Of a DNA stretch of 64,000 bases, positions 1 through 64,000 are shown piece by piece (positions within the stretch are counted from its first letter, which is position 1; every line of letters begins with the position of its first letter). Source of the DNA: Octopus bimaculoides. Taxonomy: Eukaryota. The notes under the pieces were generated by a model. The model saw nothing but the letters and a program-made list of their open reading frames with translations. It had not been told where the DNA came from and ran no database searches. Both the position numbers and the translations under genes were made by a program. The stretch lies in NCBI RefSeq assembly GCF_001194135.2, contig NC_068989.1:67119589-67183588 (forward strand), given 5' to 3'.

Positions 1-228
1 AGCCGTTGCCAGTATCGCCTGACTGGCCTTCGTGCAGGTGACACGTAAAAGCACCTACTACACTCTCTGACTGGTTGGCGTTAGGAAGGGCATCCAGCTG
101 TAGAAACTCTGCCAAATTTAGATTGGAGCCTGGTGTTGCCATCCGGTTTCACCAGTCCTCAGTCAAGTCGTCCAACCCATGCTAGCATGGAAAGCGGACG
201 TTAAACGATGATGATGATGATGATGATT
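1..228 (+). mobile_element. 3' part of a (GAT)n-tailed SINE/RTE-tail retroposon
   Basis: Near-identical to 46020-46198 and 56294-56447; ends ccatgctagcatggaaagcggacgttaaac(gat)n. Many more copies, e.g. 4600-4805, 5170-5395, 16483-16735, 40378-40670, 54130-54375. Confidence 0.8.
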
Positions 229-342
229 CTAATAGGATACTATTTGGCTAACAGTAGTAGTGAAAACAATAGTGAACAAGCAAAAGGGAGGCAACTAAGC
301 CCAAACCACAGTCATAAATAAAATGAACTGTAGCACACCTAA

Positions 343-1751
343 TCTCTATATATAAAAGTGAAATGGCCAAAAGTTGTATGCTTGCGTGTCTCATTTAGCT
401 GTTACGCAGGGTTCGTTGGCAGTAGGCGTGCTCGGATGGCGGCGAAAATTTACAGGGACATGTAAAATGAAGCGAGGAAGCGACTGGACTAGATTAGAAA
501 TCATCTCAAAAGCTGTGGTTACTAGGGCAACAAAACCCAGACTTTGACAAGTGCTTGTTGTTTCTCTCTTTCAGATATCACCGTCTTCCTCGATCTCTCT
601 CTTTCCTCCCTTCCCTCCACTTTCTCTCTATAACGACGTTTGGCAGCTTCCACCTTCTTTCCCTCTCTGTCACTCTTTCTCCCACCCCGTCTCTCTCTTT
701 ATGTCTGTGTGTATTTATAGAGAGAATGCATTGACAGCCACAAAAGTTTAAATATTCCCGCCACAGGTCTTTTAGAATGGTGAATTATTATCGCCCACCA
801 CCACCACCACACAATCATGATAACATATTATTAATCAGATATTTGTGTTAATTTATATATATGTGTGTATATATATTATATATAAATATATATATGTGTA
901 TACAAATGTATGTGTGTGTGTATATATATATAATGTACTTATATATATTTAATGTGTATGTGTGCATATAATGTGTGCATATGTGGTCAGATTGAGCTGA
1001 AAATATGCACACCTATGTTAAAAGTGCTGGCGAGTTTGCTCAATTGAAAGGCATGGCCTCTAAGGCAAAATTCCTCATCTTTTAAAATGTGGCCCAAGTA
1101 GACCCAAATGAAATCGGGTTATAATAACCAAACAAATAAAACAATGAAAAACTATGCCATTTTAATCCCGAGCAAGGCCAGATATCTCTGTAAGTCTACT
1201 ACATATTTGTGAAAAGGGCAGACATTGTCTCACAAGCAGTTGTGCAGGCAAAAGTGTTAGTAAATGTGGTCGGATTGAGCTGAAAATTTGCACACCTATG
1301 TTCAAAGTGCTGGGGAGTTTGCATGGCAACTTTGAATTTGCTCAATTGAAAGGCAAAATTCCTCATCTTTTAAAATGTGACCTGTCTAGACCTGAATGAA
1401 ATTGGGTCATAATACCGAAACAAGTAAAACGATAATAAACTATTTTAATCCCAAGCAAAGTCAGGTATCTCTGCTATTCTAATATATATTTGTGAAAATG
1501 GCGGACGTTGTCTCACATGCAGTTGTGCAGGCAAAAGTGTTATTAAATGTGGTCGGATTGAGTTGAAAATTGGCACTTATTGAATTCCTCGACAGCCAAC
1601 TACATCCTGAACTTCTACCTCATGACCTTAGACTGAAGGTTGGTGTTCCAGTTATGCTGCTGAGAAACGTAGAACCACCAGAACTATGCAACGGTACGCA
1701 TCTGATCATCCAAAAAATTGAGACCTTAATTCTGATGACAACCTACGCCAG
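343..1751 (+). mobile_element. Helitron remnant: TC 5' end, ~283-bp tandem units and Pif1-helicase fragment
   Basis: A|TCTCTATATATAAAAGTG at 343; unit start atgtggtc(a/g)gattgag(c/t)tgaaaat at ~981, ~1265, ~1547; 1576-1751 encodes LPHDLRLKVGVPVMLLRNVEPPELCNGTHL, the Pif1 helicase motif typical of Helitron RepHel. Confidence 0.7.
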
Positions 1752-2857
1752 NNNNNNNNNNNNNNNNNNNNNNNNNNNNNNNNNNNNNNNNNNNNNNNNN
1801 NNNNNNNNNNNNNNNNNNNNNNNNNNNNNNNNNNNNNNNNNNNNNNNNNNNNNNNNNNNNNNNNNNNNNNNNNNNNNNNNNNNNNNNNNNNNNNNNNNNN
1901 NNNNNNNNNNNNNNNNNNNNNNNNNNNNNNNNNNNNNNNNNNNNNNNNNNNNNNNNNNNNNNNNNNNNNNNNNNNNNNNNNNNNNNNNNNNNNNNNNNNN
2001 NNNNNNNNNNNNNNNNNNNNNNNNNNNNNNNNNNNNNNNNNNNNNNNNNNNNNNNNNNNNNNNNNNNNNNNNNNNNNNNNNNNNNNNNNNNNNNNNNNNN
2101 NNNNNNNNNNNNNNNNNNNNNNNNNNNNNNNNNNNNNNNNNNNNNNNNNNNNNNNNNNNNNNNNNNNNNNNNNNNNNNNNNNNNNNNNNNNNNNNNNNNN
2201 NNNNNNNNNNNNNNNNNNNNNNNNNNNNNNNNNNNNNNNNNNNNNNNNNNNNNNNNNNNNNNNNNNNNNNNNNNNNNNNNNNNNNNNNNNNNNNNNNNNN
2301 NNNNNNNNNNNNNNNNNNNNNNNNNNNNNNNNNNNNNNNNNNNNNNNNNNNNNNNNNNNNNNNNNNNNNNNNNNNNNNNNNNNNNNNNNNNNNNNNNNNN
2401 NNNNNNNNNNNNNNNNNNNNNNNNNNNNNNNNNNNNNNNNNNNNNNNNNNNNNNNNNNNNNNNNNNNNNNNNNNNNNNNNNNNNNNNNNNNNNNNNNNNN
2501 NNNNNNNNNNNNNNNNNNNNNNNNNNNNNNNNNNNNNNNNNNNNNNNNNNNNNNNNNNNNNNNNNNNNNNNNNNNNNNNNNNNNNNNNNNNNNNNNNNNN
2601 NNNNNNNNNNNNNNNNNNNNNNNNNNNNNNNNNNNNNNNNNNNNNNNNNNNNNNNNNNNNNNNNNNNNNNNNNNNNNNNNNNNNNNNNNGTTCCAGTTAT
2701 GCTGCTGAGAAACGTAGAACCACCAGAACTATGCAACGGTACGCATCTGATCATCCAAAAAATTGAGACCTTAATTCTGATGACAACCTACGCCAGCATG
2801 CAAAATGAATGATAAATAATGATGGTATGATGATGAATTTTAAATAGAAAGCGCTAC

Positions 2858-3001
2858 CTGGAATTAGACTTTCTGAGATCATCTTGTTGAATTCCTGCTC
2901 TGAAAGTTTGGTTTTTTTAATCTCAGTTCTGATCGCTTCATCCCAAAGAGGAGATGTAGACAATTCTGGTGATGCTTCTATAGATTGGTCGAGTTCATGT
3001 G
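2858..3001 (-). CDS. POP1: POP1 coding exon 6 (last one visible; gene continues leftward)
   Basis: Acceptor ttttcaatattacag|CA, phase 1 matches previous exon; encodes SPLWDEAIRTEIKKTKLSEQEFNKMISESLIP(G), like the POP1 SPLW..K.S.Q..N...L.PG segment. Donor ccag|gtagcg at 2857 is only moderately strong. Confidence 0.75.
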
Positions 3002-3609
3002 CTGTAATATTGAAAAAAATTTTTTTTTTAAATGGCAAGACAAAGAGAAAAATGTCAACTGTGTAATAACTAAGCTTTATAGGCACAGGCATGGCTGAGT
3101 GTTTAAGGTGCTTGCTTACCAACCATGTGGCCTAGGGTTCAGTCCTGCCGTGTAACACCAGGGGTAAGTATCCTCAACTATAACCCCAAGCCTTACAAAG
3201 CTTTGTGAGTGAATTTGGTAGATAGGGACTGAAAGACGCCCATCACACACTTGCATGCGTGTGCTTCCTCATCTTGGTATTACATGAGAGTTTTATACAA
3301 GCATTACTGTCACACAAGTGATGTCATTCATTTCCAATCTCCCTTGAAAACATGTCTGATCATAGGGAAATATTACATTGCTTCAAAACTTACGAGGTTT
3401 GGAAACAGGAAAGGCATCCAGCCATCGAAAAATCTACCTCACTGAATTCTGTCTGCCCCATGAAAGCATGAAAAAGTGGATGTTACAACAATGATGATGA
3501 TGAAAGTCTATTTTCTATTATCTACTTCCAGCACAACATTACTATGTTCTGAAATGAAAAGTAGGTGCAAAACTCATTTTTTGCAAATTTAATAATCTTT
3601 AGTACATAC

Positions 3610-4377
3610 CTTCTAAACTGGGCTCTGCCCGTTGTTTCTTGTGTGGTAATCGGAATCTTGGGTCCATAACTGTCAAACCCAGTATCCAGTGCTGGGGCAA
3701 TTCTGTGGGTACATAAGCTTCACCTAGTCTCTGCCAAAGTTTCATTTTGGTTTCATGTGACATCAAACAATCTTCAGAATTAAAATAAGAGTGCCACCAA
3801 GGACTCTCTGGTGAGTCACTTGATGTTTTATTAATTGAACTCACACTAATAGCATTGCCTAAAACTTTCAATGTCAATGGTCCAGTTAAACGAAATCGAA
3901 CTAATTTGTCTTTCAAAGATTTCAAGAAGACTTGACTGGTATTGGTAGCTGATCCAGATGAATAACCATTTGAAAGTTTAGAAGAGACTTTCTCTTTAGT
4001 GCTTGTAGCATTCAGTGTCTGAGTGGCTCGATGAGGTTTGCTTGATGTTTTAATTTTTGGTGTATCCGATGTTTTATCAGTAACAGTCTCAAAGATCTTA
4101 TCTTCTGGGGTAGAAATAACATTTTGGAATACCTTTATGAGTTCCTGCCAAAGTAAAGTATAACAAGATGGATGGCACCACAGCCAGAGATATCGAATAT
4201 TCTCAGACTCTGCAGTATCACAAGGTTCTTGGCTTGAGATGCTGTCTTCTGTAGAAACAGGCTTCCAGAAGAATGTTACCAAACCAATAGCATCAAATGG
4301 GTATTGGTCATACTTGTATAAAACAATACTGCCTTCTCGGCTTCCATTCAAATAACATTTAGCACCAATACCAGGAC
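3610..4377 (-). CDS. POP1: POP1 coding exon 5 (768 nt)
   Basis: Acceptor tttctctttatag|GT, donor gaag|gtatgt, phase 1/1; GSREGSIVLYKYDQYPFDAIGLVTFFW, RYLWLWCHP, LVRFRLTGP and ILGLTVMDPRFRLP match the POP1 central region. Confidence 0.92.
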
Positions 4378-5467
4378 CTATAAAGAGAAATATGAATGGT
4401 AAAACCAATAAATATATCTGCATAAATTAGACTAAACGTATTTAGGAAATATCTAGTTTTTAATTATGCATGAACTGATATTTACAGCTGTATAAAGAAA
4501 TGCCAATCTCACAGAAGTGGTGATAAGTGACCGAGACTTTCGGTAATTTGCTGTGCTTGAGATGACATGTCAAACTAAGTGAAATTATAGCCAGTGCCAC
4601 CAATACATAAAAAACAACCATGCCAGTGACATGTAAAAGGCACTTGTTACAGTCTATGGAGTGGTTGGCATTAGGAAAGGCATCCAGCTGTAGAAACCAA
4701 GCTGAAACAGACACTTAGGTGCAGCTTTCTGGTTTACCAGTTCCAGTCAAATTGTCTAACCCATGCCAGCATCGAAAATGGAAGCTAAATGATGATGATG
4801 ATGATCTAACTTAAAAGCTTCCGGAAATTAATAAAAAGTTTTCCATTTTTCTCCTCTTAATCATACATAAAGTGAAAGAATCATATTGTATATGCATATA
4901 TGTGTGTGTGTGTGTGTGTGTAGATACCTCATCTTGAAATGGCATGATACAAGCAGTGTTGTTTGTTTCATTCTTCTGTGGAAGCATGCATTGATCGCGA
5001 GGAAATATTATTTTGTTTGGAAACAGTTGAGAGTTGACAACAGGAAAGGTATCTGGCTGTCAAAGATCTGTTTCAAAAAATTCTAACACAAGGAGGAGGA
5101 GGAGGTACTGTTTTGTTTACTAAATAGAATTCTAAAATTGATAGCACATAAAAAGCACTATCCAAATGTGATCGATGCCTGGACAGTCTGACTGGTTCCT
5201 GTGCCAGTGGCATGTAAAAAGCACCCACTACACTCTTGGAGTGGTTGGCATTAAGAATGGCATCCAGCTGTAGAAACATTGCCAGATCAGATTGGAGCCT
5301 GGTGCAGCCACTGGCTCTCTAGACCTCAGTCAAACCGTCCAACCCATGCCAGCATGGAAAACGGACATTAAATAATGACGATGATGATGATGATGTGCAT
5401 AATGCAAAGTTTAAAAGCCAGATAATCTTAAGTTAATAAATACTTCTAAAAATGTTACCAAACTTAC

Positions 5468-5555
5468 CTGTTGCAGGAGAAGAAAGATGAGAAAACCCAA
5501 GTGTTATCTCACTTTGAAGACCACTCACTTCAATGCAACAAAGAAAAGACACATC
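5468..5555 (-). CDS. POP1: POP1 coding exon 4 (88 nt)
   Basis: Acceptor atattttag|GAT, donor acag|gtaagt; DVSFLCCIEVSGLQSEITLGFSHLSSPAT(G), compare human DLSYYCCLELKG. Not in ORF track. Confidence 0.92.
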
Positions 5556-6227
5556 CTAAAATATGAGAGGTTGAAAAAGAGAGAAAAAAACCCCCAGAAA
5601 AATATTAATAAATCCACCACTACTTGTCTGAATAAATGTAGTTGTTAATAGTGTCAAAAACAATATATTGAAAGAGTAAATATGGAACTTATACATTTAG
5701 TAAAGAATAAACTATGAAAAAACAAGTTATAAATAATTTGAAGTTTACTTACAAGGTTTGAGTCAGCTGGAAGCAAGAGCAGAAGACACTTGCCCCAGGT
5801 GCCACACAGTGTAGGACTGAACACAAAGTTATGTGGTTGGGAGGCAGCCTTCTTAGCCACAAAGCTATTAGCTTTGGTGAGCTTCGGGCTATGGTAGAAG
5901 ACACTTGCCCAAGGTGCCACACNNNNNNNNNNNNNNNNNNNNNNNNNNNNNNNNNNNNNNNNNNNNNNNNNNNNNNNNNNNNNNNNNNNNNNNNNNNNNN
6001 NNAAGCTATGCCTATGCCAGTTGTGGATGTTAAAATAGTGAGGATCATCATCATTATCATCATGCTACCAATAAAATATCTAGAATTGATTTTTATCCTC
6101 ATTTAAACGTGGATGTTCAGTTAGAACAAACTACTGCAGTAGTTACCATGAGAAACTATCATATTAGCTTTTGGTGCACAATGCACTCTTGTTTATGTTT
6201 CAAATGTTTACCAAATGGTATACCAAC

Positions 6228-6470
6228 CTGTAATAAGCAATATTTCATAATAGAGTTGTAGGTCCTTCGATTAGTTTTGCAAGTGGGTTCCTTAGCTAAA
6301 TGGTATCCCCACTTTTTAGTCATATGAAAACGCTTGGCATGCCAAATGTGAGTTTCAAGCCAAACTTGTTTTCTTTTACGGCGATTATAGTCAGCTAGCA
6401 GATTATTTGTTTGTCTGCGATGCTTTCTCGATGGTGGTCGACGTAGGCGTTTATTCACCTGGTTCTCGTA
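6228..6470 (-). CDS. POP1: POP1 coding exon 3 (243 nt, POP1 signature)
   Basis: Acceptor ttttcattttag|TAC, donor cag|gttggt, phase 0/0; contains [20 protein letters not shown], the diagnostic POP1 motif, and ends YCLLQ. Confidence 0.95.
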
Positions 6471-6590
6471 CTAAAATGAAAATAATCAGTACAGGAAACT
6501 GGATTAATAAATCTATTATATATACAACATACTTAATCATATTGTATTTTAGGCAAAAAGCCAGTAATTTTTAAGTGAGGGATGTATATA

Positions 6591-6803
6591 TGAAGGGGTG
6601 TTGAAAACTTCCTGTCTTTGGGTAAAAGAAAATACAAGAAGATCAGTTAATTACGATTTTATTCAACATATTCCCCCCTCAGATTCACACTTATTGCAGT
6701 AGTCCTACAGTTTTTCTAAGCCCTGTAAAAAAAACTTGGAAGATTGGGCCTCCAGTCAGGTCTTTCATGATACCCTTAAAGCCAGGAACTTTACAGCACC
6801 CCA
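6591..6803. mobile_element. mariner-derived MITE
   Basis: TIR ggggtg(t/c)tgaaaa..cctg / gccaggaactttacagcacccc; same family as 7890-8106 and 22760-22968. Confidence 0.7.
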
Positions 6804-7429
6804 CTGGGTGGAACTGAGTGAGCACAAAACCACACGGTTGGTACTTAGCCATACAACCTTACCTTCGCCTATGAACAATTGATTTAGAAAACTAGATTAA
6901 TAAATCTATTATATATAATAACATTCTTAATCCTATTAAAGTATTACATAGGCATCCTTTGCTTAGCAGAAGCATTCAGTTCATGAAAATCTTTCTGTAC
7001 GGTGGCGTTTCATAACATATTTTCCAATGACTTACGTTTTTACTGACTTTCAAGAAACGTGCAATCAATGGAGAATAGCTTTCACTTTACAGAACGACAT
7101 GTTATAAGAAGATTTTTCAGGAGCACAATGATTCCACAATGCAGAAGATGCCAGCATTTGTATTAATTCATGTAATATGAATAAATATGTTGAACAGCAA
7201 GACTTACTGTTGGTAGAAATATTTTTAGCAATGCAAACATGAAATATGTCCCATTCCTGAGAAGAGTAATTTCTCTGAACCTGCCAAGTCCTCATCCATT
7301 TTCATCAAAGATGATGAAAACTGTAAACAACCACCACCCTCACACTTGAAGTTTTTATTTTGTGTCAGGTTTTTGAGTCAGCCCAATTTACACTGTCAGC
7401 AAGACAGAAACAAGTTTCTTATTTCTTTA

Positions 7430-7650
7430 TTGCCCACAAGGGGCTAAACATAGAGGGGACAAACAAGGACAGACAAAGGGATTAAATCGATTACATCAAC
7501 CCCAGTGTGCAACTGGTACTTAATTTATCGACCCTGAAAGGATGAAAGCAAAGTCGACCTCGGCGGAATTTGAACTCAGAACGTAACGGCAGACGAAATA
7601 CTGCTAAGCATTTCGTCCGGCGTGCTAACGTTTCTACTAGCTCGCTGCCT
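7430..7650 (-). mobile_element. tRNA-derived SINE with Nin/Deu-like central domain
   Basis: Minus strand has B-box-like gagttcaaattcc then gtcgactttgc..tttcatcctttc.gggtcgataaattaagtaccag; many copies (11215-11410, 24470-24890, 25640-25790, 31165-31530, 40160-40340). Confidence 0.7.
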
Positions 7651-7889
7651 TAACAGAAACAAGTTTCTATAGAAAGGGGAATTACCAGGGCAATAGGCAT
7701 CAAATTTTGGTTGCAACAAGCTGCCAAATACCTGTTATAATTGAAACCTATCTTAAAGTCATTTTTCTGTGTCAGAATAGGCTTCATAAACCACTATCAA
7801 CTAGACAGACACGAATTACTATGACAAAGAGAACTTCCAAGATGACAGGCATCGTATTTTAGTTACAGTGAGCTGCCAGATACCTCATA

Positions 7890-8106
7890 TGAGGGAGTGC
7901 TGAAATGTTCCTAGCTTTGGGTAAAAGAAAATACAGGAGGATCAGTTAATTATGATTTTATTCAACATATTCTCCTCACAGATGCACACACTTATTGCAG
8001 CTTTCCTTCAGTTTTTTAAAGCCCTGTAGAAAAACTCAGAAGGTTAGACCTCTAGCCAGGCCTTTCATAGTACCCTTAACACCAGGAACTTTTCAGCACC
8101 CCTTCG
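7890..8106. mobile_element. mariner-derived MITE with TA TSD
   Basis: ta|tgagggagtgctgaaatgttcc ... ggaacttttcagcaccccttcg|ta. Confidence 0.75.
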
Positions 8107-8430
8107 TATATGAATGTTTGTAAAAAATCAGTATAAATTGGTGCATCAAGTTATGTCCCTTTGTTTAAAATAACGTAACTTAGCCATTCAATATATAGAT
8201 ATCGATAAAATATATACAATGCTGAAATAAGTCGTAGGGTTGATTTAATTAACTAAAACCTTTGAGAGCACTTCACCAACAATGTTCCAGTCCCATGGCT
8301 AAACCCACTGGAAGACTACAAAATGGTCAGAGAGGTAATAACACTGATTATAGTAGGTCTGTCTGCTTGGCACTGACCATGGACAACATGACAACAACCA
8401 TTACACTACAAAAATATGGAGAACACAAAC

Positions 8431-8615
8431 CTGCTTTTTGACCAACTGCCGAAGACGCCGTGGCCAACGTCTGATATCATGACTCATGGCTCGTCTGTTC
8501 ATGTGTTTGGGTAGAGTCTCCAGTACCATTTTGTTCACTGTTTTAGTCTTGACATGAAGGTTTAAACTTGCAATTTCTTGAGCCCGAGTTTCAGCATATC
8601 GAACAATGTTCAAAC
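8431..8615 (-). CDS. POP1: POP1 coding exon 2 (185 nt)
   Basis: Acceptor ttttatatttctcag|GT, donor cag|gtttgt; RAQEI...ETLPKHMNRRAMSHDIRRWPRR matches POP1 [20 protein letters not shown]. Confidence 0.95.
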
Positions 8616-10100
8616 CTGAGAAATATAAAACAAATATTATTTCCGTCATTATCAGAATAATTGACAATGGTTTTGTAATTTAAGCACAAGGCTAATAATT
8701 TTTTAGGTTAAGGGTGTATATGTAATCTATACACAACCAGCTTCTTTCAGTTTCTGTCTGCCAAATCAACTCACATATTTTTGGTCAATCTGGAATTATA
8801 GAAGACACTTCTCCAAGGTACTACCCAGTGGGACTGAGCACAAAACCGCTTGGTGGTACTTAATAACACACCCATGACTTTAATAACACATCCATGCCTA
8901 TTAACTATAAAATTATTGAAGTGAAGTACAACCAGTGCCTGTGTTGACTGGCAGTATCACCTTCCCAAAGTACATCAGTTTCAATATACAGTTTCACATC
9001 AAAATTTTTTAAAATGACACATTTCAGTTACATACATTATACATATGTTTAAATACTAAATGTCCAGGAAAGCTGTTATATTTCTGATATAAGGGGTATT
9101 TTTATAATGTCCCATCATTAAACAATAGTTCATCAGAGTTCAAATGTGTTTGGAATGAGATAAATACCATTATCTATTTAAAGATGTTAAGCTAGCAGAA
9201 TTAAGAATAATAAGAAAAACTGCATTATAGCATTTGTTCTGGGTCTTTACATTCCGAGCTCAAATTCTGACACGGTCAACTTTGCCTTACAGGGTTGACA
9301 AAATAAAATGCCAGTCAAGCATCCTCCCCTGAAAATTGCTAGCCTTGTGCCTAAATTACAAGCCATCGTTATTATTCATTTAATCCTCTTCTTCTCAGTT
9401 GGAGAATCAGACCAGTTCTTAGTGACTCTCAGTGCTTTGCTTCATGTAAAATCCAGTTCTTTCTGCTTATCTTGAACTGTTGTATGCCATGTATTTTTTT
9501 TTTGCTTTCCAAATGGCATCCATCTTAATAGCATTTCTTTTGGCGCTTTATGTTCTGAGTTCAAATCTTGCTGAGGTCAACTTAGTTTTCCATCTTTTTG
9601 CAATCAATAAAATAAAATATCAGTCAAGTACTTGGGTTAAGGCTACCAACTTATCACCTCCCCTCAAAATTGCTAGCCTCATACCAAAATGAGAAAGAAT
9701 ATTATGAGGATAGTAAATTGACAGAATCAATAGTGCATCAGTTGAAATGCCTAACAACATTTCTACCAACCCAATACATACTGACAGCCTTGTCACACTG
9801 TATATCCCTGAGAACTACGTTAAGAGTACGTGTCTGTGGAGTGCTCAGCCACTTGCACGTTAATTTCACGAGCTGGCTGTTCCGTTGATCTGATCAATTG
9901 GAACCCTCGACGTCGTAAGCGACAGAGTGCCAACAATACATATTGAGTTCAAATATTATAGAAGTCAACTTCGCCTTTTGTTCTTTCTGGGTTGATAAAA
10001 TAAGGTACCAGTCAGGTATTGGGGCTGATGTATCATTTAACACTTTCCCTTCAAAATTGTTGGTCCTGTGCTAAAACTAGAAACCATTAATTATACTTAC

Positions 10101-10179
10101 TTGAAGGCAATACAAAATCTGATTGATTTCCTGCTTCAACATTAGAAAACTTTCTCTTCCTATCATTATTGTCACACAT
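10101..10179 (-). CDS. POP1: POP1 first coding exon (ATG at 10179; exon 10101-10196 including 17 nt of 5'UTR)
   Basis: Strong acceptor tttgtttgtttcag| at 10197 and donor caa|gtaagt at 10100; MCDNNDRKRKFSNVEAGNQSDFVLPS plus 1 nt gives the phase 1 needed by the next exon; in-frame TAG upstream of the ATG; RKRK is NLS-like. Confidence 0.8.
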
Positions 10180-10439
10180 TTTGATCAGCTATCTATCTGA
10201 AACAAACAAATAATAAAAACAATAATTCGAAATGTGAAAAAAAGTTACTAGAAACAAATAATAATGCAAAAAAAAAAAAAAACTGAACTTTCAAATGAAC
10301 TACTGTCTTCAGCATCAACAACCTGATGGAGGAAGACATATATACAGAGCTGGCTGGATATTTGCGGGTAAACTTCAGCAGGCCATAAACAGAAGTAGTC
10401 CTAACAAAAAGCACACCATGCACTATATTTCAACTTCCT

Positions 10440-10830
10440 TATTTCTCTTTCAGATGTAATGAGAGCATCAACATGGAACATCTCAATTTGATACAGGAAA
10501 TGAAACGGTTCAACATGCTTAAGGTCAACCACAGCAACTCATAGACTGCAAGCTTCTTGAATATAGCAAGATCCTTTATACTTCAGATCAAGAAAGAGCT
10601 GGAGACCTCCAACAAAGCTGTATCATCCGTGGCCTAAAGAAAGAAACATTTACAATAATCAGATGTTGTTAATATGGCTGAAATTGTCCAGTAGGGCAGG
10701 TAAAAATCATTAATGACAACCCCAAAGGGTTGACGAGGACCATCAACAAGCATCTTAAGGTGGAACAGTCTGCTATTACGCTTCAGGGCATGAGGACATC
10801 AACAAGTATTATGTGATGAGAAGAGTTCAG
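10440..10830 (+). mobile_element. Degraded Tc1/mariner transposase 5' fragment
   Basis: Broken frames give KVNHSNS.. and KIINDNPKGLTRTINKHLKVEQSAI, resembling mariner-like HTH regions. Confidence 0.5.
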
Positions 10831-11609
10831 TTCATGAATAGCAAGACCTAGATGTGTGTGATTATGTGACATTCTTCCATCACCACCCCAGCATCATGGA
10901 CATCCATACTTTGAATCCCTCGGACTGCTACATTTGACGTGTCATTGGCAATGGAATGAACGGGTAGGTGTTCCTGCACTCCTCTCGCCCTACGGTTCAC
11001 AGGATTCTTTGAGGGCTGCCATGGTGAGCGAAACCAGCTGATTATTAACATATAATTGCTCCCATAGCCCCGTCAGCACAACTACTGAGGTTGAGAGTGG
11101 TTTTGTTGAATGGTCTATTTCTAGTTGAATACATGCCATTTTGACTGAGAATTTTTTTTTCTACTTTGTTTCTTTGTTTTGTTTTGGAGTGGCCAGATAC
11201 ACCTTGCATAATGCACAAGGGGCTAAACAAGGACAGACAAAGGGATTAAGTTGATTACATCGGCCCCAGTGAGTAACTGGTACTTAATTTATCGACCCTG
11301 AAAGGATGAAAGGCAAAGTCGACCTTAGCAGAGTTTGAACTCAGAACGTAACGGCAAATAAAATACCGCTAAGCATTTCGCCCGGTATGCTAACATTACT
11401 GCCAGCTCGCCGTTTTGTATAATATTTCTGACAGCATTACCAAGAGAATAGTTTAAACCAAGCATGCACAACTCTTTTCAAGAAGCAGACCTCATGAGTC
11501 AGGGCTCATCATTAGGTGGGCCACACTACTAAAAAAAAAAATGGCAATTTTTCGTTTGGTATGCTACTGAAAGACTGCGGGCCGCAGTTTACCCAAGACT
11601 AGTTTAAAC

Positions 11610-11773
11610 CAGTGCTCTGCAACTAGTATACCACGGCACACTGGTGTGCCACAGTGTAACCTGAATATAATTTTTTTCCCTATACTTTTAGTTATATTTT
11701 TAGTTCAGGTGTGCTACCGAATTTTGAAACGAATATAAGTGTACCGCAAGTGAAAAAAGGTTGTAGAGCACTG
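11610..11773. mobile_element. hAT MITE (164 bp)
   Basis: TIR cagtgctctgcaac / gttgtagagcactg; perfect 8-bp TSD GTTTAAAC at 11602-11609 and 11774-11781. Confidence 0.88.
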
Positions 11774-11798
11774 GTTTAAACAGACAGCTCAAAATAAA

Positions 11799-11986
11799 GG
11801 TAATTTTTCAGATTAACACCCGCACGATCTTCACAAGGGTGTTAGGGTGAGGGTTTTAGGGTTAGTTTTAGGGTTGGGTTAGGCTTAGAGGTTACGGTTA
11901 GGGTTTTAGGGTTTGGGTTATGGAATTCCGTCCCTAACCGTAACCCCCTATTGAAGATCGTGCGGGTGTTAATCTGAAAAATTACC
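11799..11986. mobile_element. MITE with 35-bp perfect TIR and internal telomere-like repeats (Merlin-like)
   Basis: ggtaatttttcagattaacacccgcacgatcttca and its exact reverse complement; 8-bp TSD AAAATAAA; interior of degenerate TTAGGG units. Confidence 0.88.
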
Positions 11987-13849
11987 AAAATAAATATCTA
12001 TTTCAGTGCCACTGCTGTTCTATATTAAAGAACCACGAAGTACACCTCACCTCCATCTGTACCAGAAATTATATAATGGAGGAATGTTTATGTAGACAGG
12101 CATATGTATAAACTCATACATAATATATGTTGTGTACGTATAGATATGTGTGTGCTTGTAAAATCCACATGTCTCTATGTACAAGAGTTAGCGACATAGT
12201 TCATTGATAATATTGTAAAAGAAATGTCTAGAGTACTTCAGTCGCTTCCCACTGACCAATGCCACTCACGTGTAACTTGTTTTCACGAACAAAATAGTCC
12301 TTATCTAGTCGAGCGACCACACAGCAGCTACATCTCCTTCAAATAATACCTCTACACAAACGAAGGCTCACACATTGAACGATGTGCATAAAAAGACGGA
12401 ATGGTAACGGCTGGAAAACTTTTTAACCATAGGCCTGTTCAATTACGAATGTATGACCTAAACAAGAAGTTACGTTTCACAACATTAAACAAACAAAAAC
12501 AAGGTGGTTCGTTTTCATAAACTTTAACAAATGTTAAATATAAATAAACAGGAAATAATCGTTGACACCTAAAAATTAAAGCCGATATTGACTTGAAATT
12601 GAGCAATGCTCATCGCTAGCAGGAAGAGAAATAGAGAAAAATGTAAAATAAAATTCTAGAACACATGTTTGAACTCACGTGGTAAAAATGTAGGCTTGAA
12701 ATGAGAACCTTTTGTTGGTAGGGAAAAAAAGTGACAGTCACCGAGTGTGAGAAACCGGTGTCAATCAGCAATTGCTTCCTTTTGTAAAAATGCTTTTCAA
12801 TTGATATATAAATTGATACAAGGATTATTGCTCTAATTGAGCAGATCAATGAGCGAAGGTATTCTAACCATGACCGTCCGTCTTCCTTTTTTTGTTTTTC
12901 CTTCAGACAATATGTTGTATCAAGGATTACATTAACTAATGTATCTGTCCTTTAAGGCAGGCCAGAGGAATAAGAGGCACTTATCCCTCATAAAGTAAAT
13001 GGGGAAAAAAATTAATAAATGGCGAATATAAAAGAATTTTGATAGGCTTGGTGGGAATGTCTATAACCTGGCTTCCTTTTTCTACAAAAAATAAAAACAT
13101 CTCAATAATCAAAACAATATTTTTTTCAACATAAATAGCTAAGAGAAATAACTCAGGGTAATTAGTGGTATGAATATGGACAATAAAGATTAATGAAGGT
13201 ATATTAAATACCATAAATGGTAAAGTCTTGATTTATTGAAATTTCCTTCTCTTCAAGTGGTAATTGTGGCCAACTCTGAATGGGAATGAGAGATAACTTC
13301 AAGAATCAAGAATTCTCTGAAATTAACATGCTGTTAAAGAAACAATTGTCTGTCAGGAGACTGGAGAACAGTATTCAAAAGTCTACACTGGAAGAGATTA
13401 TGATGAAGAACTGTGTATTCCATCCCATGTAGTTGTGACTGAAAATAAAGGTGAGACAAGCTGTCACCAAAAGGTGTAATGGGAAACTTAACGACAATCT
13501 AACGTATTAATTTCTTGATTTACTTATATTAGAACACAGCATCCCCAATTTATGTTTGTTTTTGATATATTTTATTTACATTAGAGACAAGAAAACTTTC
13601 TTTGTGTGTCTTCCAACCAATTGGGAAGTTCGGCTTGACCTTCCATGACTTCTGTCTCATAGCTCATCCACTTAACTTCCCAATATGAGGCAAAGAAAGG
13701 TCATTCTAGCCAGTTATATTGAACTTTTTCACATAGATGAAGATCTCATTTTAGCTCTCTGAACTTTCAGCTGAGTGAACCAAAGTTAAAAACAAGGCTT
13801 TCCTCGCCTCATCATAACTTCAACATAAGAGAACTAATTAGTTCACTCT

Positions 13850-14830
13850 TGTTGAAGGAAGGACAATGTAATAATAGTGTGGTGTTGAGGGGGTGAGTTA
13901 CACATATGGGTTGTGGGAGGAGGAGTACCTAAGTGAAGATGATACAAAACCAAGCAACACCAAGGAGTAGATAGCTAGTGTGGTATCAGTTGAAAAGGAA
14001 GAGAGGAGACAGCTTATCTAACAGCTTAGAGTTAGCACTTGCTGGAGGCTAGACTTTTTTCTGACCCTGAAGAGATGGGACAGTCATTATTATAGAGTTT
14101 ATGCTATGTCAAGGATATATGATTGCTCAGAGAGATCATGAGCTGAGGTGATGCCCACCATTTGTAGCAACACTGAGGGTTGTAGTTACATACTGTTTAT
14201 GTTTAGAAGGTGAAAATGAACAATATGTTTGTGATTACAATAATTGTATGTTGCTGTTGAAGGATACAAAATTTGCTGTAGGCTGTTTTCAAGGTCTCTG
14301 TTCAAGAAATTAGTGTTGGTTTGGCAGGAGGTGCCTAGCTTACATGCAGATGATGCTTGGGTATGGAAAGTCAAGAAGGAATGAAGAGTAGGGTGGTATC
14401 ATCTGCATAGGAGTCTGCATTGTTAAAGGAGATGCTATAGGAAGAAGGGTGTGAGAGAAAAAAAAACAGACCTTGGAAAACAAGTTGATAGAGTGATGGT
14501 CAGTAAGTGTTTTATCAGTACACAAAATGATCATATGATCTAACAGTAAGTCACTGATCCAGGAGATGAAAGACAACAGAGTACAAAGGTGGGTAGATTA
14601 ACAAGAAGTTCACATGCCAAACATGGTCAAATGCTTTGCCAATGTCAAGTACAATAGCACTGATTTTACTAGATTTTTTAAGTTGATGCTTATTTCCAAT
14701 TTCTATGGCATTATAAGGCTCTTAGACAAACCATTTCTGGATATGCTACTGTCTGTAACAGCGAATCTTCTAATATAAACTTCTTTCACATGTAGGATGC
14801 TTAAATGAATATTAAATCAATCCTAGTTGT
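13850..14830 (-). mobile_element. Degraded CR1/L2-group LINE, RT and 3' region
   Basis: Minus strand reads AIVLDIGKAFDHVWH (~14620-14660), WISDLL and YADDTTL (~14385-14410), which are RT motifs; many stops and frameshifts. Confidence 0.75.
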
Positions 14831-15208
14831 TAACTTATACTTTTTTTTATCAACCTGGATGGATGCAAAACTCTTCCCTTGCATTCATCTTTAAAGCTGC
14901 TTGTTGACAAAGTTTCTAAAAAAAACAACTTACACTTTGGTCATCAACATCATCATCATCAATAATCTTAATAAATAAAAGTGTATATGATGTCTGGTGA
15001 ATTTATGGAAAGAAGTCCCATAAAACTCATCAATTTAGTTAAAAATGGAGAAGACAAGTTGTTAGAATATATAAAAGAATAAATAAAAGTGTATGTATGT
15101 CTTCCATTTTTATTCATAATTTTTTTAAAAGTAAGAAGGGTGCTAGTTTCTGACAAAGAAGCAAAAGTTCTATCACTGAAATTTGAATATCAAAAACAAT
15201 AATTATTA

Positions 15209-15643
15209 TGTAGTGGCGCAAAATTATAGCCGCCATTGAGGAAGTACTATTCTGCGCACGTGCAAGGGACTTCACCACCGGAAGCCCCTCGAGTACGCAT
15301 GCATAGTAAAACTAGTACTTAATGAGTTGTTTCACTTCTTAATCCAGTTGAGCGACAGACCTTCTACGTGATAACTTCTTGCTTCTCAACGAAGCACTCT
15401 TCACCACGATGCCTTCGATGGTGATAGCTACTTGCTTCTCTGGCAGGCATCAAGGAAGCTCTTAACTTTCCAATACCAACTACAACTTAATCAACGGCTG
15501 CTAAGCTGAGTGACACAGTATTTTTATAACCAAGCATCATCAATAATAAAACTTATTTTTATTATGTTGTTGAATTGTTCTACTGTTCCTTAAGATATAT
15601 TTATGTTGAAAGGTGATAGAGAGAGACTAAAGTCTCCATTACA
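15209..15643 (+). mobile_element. Probable solo LTR (435 bp)
   Basis: Termini TGTAGTGG...CCATTACA (7/8 inverted match, TG...CA); AATAAA at 15545; CpG-rich; flanks atta/acta as imperfect 4-bp TSD. Confidence 0.55.
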
Positions 15644-15918
15644 ACTATTCAAACTTTTACAGTTATATATCAAACTTTAAGAATGTCTTACATAATTTAT
15701 TTTCTGTCCCACTCAAAGAATTGCTGTTTTTACTTGAAAGCCCCAGATTTTCCAAATTGCCACATAAACATTTACTAACATAACCAAGTGCACCAACTGT
15801 TATTGGTATAAATGTAAATTTATAATCAAGGCAAAGGAACTGCAGGTTTCAAAGCAGTAGTCCATAGATAATCTTCTTGTCCATGTTCACATCTGAAGGG
15901 TAGCGAGCTTCTATGACT

Positions 15919-16930
15919 CAGGTGTTCTCAGCCATTTTTTTTATCTCTGGACCCCTTTTATTATTATTTTATTTTGGTGGACCTCCATAGACATTCAAGG
16001 TAATCTTCCAGTTTTGGGAGGTAAAAAAAGTAAATAAGAATACAAGGGAAATAACTTAACGTCTTACTAGTATTATCCGTACTCTCCCCACCCCACCCGT
16101 TCACGAGCGCGCATTCTTCATATTCGTTCACAGCAAGTTGTTTTACACCTATTACACTAATTTATTTTTGAGCTCGGGTCAAACTCTTTAGTTTGACTGT
16201 TATTTCCCTATACTGGAAGATTACCATAAGTTGTGCAGACGGTACTATGATATTCAATCTCGTGTGTGATTTATATATAAACAGTTAACTTCAATCACGT
16301 GTGTGATTTTATTTATAAACAGCTAAAAAAAAAAAAAAACATTTCAGAGTAGTACGGATAATACTAGTAAGACGTTAAGTTATTTCCCTTGTATTTTATT
16401 TACTTTTTTTACCTCCTGAAACTGGAAGTTTACCGACATTCAATGCTTAAAAACTAGTTGTATTGAAACTTCTTTCAAGATTCATCATCATCATCGTTTA
16501 ACGTCCAGGCTCCAATCTGATCTGGCAGAGTTTCTACAGCTGGATGCCTTTCCTAATGCCAACTACTCTGAGGGTGTAGTGGGTGCTTTTACATGCCAGT
16601 AGCAAGAGGGCAATCAGGCGGTACTGGCAACAGCCATCCTCGAATGGTGTTTTTCATGTGCCACCTGCACAGGAGCCACTCCAGTGGCACTGGCAACAAC
16701 CTTGCTCGAATGTTGTTTTTCCTGTGCCACCAGCAATGGTGCTTCTATTTTCTTTTTAACACATTAACTTGTAAAATGTTAGAGGAAGAAACCTAGTTGT
16801 TTCTTGCAATACATACAACTAAAGCAAAATTTTTTCAAGGACCCTTAAAATACTGTTCTGGATCCCTAATTTATTATTTTGCTGTGTGAACCCCCAACAA
16901 TCTTATATGGTCCCAGGTTGAGAACCACTG
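15919..16930. mobile_element. hAT MITE interrupted by two nested insertions
   Basis: Ends caggtgttctcagcc / ggttgagaaccactg; uninterrupted relative at 36758-37078; contains 15999-16434 and a SINE at ~16483-16735. Confidence 0.65.
15999..16434. mobile_element. MITE with ~85-bp TIR and 9-bp TSD (Merlin- or MULE-like)
   Basis: ggtaatcttccagtttt...agtattatccgtact mirrored at the right end; perfect TSD GACATTCAA at 15990-15998 and 16435-16443. Confidence 0.88.
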
Positions 16931-18065
16931 CTCTACATGACTTCCTTTCTATCCCAAGTAACTATATCAGGCCTGTTACGTTTGCTCTTGGTAGAAGTTT
17001 TTATGGCACCCAGAAATATTTGCCACTCTATTTTTGTCACAGAAATATGTTAAAAAGCCTAAGTAAACACTGTTTAATGATTCCTGTCTCTAAAGAATCT
17101 GATACATCTTTGTGTGTTGTGCAGGGATGTTATGTATTATCCATAATGTGATAGGAAACATTAACCATTTACAACTAATCTAAGGTTCTATTTAGCAAAT
17201 CATTTCAAAATGACATTGTGACCTTTTCCAAACAACCTGCTCTGGTTTCTGATAAGCAACTAGTAGTTTACAACATTTGCCATTAACCCTTTGCTTGTCA
17301 TAGACCATATATTTTCCCCCTCATACCCTATATTATAATTACTGCAATGTTTTCTTTACAGTAGCAATGTATTATTGTAAAACAGTTTCAAATATAATGC
17401 TAATTACAACAATTATAAATATTAAAGAAGTCGCTGACTACATGCTTCCAACCCATCAGGTTTGCATGCTTCAGCACCTTGCCATCGCCGCAGGACTTCG
17501 AGATAAAAAAAATATATATATATATACTAAAAATGAAGAAAATACATACTAAAAATAAGATAAATATATACTAAAAATAAGATAAATATATATAGGAAAA
17601 AAATTCACATGTCGAGCAGAGGTCCGCAATGCCTGTGCTGAGTTTTAGGTCCAGTGAGGCTTGCACAACACCTCATAGACCCTCTCCACTTTATTGACAT
17701 TATCCAAAGACAAACCGGAGCAAGATGTCTGGTGCCAATATGAAAGAAGTAATTTCTAATATACAAACATTTTTTTTTTATATGTGATCAGAATTGTCAC
17801 AGTATGAAATAAACTATCTACATTGTTTATTAGCTATCAGTGCACTGCATCCTTCAGAGGTTCCAGGCTTCCTAAAATTCTTCAACACTACTCTTGATGC
17901 GTCTATGCAGCCTTTCCTCTTTATGACTCTCTTAATGCTTACTTTTCATGTTTTACTCTGTGTACTGAGCATATACTTCAAGCTTTCATTGCTGCTTTAC
18001 TTAATTTATATGCTTGTTTTCTGACCCCTCTTTTAACCTTTTCTGATGATTTGTAGTACACCTTG

Positions 18066-18454
18066 TTGTGTGTTGGTACTCTGTCGCTTACGACATCGAG
18101 GGTTCCAGTTTGATCCGATCAACGGAACAGCCTGCTCGTGAAATTAACGTTCAAGTGGCTGAGCACTCCACAGACACGTGTACCCTTAACGTAGTTCTCG
18201 GGGATATTCAGCGTGACACAGTGTGACAAGGCTGACCCTTTGAATTACAGGCACAACAGAAACAGGAAGTAAGAGTGAGAGAAAGTTGTGGTGAAAGAGT
18301 ACAGCAGGGTTCGCCACCATCCCCTGCCAGAGCCTCGTGGAGCTTTAGGTGTTTTCGCTCAATAAACACTCACAACGCCCGGTCTGGGAATCGAAACCGC
18401 AATCCTATGACTGCGAGTCCGCTACCCTAACAACTGGGCCATTGCGCCTCCACA
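18066..18454 (-). mobile_element. Full-length tRNA(Arg)-like SINE with TSD
   Basis: Head GTGGAGGCGCAATGGCCCAGT.GTTAGGG with A and B boxes, (ACA)n tail, TSD gtacaccttg at 18056-18065 and 18455-18464. Confidence 0.9.
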
Positions 18455-19340
18455 GTACACCTTGATACTATATACAATAAGCTCAATATTATTTTAATAT
18501 ATATTTAATGTGATGAGTTCAATAACTTTGATTAATCAAAATTATACCTGTATCAGATAAATATTATTGCATATATTTTTCCCCAATCATTCTTTTAAGC
18601 CATTGTAGCAGATTCAAAAGCAAAGTGCTGGACAACCATTTGAATGCCATGTTGAGATCACTATAGTTTCACATGATCAGCCAATTAACCGACCAGTCAG
18701 CATTGAGCCATTACATGATTTGACTTTCTAGAACCTTCTAATGCAGTGGTTCTCTAACTGGGGTCTGCAGTCCTCTAGGAGACTGCAAAGGGATGCTGAA
18801 GTATCATGAAAATGGGGTGGCTTGAGATAGTTAAGTTTTAAAATTTCAAGACTTTCAATTTTTCGCATGCAATCATCCTTTTTGACGTTGGCCTCAAAAA
18901 CCCACATCGCTCCTACACACTCATTTGCTAATCCCACTTGTACAGCAAGTGTGATTAGCTGATAGAAAATATGTGGGTATTCAGTAGCATTTAAACTCAG
19001 AACATAAAGACAAATGAAATGCTGTTAAGCATCAAATCTTGACACAAAGCCAGTAAGTTTGAGGGACGAGATAAGTCAATTACATCAATCCAAGTGCTTA
19101 CTTGGTACTTATTTTACCAACCTCAAAAGGATGAAAAGCAAAATCAACCTCTGCTGAATTTGAACTCAGAATATAAAGACAGACAAAATGCCCCTAAGTA
19201 TTTTTCCCAGTATGCTAACAATTATTCCAGCTCACCATACTTAATAATAAGACCTAAACATGCTCAGAATTGTCATTGTCATATATATAATGATATATAT
19301 ATATTGGTATGTAATGATACATATATACAGTGGTATGTAA

Positions 19341-19342
<2 letters not shown>

Positions 19343-19392
<50 letters not shown>
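19343..19392. repeat. (AT)n microsatellite
   Basis: About 25 AT units; many similar AT, CA and TATC tracts across the window (e.g. 22981-23057 (TATC)n, 22014-22051 poly-T). Confidence 0.95.
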
Positions 19393-19396
<4 letters not shown>

Positions 19397-21588
19397 AACA
19401 GGTGAGTGTTGGGCAACAGGAAAAGGCATATGGCTGCAGAAAATCCACTCCTGTCCAACCCATGCAAGCATGGAAAAGTTGATGTTAAAATGATGATGAT
19501 GGTGGTGGTGATAAATGTATGCATGTTTATATGTGTGTATGTATATGCATATAATTTTGATTTTTAGAACGTAACAGTAGCTTTGGAAAATTTATGGTGC
19601 ACTGGCAGTTAACCATATACTAGGTCACAATAAGTGGTTCATGCAGCTAATACTATGATTGTCATTATTTCTTTTTTTCTTCTTTCCTCCTCCTCCTCCT
19701 TTTCTTCTGTTCCCTCCTCCTCTCTAAAGAAAGGTCACAATATATCTTTTAAGTGACACACTCAGTTTTTTTTTGTTTTATTGCTGTTGTTATTTATTTG
19801 GAGGATAAGAAGTAAAATGATATTCTGTTTCTTTTTGAAACCTGATTCCAACTGATAAAGAATCTATGCAAATGTTAGGACCATTTCTCAAATTGCCAGT
19901 TTTTTCCTACAACTGAAGTGTTTGAGTTTATACTACACAAATATAATTCCAATTTGAATTTCTTTTTATGCACCTAAAGGCACAGGCAGAGTTGTATGGT
20001 TCAGAAGTTTGCTTCCCAACTACATGGTGTCTGGTTCTGTTCCATTGTGTGGTACCTTGGGTTGATGTGTTCTACTATAGCCCTATATCATATATGTTTA
20101 GTATTAACTGTCAGAAGAAAAAAAAGAGATCTTCATACCATAATAGAGACTAATGTTATTTTACTTTAGTTGAGTCAGCCTCTAGCTACAAGCAAACAGA
20201 CCGGGCGTTGTGAGTGTTTATTGAGTGAAAACACCTAAAGCTCCACGAGGCTTGGCAGGGGATGGTGGTGAACCCTGCTGTACTCTTCCACCACAACTTT
20301 CTCTCACTCTTACTTCCTGTTTCTGTTGTGCCTGTAATTCAAAGGGTCAGCCTTGTCACACTGAATATCCCCGAGAACTACGTTAAAGGTACACGTGTCT
20401 GTGGAGTGCTCAGCCGCTTGCACATTAATTTCACAAGCAGGCTGTTCTGTTGATCGGATCAACTGGAACCCTCTATGTCGTAAGCAACGGAGTGCCAACA
20501 ACAACAGCTTGATCAGGACTGACCCACGGCTAAACAACAACACCAACAATGATTACAAATATTTTATTTTGGACAAGGAATCAGTGCTTGAGCTAGATAT
20601 GAACTTAAAATTTTATGACTGTCTCAGTAACTAGTATTGTTTAGATAAAAGGTAAGCCTCAATGTGGTTCCTTGACTTAGTAGAAATAGCAGCCAAATCT
20701 TTGTTAGTTTATATCCTATCATATTAAAAAAAAAAGAAAAAGAATACACTGGACAATATTGTATATGGTCACAAAAAGAGTGGATGGTCACAACAGCTGG
20801 AACATTTTTGATCATAAATCTGTTGAATCAGGGTTGACCTGGGGCTTAACAACAATCATAATCGCCAAGTTGAAAGTAAATTTTTCTTTAATTCTTTTTG
20901 ATACCAGTCCACCTGAAACCACCTCTGTTACTAAGATACAAATGACCAGTTTGAAAGGGATCAAAATTCAAACTTTCCATCAATATTTCAGGTTAATTTT
21001 AGTGGCCAGCTAGCAGAATCATTAGCACTTCGAGTGAAATACTTAGTGGCATTTCACCTTTCTTCACATTCTGAGTTCAAATCCCACCAAGGTTGACGTT
21101 TCCTTTTATCCTTTCAGGTTGATAAAATAAGTACCATTTGAACACTGGGGTCAATGTAATTGACTTATCCCTTCCCCCAAAATTGCTGGCCTAGTGCCAA
21201 AATTTGAAATCAATATTTCATGCTTAATAGCAACAAAGTTTTTTACTAAATTTTTCATTAATTTCAATATCTTTCAACAGAAATCATCATCATTATTAAC
21301 ATCATTTAACATCCATGTTCCTTTCTGGCTTGGGTTGGACAGTTTGACAGGATCTGATGGGTCTAAGGTCTACATCATGCTTCAGTGTCTTCTTTTGGCA
21401 TGGTTTCTACAATTGGATGTCCTTCATAATACATGTACTATGCGTTTTTTTCATGCCACTGGCACAGGTGAAGTGACCATGCAGCCTGCAAGAAGAGGCT
21501 TTTTGCTATAGAGGAGCTGCATGACTAAGAGTTAATGGTTTCTTACATTGGTACAGAGCTTGAAATCTTTTCGAAGAATGAGAAAAAA

Positions 21589-22011
21589 GGGTGGAATTCG
21601 GGTTTAAGCACCCCATGTAACCCCTCGTAGTTTCCTTATTTTGGGGAATTTTCTGAAAACTTTTATGAATTTATATTCTACACACAGGAATTTATACAAT
21701 TATGAAAAAAATTTTTTTTTAACTTTTTAACCCCACCTCCCTCAAATTCTAAACATTCCACTCATTTACAATTTTTTTTCCTTAAATCAGAGTTTAAAAT
21801 ATGGGCAGTCCAAAGTTTTTGCTTAAAAAATCCCAGCAATTGACTACCTTTGAGTGCATCATCATTCCACAAAATGTATTTATGGAGAGAAAAATATTGA
21901 AAAACATCAATACGTGTCAGAGTGACAAAGAAACAAGAAAGGAATCAGGTGATCTTGAGATGTGTTAAAAATAACAGCTAAATCGCCTTTAAATCACACA
22001 AAAAATTTTTT

Positions 22012-22053
<42 letters not shown>

Positions 22054-22220
22054 AATATTGTATGAATTCCCAGGTGTAGAACACAAATTTGCAAAAGTTT
22101 TCTGAAAATTTCAAAAAATAAAAACGTTATGAGGGATAAAATAAAAAATAAGTGTTATGAGGGATAAAAAAATAAATAAATAAAAGCGTTATGAGGGATG
22201 CTTAAACCAGAATTCCACTG
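21589..22220. mobile_element. hAT-like non-autonomous DNA transposon
   Basis: TIR gtggaattcgggtttaagcacccc / gggatgcttaaaccagaattccac; longer subterminal mirror symmetry; gttatgagggat repeated 3 times near the right end. No clear TSD. Confidence 0.6.
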
Positions 22221-25121
22221 AAAAGAGAACAGTGATGTTCATGCCATTCTTAAGAGCATTGTCACATGCGTCAGTTAAAATAGTTTCAGTCATTAATCAA
22301 ACAGAACTGTAGGCTCAATTAATCAAGTTACCATCACACAAAGTCACCTATAAAAATTGCTTTGATAAGAGACAATATTAAAAGTATGAGGGCTGAGATT
22401 TAACAGGGGGAAACCACCTGCCAATCTTCCCATATAAAATTAACCTTCCTTTCTTCTCTTTGTGTCTCAACCACCACCAGCTATTTAAGTTGATAGGGTT
22501 ATCAGCTGAAGGGTCATTAGCAGTTCTTATCCACTTGCATAAAGAAAGGACACATTAGATAATGTTGTCCCAGACATGGCCCTAAAAAACCTTGATAAGA
22601 AGTTTGCCTCACAACCATGTGGTTTCAGGTTCAGGCCCACCGCATGGTATGGTTCAGTCCTACTGCAAGTATGTTCAACTATAGCCCCAGGCTGACTAAA
22701 GCCTTGTGAACAGATTTGATGAAGGAAAACTGAAAGCAGCTTCTTGTACAAGAGGATGCTGAACATTTCCTGGCTTTGGGTAAAAGAACATACCGAAGGA
22801 TTGGTTAATTATGATTTTATTAAACATATTCCCCTCTCAGATTCACGCACTTATTGTAGCATTCCTTCAGTCTTTCTAAGCTCTGTAAAATAACTTGGAA
22901 GATTGGGCCTCCAGCCTGGCCAGCCTTTCACAATACCCTTAAAGCCAGGAACTTTTCGACAACCCCTTGTACATGCATGCATCTATCTATCTATCTATCA
23001 TCTATCTATCTATCTATCCATCTATTTATCTATCCATCTATCTATCTATTTATCTATCAACAAGTGTGGGTGTGTGTGAGTATGTATGTATCTGTTCTCT
23101 TTTGCTTTTTTAATTTAGAAATTTCAACTGGCTACCTGCTTATTAACAAGGTTGTGAAGGAAAGCATCTTGTTTTGTTTGTCACCTTTTAAATCTTAAGA
23201 AGTCTTGCAGAGTTTTATAGTTCCAGATATCATGGTCATTTGTAGTGTATGAATTAAGGATTAGTGTTCTCTCTCCAAGAACCCAAGTTCAGCAAGTATG
23301 CTTTGGCTGAACTTGGGTTCTTGAAGAAAACGTACATGCATACACATCCATACATGCATACATACATACACACCCAGATAGGTTGCTATACATGTACATT
23401 TATGTGTGTGTGTGTGTGTATGCATGTTGCCCTACTTTGACATCATGTGATAGTTGTAAATGAGTGTCACCATCATACAAGTGGTATCGTTCATTTCCAG
23501 TCTTCCATAAAAACATGCCCTTCACCTGTTTACTTTGTTTGGAAACAGGTGAGGGTTAGCAAAAGGAAGGGCATCAAGCCATAAAAAAATCTACTTCATT
23601 GAATTCTGTCTGATCCATGCAAGCATGGAAACATGGATGTTAAACAATGATGATGATGAGGAAGAGGAGGAGAGCAAAGTCATCAGAATGTTTCATTGTT
23701 CTCACTGTCTAAATCCTGCCTCGGTCAAATTTCCATTCAATATTTTAGGGATCAAAAAAAAAAAGGCTGCAAGCTAGCAGAATCATTAGCACTTCAGGCA
23801 AAATTCTTAGTGGTGTTTTGTCTGTTTTCACATTCTGAGTTCAAATTCTGCTAAGGTCATCTTTGTTTTACATACTTTTGGGGGTCAATAAAAGAAGTAT
23901 CAGTTGAATACTGGGGTCAATGTAACTGACTTACCCCTCCCCTAAAGTTGCTGGCCCTGTACCAAAATTTCAAACCAGTATTTTAGAGATCAAGAAAAAA
24001 AAACTGATACCAGTACAAAGCAGTTGTTTGACAGAATTGTTATAGGGTCAGAAAAGGCGCCTTGCGACACCCATTCCAACATCGGGCATTCTGAGTACAA
24101 AATCTCAGCCAAACTATTATTAGAATGGAGTAATCTCTCTCAGATGACCTAACAAAAAACTTTCAAATCATATGAGTATGATATAAGGAGCATCATTGCA
24201 TTGTCTAATTTGAGACGGTTGGGAGTAATTATAATGATTTCAAATTTTTGCCACAAGGGCAGCTTGGGGGAGGGGATTGAGTCAATTACATCGACCCAGT
24301 GTTTCACTGGTACTTAGTTTATTGACCCCAAAAGGACGAAAGGCAATGTCGACCTTGAGAGTAATAATAATAAGATACAAAAATGTCTTTATTAGCTTTA
24401 ATTCATTTATATACTCATGTCATATTTAAAGCTTTATTATTTTTATATGTGTGAAATATTGGATTCAAATGTAGGCACAGGACCAGTAATTTTAAGGAAG
24501 TGAAGTAAATCGATTACATCGACCTCCAATGCTCAACTGGTACTTATTTTATCCACCCCAAAAGGATGAAAAGCAAAGTCAATCTTGGTAGAATTTGAAC
24601 TCAGAATGTAAAGGCAGACAAAATGCTGCTAAACATTTTGCCCAGTATGCTTATGATAGTGCCTGCTTGTGGCCTTAATATGTGGGTGAGATTTGGTTTG
24701 AAATTGTGACACAAGACCAGCGATTAAGTCGATTCACCACACATACACAGATACCGTTTTACTGGCACTTATTTTATCGACCCTGAAAGGAAGAAAGGCA
24801 AAGTCAACCTCAGTGGAATTTGAATGCAGTGTGTAAAAAAAGATAAAATGTTGCTTAGTATTTTGCTAAGGTTCTGCCAGCTTGCTACCTTAATATGTGG
24901 GTGAAATATTATTCATAGTTATAATGCTGTTCAGGATATTCAGAATATTAAAGGGAGTTAGTTATAATTTACCTTTGACTAGTTTTATTTTTAATATTTC
25001 TAATATAGCATTGTGTGGTTTTCCTTTTTACAGATTTCATTATTGAGGTATTGTTAAATAAGGATATAAAGTTTTGGAAGGATGTTAATTGGTATATTTA
25101 GTGTTTGTCTATGTTGTAATA

Positions 25122-25489
25122 TGTGGAGGCGCAATGGCCCAGTGGTTTGGGCAGCGGACTCGCGGTCATAGGATCGCGATTTCGATTCCCAGACCGGGCG
25201 TTGGGAGTGTTTATTGAGCGAAAACACTTAAAGCTCCACGAGGCTCCGGCAGGGGATGGTGGCGAACCCTGCTGTACTCTTCCACCACAACTTTCTCTCA
25301 CTCTTACTTCCTGTTTCTGTTGTGCCTGTAATTCAAAGGGTCAGCCTTGTCACACTGAATATATCCGAGAACTACGTTAAAGGTACACGTGTCTGTGGAG
25401 TGCTCAGCCACTTGCACGTTAATTTCACGAGCAGGCTGTTCCGTTGATCGGATCAACTGGAACCCGCGACGGAGTGCCAACAACAACAA
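25122..25489 (+). mobile_element. Full-length tRNA(Arg)-like SINE
   Basis: A box TGGCCCAGTGG, anticodon-like ggacTCGcgg, B box ..TTCGATTCC, (ACA)n tail, imperfect TSD atgttgtaat/atcttgtaat. Confidence 0.88.
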
Positions 25490-25586
25490 TCTTGTAATCT
25501 ATAGGTATATCTATTTATATAGCTCGCCTCGTCTGATGTTAATGGCGAAGAAAAGAAGACAGGTGGGAAGAGTAAAAAAAGCTTAC

Positions 25587-25905
25587 CCACGATAGCACGA
25601 AATATTGTTTCTGATTTAAGTACAAAGCCAATAGTCTTTGAGAGCAGTAATACCTAACTTTATCGGCCCCAAAAGCATGAAAAGCAAATTTTACTTCGGC
25701 AGGATTTGAACTCGGAATGTAAAGAACAGGAAGCAATATTGCGAAGTATTTTCCCACTGATCTAACGATTCTGCCAGCTCGTCCCACTGTAGATAATAAC
25801 ATTGCATACACGACAGTAGTCAGTCAAATCTGCGACTCCAGTGAGATTCATTGTGTCCGTGTCGTGTACCAAAACCCCGACAGAACATACCCTACCAACG
25901 AAAGC
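25587..25905. promoter_or_regulatory. Probable shared bidirectional promoter/5'UTR region of POP1 and RIDA
   Basis: Lies between a minus-strand donor tgg|gtaagc (25586; candidate end of non-coding POP1 exon 1) and the RIDA ATG (25906); locally CpG-rich. TSSs cannot be located from sequence alone. Confidence 0.5.
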
Positions 25906-25970
25906 ATGGCTGGTATCTGTAAACGTATTATTAACACAGTTAATGCACCCAAAGCAATCGGTGCTTACAG
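25906..25970 (+). CDS. RIDA: RidA (YjgF/YER057c/UK114) enamine/imine deaminase, exon 1
   Basis: MAGICKRIINTVNAPKAIGAY(S); donor ag|gtaaaa; matches the AP.AIG.YSQA family motif. Not in ORF track. Confidence 0.95.
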
Positions 25971-27418
25971 GTAAAAACCAACTTAATTTCTTTGGTTAAT
26001 CATTTGTGAATAGTTAGACAAACGTGTAGAAAGTCTAGGCTAACAACACCCATGTGTATGTGTGTTAAATGGCCAGCTGGGTACATGTCGGTGTCTGCAT
26101 ACTGACAGCCCCTATCGAGTAGACCTATGATTATAGACCCTACAACCATTAGCACCTGCCTTAGTCTAAAAACTGATATCTAGGGCTGCGTTGTAAAGTT
26201 GCCAAACCTGAACGTAATCAACGACCTCCAGTACAAAACAGAAGGGACCACATAGAAAAAAACAAACCCTACTGGAATCCCTTAATGTCTTCAAGAATTC
26301 TAAATTACAGGATTTTATTGTTTATAAAATGTATTATAAAATGGTAATTAAGTTAGCTTAGCCATAGGTTTCCTCATTGACTTTGCTATGTGTAGAATCT
26401 GTTTTATTGTTTATAAAATACGCCAAAGAACAACAATTGACTCAGTTTAATTTATGTAAATAATTTAACTGAAGTTAAAAATGATAATTTATTTGTAAAT
26501 TGGATGGAGAATGCAACATGTCGTTACCGTTTATCCCTTTCTGTTTTCTGTCCGCGGTCCCGACAACTTTACAATATGCGCTTACAGGTACATGGGTATA
26601 TATGTTGGGCGGAGATAAAGAATACACATACCACCCGTTTTCAGTGTAACTGGGTGTGCATATATGTTTTACCTTCGCCCCAAGATGTAGTAAAATATCA
26701 ATAAATGTTAAAATTACGCTCCTTTACTGTCCTTGAAACAAAAGGAAATTGACCTTAATACATTACCCGTCTTTAAAATTTTAATAATTACGCCTTATTT
26801 ATAATGTTTATGAAAGAAAAGGAGAAACTTTCTTTCTATTTTATTTCAATTAAGGAAGTTCTAAAAGTTTTCAACTTCGCATTGAGGACTGTAACTCTGT
26901 AGGGAAAATCGGCATTACACAATAAACTACCCAAAGTTGAGTACCCCACTCGACTTTGCTCCTTCGTAAGTTTCTTAAAAATAGATACTTTCTAATGAAA
27001 TTTTGCAGGAAAGTGTTTTTGATGGTATAGATTATGATTATGTTAATGAAATTTAGAAAAAAAAAATGGAAGAGTCTTTGATCGTTTTTCCTCTTTCGGC
27101 TCGTATTCATTACTGCCAATTTCCGCCAACTTTTGCATTTTTTTTCATTTATTAGAATTATGTTTGAAACCTAAACAATACATAATGTAAAAACTCGAAG
27201 ACATATTTCTGTAATATTTCATTCAAAAATAAAAATTTCTCCGAAAATCACAAGGAAACAAAAGTCGGATGGAAAGGGGACACCAACCTGTAGTTAATGA
27301 TAGAAATTCTAGGTTAAAAGGGTACATACAGGGTAAAAGGTGAAATGGTATTTTAGAGTAAAAAGAAGTATTTATTTTAAAACTCGTTATTATATTTCAA
27401 TACTCAATTAGAAGTTAC

Positions 27419-27458
<40 letters not shown>

Positions 27459-27576
27459 TAACTGCTAAACCTGTCCACGTATGTATGTTGTGTGTGTTTG
27501 CTTCGGAATAAAGCGTTAGACTTGTACAGAGCGTGGTAGGAAATTAAATAAATGATAACTGAGCTTCTGTTTAGAA

Positions 27577-28146
27577 CAGGGGGGTTCTCACCTATTTTAT
27601 TCTAGTGGACCACCATAGCCATTTATTGTTTAAAAAACTATTGTGTCTGGGGAGAGTTATAATTATTTAACACACCGGTTCGATTTCCACTCATTTACTT
27701 TTTTTTTTCTTCTAAAAATTTCGTTGCGTCTTGCAACGAAAATTTTAGAAAAAAATAAGTAAATGAGTGGAAATCGAACTGGTGAGTGTGTTAAATAATA
27801 AGGCACGAAAAGAGAATGACTCCCCTCAGACACAATAAAATATGCTTCAACACACGAATTCACATAAAGAGTCTTGCAAACCAAATACAATAACGGTTTA
27901 AAAACTAGTTTTGGAGAAACTTCTTTCAAAAATTCCTGTTTTGCTTATCACATATTCATTCACTTGTTGAACTATGATAAACGTTAGAGAAAGAAACCTA
28001 GCTGTCTTTTGTAATACATGCCAATACATACATCTAAAGCAAAATTTTTTCAGTAACCCTTAAAATACTATTGTGTTTCCTCAATTTACTATTTTGCTTG
28101 TGTGGACCCCCAAAAATCTTATATGGACCCCAGTTGAGAACCACTG
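27577..28146. mobile_element. hAT MITE containing a nested foldback element
   Basis: cagggggggttctca / ttgagaaccactg ends; perfect 8-bp TSD GTTTAGAA. Confidence 0.82.
27641..27835. mobile_element. Foldback MITE with TA flanks
   Basis: ttgtgtctg... / ...cagacacaa; nearly the whole element is an imperfect palindrome centred on aatttcgttgc-gtctt-gcaacgaaaatt; TA on both sides. Confidence 0.75.
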
Positions 28147-28513
28147 GTTTAGAAGGAAGCTATAAGGTAATGCACAAGCACTCAGCTCTGGATGCACTCT
28201 GCTTTGGATTAACCATTAAGCAAAATAAGCATGTGTTTAGGACATCAAGGGAGTGGGGCACCACAGAAATGGTAAATGGTTTACGACACAAAAGAAATCA
28301 CTTTAAACTTGCTGAAATAATATCGGGATGCCTTATCTCTACTAAGTATAGAAGCAGATATGTTATGAAAGATTGTGAGGACCTGATCAAAGACTTTGCA
28401 ATTAATAAGTAGGAGAGATCTTTCCAAATATAAATAAAGTGGAAGTATACAAAAATAAACATTATTTTCCATCTTAATGTTAATTTTGTTTCATTTAAAA
28501 AATTTATCTTATA

Positions 28514-28675
28514 GGCGTAGGAGTGGCTGTGTGGTAAGTAGCTTGCTTACGAACCACATGGTTCCGGGTTCAGTTCCACTGCATGGCACCTTGGGCAAAT
28601 GTCTTCTACTATAGCCTTGAGCCGACTAAAGCCTTGCGAATGGATTTGGTTGACGGAAACTGAAAGAAGCTCGTC

Positions 28676-28680
<5 letters not shown>
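28514..28680 (+). mobile_element. tRNA-derived SINE (ggagtggctgtgtggtaag family)
   Basis: A box, B box ggttcagttcc, core ggcaccttgggcaagtgtcttctactatagcc; many copies (3080-3240, 40885-41015, 43000-43390, 44424-44830, 63727-64000). Confidence 0.8.
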
Positions 28681-28709
<29 letters not shown>

Positions 28710-30068
28710 GGATATACTATAGAAAGCCAGAAAACTACAGTATTCATCTCAAGAAAGTATCTCATATAGATGTATAGTGCTAAAAAGCTCCGAAGTATAT
28801 CAGTAGTAAATATAAAATGTCTAGCTGTATCTGGGTCTCTGCTTCTTTGAATGGCATCAGTAGCTACTATCCGCTAGCAACCCACATGCTTAGACAACTT
28901 TAGCTTCTACTGTTATCTTTTATATTTTACTTGTTTCACCCATTTCACTGTAGCCATGCTGGGGCACCACTTTGAAGAATTTTAGTCTAACTTATCAACT
29001 CCAGTACTTATTTTTTTTTTTTGTAAAGCCTGGTACTTTATTCTATCAGATTCTTTTGCTAAACCACTAAGTTACAGGGATGTAAACACACCAACACTGG
29101 TTGTCAAGCGGTGGTGAAGAACAAACACCTACACAAAGACTCACACACACATATACATATGATAGGCTTCTTTCAGGTTCCGTCCACCAAATCCACTCAC
29201 AAGGCAGCCCAAAGTGATAGTAGAAGAGACTCACCCAAGGTACCATGCAGTGGAACTGAATCCAGAACCATAGAGTTGGGAAATAAACCACACAGCTACA
29301 GTGATTAGCAAATCTAAGTGCTGCAAATAGTGATAGAAGCAGCGTTAGTTCAAAATAGCATTCTATATATCCAGATTAAATCAAATATACAGAATGCTGT
29401 TTTGAACTAATATTTCCTCTGCTGTTAATAACAAAAGAAAAAAGTATTTCTACCATTTGGGAGATTAAAAAATTCTTTTTCAACAAGGGTTAGTATTGCA
29501 TAGTAAATGTCACAAGGTTGTTTGTTGTCTCTTGCTAGTTAAACCATTTTGTAGTGTTTTTGTCATCTGTAGGGGAACGGTGAGATGAAATTATCAGTTT
29601 TACATAAGTAGAAATGTCTAGAGCTGTTGTTCTCAACCATTTTTTACCTATTTCACCATTTGAATCCTATTTCACTCAGGTGAACTCCAATAGCCATTCA
29701 TTTTTTTTTTAATCATATTATATTTTCATCATTAAATATTGTTAGGTATTGTATAAAAAATTTTAATATTTTGTATATTGTAGAAATATAACCTATTTAT
29801 TCCAAATAAATTTTAACAACAGAATCCTATTTGGACTCCAAGGGCCTTATGGACCCCAATTGAGAACCACTGCTCTATAGGGTTGGGGACATTGATAAAA
29901 TAAGAAAAATTATATTTTCTAAAAGTTTCACTAAAATTACTTTGGAACGTCGCATATTGGTGAGTCTGACTCATCATACATGATAAACAAAAGACTGACA
30001 CCCAGTCTGCAAACCAGGCTTGATTTCACTTGCACCGAAGAATTTTTATATTGAAACAGAGCCTTAGC

Positions 30069-30286
30069 CCCTTAGCATTCAGATTATTCTGTCAAATGAA
30101 ATGCTTATTTATTCACATTGTTTTGAATTAATCATGCATCATCTTGTAGCTTTGAGATTTTTACGATGTGGTTGCTTAGTTTTAGAAGGACAATGTAGGT
30201 AGGTGTGACAGGCTACATTTGGCTGGTTTGAACATAAAACAGGTTGAATATTTAGGCCAGATATAGCTGGTTTGATTGCTAGAGGG
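30069..30286. mobile_element. piggyBac-like MITE
   Basis: ccctt agcattca ... tgattgctagaggg|ttaa; left TTAA is degenerate (ttag). Confidence 0.45.
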
Positions 30287-32545
30287 TTAAACCAGTGTAT
30301 GAGAGGTATAGTATAGTCAGTTCATATCTAGGGTAAACACTTGCATGCTGCAGATGCTGCTGTACTCCTTCTCCAAATGCAGGAGTTAATGTCTCATCAG
30401 GTGGTGAAGCAGTTCTGTGGGTGTTTTAGCAAAATGCTTAGTAACATTTCATTCGTCTTTATGTTCTGAGTTCAAATTCAGCTGAGGTTGACTTTACCTT
30501 TCATCCTTTCAGGGTTGATAAAATAAGTACCAGCTAAGCACTGGGATCAATGTAATCAACTTCCTCACCCCTGAAATTGCTGGCATTGTGCCAATATTTT
30601 CATTTCCCTCCGTCTTCTGGGTACATGGCCTATCACTTAAATATCAGTGAAGTTCAACTCCTCAGTTGTAATCTTTGACTATGGGTTATGATTAATGTTT
30701 GGGTTAAGAAATGATTGTGCCCGCATGGTTGTTTTGTGACAGTGTTTTTTGCAAGAATTTCCTTGAGATACACCATGTGTATCTCAGTTTTTAGATGAGA
30801 TAAACTATATCCTTGCGTGTCACAAAGAGGCAGGTGAAAGGGTTGGTGTCAGAAAGGATAGGTAGCCATGAAACACAGTTTCAAAAAGTCCCCTCCAACT
30901 CATGGCAACATGGAAAAGCAGGCATAGAAATTATCTGCATTAAAGTCAGAACCACTTTATGTAAAACCCATCTCTTATTTCATTATTGTGATAATTACAA
31001 ATTAGTTGTACCTGCTTTATCTCTGTTAGTTAAACTGATTTTTAAAATTGGGTTCTAACCAGCTTCTTTATCAGTTCCAGTTCTTATTTTTCTTTAGCTT
31101 ATCGGTACTGTCAACTGCAAACCTATGACCTTGATCTAGCAACAAAACCTGTATATAGTTGCTTGACCTGCTTAGCAGTATTTCGTCTGCCGTTACGTTC
31201 TGAGTTCAAATTCTGCCGAGGTCAACTTTGCCTTTCATCCTTTCAGGGTTGATTAAATAAGTACCAGTTACGCACTGGGATCTATATAATCGCCTTAATC
31301 CGTTTGTCTGTCCTTGTTTGTCCCCTCTATGTGTAGCCCCTTGTGGGCAGTAAAGAAATAAGAAACGTTAGCACACAAGGCAAAAACTTTGCGGCATTTC
31401 GTCTGTTTTTACATTCTGAGTTCATATTCCACCGAGGTTGACTTTGCCTTTCATCATTTCGAGGTCTATAAATTAAGTACGAGTTGCGTATTGGAGTCGA
31501 TCTAATCGACTGGCCCCCTCCCCAAAAATTTCATGCCTTGTGCCTAGAGTAGAAAAGAATATTTGTATGTCTATATCATTTTCTTCTTTTTATATATCAA
31601 TTTTTCCTTTCCTTCTTTCCCTTCTCTTTTTTCTTTTTTTCCTTTCTTCACTTTCCTTTTCTTTATCTTTTACTTTCTCTTCTCCCTCTTTCATTATTTC
31701 TATCTCTCTTTCCCTTTCTTTCGTTCGTTTTTTATTGTTCTTTCTCTTTGTCTTCTTTTAATACTTTATTCTCTCTCTCTTTATGTCTTTAACATTTGAC
31801 AGCAGGAAAAAAATAATCTTTTATTTCTCAGATAAAAAATACTGCTAACAGATTTCTATCTCCTCACATTACCAAAATATATTCCAATTATATTTTCACT
31901 GTTCCTATTTATGACTATGTTGATTACAGCCAGTGACCAAAGAGGAAGCAAAGCCAAAATTTCTTGGTTCCACTAATTCTACATTCTGGTGTGTTTTTTC
32001 CGCTATTATAATTACTTTTTGAGAGGAAATAACCTGAAATGAGATATTTAGTGTGTGTGTGTGTGTGTGTTAAGTTCCAGGTCAACTCTGATCAACAAAG
32101 TTCATGATCAAAGGCAATCTAGTCGTGGCCACTCCATCTGCTTAAGGGTATTTCTAGGACAACATTATCCAATGTGTCCTTTTGTATTTAAAATGGTTAG
32201 ATGTGATTGAAATTGGCTGATTTCATATGCATTTAATTGTTGTTGCATTGAGTGCGATTTGAGGGAAATTTAGCTTCTATTTCTTGTTAAGAACTTAGTA
32301 TTCCAGTTAAAGAGTTTATGGACTAGGTGATGTTTACCATAATTGAACAGTCCATGTGCAATCAATGGACAATTATTGGAGGACTTTTTAAAATGAATGT
32401 ATTATATGTTTTTTTTTTAATGTCTTATCCTTGAGGCAAGTCTGTAGTTTCACCATAGTGTTTATTTTTACAATACAAATATTTTTCCAGTAACCAAGTC
32501 TTGGTCTCACTACTGTCTAGTGAAATTATTCTCCTAGTACAAACT

Positions 32546-32886
32546 GTTGTTGGCACTCCATCGCTTACGACGTCGAGGGTTCCAGTTGATCCGATCAACG
32601 GAACAGCCTGCTCGTGAAATTAACGTAGTTCTCGGGGATATTCAGCGTGACACAGTGTGATAAGGCTGACCCTTTGAATTACAGGCACAGCAGAAACAGG
32701 AAGTAAGAGTGAGAGAACGTTGTGGTGGAAGAGTACAGCAGGGTTCGCCACCATCCCCTGCCGGAGCCTCGTGGAGCTTTAGGTGTTTTCGCTCAATAAA
32801 CACTCACAACGCCCGGTTTGGGAATCGAAACCGCGATCCTATGACCGCAAGTCCGCTGCCCTAACCACTGGGCCATTGCGCCTCCA
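32546..32886 (-). mobile_element. Full-length tRNA(Arg)-like SINE with 12-bp TSD
   Basis: Same family as 18066-18454; TSD ctagtacaaact at 32534-32545 and 32887-32898. Confidence 0.9.
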
Positions 32887-33071
32887 CTAGTACAAACTAC
32901 TACCAAGATATCAAGAGGAATAATTTATCTCTCGAGTTATTTATTTGATTCCATCTATCTGATATCTGCAAGGTTACAAAATTTCTACTCCTTATTCTTG
33001 CCAAGCACTTCAGTCTTCCTCCTCACCCCACCTCTCTCGTACCACATCCTGGAAATATGCAACAGTGTGTC

Positions 33072-33232
33072 CAGTGCCGGATTTAGGACAACTGAGGCCC
33101 TGTGCTAGTTAAGTTATAAGGTCCCTTACTTAGACAGGGCCCCTTACATGGACGGCCCCGTTGACTAGGGGCCCCTGGTCATTGAGGTCCTGTGCTTAAG
33201 TACACCTAAGCACAATGGTAAATCCAGCACTG
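33072..33232. mobile_element. hAT MITE (161 bp)
   Basis: TIR cagtgccggattt / aaatccagcactg; perfect 8-bp TSD AGTGTGTC. Confidence 0.88.
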
Positions 33233-33419
33233 AGTGTGTCCCATTCCAGTGAAGGACAATCTCTGATTCTCTCCTATCATTCAATTCCACTTACTTACAA
33301 AATTACAAACTTCCTAGAAGCAGCCATTAACTACAACCTTCTCTAACCCCTTGTGTCTTTTTCTTTACTTCATGGCTACTGGAGACACTTTCTCCTGTAT
33401 CTATCACTCATCAGTGGGC

Positions 33420-33900
33420 CCTTGCCCTTGAGAAATATGGAGAAAGCAATATTGTTGCATTCGCTATTAGCAAAAAAATGTCTGACATGTGAATTTCATG
33501 GCAAAACTGCCTGCTAAGGCCTCCTTTCACCTCTCATCACTGCGATTGGTGGCTTCCTATCAGAACATATCATTAAGGTATGTGCTGATAGCTAGGTCTT
33601 TCTCTCTCTCTCTCTCTTTGCTTATTTTTTATCTGTTTATTCAAACCAACCAACCATTCATCTATCCAACCATCCATTCAGCCAACCAACCATCCAACCA
33701 ACATGCTTCACACCACACCACTGACACAATGAAATCTTGATAAATTCCTCTAATGGAGTCTTGCCAATACTATCTCCTTCTACAACACAACAAAAGCAAT
33801 TGCCATTCAAATCAAGAAACATTATCTCACTCCTACCCTACATCATGCAGGAACAGCACTCTCCTAGAACCCTCAAGGTCACTAGCTACACACCCAATAA
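33420..33900 (+). mobile_element. Highly degraded CR1/L2-like RT fragment
   Basis: Broken frames give IGGFLSEHIIKV and INSSNGVLPILSP, resembling RT W.SSFLS.R..KV and GVPQGS.LSP. Confidence 0.4.
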
Positions 33901-33918
33901 AAGTACATGTACACTATA

Positions 33919-34154
33919 CAGGGTGGCCCAAAAGTAAGTTTACAGTTATCATGTAGGCACTTTAAATTTCTTGTAAAACATTTTATTACATTTAAATTTC
34001 TATCTTACAAACTGAAAAAGGAGCTTGACAAAATTAACTAAATTAGCATAGAATAATGGGTTCATATCTTTTTTATAATTAAGATCTAAACTGTTAATAT
34101 ATGAATGCGAAAGAGATAGTTGAATAACTGTAAGCCTACTTTTGGGCTACTTTG
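33919..34154. mobile_element. Tc1/mariner MITE with TA TSD
   Basis: ta|cagggtggcccaaaagtaagtttacagtt ... aactgtaagcctacttttgggctactttg|ta. Confidence 0.75.
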
Positions 34155-34560
34155 TATAGATAAAATGGCATCATAAACACCAGCCTTCCTCTTTTGGGTC
34201 AGAAAGCACTTCAGCCCCCACCACTCTCTCTCAACAACAGCTAATACATTCTAGAAAGTTCAGTTGAGATTCACAATGAGGTATTCTTCTACATCTATAT
34301 ATATATTCCTTTATTTTTGTTTCAGTCATTTGACTGTGGCCATGTTGGAGCAAATCAACCCCAGGACTTTTCTTTTTAAGCCTGGTACTTATTCTATCAA
34401 TCTCATTTGCCAAACTGCTAAGTTATAGGGACATAAACACATCAATACTGGTTGTCAAGCAATGATGGGAGGACAAACAAAAACACACACACACACATAT
34501 ACGATGGGCTTCTTTCAGTTTCCATTTACTAAATCCATTCAGAAGGTTTTGGTTGGCCTT

Positions 34561-34737
34561 ACTGACAGCATCTCTGTACATGGCTTGTACAGCTCTCACT
34601 AACCATTCATCTATCCCTAGTTTCTGCAATGACCACCAGATAAGGGATTGGGGGACCCTGTCAAAGGCTTTCTCCATGTCAATGAAAGCCAGGTACGGAG
34701 GTTTATCTTTGGCTAGGTATTTCTCCTGAGGCTGTCT
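34561..34737 (-). mobile_element. RTE-type LINE reverse transcriptase fragment embedded in a SINE
   Basis: QEKYLAKDKPPYLAFIDMEKAFDRVPQSLIWWSLQKLGIDEWLVRAVQAMYRDAVS is the RT F.D.EKAFDRV region; SINE sequence on both sides. Confidence 0.85.
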
Positions 34738-35386
34738 CACAAGGCATTGGTTGGCTCAAGGCTATAGTAGAAGACACTTGCCCAAAAGTGCCATGCAGTG
34801 GGACTAAACCCAGAGCAATGTAGTTAGGAAGCAAGCTTCTTACCAACATTTTTTCATTACTGTGAAGAAAAAATATTGGAATTTTTAAAACCTTAAATTA
34901 AGCTTTAAGATATACATTTTAACACTGAAAATTTGATTTATTTTTGTATTAAATAGATACTTGAGAAATAGTGATAGTTTTTTAACTTTTTATATTAAAC
35001 TATAAGAAATGAGTGATTATGGAGAAACAAGAAAGAAATTGTGAATGTGGATTAACATAAGAAAATATACATTTTCAGTTGTTCATGAAACATCTAGGTT
35101 TTCTCATAACACTTGAGTTGTCAGCCCATTTTAATAATAATAATGATGATTATAATAATAATAAAATAATCCTTTCACAAGGCCTGAAATTTTGTGAACG
35201 TAGATAGTCAATTCAGTTGATCTCAGTTGATACTTACTGTATTGATCTTGAAAGGATGAAAGGCAAAGTTGACCTCAGCAGAATTTGAACTCAGAAGAAA
35301 TGTCACTAAGCATTTTGCCTTGATGCACTAATGATTCTATCGGTTTGCTGCCTTCATAATAATAATCCTTTCTTCTATAGACACAA

Positions 35387-35429
35387 TAAACGGCAGGTAA
35401 GTAACTATGACTCTCTTAAGGTAGCCAAA
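35387..35429 (+). pseudogene. 28S rRNA-derived fragment (43 bp)
   Basis: 35400-35429 AGTAACTATGACTCTCTTAAGGTAGCCAAA matches the conserved eukaryotic LSU rRNA segment as recalled (30 nt); TAAACGGC upstream extends the match. Confidence 0.85.
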
Positions 35430-36073
35430 AATAAAAATAATAGTAATAATAATACGGTTTCAAATTTTTGGTACAAAACCAGCAATTTTAGGAGAGGCAA
35501 CATGGTCAGTATTGACTCCTAGGGGTCTATGTATCTATCCAAAAAATCAGTAAACAACCTTTAACAACTTGAACTATTAACAAACTGAATTTGGAAGAGT
35601 TTTGTAATTTAAGGCTAAATTCACAAATTTGCATCCAAATATTGCTGCAATAACTATATTCACCAAACACATATTTCAACTATATAAATATGTGACTGAA
35701 TTGTTCTTTATCAATTGCATTAAGTATTCTCATTAAATTTCTTTTAATATTTCTAATAATAGTAATGATACAAAAAAACAAAGGAATTATTGTTTTTAAA
35801 TCAATAAATGTTTTATTAATTATACTTCTTAATTTAATTTTAGAAATTACATGATAGGTGTTAAGTTATCAAAGGTTCTATAATATATATATATATACAA
35901 GAAGTTTGCTGACCCCCAGTTTAGAATATGACCTTCAGCAGAGTTTCTCCTGAAGAAATTGGTAGAATCCATAGTGTTAGATGCTGTTCTAGATTGATGA
36001 TTGTTTAATATATTCGGTTATTAATATTCCTGTCTTGTCTACTCTTTTATAATTACATGTATTATCATTTTAG

Positions 36074-36179
36074 CCAAGCTGTAGTGGTTGATAAAACTAT
36101 GTATGTCTCAGGACAGCTTGGTCTTAATCCTACCACCATGGAGTTTCCTTCCAACAATGCTGCTGAACAAGCTGACCAG
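36074..36179 (+). CDS. RIDA: RidA exon 2
   Basis: tttag|C ... cag|gtatgt; QAVVVDKTMYVSGQLGLNPTTMEFPSNNAAEQADQ. Confidence 0.96.
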
Positions 36180-36757
36180 GTATGTTTTCTTATTCTAGCA
36201 TGGGTTAGATGAGAATATATTATTATTGTTGTTGTTGTTTTACAGCTGGTTTTCCTTCTTGTCTCTAATCCATGTCTGTTTTTCAAGGAAGAGATGTCTT
36301 ATTTCATTCTTACACAAAGGCACAAACCCAGTGGGTGATTTGTTGGCAGGAGAAATGATAACATCTCATACTGATATCTACCAAACTGATAACAATCTAT
36401 GCGATGCATGCAGAACAGTGAGAATCAAAACAATAATATATCTATTAATTCTCCATAATATATTTTTCATTATACAAGTTGAATTTTTCAGCCCAAAGTT
36501 TACAGTCAAAACGTTTTAGGTTGACTTCTACACCAAGACAACTTTAGAGAATCAAAAATTCCATGTTAAATGCAGTAGGATTTGTAAAGATAGTGATACT
36601 GTTTAAATATTTGCACATGTTTACACTATATTTTATGTCGACTTATATACTGGAAAATATGGTACATTCTGATAAATTTTAATGTGAATATACTGATCAC
36701 TGTTGTTTTACATCATCAGAAATCATGCCCTGCCTTTTAATACAATATCATCTAAAG

Positions 36758-37078
36758 CAGGGATTCTCAACCATTTTTTCTCTATAGACCCCTTCGATTA
36801 CTATTTAATTCTGGTGGATCCCCCATAGTCATTTGATGTTTTATAGAAACTTCTTTTAAAATTCCTATTTTGTTTTTCATACAATTTGTGTAGCTTGAAC
36901 TATGTAAAATATTAAAGAAAGAAACCTAGCTGTTTCTTCCAATACATACATCTAAAGCAAAATTTTTTCAGGGGCCCTTAAAATACTATTGTGGATCCCC
37001 AATTTATCATTATAAGGACCCCCACCGAATCTAGTATGGACCCTCAGTGGCTATGTAGACCTCGGTTGAGAACCACTG
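36758..37078. mobile_element. hAT MITE (uninterrupted copy)
   Basis: cagggattctcaacc / ggttgagaaccactg; imperfect TSD atctaaag/atctaaga. Confidence 0.75.
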
Positions 37079-37234
37079 ATCTAAGAGCTGTAATTCATCA
37101 TGACATATTTTGCTTATATCTTATATTTATCATAGCATTTATATTGTATTCTGTAATTATCAATTTTCAATCTTAATGAGAATCCAATGAAAATACTTAA
37201 GATTTCAATTTGGCAATTTCATGATTCTTTACAG

Positions 37235-37289
37235 GCTCTCAAAAATATGTCTGCAATTCTCAAAGAGGCTGGGGCTTCCCTAAACAATG
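37235..37289 (+). CDS. RIDA: RidA exon 3
   Basis: ttctttacag|GCT ... G|gtaagt; ALKNMSAILKEAGASLNN(V). Confidence 0.96.
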
Positions 37290-38268
37290 GTAAGTGAATT
37301 ATTTTCCTTTTTTTTTTAATCAGTAAAGGTGCATGACCTGGTAGTTTGGGTGTTGCATTCACAGTATTAAGATTGTGGTTTCAGTTCCTAGACTGGCTGG
37401 CATGTTGAGTTCTTGAGCAAAAGGTTTCCTATAACTTTGCATCAGTCCACTCAGCTGTAAATGACTCTCAGTAACAGCTGGGAAGTTAACCTTGCAATAG
37501 ACTGGCATTCTGTGCTGGAGTTGTAATCCTAGTCATTTATACATCATGAAAACCAAATTGAGTTCTGGCCTTTGCGAATCTTAGGCACATGACTACTAGG
37601 CTAAGTCTACTTAATTAGTTTCTTCATCATCATCATCGTCATCATTTAGCATCTATTTTCCATGCTAACATGGGTAAGACAGCTTGACTGGAGCTGGTAA
37701 ACTGGAGAGCTGCACTGGGCTTCAACCTGTTTTGACTTGGTTTCTACAGCTAGATGCCCTTCCTAATGCTAACCACACCACAGATTGTACTGAGTGCCTT
37801 TTATGTGTCACCAGCACGGGTGCCTTCTACGTGCCACTGGCATCGGTGCCTTTTAGGTGTCACCAGCACGGCTGCCTTTTATGTGTTTATGGCATGGGTA
37901 CCTTTTATGTGCCACCAGCACTAGCCACAACTACAATTAGCTTCACATGTCTTCTCAAGCACAGCAAGTCGCATGAAATATCAATGTGAATATAAACTAC
38001 GCAGATTAACAAAACAGTTGTCTTTACATGCAACCACCGATTTAACATTGTGATATCAATGACTGATCCTCATTTTACGTAAAATAGTAGCTGAACGGAG
38101 AATATAAAGGGACGTAACTCTAGTATTTTGTGCTTTATTTATTCCGCCATCCACCGTCCTATTTATACATTATAGAGCTTTTTGATTTCTATTTTATTTA
38201 TATATTATAATGAAAATAATGTGCATTTCATCCAAAACTTTACGATGTAATTCTCTTTATTATTTCAG

Positions 38269-38337
38269 TTGTGAAGACCACAGTCCTCTTGGCTGACATT
38301 AACGACTTCCAAGCAGTTAATGAAATCTACTCAAAAT
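38269..38337 (+). CDS. RIDA: RidA exon 4
   Basis: tatttcag|TT ... T|gtaagt; VKTTVLLADINDFQAVNEIYSK. Confidence 0.96.
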
Positions 38338-39360
38338 GTAAGTATATCAAAGACTCTTCTACTGTTTTAAACCAGTGGTTATTAATATGGGTGGTAGCAC
38401 CTCTTCGAGGGTATAGTAAGCTGACAAGGAGGTAACAAATGTCAAGGGATGTATTGGCTGTGAGTTTTCTTAAAAATAAAATATATAAACCAGGTGCAAT
38501 TCATTGTCATCAACAAAATTTAACATCTGTTTTCCATGCCAGCATGGGTTGGACAGGAAACTAGCAAGGTCGTGGGCCGCACCAGGTTCCATAGTCTGTT
38601 TTGGCTTGGTTTCTACGGTTGGATGCTCTTTCTAACATCAACCACTCCACAGAGTGTACTGGGTGCTTTTTATGTGGCACCAGCACCAGTGCTTTTTTCA
38701 TGGGACCAGCACCTACACCAATGCTCTTTATGCAGCGCCTTGGTTTTAGGGTTCCAATTCTGTTGCGGTGGGCAGGTCTTCTCAAGTGCAGCTATGCACC
38801 ACATATCTCAGTCTCCCGTCATCTCCTTTTTAAGGTTCAGTGTTTTGAGACTGGCCTTCAATACTTCGTCCTATATCTTCCTGGGTCTCCCTCTTTCACA
38901 ACTTCCCTCTACTGGCTTTCTTTAATAATTTCCATGAAAATTTAATATAAAAGATATTTATTCCATGCAGATATCTAAAAAGAAGAACATACTATTATAC
39001 TATAAGAAAATATAGATTGTAAGGCACAGTGCAAAATTAACATCTGCTTGATTAACATAATTTGTTGGGATTTTTTCTTGGGGGTACAAACAATGGAAAG
39101 GGTTACTTGTGAAATGCCATTGAATGAGAGAGGGCACTGAACTACAGAAAGTTGAGAACTACTGTTTTAGACTATGGCAGCCAAAAGAGTCATCAAGTCA
39201 AATCTCAGTTATTGTGTTGTGTTATGTTCCTGCTCCAATACTTAATTCATGCTACTTTAGCAGGGCTTGCGGGGACGAAATCCCTGCTACTGGTGTTGGG
39301 GGAAAATGTGGGGAGGTGAATAAGAGATACTACAATACTGTTATGAAATTTCTGTTTTAG

Positions 39361-39419
39361 ATTTTGCTGGAACTGACTTTCCTGCCAGAGCAGCTTATCA
39401 AGTTGGTAATTTACCAAAG
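39361..39419 (+). CDS. RIDA: RidA exon 5 (catalytic Arg)
   Basis: ctgttttag|AT ... aag|gtaaat; (Y)FAGTDFPARAAYQVGNLPK with the PAR motif. Confidence 0.96.
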
Positions 39420-41116
39420 GTAAATTTTTGATTTTTATTTGAAATTGATACCTGGAGAGATTATTATTCTTTTAAATTCTTGTCTATATTTAATTGTAAT
39501 TAAAATAACACCCAGAATCCATGGAATCTTTACACTGCTTTGCAACCAATGCTGGTGTGTTTACATTCCTGTAACTTAGCAGTTTGGCAAAAAAACACCA
39601 ATAGAATAAGTACCAGGCTGGGGTTGATTCATTCAACTAAAATTCTTCAAGGTGGTACCCCAGCATGGCCACAGTCTAATGTCTGAAACAAGTAAAAGAT
39701 AAAAGATTTAAAAGTAGGATGTGATTCAAAGGATAATTGATTACTATTTCTTACAATTCAAATGACCATAGCAAGACTTCTGCATCCATTCATCAGATAA
39801 TGTTATGGTTGATGGGACATCATTCATTAGCTCAGTTAATCCAGTATAAACTGATTTGTAGCAGGCAGTAGCTGAAATAGAGCAGATGTAAGCTGGGTCA
39901 CAGCTGCATATATTTAAAGTATGTTAGTTATCTGTGGAATAGATGTTAGCTAGGACACGACTTTAACTCTATTTAGCTCTAAGTCTTAAATTAGCACTGT
40001 AAAATGCAGTCACCAGTATAAAAGATAATATTGATAGTAGTTATATGATCAGTAGTACTAAACAAATATTTCCCTGGTTGTGGATTCTAATGTAAATAAT
40101 TGGCTGGAATGTTACTGGCACTCCTAACCACAATCTTAGTGAATAAAAATTCTTTTCTGCACAAGGCACAAAATTTTGGGGGAAGGGGCCAGTTGATTAT
40201 ATCCACCTCCAGTATGCAACTGGTACTTAATTTATTGACCCTGAAAGGATGAAAGGCAAAGTCAACCTCGGCAGAATATGAATCCAGAACATTAAAGACA
40301 GGTGAAATACCGCTAAGCATTTCACCCGGTGTGCTAATGCTTCTGCCAGCTTGCTACCTTCTTAGTGAATAAATATTCATCATCATCATCGTTTAACGTC
40401 CGCTTTCCATGCTAGCATGGGTTGGACGATTTGACTGAGGGCTGGTGAACCAGATGGCTACACCAGGCTCCAATCTGATTTGGCAGAGTTTCTACAGCTG
40501 GATGCCTTCCTAACGCCAACCACTCCGAGAGTGTAGTGGGTGCTTTTACGTGCCACGGGCATGAAGGCCAGTCAGGTGGTACTGGCAACGGCCACACTCA
40601 AAACGGTGTATTTTACGTGCCACCTGCACAGGAGCCAGTCCAGCGGCACTGGCAACGATCTTGGTCGAATGTCTTTACACGTGCCAGGAAAGCAAATATT
40701 AAATATATTAAAGCAAGACATAATGATAGCTAAAAGAATATTTTAAAAAAGTACAAAAATCATAGAATTTCCTACATGTACAAAAAAAAAAAATATGCTT
40801 GAACTTGTTAAATATCTCAATCAATAGCAAAGACCATTGATTATTGAATATAACGTTTGATCTGCATCACGTTTGTTTGTTTTTTTAGGTGCAGATGTGG
40901 CTGTGTGGTAAGAAGCTTGGTTCCTAACTACATAGTTCCAAGTCCAGTCCCACTGCATGGCTCCTTGGCAAGTGTCTTTTACTATAGCCTTGGGCTGACC
41001 AAAGCCTTGTGAGTGGNNNNNNNNNNNNNNNNNNNNNNNNNNNNNNNNNNNNNNNNNNNNNNNNNNNNNNNNNNNNNNNNNNNNNNNNNNNNNNNNNNNN
41101 NNNNNNNNNNNNNNNN

Positions 41117-42101
41117 ACAAAGTTTGAATTGTTTCTAAAGGAATTTTTCTCCATTCTTCAGCTAAAGCACTCTCCAATTCTTGTTGTGATGATGGTGGAG
41201 GATATCAACTCCTTACTTGTGTGGATTGGTGCATTATCATCCTGAAAGATTGCATTTCCCTCCAGAAGTAGTTCTGCAACCATAAGATGAATTTGATCAG
41301 ATAAATTGCTTAAATAGTCTTGACTATTAATTCTGCCATGAAGGGAAACCATTGGGCTGGCAGATTTCCAATTTCCAAGATATAGTCCCCCAAATCATCA
41401 CAGATCCTCCTTCATGTTTAACAGTTGGAAGAAGGCAGTCTGGGTCAAATGCTTATTTTGGTTGTCTCTGCATGTATACTTAGCCGGTGGTCAGAAATAA
41501 GGTAAAGGATGATGATGATGACTCGTCCAAGAAAATAACATTCTTCCACTGCTTTAGGGACCAATTCTGTAGGTTTTTACTTCACTCTAAACACTTTGCA
41601 ACGTTTGTTTTTGAAAGTAGTGGTTTTCTGATTGTAGCACTCCCGTGAAATCCAGCTTTGTGCAGCTTCCAGCAAACAGTTTTTGTGGAAACTGGGTTCT
41701 TGGGGTGGTCATTAAGCTCTGCAGTAATTTTGGGAGCTTTCCGACAGTCCCTATCTGAAAGTTTTGTTTCGACGCGGAGGTTTATCCCTCTTTCTCGAAG
41801 GCTGTCATTACTTTCGAGACAGTACTTCTTGATACACCAAACATTTCAGCTGTTTTCGTTAGGCTAGTGCCTGCCATACGAGCACCAACAATTTGACCTC
41901 TTTCAAAGTACAATAGATCTGTCATTTTAATGAATTTTAATTACCTTTTTCTGATGATATCTGAAAAGAAACAGCAATTTTAACAAAACATATTAAGCAA
42001 CACTAATAATAAATCAAAAAACATAAAAATAAACAAGCTTTTGACTGTTTTATAGATATTTCAAAATTATGATGCTATGATGCTATTTTGTCCAACCCCT
42101 G
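41117..42101 (-). mobile_element. Degraded Tc1 transposon (DD34E type)
   Basis: TIR cagggg ttggacaaaata at 42101; MTDLLYFERGQIVGARMAGTSLTKTAEMFGVSRSTVSKVM and IFQDDNAPIH; runs into an N gap. Confidence 0.85.
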
Positions 42102-43186
42102 TGTGTATATATATATATTATTTATTTACATACACACACACACACGTGTGTATGTGTCTTCGTGTTTGTCCCCACCACCACTTGACAACTAGTGTTGGTG
42201 TATTTATGTCCCCATAATTTAGTAGTTTGACAAAAACATTAAGCACCGGGGTCAACTCATTCAACTAAAAGGTTTTGAAGGCGGTGCCCCAGCATGGCTG
42301 CAGTCTAATGACTGAAACAAGAAAAAGATAAAAGCACAAGATCAATCTTTGTAAAGGTCGTTGTTGCAGTCATTTGAATCAATGCCTGTATATTACGGAT
42401 ATTTAGTCAGTCTAGCGCTGTCCCAAACCAAGTTGCCTCTTATGTAGTCACTTGTCCTTTTTTAGAAATGACAGTAAATCTCATAGATCGCACATTCCAT
42501 CGTCTTAACAAAGGACACATTGGATAATGTAATTATGTAGTCCTTGGTTCACTATGCTGTGTGTGTGTGTGTGTGTGAGAGAGAGACGGACGGATGATGG
42601 TCTCCATTGAATTACCTTTGATCAAAGGTCTGCTCAATCAGGGCTGACCCAGGGTTGAACAACAGTGAGGTAATATGTGGTGGAGTATGGTAGGGAAAAG
42701 GGAAAAGGGAAGGGATTGGTGACGGTAGTGGGAGGGGTTATTGAAAAGAAAGGGACAGGGAGAAACAGTGGGTGAGGGTAGTGGGAGAAGGAAAGGCTAA
42801 AGGGCATCCTCCTGTTTATTGATGGAACAGGTTTATGTAACGTGTTTGTTGCTCGCTGGACTTGTTATGGCAGTGAGAGGGAGAGAGTAAGGGAGAATCT
42901 ACGTATTTCAGGGGAGAGAATCACTTCTTATTTTTTTTTACTTCTAAGTTTTTAAGTTGGAATTCTTTTATTCTTTTACTCGTTGAAGTCATTTGACTGC
43001 GGCCATGCTGGAGCATCGCTTTGAAGTGTTTTTGTCGAACAATTCAACGCCAGGACTTATTTTTAAGCCTAGTACTTATTTTATTGGTCTCTTTGACAAA
43101 CTGCTAAGTTACGGGGGCATATATACACACTAACACCAGTTGTCAAGTGATGATGGTGGGGTGAACAAACACAAACACAGACACAA

Positions 43187-43223
<37 letters not shown>

Positions 43224-43861
43224 TACATGCATGACAGGCTTTCATTTTCCGTCTACCAAATCCACTCAAAAGGCTTTGGTCAGCCCAAGGATATAGTAGA
43301 AGACACTTGCCCAAGGTACTACACAGTGGGACTGAACCTGGAACCATGTGGCTGGGAAGCAAGCTTCTTAAAACAGCCATCCCTGCGCCTGGTTTGGTTT
43401 TTTTTTTCTCTTTATGGAAGGCATGAAAAGGGAAAAGCAGCCATGTTTTTTCATAAGATCTTTTATTATTACCAAAATATCTATGTATGGTTCCATTTTG
43501 GCTTTATTAGATTTATATAATATTGTTGTATTTTAGAATAGTCATTTTACCTATAAAAATACACACTTGTTTTACTTCTATATTATTATTATTATGAGAC
43601 AACTAGTTAATTAATTAACCAATTAACTAAATTGGTTGATTGATTAACTCATTCAATCAGTTTGTCAGTCTTTTCTTTGCCTTTAGCACCCTCATCAGCA
43701 GTTTGCCTTCTTGTGCCAAAGATATATAAAGCCCTTTAAAAACCATCTGTTAATATTTAGTCAGTGCTGTATCTAATTTTCCTTTGCTAACTCTAGTAAT
43801 TGAATCTTAGGGTAATTTTTTTTTCTTCTTTATTCTCTGTTTGCTTTCTTTTTTATTACAG

Positions 43862-43915
43862 CTTGCACGTGTTGAGATAGAGGCTATCGCTGTGTTAGCT
43901 AACAGTCAGTTGTAA
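43862..43915 (+). CDS. RIDA: RidA exon 6 (stop)
   Basis: Long pyrimidine tract ending ttattacag|CTT; LARVEIEAIAVLANSQL-TAA. Joined CDS is 408 nt (135 aa) with all phases consistent. Confidence 0.96.
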   Translation, partial: LARVEIEAIAVLANSQL

Positions 43916-43976
43916 CCTGGTGCTAATTACCTGAAACTAAAATATTCACAGAGATTTCATACAATAGTTTTGATAT

Positions 43977-43982
43977 AATAAA
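43977..43982 (+). terminator. Candidate RIDA polyadenylation signal
   Basis: AATAAA about 60 nt after the stop, followed by GT-rich ttgtgtgttattgtt at ~44005. Confidence 0.6.
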
Positions 43983-44089
43983 CTTACAAAGAAATTCTAT
44001 AAAATTGTGTGTTATTGTTATTTCTTAAAATGTGGGGAAAAAAACAAACATATGTATAATTTATTCTATCAAAGGTGCCACTGAAAATA

Positions 44090-44395
44090 TACTGATGGTC
44101 AACTAGCTGGACCATGTCACAAATGAAGAGATTCTGAAAGCAACAAGGTCAGAGTCACTGCAAGAGATTGTATCAGTACCAGTTTCGCCTAACTGGCCAG
44201 GTACTCACAAACAGCCATGATTTGGGTACCAACTGATGGCAAGGCAGATATCACTCCACAGTAGACATTTCAAGAAGATCTGAAGACAGTCAACATTACA
44301 TCGAATGAATGTACAAGAGTAGCAGCCAACTGAACCTGGAGGAGGAAGCTTGCCACCCAAAGTGCTGAGCTGTGCAGCAAACCTAAAGCTAAAAT
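44090..44395 (+). mobile_element. RTE-like LINE 3' fragment
   Basis: Broken frames: SWLDHVTNEEILKAT, AMIWVPTDGK, FQEDLK, WRRK, typical of RTE ORF C-termini; followed by (CATA)n. Confidence 0.6.
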
Positions 44396-47163
44396 ACATA
44401 CATACATACATACATACATACATACATACATAGGTGCAGGCGTGGGTGTGTGATTAGAAGCTTGCTTCCCAACCACACGGTTCAGAATTCAGTCCCACTA
44501 CATGGCACCTTGGGCAAGTGTCTTCTACTATAGCCTCGGGCCGACCAAAGCCTTGTAAGTGGATTTGGTAGACGGAAACTAAAAGAAGCCCGTCGTATAT
44601 ATATATGTGTATGTGTGTATATGTATGCATGTGTATATATGTGTGTCTCTGTCCCCTCACCATTGCTTGACAACCAATGTTGGTATGTTTACATCCCTGT
44701 AACTTAGCGGTTCAGTAAAAGAGATCAATACAATAAGTACCAGGCTTACAAAGAATAAGTCCAAGGATCGATTTCTTCGACTAAAAGGCGGTGCTCCAGC
44801 ATTGCCACAGTCAAAATGACTGAAACAAGTAAAAGAATAAAAGAATCTATATGTAGATATAATATATTTTCTAAAGAAAAGTAAAGTTCTTTCCTGAGTC
44901 ATATAGATTCCTTGGGCCAGTTTCCCTGGCTTATATACTCCCCACCTGGACTGGACGCCAGTCCATCATAGGATTATTCATTTTTACCAGATGAATGATT
45001 AGAAGCAAAGTGAAATGAAGTGTTTTGCTCAAGAACACAACACATCGCCTGATCCAGGAATCAAAACCACAGTCTTACAATCATGAGCCCAACACCCTAA
45101 CCACTAAGCCATGTACCTCTACAATAAATATATATATATATATATATATANNNNNNNNNNNNNNNNNNNNNNNNNNNNNNNNNNNNNNNNNNNNNNNNNN
45201 NNNNNNNNNNNNNNNNNNNNNNNNNNNNNNNNNNNNNNNNNNNNNNNNNNNNNNNNNNNNNNNNNNNNNNNNNNNNNNNNNNNNNNNNNNNNNNNNNNNN
45301 NNNNNNNNNNNNNNNNNNNNNNNNNNNNNNNNNNNNNNNNNNNNNNNNNNNNNNNNNNNNNNNNNNNNNNNNNNNNNNNNNNNNNNNNNNNNNNNNNNNN
45401 NNNNNNNNNNNNNNNNNNNNNNNNNNNNNNNNNNNNNNNNNNNNNNNNNNNNNNNNNNNNNNNNNNNNNNNNNNNNNNNNNNNNNNNNNNNNNNNNNNNN
45501 NNNNNNNNNNNNNNNNNNNNNNNNNNNNNNNNNNNNNNNNNNNNNNNNNNNNNNNNNNNNNNNNNNNNNNNNNNNNNNNNNNNNNNNNNNNNNNNNNNNN
45601 NNNNNNNNNNNNNNNNNNNNNNNNNNNNNNNNNNNNNNNNNNNNNNNNNNNNNNNNNNNNNNNNNNNNNNNNNNNNNNNNNNNNNNNNNNNNNNNNNNNN
45701 NNNNNNNNNNNNNNNNNNNNNNNNNNNNNNNNNNNNNNNNNNNNNNNNNNNNNNNNNNNNNNNNNNNNNNNNNNNNNNNNNNNNNNNNNNNNNNNNNNNN
45801 NNNNNNNNNNNNNNNNNNNNNNNNNNNNNNNNNNNNNNNNNNNNNNNNNNNNNNNNNNNNNNNNNNATGAGATGCACCATTTTGAGCATGGCTGTTGCCA
45901 GTACCGCCTGACTGGCTCCCGTAGGATTTTCGAGCGAGATCGTTGCCAGTGCCCCTGGACTGGCTTGTGCGGGTGGCACATAAAAGACACCATTTCGAGC
46001 ATGGCCGTTTTCGTGCGGGTGACACGTAAAAGCACCCACTACACTCTCTGAGTGGTTGGCGTTAGGAAGGGCATCCAGCTGTAGAAACTCTGCCAAATTA
46101 GATTGGAGCCTGGTGTTGCCATCCGGTTTCACCAGTCCTCAGTCAAATCGTCCAACCCATGCTAGCATGGAAAGCGGACGTTAAACGATGATGATGATAT
46201 ATACACACACACACATATTATATAGTGTAAACAGATAGCGGTTGTAATAACCGACTAAGGGATAAAAAATCCATATGTACTATTGGTATCCCTTACCCGT
46301 ATTATCCCCGGGCATTGGTGTGCAGGCACACTCTGCTCATAGAGTGCAGGTAACAACAGGATAAACAAGAGTTTATCAGGATTTGTATTTATTTATATTT
46401 ATATATACACACACACGTATAAAAAAAGTTCTTTCTAGCATAAACTGTTCCCCAATGATCCATAGTGATTATGCATCCAATTACACTTGTTGCATACGAT
46501 GCAGGATTCCAAACAATCACAAAGGTGAAACATATGTAGGAACAAATGACATAAACCTGTGTTTATTATAATTTCTCCTACATTTGCTTTGTATATCATA
46601 ACTAGTAATATTATTAAGTATAGTTGTTACTTAATCATTATACTGGATCAGGATAATCTATGTGGAACTCTAAACTCAACAGTAGCAGTGGTACATCATT
46701 TTGTACATGTAACATACTAGTATATTTGATAGACTCTCCTGTCAAAGGTAACATGAGTGTCCAGTGAGAATACAAACAAAAAAAAAATCCAACCAGGAAT
46801 CATGTAATAACAGCAGAAACTGAAAAACAAACAAGCTGGTTTTGCCAGAAAACTATACCGATATACAAATAGTCAATTAACAATTTAATCACACTACTAT
46901 CACTACTATTCACCAATGTTTGCAGTTATATCACTTCACCTGGAGACTTCTCATGAACATGACTTATTAAACCAGCATGTAACCTAATTGAAAAATCACA
47001 ATGTGTACAATGGAGGTTTGTTAGAAGACTTATTCTGTTGGTCTATTTTCCTGTTACTGATCTTGATGAAACACACTTCAGGTTTGGAAATTTTGAAACT
47101 GGAGAACACACTCCTCCAGTCTGTGTATGTGTGTACATACACACACACATATGTATGACTGTG

Positions 47164-47198
<35 letters not shown>

Positions 47199-48675
47199 GC
47201 ATGTACACATATATACATATATGTATGTATATGTGTGTGAGTTTGTATTTCTCTTGTTTTCGTGTGTGTTCATTGGTTTGTAAGCAATGTATGTCTTCAC
47301 TGACTGAAGTTTGCTTGCTGTCCAGCACAAAAGCACATCCTCACTTCTTGACATGTTGGGCTATCTTTGTAAACAAAAAGCTCCTTAATATGGTGCCATT
47401 TGTTTCCATTTCTCTGCATAAAACCTGTCTGGGTTACTTATTGTTTGATACACTGGCAGATCATTACCTTGCTCAGAAACAATTGGAAGTCGGTGACAAT
47501 ATAGGCATTTGGCCTTAGAAAATTCTGCCTCAATGTACACTCATCTAACCTGTACAAGCATGGAAAAGTAGACATTAAAATGATGATGGTGATGAATTCA
47601 GCTGCTGTGTGGATCTAATATAACCGTCCATACAGATTTATAAACCAAATAACTCCCTTCAAGGAATGTTAATCTATGAAAATAAGTTTCTTGGTACAGT
47701 AATAATTGTGACTAACTAAGATAAATAACATGGTAGTTAATTATATTACACTGTGTAACATTTTTTTTTTGTTTGTTTTGTCTTTGTTATTTCTTATTTG
47801 CTTCTATCTGGAAATCAAAGGAAATGATTGCTATTTCCTTTAAACTTTGCTTTTGTGACCTAGACATCAATGTTTTGAAACTAACCTATTTTCCAATACA
47901 TTTCAGACAGACTCAGCACTGAGTTGCTGAAGCAGAAATATCATTACAGCAAATATTCTGCTCAGTACCACAGATTTGCTTGTCAGTTGCATGACCTTAA
48001 CCACTTGAGCATATCCCTTAGTGGCTGACAATGTGTATCTCTGATCATGAGCAGGAGTTGTGAGGGAGCATCATAATCATATGTTGAGAGGGATTCTTTG
48101 GTGTTTGAATAAATGTGGACTCCCCATTTGTAAATGATAGATGAGGGTTTAGCAATTTCTTGCCAAGCAACCTGTACAGATGATTTATTTATAGTCATCA
48201 AATGTTTGTGCTGTACATGATCTCACTCCCCTTCCATCATGTCAGCATTGATTGTACAGGGGTAACAGTGTGCCACACATCAGATGTCAAAATGATTGCT
48301 GGCATGGATTTTCAGCCAGTTGTTGTCTGTAAACTGATTCCTTAGGTTAGGAAACACCTTATTCATTAATTCCTTTAAATCAGATACCATATGTCCAAAA
48401 GGCCAGCTTACCTGGAAGGAAAATGAATGGGTTATTTCCTTTGGCTCTCAAAGGAAAATATATTGATTATATATGTAGACCCCTTCTAGGGGCCCTGGCC
48501 ATCCCATTATAAATTTTTATTAAACTTCATTGAGCATAGTAACAAACTGGATGTTACATGAACATGTTTGCAAAGTTTCACGAAAATGTGTTAATGGCTG
48601 TAAATAGCAGCTTGACACAGACAACTTGCATTTATATATGTATAGATGTGATCTGAGAGATGGAAATGGTGAACC

Positions 48676-48955
48676 GGTTCACCATTACCATCTCTCAAGC
48701 TTGCTGAATCTTCTCGTCAGTGGTGGAGGTTGACAGGTGTCCTGCTCCCTGTCTGTGTGTCAGGCTAATCCAGCCACTTTTAAACTTCTCTGTCCACTCA
48801 TACATACTTCTACATGGTAGTGCACTGTCCCTGTACTGTGCTAAAAGCCTCCAATGAATTTTAGCACCTGACACACCTGATACACCTTCTCACCAGAGAA
48901 ATCAGATCACTGCTCTTTGTTCTTCTTTGGTGCACATTGCTAGTGGAGCAGCCAT
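48676..48955 (-). mobile_element. Degraded mariner transposase N-terminus
   Basis: ATG at 48955: MAAPLAMCTKEEQRAVI*FLW*EGVS..IHWRLLAQY..SMYEWTEKFKSG..GAGHLSTSTTDEKIQQ, a mariner HTH with stops. Confidence 0.85.
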
Positions 48956-49125
48956 GCTTACACTCTAAAGCTAGAAAGAAAAATGGTGCAATCAGACTCA
49001 AACTTCGATCACGTGACCACAATAGTACAAACTATAAACATACATGCACAGAAGTCAGTGTAACAATAATAAAAATATGTTATTGTGAAAGGGCAGATAA
49101 TTTTTGACTTCCCCTCTTATATATA

Positions 49126-49174
<49 letters not shown>

Positions 49175-49278
49175 ATATATATATAGGTGCAGGAGTGACT
49201 GTGTGGTAAGTAGCTTGCTTACCAACTACATGATTCCAGGTTCAGTCCACCTGCGTAGTGGGACCTTGTGCAAGTGTC

Positions 49279-49603
49279 GGATCTATTTCAAAACGGGGGC
49301 ACCAGTTTTCATTTATGTTTCATGTAGTGTTTTTGGTACCGAAAGACTTTCAAACTTCGTATACTTATCTATTTTGTGTTATAGAACAGAAAAAATTTTT
49401 TGTATTCGAATTTATTTCATGTAAAAAATTGTCTTATTTCGATAATTTCTACTAATCACTGACGTCTATTCAGTTGAAAACAGTTAGCGCTGTAACGGTG
49501 TATATCGTATTAATCCCCTAACCCTAACTAGACTGTTAACCCTAACCCTAACTCTAGAATCCGAACTCTAAAATTGTTACGCACATAGATACGCACATAG
49601 ATA
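49279..49603. mobile_element. DNA element with TAACCC repeats inserted in a SINE
   Basis: Starts ggatctatttcaaaac directly after the SINE core caagtgtc; ccctaaccctaac repeats at ~49517-49553; truncated by an N gap. Confidence 0.55.
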
Positions 49604-49970
49604 NNNNNNNNNNNNNNNNNNNNNNNNNNNNNNNNNNNNNNNNNNNNNNNNNNNNNNNNNNNNNNNNNNNNNNNNNNNNNNNNNNNNNNNNNNNNNNNNN
49701 NNNNNNNNNNNNNNNNNNNNNNNNNNNNNNNNNNNNNNNNNNNNNNNNNNNNNNNNNNNNNNNNNNNNNNNNNNNNNNNNNNNNNNNNNNNNNNNNNNNN
49801 NNNNNNNNNNNNNNNNNNNNNNNNNNNNNNNNNNNNNNNNNNNNNNNNNNNNNNNNNNNNNNNNNNNNNNNNNNNNNNNNNNNNNNNNNNNNNNNNNNNN
49901 NNNNNNNNNNNNNNNNNNNNNNNNNNNNNNNNNNNNNNNNNNNNNNNNNNNNNNNNNNNNNNNNNNNNNN

Positions 49971-50012
<42 letters not shown>

Positions 50013-51455
50013 GATTCACATTATAGAATTTAAAATATACTTGCCTAAATAAAGGGTTAGTTATCAGATGTTTCACATGATGTGGGCCAAGAATAACAAC
50101 CATGACTGAGGAAATAAATTAATTTTTTCGTTAATGTAATGACATGGCATGGTGTGGTAGTGTTTTTTCTTTCTTTTTTTTTTTCTATTTTATTGCTGAT
50201 ACTATCTGTTGGCTACATCTTGGTTTCCTTCATCTTCAGGGAAAACCATGTCAGGCAACAAGGAAATATTACCTAGTTTGGAAGCAGAAAGGTCATCCTG
50301 CCATAGAAAATTTGCCTCAACAAATTCTGTCTGACAAGGGATAATATGGGAAAGTAATAATAGGGTATCCTGATAATAGGAATGATAGGGTGTGTTGGTA
50401 GAGGTGATGGTAGCAGTGGCAGAAAGGGAAGGTGGAAAGCAGCAGTGGTGGTAGTGTTGGTGTTGGTGGTCATGGTGGTTTTAGTGTTCATGATGGTGAT
50501 GGTGATAGTGATGTTAATGGGGTATGCTGATGATGATAGGGTGAGATGGCGGCTGTGGTGGTGAAATCAGATTGAATAATACAGCTATAATTTAAGTTGC
50601 TTACAACCCAAGCCACACTACCAATTTCTCTTTGAGCCAGAGCTAATTCAAAAATGAGAAAACATTGTGTCACATTTACTTCACAAGAGCGAGTGAACTT
50701 TTCACACTCTCCCATTAAGTGTTTCATGTTGTAGTGGGTAACACAGAGAGCTAGCACTGACATACAAATAACATTGGTTATGTTCTCTTAATAAATTACT
50801 TCACTGATTATTTTGTTGGGTAAAGGCTGCAGAGGGGAAAAAGTCAGTGTTTGACATTTCAAGTTCAGTAGACAGAAGAGCTGCTAACATAGTTTTATTT
50901 TTATTTTCATGTTGAGGGATATTTTTATGTCAAAATTCTGCATCTTTTTTTTTTTTTTTGCTGACATTGCTATATCTTGAAATTTGAGTTGATAAACTAA
51001 TTAACCCTTTTGATACTAATCTGCTCTGGTTCTATGGCATGTGGCAAAAAGACCTCCCAGATTCATCAGTTTTCATAAATGTTTCAACAGCTAACACGAA
51101 GTGTGCACTGGTTCAAACCATAATTGTAACAGGAAAAAAAAAAAGTAAATCGTAAAACATCAGCTGAAAACATCATTACTGCCTGCCTAACTGTACAAGT
51201 GTCACATCAAAGGTCAAGTAAAATATGGAATGTTTTGCTGCTGCACTCTGTGCAATACAACTTCCTGTTTTAAAAGTATAGCTGTATGGTTAAGATGCTT
51301 ACTTATGAAGCATGTGGTCTTTGGTTCAGTCCTATTGTACAACACATTGGGCAAGTGACTTCTATTTGAAGTTGTAGAAATGTCTTCTGCTACTTTGAGT
51401 AAAAACAAAGCCTTGAGAGTAGATTTTGTAGACAGAAAGAAGCCTGTTGTTGTCA

Positions 51456-51489
<34 letters not shown>

Positions 51490-52479
51490 GTGTGCATCAA
51501 TGTATGTATATGTATAAATGTGTGTGTGTGTGTGTGTGTGTGTGGTTAAATAGCTTGTTGTTGGCAGGCTATTTTACAATAGAATGTCTTATATAAATTT
51601 TTATTTATTCCATGTCAGAGCAGGCCTTCCCTGACAGATAGACCTCTTAATCAGGACAGATTTGTGCAATTTTTCAGAAAAATACTTCGTTGAGAATTTT
51701 TCTCCTTTTTTAATTATTTACTTGTCTGTTCAACCGTTTCACATGACTTTATTCATTAAAACTTCAGAAGTTCTTCCAACTTAGGTTATTGCAATGATTT
51801 GCTTTTGTTTGTTTATTAAAAATTCCTCCTCTTAATGATTTTACTTTCATTTCGTGATAGACAGCTATCATGCAGAAAATACCAGCTTCCAAATCCTGTT
51901 TTCTCATTAGGTAAAGTTGATTAAACTTTAAACCTCAGTAACATTTTTCTGCAACTTTTCTGGAACAAATGAATAGCAAAATCAGATTCAACACGGAAAA
52001 TTATTTCAATGTACCAAATTTGGAAATTTTGACGTAATTTTAAAATCTCACAATATGTGACAGCAACAGGGAAGACCCTACAAAAGTAGAGACAGACAGT
52101 TATAGGACGTCTCACACAGATACACACACACACACACACATTTACACAAGTAATCACGAGTTTAAAACGGTGTATAGTAGACATGTGTATGTATGTATAT
52201 GTATGTGTGTGTGTGAGTGTTTTTTTGTGAGGGACAGCAAAAAAGCCACCCACCCTCTCTCTCCTTAAAGCTATGTATTCCTCACATGTGTGTGTGTGTG
52301 TGTGTGTGTGTGTTGTATCTATTTATTTATAAAAGTATGTATGCAGCATTGCGTGTATATGACAGCTATAGTAATGTTATCATTCCATTGCCACCACTGT
52401 TCTCGTCTTCACTGATATAAGTCACCCTCTCTCTGTTGCTACCTTTCCTTCAGTCTAATACTTTTTGCAACCTTCTCAT

Positions 52480-52668
52480 TTTATCATATATAATTCGCTC
52501 AACGCCCCTGGGGATCACATTATAGATTTTTATTGAAACCCAATTAGCCTATTATTGAACTGAATGTTAGTGTAACTTGTATGCAAAGTTTTGTGAATAT
52601 TTGTTTGCTGGTTTAGGCACTAAGATAGTAACAGACAGACAGACAAATTGCCATTTATATATATAGAT
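52480..52668 (-). mobile_element. Non-autonomous Helitron-like element 5' end
   Basis: Minus strand atctatatatataaatggcaatttgtctgtctgt; related copy at ~48480-48647. Confidence 0.5.
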
Positions 52669-52884
52669 ATGTGTGCACATGTATATATATATGTTTGTTT
52701 GTGTGTCTGTGTTTGTCCCTGACCACCACTTGACAACTGGTGTTGGTTTGTTTACATCCTAGTAACTTAACAGTTCAGCAAAAAATACTAATAGAATAAA
52801 TGTGAAACTTCAAAAAAATAAGTACTAGCATTTTGTTCAGCAAAAACCCTTGACTGAGAACAAGTAGAAAATAAGAGATAAGTA

Positions 52885-53760
52885 AAAATCTATCAAAATT
52901 TCATGTTGGTTTATGTTCCAAACACTAGTTTAATAATGATAAAATTATTTTACTAAATTCGCCATTATTTTCAAATTTAATACAAAGATAGAGTATTTAA
53001 ACAGAGATATGGTAAAAAAAAGGACTAAAGTGATCTTCCATAGATTTCCATGACAAATTTGTGATTTATATTCCAAACACTAGTTTAATAGCAATGTTAT
53101 TTTTCTAAATACTTCATTATTTTCAAAATCAATGAAAATTAATCAAAACAAAAGCAGTGTATTTCAACAGAAATATGGTAACAAAAAGGTTAAAGTGAAC
53201 TAAATTAAAGCTATCTATCAAAATTCCAACATACTGAAAATTTAGAAATAGCAGTCAACTACTAATTCTAACTACAATTTTTTCTCCAACGGATGGCGAT
53301 ATTTATGGCACACAGAACAAAACAGAAGAGAAAATAAACGAAAACAAACCTGCCGTTAGTTAATCATGTACAACGTTTCGTGATTAGAATATATAATTTT
53401 TCGCCATCCGTTGGAGAAAAAATTGTAGTTAGAATTAGTAGTTCTTTGACTGCTATTTCTAAATTTTCAGTATGTTGGTGAAGCAACTCATGCTGATCCC
53501 TATATGTTTATAATTATAAATGGTTTACCGATAAAGGTTTTTTTGCATACTGAACTACTTGACAAAATTGTTAATTATTAATTTTATTAACTAATTGGCA
53601 ATTCCCTGCCCTATATCTATATCAAAATTCCATGTAGATTTATATTCCAAATACTAGTTTAATGGCAACAATGTTATTTTTCTAAATTCTTCATTATTTT
53701 CAAAATTGGTCAAAACAAAGGCAGTGTATTTCAACAGAAATATGGTACCAAAATGGTTAA
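52885..53760. repeat. Tandem ~150-bp units from a piggyBac-like element 3' region, interrupted by a foldback element
   Basis: Repeating ..ttccaaacactagtttaat..ttattttcaaa..acagaaatatggta..aaa(a/t)ggttaa; same unit as 63190-63580. Confidence 0.6.
53226..53478. mobile_element. Foldback MITE with ~70-bp TIR
   Basis: ccaacatactgaaaatttagaaatagcagtcaa..ctactaattctaactacaattttttctccaacggatggcga mirrored at the right end with a small indel. Confidence 0.8.
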
Positions 53761-54779
53761 AACAATAGTTTAGAGATTGTTCTACCTCTTACGTCCTATA
53801 AAACTTGTTATTTTTTCATTCCTCTTTCAAATAATTGCTTTCTTAGATATTTCAGCAAATAATTTGTTTAGCCTTCATTTTAAAACTTGAACTATGATCT
53901 TTGGCTTTTATTCATGGTAATACAAGACTTTCCTAACTTAAATGTACTCTTCAGTTTAAATTTGACCTATGAGGAATTGAAAATATATACTCGTAACATT
54001 GTTTATTTATCAAATCTGTTTTATTTACATTTAATATAACATTTAACCCTCTATCTGTATTCCTCTGTTATACTCTAACCTCTCAACTGGCACAAAGTTT
54101 TCTCCCTCTCCCAGCTGAGAGATCTTTGTTTTGCAAATTACTTGGCAGCCCCACAGGTGCAGGTGCCACATAAAAGGTACCAGTGCTGGTGCCACATAGA
54201 AAAGTACTCAGTAGACTCTGTAAAGTGGTTGGCATTAGGAAGAGCATCCAGCTGAAGAAACCATGCCAAACCAGATAATAAAGCCTGGTGCAGCTCTCTG
54301 GCTTGCTAGCTCCTATAAAACCATTTAACCTATGCCAGCATGGAAGATGGAGATTAAATGATGATGATGATTATGATAAAGATTTAGTCTCTGTAAAATG
54401 AAATAATTGATCTATGACTGATAGTGCCATTCTCAAATTGATATCAAATTGAATGAGTTCAGTGATCATGATAGCCTCTCAATTAGAAAATAATGTTGGG
54501 TGGCCACTATTCCTATACTTGGAGTCTCCTCTCAATACAATACCAGGCCATTGTAAGGTTAAACCCCTAATCTCTTCTTCTGTGGCACATGATACAATGC
54601 TCCATCTAGCAGTAGGAATTGAACCTGTGACTTTATGATTGTGAGCCCAAAATTCCTAACCACTGAACTACAACATACTCTAACCACTACACATTGGAAC
54701 TTCAAAGTACAGTACGAGTCTAATTATTCATACTATAATGAACATAGACTGAACTGAGTCAATATATGCTATCAAATGT

Positions 54780-54925
54780 TTGACATTTGATAGCATATAT
54801 TAAATTCCATGAAGAACATGTAAAGTATTTTTTTTATGGTAAAAATCTGTGCTGATTTGAATTTGTATGTTGTGTAAAATCACTTTACATGTTCAAGGAA
54901 TTTAATATACACTATCAAATGTCAA
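54780..54925. mobile_element. MITE with 29-bp TIR
   Basis: ttgacatttgatagcatatattaaattcc / ggaatttaatatacactatcaaatgtcaa (27/29 complementary). Confidence 0.65.
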
Positions 54926-55879
54926 GAATGTAATGGGCTTCTTTCAGTTTCTTTCTCCCAAATTCACACACAAGGCTTTGGTTGACATGGGACTTTAGTA
55001 GGAGACACTTGCCCAAGGTGAAACACAATAGGATTGAACCTGAAACCATATGGTTTGGACACAAACTTCTTACCATTTCCCACAGTCAAAGCTAGACTGA
55101 GGATTTACCTCATCTTATTTCAACTCTAGAGGGATTTCTATCATTTGAAAATTATTTATGCAGTATAAAAGCTCGAAATCTTTTTTCTTTTTTTTTTTTT
55201 ATCTCAATATTTCATTAGAAAAGAAAATATGCTCACCCACATACACAATTATCATCATCATCATCATTGTCAATATTTTTATGCCCATTTTTCAATGATG
55301 GCATGGGTTTGTCAAAACATATTGAGGCACATGTTCTACAGCTGGATGCTTTTACTGTCACCTAGTACCACTTGTTTTTTCATTTAAGATATGTTTCATT
55401 CTACTGGTGGACACATTACCACGGAACTAAGGAATGTTTGTTCACTGGAGATTGCGAACAATGTATGTGTGTACATTTTGGTATATATGTATATTACTGA
55501 GAACAAATATCTACTTGCATACTATATTGCTTATATATGTCACTTAATTTCTTCTCTTGAATGTGTGTTACAAGTTGGTATAAAAAGAATGAATATTTAA
55601 GATTCCAAATCTATATTTCTGGGGTGAAAATGTCTTAGAGAGGGATAGCCTCTGACAAGAGTTTTCCTATAGTCAGGCTATGGTATACTAATTACATGTG
55701 GATGTTAATAATACAAGTTCTAATTAAAGTCCTGCTCTGTCCTCTTTCTCTTTACATATATATATGAATATATGCCTCTGTGTGTGTGTGTGTATAAATA
55801 TGTACATAAATATGTGGTGTATATATACATAGATATGAATACATACACACATATATATATGTATACATGTGTGTGTGTG

Positions 55880-55930
<51 letters not shown>

Positions 55931-56044
55931 ATAGAAGAGACATACATACATACATAGACAGACAAACAGACAGTCATACAGACAGGCAGACATAAAGACA
56001 TGGACAACAATTCTTACCCTTACAACTGAGAACAGAATAATTGT

Positions 56045-57840
56045 TTCTGATAGTATAGGCATTTCAAAGGGAATATTCTAAGGAGATAGTCTTTCTGTAC
56101 TTCTTTTCATTTTGGCACTGAATCCATTATTGTTCCTACTGCAGAAAACAAATGGTTACATGCTAGGATCTTCAACTGCTAAAAATAACAATGTAACTCA
56201 TCATTTCTTTGTAGACAACCTGAAGATTTATGTTAAAAGAGTTAACAATACCAAAAAACAACTGGAATTAATAACAACATTTTCAGCTGATATTGGCGTT
56301 AGGAAGGGCATCCAGCTGTAGAAACTCTGCCAAATCAGATTGGAGCCTGGTGTAGCCATCTGGTTTCACCAGTCCTCAGTCAAATCGTCCAACCCATGCT
56401 AGCATGGAAAGTGGACGTTAAACGATGATGATGATGATGATGATGATAGGCATGTAATTTGGCCAAAAGAAATGTTCATATTTGGTTATAGAATGAGGAA
56501 AGTCAGTCCCCCAAACCCAAAAGCCATGCAACAACAGTCTCTCTGTCTCCCCCATTCCACACAAAGAATGTTACAAGTACCTAAGTACAGACGAAAATGT
56601 ATCATATGAAGGCACTGTGAATAAAGATAGAGTGACCCTAGAATATTACACCAGACTTCGGAAAATACGAGAGCCGGAACTCTCCTCTTACAAAACAATA
56701 TCCCACAATGCATTTGCAGTATTAGTGCTGATCTCAACATTTGGGATACTTGATTGGACTGTAGAGGAAATCCACTCCATAGATATCAAAACCCACAAAA
56801 TCCTGACAACTGGGAACATCCTCAGAAACAGTAAAATTTCTAAGAAGAAATGAAGGTGGTAGAGGCCCGAGATCAGTGCAGACAGCCTTTGATTGCCATA
56901 TGATATCACTCAAGCAGCACCTGCTAAACAACAGCAGCAAAAATAAATATAATAACGCAGTGCCGAAAAGTGAAGTGAGCAACATTGTACAAGTTGGCAG
57001 TGAACTCCTCAAGAAACACTCTCTTCCTGATGATCTCCTATACAGCCCCAAAACAGCTGGTTTCTCTTACCTCAGAGAAGACCTGGATGGAAAGCACTCA
57101 GCATGCAAAAAAAAGATCATGCATGGGTGTGTTGCTCGGAAACTTGAAGAAGACAGTAGAATTGACATGAAGCACAGCCTCTCTTGAACACAAGATCACT
57201 ACACCATATCACACTTTGAAAGCTATGTGTTTGCAATCTAGGAACAGAAGATTGCTACAAAGTACCAGGTGAACAAGAGAGACAGAGACGCTCTTGTAAT
57301 CCCAAGGTGCAACCACATGTGTAGGCTATGTCATGTTTCTGTGGAAAACATTACACAAGTGATTAGCAGCTGTCCCAAAATGTTGTCACAGTACTACCTC
57401 CCTATGTGGCATGATGTTGCTAAAACAAATTAACAATACTATTCGCAAAAAAGACTATCCTGAAATAAACTTAGAAAATCCTTCTGTTATGGAATATATT
57501 CATAAACATCAACTCAAGGAATACTGGTGGAATATTCCCATCAAAACTTCTGTCAAATGTAAGCGTAACAGGCCGGATATTGTTGTTTGGGATAGAGGGG
57601 CAAAAGTATGTATCATCATAGAGGTCAGCTGCTCTACAGATATAAATATCTCTTTGAAAATCAAAGAAAAAGAGGATATCTATAGACAACTGCTTCGAAA
57701 TCTCCAGCTTGTATATCCAGACTATGAATACATATTCATACCAATTATAATTGGAGCGCTGGGTTTTGTTAGTAAATACTTAAAGGAGAACCTGGATAAA
57801 CTGGCATTTTCAGGAAGAGAAAATTGACTGGCTGATTTGT
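56045..57840 (+). mobile_element. Degraded non-LTR retrotransposon with restriction-like endonuclease (R4/Dong/NeSL-like)
   Basis: RT motif THHFFVDNLKIY..TFSADIG; CCHC-like CRLCHVSVENITQVISSC..WHD; REL motif NRPDIVVWD..IIEVSC..KEKED; frameshifted and split by a SINE at 56294-56447. Confidence 0.85.
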
Positions 57841-58250
57841 ACTTCTGACACTTTCCTGAGGTATAGCAAGGAGCCGAATCCAAATGTAACACATCTTGCT
57901 TTCCAGCAGCAACCATCTATAACCAGGGTTTGACCACAGTCTTCAGCAGTTTCACACAGTTGTCTGAATTGAGCCTAAGGCCCAGTTGTGAGGTGGCATG
58001 ACATCACCCTCACTGAAGACACTCAAAAACCATCACATTCTTGGGGAACTTGGTTTCCATGATGTCCATGTCATATCTTACAGTCTTTACAATGTTCACA
58101 GGGCAATGAGCAGCAGTCATGATGTTGGCATTCTAATACCTGGTACCTCTCTTTTCCAGTATTCAGATGGCTTCCAGTCCTCCAGATCAGTTAACTTTTT
58201 CTCAGCTACATCTTTATTCTCTCCAACACCATTAACTGTTTACTTATATA
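57830..58250 (-). mobile_element. Tc1/mariner transposase catalytic-region fragment
   Basis: Broken frames: VFSEGDVMPPH and LDSAPCYTSGKCQK (the WQQDSAPCH motif). Confidence 0.7.
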
Positions 58251-58814
58251 TATATATACTAACGATGAGCAAGTTAGGCAAGTCATTTTACACTGAATAT
58301 TAAATAACATTTAATACAAAAAAAGTACGTATGTATGCATATAAAACAGTCCAATATACACAGAATATTAACTCTAACCCTAAAATCTATTTTCTCCTCC
58401 CACTACTCTCTATCTAAACACTTCCTAATACACTTAGTTCTCCACAAAATCATTCGATCTTTAAACTCCATCCTGTCAACACCTCAAATGTAAAATTCTT
58501 CCCTGAAGATAGAGGTAGTGTTATCCAATAATAGAACCAGGTAACTATCATTATTCCAGACCACCAAGCCCCCAAAAACAGCTGCTAAACTCATAAAACC
58601 CAACCCATTTAACTCTTGGTATCATTCATATTCCGTGTAAGTCAGACTATTTTATATGTATACATATGTACATTTTTTGTATCAAATGTATTTAATATTC
58701 TGTGTAAATCAACTTGCCTTATTTGCTTGTCCTTAAATTTACTCCTCTACCTGCTCAAGCTCAAATCTCTTGAGCACTACGAAGTGTATTCTATAAAGAC
58801 AATACCTGTCTCTA

Positions 58815-58862
<48 letters not shown>

Positions 58863-59054
58863 GTATACATACAGTTGTGGCTGTATGGTTAAGAACTTCA
58901 CTTCTCTACCCCATGATTTCTGGTTCTATCCTACTGTGTGGCACCTTGAGCAAGTATCTTTCACTAGACCCCTGAGTTGACCAAACTCTTGTGAGTTTGG
59001 TAGACAGAAACTGAAAAATAAAGTCATTTACATATATCTATATATAATACATAC

Positions 59055-59101
<47 letters not shown>

Positions 59102-59127
59102 CACACACATCTACACTCATATGTGTA

Positions 59128-60904
59128 TAGTGGTTGGACAAATAATGGAAACACCACTTATTATTTAACTATTTTTCTGTTGACAATATAAGAAATTGAA
59201 AACTGTTCAAGTTTGTACATATGTATTCATTATATTTCATGATATAGCCTTGCCTTCATGGTTTGCAAATATTTATATTTAGATAAGTTAAAATGCACGA
59301 CCTATCTAATTTCCAGAGAGGAAAAATTGTTGGAGCATGGATGGTTGGAGCTTCAGTCATTAAAATTGCTGAACTGTTTAATGTTCTGAGAGGTACAGTC
59401 TCTAAAATCATGTTGGTATTTCAAAACCAAGGTAAAACTAGCTCTAGTGAGCATAATTCTGGCAAAGCTCTGAGAGAGACCACGGAATAATAAAACCATC
59501 AAACTATGACAGCAGAGCTATACCAGAACCTTGGCAACTTCATGTCAGCTAAAGCTGTTTGTTGTGAGCTCCATAAAGCTGAATATCATGGGTGGGTTGC
59601 AACTGCTAAACTTCTTTTGTCCCCCATCAACATTGATAATTAAAAACAAACGGTGTCTAGACTACCAGAAGTGGTCAATGTCTCGATGGAACTATGTCAT
59701 TAGTGCTGATGTATCCTCATTCACTATTTTTCCCACTTTATGGCAAGTTTATGAGTGAAGACAGTCTAAAGAAGCCTTCAATCTAGACTTTTTAGCCTCT
59801 ACCATGAAGTATGAAAGTGGATCTGTGATGATTTGGGCAGCCATTCCACAGAATTCTCTTGGCCCTTTAATTATTCTACATGGCAGAGTTAACGCCAAGG
59901 ATTGTCTGAGTATTTTGACTGATTATGTCCATTGTATTGTGATGGTGCATGGCTTAGTGGTTAGGGTAATCAGCTCACGATCATAAGGTTGTGAATTCAA
60001 TTCCTGGTGGTGCATTGTATCCTTGAACAAGACACTTTATTTCACATCACTCCAGTCCACTCAGCTGGCAAAAATGAGTTGTACCTGTAATTCAAAAGGC
60101 TGACCATGTCACATTCTGTGTCATGCTCAAATCTCCCTAAGAACTACGTTAAGGGTACACATGTCTGTGGAGTATTCAGTCATTTGTATGCTTATTTCAT
60201 GAGCAGGCTGTTCTGTTGATCAGATCAACTAGAACCCTATCATTGTAACCAACAGAGTGCCAGTTTTATTTTGTTCATTGTATGGACCAACTGTCATAAC
60301 CGACAGAGGGACAGTTTTTTGTTTGTTTTGGTTTGTTCATTGTACAGTACAAACACTGTCTTTTCCTGAAAGTCATGCTGAATCTTCCTGAGAACTATGT
60401 TAAGGGCATATGTGTCTGTGGAATACTCAGCTACTTGCATGTTAATTTCACGAACAGGCTGTTCCGTTGATTGGATCAACTGGAACCCTTATCATTGTAA
60501 CTGAAAAAGTGCCAATTTATTTTGTTCATTGTTTTTTTCTGATGGTACTGCAATCTATCAGGACAATAATGCACCAATTCACAAGGCTAATGTCATTCAA
60601 AATCGGTACAAAGAGCACAAAAGTGAATTAAACTACTTGGATTGGTCCCCATGATCAATAGAATCTAATATTTATGGTGCATTTTGGAGCAGCAAGCAAG
60701 GAACTACTTCCCTCTGCCATCATCACTGAAAGAGCTAATACTGGTTTTACTTGAAGAATGGCTAAAAATTCCTCTAAGAACCATTCAGAACCTGGTCAAC
60801 TGCTCAATACATTAAAGCTATAATTGATGTCAAATATAGATCAACTTTGTATTAAATAAAACTTCCATTCAACAAAGTGTTTCTATTATTTTGTCCAGCA
60901 CCTG
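59128..60904 (+). mobile_element. Near full-length degraded Tc1 transposon with two nested SINE pieces
   Basis: TIRs agtggttggacaaataatggaaacac / gtgtttctattattttgtccagcacctg; MHDLSNFQRGKIVGA, VISADVSSF, GSVMIWAAI, YQDNNAPIH; SINE sequence at ~59935-60260 and ~60370-60520. Confidence 0.88.
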
Positions 60905-60918
60905 CACGTGTATGTATA

Positions 60919-61151
60919 CAGGGTTGGCCAAAAGTCACTCGACAGTAAATCAAAATTCCATAAATACTACCTGTAATTCTGTATTGATTCAAATAGAAAA
61001 ATGTGTTGCCCAAGAAGGACTTCAGTTTGAACAATTTTCGTGATGTTTCATATTTAGATGCTTTTATTAAATTCATTCAGTTGTTAAACATAAAGAAATC
61101 TTGGAATTAAATGGTTTTGATTTACTGTCAGGTGACTTTTGGCCAGCCCTG
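60919..61151. mobile_element. Tc1/mariner MITE with TA TSD
   Basis: ta|cagggttggccaaaagtcactcgacagtaaatcaaaa ... ttttgatttactgtcaggtgacttttggccagccctg|ta. Confidence 0.85.
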
Positions 61152-62011
61152 TATATTAATGTGTGTGTGTGTGTGTGTTTACATCTGTGTTCACTTGTAC
61201 AAGAGTTGTTGCAATGCTTGAGCAATGTTGCTTGTTGGCACTTTCCCTGCCAATAAATCATCTGCTTGCTCAGTACTTTCAAAGCTGTTGTGTGGAATAA
61301 GAGATCCACAACTTGAAAAACAGGTAAGGGTTAGCATCAAGAAGGATATGTGACTGTAAACCAATGCCTTGGAAACATAATCATCTAACCCATGCCAGCA
61401 TGGAAAAACTGACATAAAATTGAACAAATGAACAAATATATGTGTAATTTGTATGTATAGTGTGTGTGCCTCTGTGTGTTTCGCATGGAACTTGTTTAAG
61501 TAAAATGGGAACATTATGTTGACAGCCCCAGCAATTCTGGGTTTTTAAAGGCAAATGGAATAGAAAATCCCTTAATTAAAAATAAAGGTTTAATGACGGG
61601 AAGTGCATCTATTTGTAAAATAATCCATAATAATAAGTATTTGCTCAACCCATACTAGCATGGAAAACATGTAAAATGATCAAATGAAGAAACAACAATA
61701 AACAATAAGCTAAATGAATGATTTATTGAAATATTTCTATAAATTTGAAGTAATGGTTCAATTAATATTCAGTAAATGCAATAGAATCTTCAAAAAGATA
61801 GGAAATTTTAAAGTAAAGTTACTTAATAATGATAATGAGATGGAAATATAACGAGAGAGAGAGAGAGATAAAATATTTCAATATGTCAGCAGTGATAATT
61901 CGAAATTTGGAACAGCTGTTAGCAAAGAGATATTGACTATCAGTGGTTATATGAAATCATCTACATTTTGATAGATTTAGGTAGATGTAGATATAAAAGG
62001 GTGAATTTATT

Positions 62012-62140
62012 TTACTTTGGTTCACCAATAAGAGACAAGAGAACTTTCTTGTAATCACCACTGCAGTCACCTTTGATGAAGCTGCCTAAAGTTTTACCTA
62101 AAACTTCATTGAACTTTTCCTTAATCTGGACCATGTCAAT
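62012..62140 (-). CDS. Annexin (A7-like) terminal exon; rest of gene lies to the right of the window
   Basis: Acceptor ttttcatctctttatttcag|ATT; IDMVQIKEKFNEVLGKTLGSFIKGDCSGDYKKVLLSLIGEPK-TAA is the C-terminal half of annexin repeat 4 (ID...IK..F...KTL...I.GD.SGDY..LL). Too short for the ORF track. Confidence 0.92.
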   Translation of the reverse strand: MDMVQIKEKFNEVLGKTLGSFIKGDCSGDYKKVLLSLIGEPK

Positions 62141-63189
62141 CTGAAATAAAGAGATGAAAATTAAATATGTAGTAAAAAAAAAAAAATAACAGACATGTAT
62201 ACTAAGGTATCTTAAACGACAAATATATTAAGTACATTAACAGCATGTATTTCTTTTACTTGTTTCAGTCATTCGACTGCAGTCATGCTGGAGCATTGCC
62301 TAAAAGGGTTCTTTAGCCAAAGAAATAGACCTCAGGACTTATTCTTTGTAAGCCTAGTCTTATTCTATAGGTCTCTTTTGGAGTGTAAAGTGTAGATATT
62401 TATGTTTCTCAAACTTTGAACCTAAGTACAACTATGTTAGGGATGATTACAAGTTTGAGAAATTTAGCACCACATTATGCTTGTGGCCATCTTGTTTGTA
62501 ATAATTGCTTGTTAAAATAGATAGTCCTACAACATGGCACTTTGAGCAAAATGTCTTCTACTATAGCCTAAGGCCGAGCAAAGACTTGTGACTGGATTTG
62601 GTTGACTGTAAGAAGATTGTTGTGTGTGTGTGTGTGTTTCTTTATCCGCCACTACTGCTTGTGTCTGTGTTTGACAACCAGTGTTGGTGTTTTTATGTCC
62701 CTGTAACTTAGTGGTTTGGCAAAAGAAACTGATAGAATAAGTACCAAGCTTCAAAAAAAAAAACAAAAAAAATTCTGGGGTCAAAAGTTCAACTAAAATT
62801 CTTCAAGGCAGTACCCCAGCATGGTTACAGTCTGAAATAAGTAGACTGAAAGAAGTAAAAGATAATAGATGAAGCCTAAGAAGTGGAGAATTAAGAACTT
62901 GAGATGTTCTTTGCTTTTTACCACATTTATTAGCAATATAAATGAAGTGAAATAAAATGGTCACTGAAACCACCAATCACAAGGTTTCATTTATAAATAA
63001 CTTATTGACTGATTTGTCCCTTAAACTTCATAGCTCATTCAGGTCTCTCTCATACAGACTTTGTAGCAAAACATTTTTAAATCAATAGAAGCCATTCAAA
63101 TTAATACTAAATTGTGTTCTTCTAATAATCAGTCATTTTCCATGAAGATTGCTATTTCAAATGGCAAGTGACCAAAGAATACATATTAA

Positions 63190-63407
63190 CCCTTTTGATA
63201 TCAACCAGCCTGGAACCTCCATTGGTTCTATGATACAAACTTACTGTTTTTAAAGTGATCTAAATTTAAAACTTCCATCAAAACTTCATGTTTAATTTCC
63301 AAAGTCAGCTTAATAATGATAAAGTTATTTTACAAAATTATGTATTATTTTCAAAATTAATTGAAACAAAGACATTATATTTCTACAGATATATCATAAT
63401 AAAAGGG
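63190..63407. mobile_element. piggyBac-like MITE with TTAA TSD
   Basis: ttaa|cccttttgat ... aaaaggg|ttaa, followed by a partial tandem duplication to ~63580. Confidence 0.7.
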
Positions 63408-64000
63408 TTAAAGTGAACTGAATTAAAACCATCCATCAACGTTTCATGTTAATTTATGATTGAAACATCAGTTTAATAATGATAATGTTATTTTAGTAAA
63501 TTCTTCATTATTTTCAAAATTAATTGAAACAAAGACAAAATTGATTGAAACAACAGAAATATGAAAACAAAAGGATTAAATGAATAAATATCAAAATCTA
63601 CTATAAAAAGCCACAGTAAAAATATTGTATGAAATACTGAAATAATATTACAATTGAAGTTCTATTTTCACATTCTAGGCTTCAGATATGACAATTTTTA
63701 AAAAGCTAAAACAGGTAAAAAAAATAAACAGGCATGGCTGTGTGGTAAGAAGCTTGCTTACCAACCACATGGTACCGGGTTCAGACCCACTGCATGGCAC
63801 CTTGGGCAAGTGTCTTCTACTATAGCCTCAGGCTGACCAAAGCCTTGTGAGTGGATTTGGTAGACAGAAAAAAGTTCAGCAAAGGAGACTGATAGAATAA
63901 GTACCAGGCTTACAAAGAATAAGTCCTGGGGTTGATTAGTTTGACTAAAGGCAGTGATCCAGCATGGCCACAATCAAATGAATGAAACAAGTAAAAGAAT

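Follow-up and report, generated by a model that had tools for sequence, protein, structure and literature searches.

The POP1 and RIDA genes of Octopus bimaculoides appear to be the orthologue of the divergent POP1-RIDA pair of vertebrates, with a spacer expanded by transposable elements and a POP1 promoter that would now be separate; we put the probability of this reading at about 0.7. It combines observed gene identities, exon structures, adjacency, and species distribution with an inferred ancestral origin, inferred transcription start sites (TSSs) for both genes, and a presumed continuing constraint (for example, via the conserved element B described below). The window, that is, the whole 64,000-nucleotide stretch analyzed, matches O. 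bimaculoides CM046609.1 at 100% identity. Within it, POP1 runs leftward and RIDA rightward, and 15,726 bp separate their start codons, an arrangement that is head-to-head. The original prediction named both genes and gave their coordinates and divergent orientation, and all of this holds: the proteins are 100% (POP1) and 99% (RIDA) identical to annotated octopus proteins, the minus-strand POP1 ATG exon lies at exactly 10179-10101, and plus-strand RIDA spans 25906-43915.

Our six-exon POP1 model (502 amino acids) matches annotated O. bimaculoides protein P0179 (832 amino acids) with 100% identity over 100% of its length. Coding exon 1 (10101-10179, minus strand; 79 nt, phase 1), whose ATG is at 10179, reads MCDNNDRKRKFSNVEAGNQSDFVLPS, is followed by gtaagt, and is identical to P0179 residues 1 to 27. 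Coding exon 2 (8431-8615), bounded by ag/gt splice sites, encodes POP1_N sequence and has PF06978 matches, and coding exon 3 (6228-6470) holds the POP1_N core motif, WLETH.WHAKRF. Coding exons 4 (5468-5555), 5 (3610-4377; 768 nt), and 6 (2858-3001) follow on the same strand; the seventh and last, encoding residues ∼503 to 832, lies 4.3 to 5.3 kb past the left end of the window. All 58 matches to the window's N-terminal POP1 exons contain PF06978 (POP1_N). P0179 combines POP1_N, POPLD (PF08170), and POP1_C (PF22770) in one annotated protein, of which residues ∼503 to 832 fall outside the window.

RIDA encodes 135 amino acids in six coding exons, all on the plus strand: 25906-25970 (ATG at 25906), 36074-36179, 37235-37289, 38269-38337, 39361-39419, and 43862-43915, where the TAA stop ends. 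PF01042 (Ribonuc_L-PSP) matches residues 12 to 129 (E = 1.1e-40), and the protein is 99% identical to O. sinensis RIDA and 59 to 67% identical to animal RIDA proteins. Exon 5 encodes FPARAAYQV, including the RidA arginine; it aligns with FPARAAYQV of human RIDA, a comparison at the level of sequence. This invariant active-site arginine, Arg105 of Salmonella enterica RidA, sets RidA apart from other Rid subfamilies. We assign the protein to the RidA subfamily of the YjgF/YER057c/UK114 family, with a predicted 2-iminobutanoate/2-iminopropanoate deaminase activity. RIDA intron positions are common to octopus, Lottia, and lemur.

An assembly gap (41017-41116) interrupts RIDA intron 5 (39420-43861) beside a Tc1-type transposase fragment, in a stretch of ∼2 kb that is missing from O. 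sinensis. On either side of it, the sequence runs collinear with that of O. sinensis (40726-41016 with positions 37791-38074 of locus L001; 43025-43753 with 38231-38950). The junction between exons 5 and 6 is in phase 0, and the resulting full-length protein matches its orthologues in O. sinensis and Argonauta. The RIDA coding sequence is unaffected by the gap.

The start-codon spacer (10180-25905) contains SINE copies, LINE fragments, and microsatellites, and at least 30% of it is repeated in such elements elsewhere in the window. We found no Pfam match among its stop-free segments of ≥56 amino acids (six frames, concatenated) and no Rfam family or tRNA over its whole length. NCBI annotation likewise calls no gene in the 10 kb upstream of O. 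bimaculoides POP1, nor in the 10 kb upstream of O. sinensis RIDA. These results bear out the claim that no gene intervenes. The Argonauta spacer yielded two ORF calls: one of 188 amino acids is a LINE reverse transcriptase fragment, and one of 103 amino acids has neither a start methionine nor a Pfam match.

POP1 and RIDA are immediate head-to-head neighbors in Octopus, Argonauta, the chiton Liolophura, Lottia, and lemur, and at every one of these loci POP1 occupies the minus strand and RIDA the plus strand. Their start codons are 19.3 kb apart in Argonauta, 5.6 kb in the chiton, and 1.8 kb in both Lottia and lemur. POP1 is not beside RIDA in the nemertean Lineus or the chelicerate Tachypleus, where tblastn detected no POP1 within 10 kb, and adjacency was not found in the cnidarians Nematostella and Pocillopora. 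In the cnidarians, RIDA has other head-to-head partners, encoding 454 amino acids in Nematostella and a 336-amino-acid membrane protein in Pocillopora; these resemble neither POP1 nor each other. Of the three nonvertebrate bilaterian phyla covered (molluscs, a nemertean, and a chelicerate), two lack the pair, as do the two cnidarians. Conservation of the pair in vertebrates has already been published, and a 64-species survey recorded it in five vertebrates only.

Vertebrates and three classes of mollusc all have the two genes side by side, and the pair is probably ancestral to both groups, with a distribution that is patchy and not bilaterian-wide. Of the two evolutionary claims in the original prediction, an origin before the protostome-deuterostome split is the most economical reading of its presence in Lottia, chiton, Argonauta, Octopus, and vertebrates; a bilaterian-wide pairing is not supported, the genes being nonadjacent in the nemertean and horseshoe crab, and the two cnidarian outgroups also lack it. 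A patchy distribution, with the pair missing in the sampled nemertean, chelicerate, and cnidarians, could also arise if molluscs and vertebrates had gained the head-to-head adjacency independently. We regard such convergence as highly improbable: by our estimate, two named genes among ∼2-3 × 10^4 would fall head-to-head by chance in only ∼10^-5 to 10^-4 of genomes, and lemur and molluscs also have in common a POP1 5′-UTR acceptor just before the ATG.

In each of five species compared, lemur included, a pyrimidine tract followed by AG precedes the POP1 ATG by 1 to 30 nt; the distance is 17 nt in octopus and 20 nt in Argonauta. When the whole Argonauta spacer was compared with that of Octopus, the only conserved POP1-proximal sequence was block A (12501-12743, minus strand), which is 70% identical over 244 bp (E = 1e-17), collinear, and single copy in the window. 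In Argonauta, the matching sequence is found 372 to 607 bp upstream of the POP1 ATG; block A is thus 0.4 kb from the ATG in Argonauta versus 2.3 kb in Octopus. Block A ends at a conserved splice donor, CCAC|GTGAGT, at 12678, a donor that suggests a POP1 exon 1 there. An E-box overlapping the donor, CCACGTGAGTT, is identical in the two genera, a CACCGG...CGGTGA motif is conserved within the block, and no ATG occurs over the 140 nt that precede the donor.

These features suggest that block A comprises a putative POP1 core promoter and a noncoding exon 1 that would end with base 12679, ∼13 kb away from RIDA, with a likely TSS near 12.7-12.8 kb. The putative intron 1, within the 5′ UTR, would span 10197-12678 (minus strand; 2,482 nt), from the GTGAGT donor at 12678 to the acceptor tttgtttcag ending at 10197, giving a predicted splice junction ...TTTTTACCAC|ATAGATAGCTGATCAAAATG in which 12679 is joined to 10196; exon 2 of the transcript is probably the ATG exon. 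Weaker conservation runs ∼170 nt beyond the proposed donor, and given this, block A could be another kind of regulatory element. No counterpart of block A or of element B was detectable in Lottia, chiton, or lemur.

A POP1 start ∼13 kb from the RIDA start would mean that the two genes have no core promoter in common; octopus POP1 and RIDA are now separated by about 13 to 16 kb of transposon-rich DNA and, judged from sequence conservation, probably no longer share one. Bidirectional promoters are defined by TSSs on opposite strands within ∼1 kb of each other, and the putative TSSs here lie far beyond that. The original prediction placed a shared promoter at 25.5-25.9 kb, a placement not supported by the POP1-proximal conservation, which lies at 12.5-12.74 kb and ends in a splice donor. 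It also named a POP1 TSS near 10.2 kb, rather than ∼25.7 kb, as evidence against itself, and the position we favor comes close to that.

Could a bidirectional promoter at ∼25.5-25.9 kb nevertheless still serve both genes, with a POP1 noncoding exon 1 there and a repeat-filled intron 1 of ∼15.5 kb? The acceptor-like tract before the POP1 ATG would suit such a transcript, mammalian POP1 has a noncoding exon adjoining RIDA, and the minus strand carries donor-like GTAAGC and GTATGT sequences at ∼25.58 and ∼25.89 kb. CpG observed/expected is ∼0.9-1.0 at 25.1-25.9 kb versus a window mean of 0.37. However, the RIDA 5′ end did not prove to be the window's sole CpG-undepleted region: a finer scan resolved about a dozen patches, among them 11.9-12.9 kb, 24.7-26.0 kb, and several SINE copies, which account for much of the CpG richness. 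Since such patches occur at both candidate promoters and in SINE copies, CpG content cannot discriminate between the promoter models. Octopus-Argonauta conservation on the RIDA 5′ side starts at 25868, just 38 bp upstream of the ATG, and an old tRNA-derived SINE copy, repeated in the window and occupying the equivalent site in O. sinensis, fills 25640-25790 (minus strand), 115 to 265 bp upstream of the ATG. Together with the presence of block A and its donor next to POP1 in both Octopus and Argonauta, these observations make a persisting shared promoter unlikely.

Separate promoters raise the question of whether anything still holds the genes together. The ancestral pair may simply have escaped breakage through luck of breakpoints, with no present cis-regulatory or functional constraint; a spacer grown to 15.7-19.3 kb, the apparent separation of the promoters, and loss of the pair in Lineus, Tachypleus, and the cnidarians all agree with this, and chance survival is expected for many ancestral adjacencies (background discussed by Irimia et al. 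2012, PMC3514665). Against it, adjacency and orientation persist across three mollusc classes and vertebrates, 5′-5′ is the most strongly conserved orientation class, and the RIDA and POP1 products interact in human. The spacer also contains conserved noncoding element B (22275-22625), which is 94 to 100% identical to O. sinensis versus a background of ∼90%, is more conserved across octopods than RIDA exon 1, and has a core (22361-22436) that is 77% identical in Argonauta. Its five conserved WGATAR motifs are a modest enrichment, a hint at most: that count is reached in 2.2% of sliding windows and in 41 of 5,000 shuffles. Element B is a candidate shared regulatory element of POP1 and RIDA. With these points on either side, we treat neutral retention as a real, if tentative, possibility.

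The human POP1-RIDA (HRSP12/UK114) pair on 8q22 consists of the same orthologues, also 5′-5′ with no gene between them, and pairs of the human/lemur type resemble that of octopus in having a six-coding-exon RIDA and a POP1 acceptor just upstream of the ATG. In human, only 122 bp lie between the two TSSs (supplementary file 6 of PMC12672016), a classic bidirectional promoter; in octopus, the ATGs are 15.7 kb apart and the putative TSSs ∼13 kb apart, with a SINE/LINE-filled spacer. A humanlike arrangement was thus correctly proposed as regards the divergent pair, which is adjacent in lemur also, but not as regards a shared promoter in octopus. Like the conserved ancestral microsyntenic pairs (CAMPs) that Irimia et al. 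described in 2012 (PMC3514665), unrelated neighbors kept across distant metazoan phyla with 5′-5′ pairs preferentially conserved, POP1 and RIDA are nonparalogous immediate neighbors in Mollusca and Chordata with conserved orientation. The octopus spacer lacks the short intergenic signature that ties CAMPs to bidirectional promoters (PMC3514665). HSPD1-HSPE1 (HSP60/HSP10) is likewise head-to-head, with physically cooperating products and very long conservation (PMC3514665), but it occurs in nearly all studied holozoans and fungi, whereas POP1-RIDA is patchy, found so far in molluscs and vertebrates. The octopus locus is an addition to the conserved 5′-5′ microsyntenic pairs, a class already described.

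In the scenario we favor, the unrelated genes POP1 and RIDA would have formed an ancestral 5′-5′ microsyntenic pair, which, across a spacer as short as that of human, could be driven by a single bidirectional promoter. In octopods, adjacency and orientation were kept while transposon insertions enlarged the spacer ∼100-fold. Octopus POP1 would most probably have a separate promoter near 12.7-12.8 kb, and the transcript would consist of a short noncoding exon 1 with 12679 as its last base, a 2.5-kb 5′-UTR intron, and the ATG exon. The paired products also cooperate: human HRSP12/RIDA is an adaptor joining YTHDF2 to POP1 of RNase P/MRP in cleavage of m6A-containing RNA (Park et al. 2019, via PMC7156397 and PMC11391272). 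That decay pathway involves the same two proteins as the octopus pair and is known from human cells only. The earlier idea that the pair couples tRNA/rRNA processing to metabolite repair is incomplete in this respect, as binding of RIDA/HRSP12 to POP1, linking YTHDF2 to RNase P/MRP, was already on record. A bolder proposal is that this partnership, with RIDA as an adaptor delivering RNAs to RNase P/MRP through POP1, has held the linkage since the bilaterian ancestor. The RNA-decay “moonlighting” of RIDA would then be >550 million years old and not a vertebrate novelty, and octopods would coregulate the genes across the 13-kb spacer via shared distal elements, for example element B with its GATA motifs (22.3-22.6 kb). 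We think this proposal unlikely.

The practical value of the locus is modest, because the pair is already catalogued in vertebrates and its class is well described. Unrelated genes that stay head-to-head over deep evolutionary time nonetheless provide a rare marker of regulatory or functional coupling. Survival of the pair in molluscs, even in the heavily rearranged octopus genome, suggests that RIDA and RNase P/MRP may be ancient partners, a testable hypothesis. The octopus locus also offers a natural experiment, a 13- to 16-kb spacer against the ∼0.1-kb human bidirectional promoter, on whether coexpression outlasts the separation of promoters.

POP1, which encodes an RNase P/MRP subunit, and RIDA (HRSP12/UK114), which encodes an imine deaminase, are divergent neighbors in the window, POP1 running leftward and RIDA rightward with no gene between them; exon models, Pfam, Rfam, and tRNA searches, and existing annotations fully confirm this layout, as originally predicted. 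We modeled six POP1 coding exons on the minus strand (10179-10101, 8615-8431, 6470-6228, 5555-5468, 4377-3610, and 3001-2858), all with canonical ag/gt splice sites, the first falling exactly where it had been predicted. Their 502-aa product is 100% identical, over 100% of its length, to the annotated O. bimaculoides POP1 protein (P0179; 832 aa; domains PF06978, PF08170, and PF22770), whose seventh and final coding exon, for residues ~503-832, falls outside the window, 4.3-5.3 kb past its left end. Both the 5923-6002 and the 1752-2689 N gaps are intronic in POP1. The last POP1 intron also contains a Pif1 helicase 2B-domain fragment (1567-1749, plus strand; PF21530, E 2e-14), presumably derived from a Helitron, that abuts the 1752-2689 gap and is truncated by it.

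RIDA comprises six plus-strand coding exons (25906-25970, 36074-36179, 37235-37289, 38269-38337, 39361-39419, and 43862-43915) encoding a 135-aa protein that matches PF01042 (E 1e-40), carries the RidA arginine motif FPARAAYQV, and is 99% and 88% identical to RIDA of O. sinensis and Argonauta, respectively. Its orthology is supported by exon boundaries (after residues 21, 57, 75, 98, and 119) common to octopus, Lottia, and Lemur. Intron 1 is 10.1 kb long versus about 16 kb in O. sinensis; it includes a reverse transcriptase (RVT_1) fragment at 34426-34755 (minus strand). Intron 5 holds an N gap (41017-41116), 1.6 kb past exon 5 and 2.7 kb ahead of exon 6, whose left and right flanks are each collinear with O. 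sinensis. Splicing exon 5 to exon 6 keeps the reading frame and gives the C terminus of the orthologues, and the gap is irrelevant to the POP1-RIDA finding. The ~2-kb stretch that holds it (41017-43024) is a lineage-specific insertion or deletion, O. sinensis having only 157 bp there; this stretch carries a Tc1-type transposase fragment (HTH_Tnp_Tc3_2; 41585-41845, minus strand).

A distance of 15,726 bp separates the start codons of POP1 and RIDA. Within this spacer, no stop-free segment of ≥56 aa matched a Pfam family, no Rfam family or tRNA was found, and the NCBI annotations of two octopus species, which cover it from either side, call no gene. At least 30% of the spacer is repeated inside the window itself. 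Noncoding DNA is about 90% identical between O. bimaculoides and O. sinensis, and the source had been correctly guessed to be an octopus.

We surveyed gene neighborhoods around RIDA or POP1 orthologues in other animals. The pair is present in Lottia gigantea [POP1(−)/RIDA(+), 1.8 kb between coding sequences], the chiton Liolophura sinensis (5.6 kb), Argonauta hians (POP1 start at 6,727,259, minus strand; RIDA start at 6,746,555, plus strand; 19.3 kb apart), and Lemur catta (coding sequences 1.8 kb apart). Annotation of the Argonauta spacer includes two small ORFs: one (188 aa) is a LINE reverse transcriptase fragment, and the other (103 aa) has neither a start Met nor a Pfam match. Human POP1 and RIDA are a catalogued divergent pair, with TSSs at 98,117,293 (plus strand) and 98,117,171 (minus strand), 122 bp apart (PMC12672016 supplement). 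Synteny of ridA and pop1 in vertebrates has been described (PMC7311433), and a 64-species survey listed conservation of UK114-POP1 for just five species, all vertebrates (PMC2871058 supplement).

Elsewhere, a RabGAP gene lies upstream of RIDA in Lineus, and the nearest gene called upstream of it in Tachypleus is ADAMTS-like, ~9.8 kb off, with no POP1 at either locus. In Nematostella and Pocillopora, RIDA has a head-to-head partner <400 bp away that is unrelated to POP1; these partners, a proline-rich 454-aa protein (Nematostella locus L003, 7270-9615) and a 336-aa multipass membrane protein (Pocillopora loci L011, 1-9661, and L012, 21-1031), are also unrelated to each other. When five POP1 proteins were searched against the loci by tblastn, POP1 was found only in the five positive ones. 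The pair is thus common to three mollusc classes and vertebrates and absent from two other bilaterian phyla and the two cnidarians sampled. We judge it far likelier that the pair was inherited from the protostome-deuterostome ancestor or earlier and then lost repeatedly than that it arose by convergence. The pair is ancient, as had been proposed, but "bilaterian-wide" overstated a patchy distribution.

On the far side of RIDA, the final exon of an annexin gene (62021-62149, minus strand; …GDCSGDYKKVLLSLIGE) encodes protein 91% identical to the annexin downstream of Argonauta RIDA, so the tail-to-tail RIDA-annexin order is also common to octopods; in lemur, by contrast, the downstream neighbor is ERICH5-like. 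Three long stop-free segments at 56497-57824 (plus strand; 118-154 aa, including …NRPDIVVWDRGAKVCIIIEVSC…) had no Pfam match and probably represent a non-LTR retroelement tail.

A promoter shared by both genes at ~25.7 kb had been proposed; in octopus this is probably wrong. Directly 5′ of the POP1 ATG lies tttgtttgtttcag, with an AG 17 nt upstream of the ATG, and the ATG likewise comes after a pyrimidine tract plus AG in Argonauta (by 20 nt), Lottia (30 nt), chiton (1 nt), and lemur (2 nt). A primate noncoding exon 1 and 5′-UTR intron are implied because the lemur ATG exon is 1.8 kb from RIDA, versus 122 bp between the human TSSs. The suspected POP1 5′-UTR intron is therefore probably ancestral. 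Comparison of 10180-25905 with the Argonauta spacer, which we reconstructed in full (19,295 bp), yielded only two collinear conserved blocks. Block A (12501-12743) is 70% identical over 244 bp (E 1e-17) and lies 372-607 bp 5′ of the Argonauta POP1 ATG. Read in the POP1 sense orientation, the most strongly conserved portion of this block terminates in a consensus splice donor, CCAC/GTGAGTT (G at 12678), identical in both genera, with no ATG in the 140 nt 5′ of it. Upstream of RIDA, conservation with Argonauta does not extend beyond 38 bp, and 25640-25790 is an old SINE. CpG content does not tell separate- and shared-promoter models apart. From sequence comparison, we consider it likely (probability roughly 0.7) that octopus POP1 has a noncoding exon 1 whose last base is 12679, a 2,482-nt intron 1, and its own promoter ~13 kb from RIDA.

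In both octopods a canonical E-box, CACGTG, overlaps the putative exon 1 donor (12679-12684, minus strand; ~9450 in Argonauta locus L007). This E-box may be a MYC/USF-type site, as would suit a ribosome biogenesis gene such as POP1, or a by-product of the donor sequence. Noncoding element B (22275-22625), unique in the window, is 94-100% identical between O. bimaculoides and O. sinensis, an identity exceeding that of RIDA exon 1, and its core is conserved in Argonauta (77%). Its five WGATAR (GATA) motifs are all fully conserved, although their enrichment is modest. We regard element B as a candidate for distal regulation from within the spacer, possibly an enhancer; alternatively, it may represent an exon of some unannotated RNA.

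The pairing was originally described as coupling an RNA-processing subunit with a metabolite repair enzyme, which holds but is incomplete, because the products reportedly interact physically: HRSP12 has been described as an adaptor linking YTHDF2 to POP1, allowing RNase P/MRP to cleave m6A-marked RNAs (PMC7156397), and POP1, RIDA, and YTHDF2 coimmunoprecipitate (PMC11391272). Our full-text literature searches found no paper tying this interaction to genomic adjacency. The octopus locus adds a new, mollusc-extended case to the well-known class of conserved 5′-5′ microsyntenic pairs (PMC3514665).
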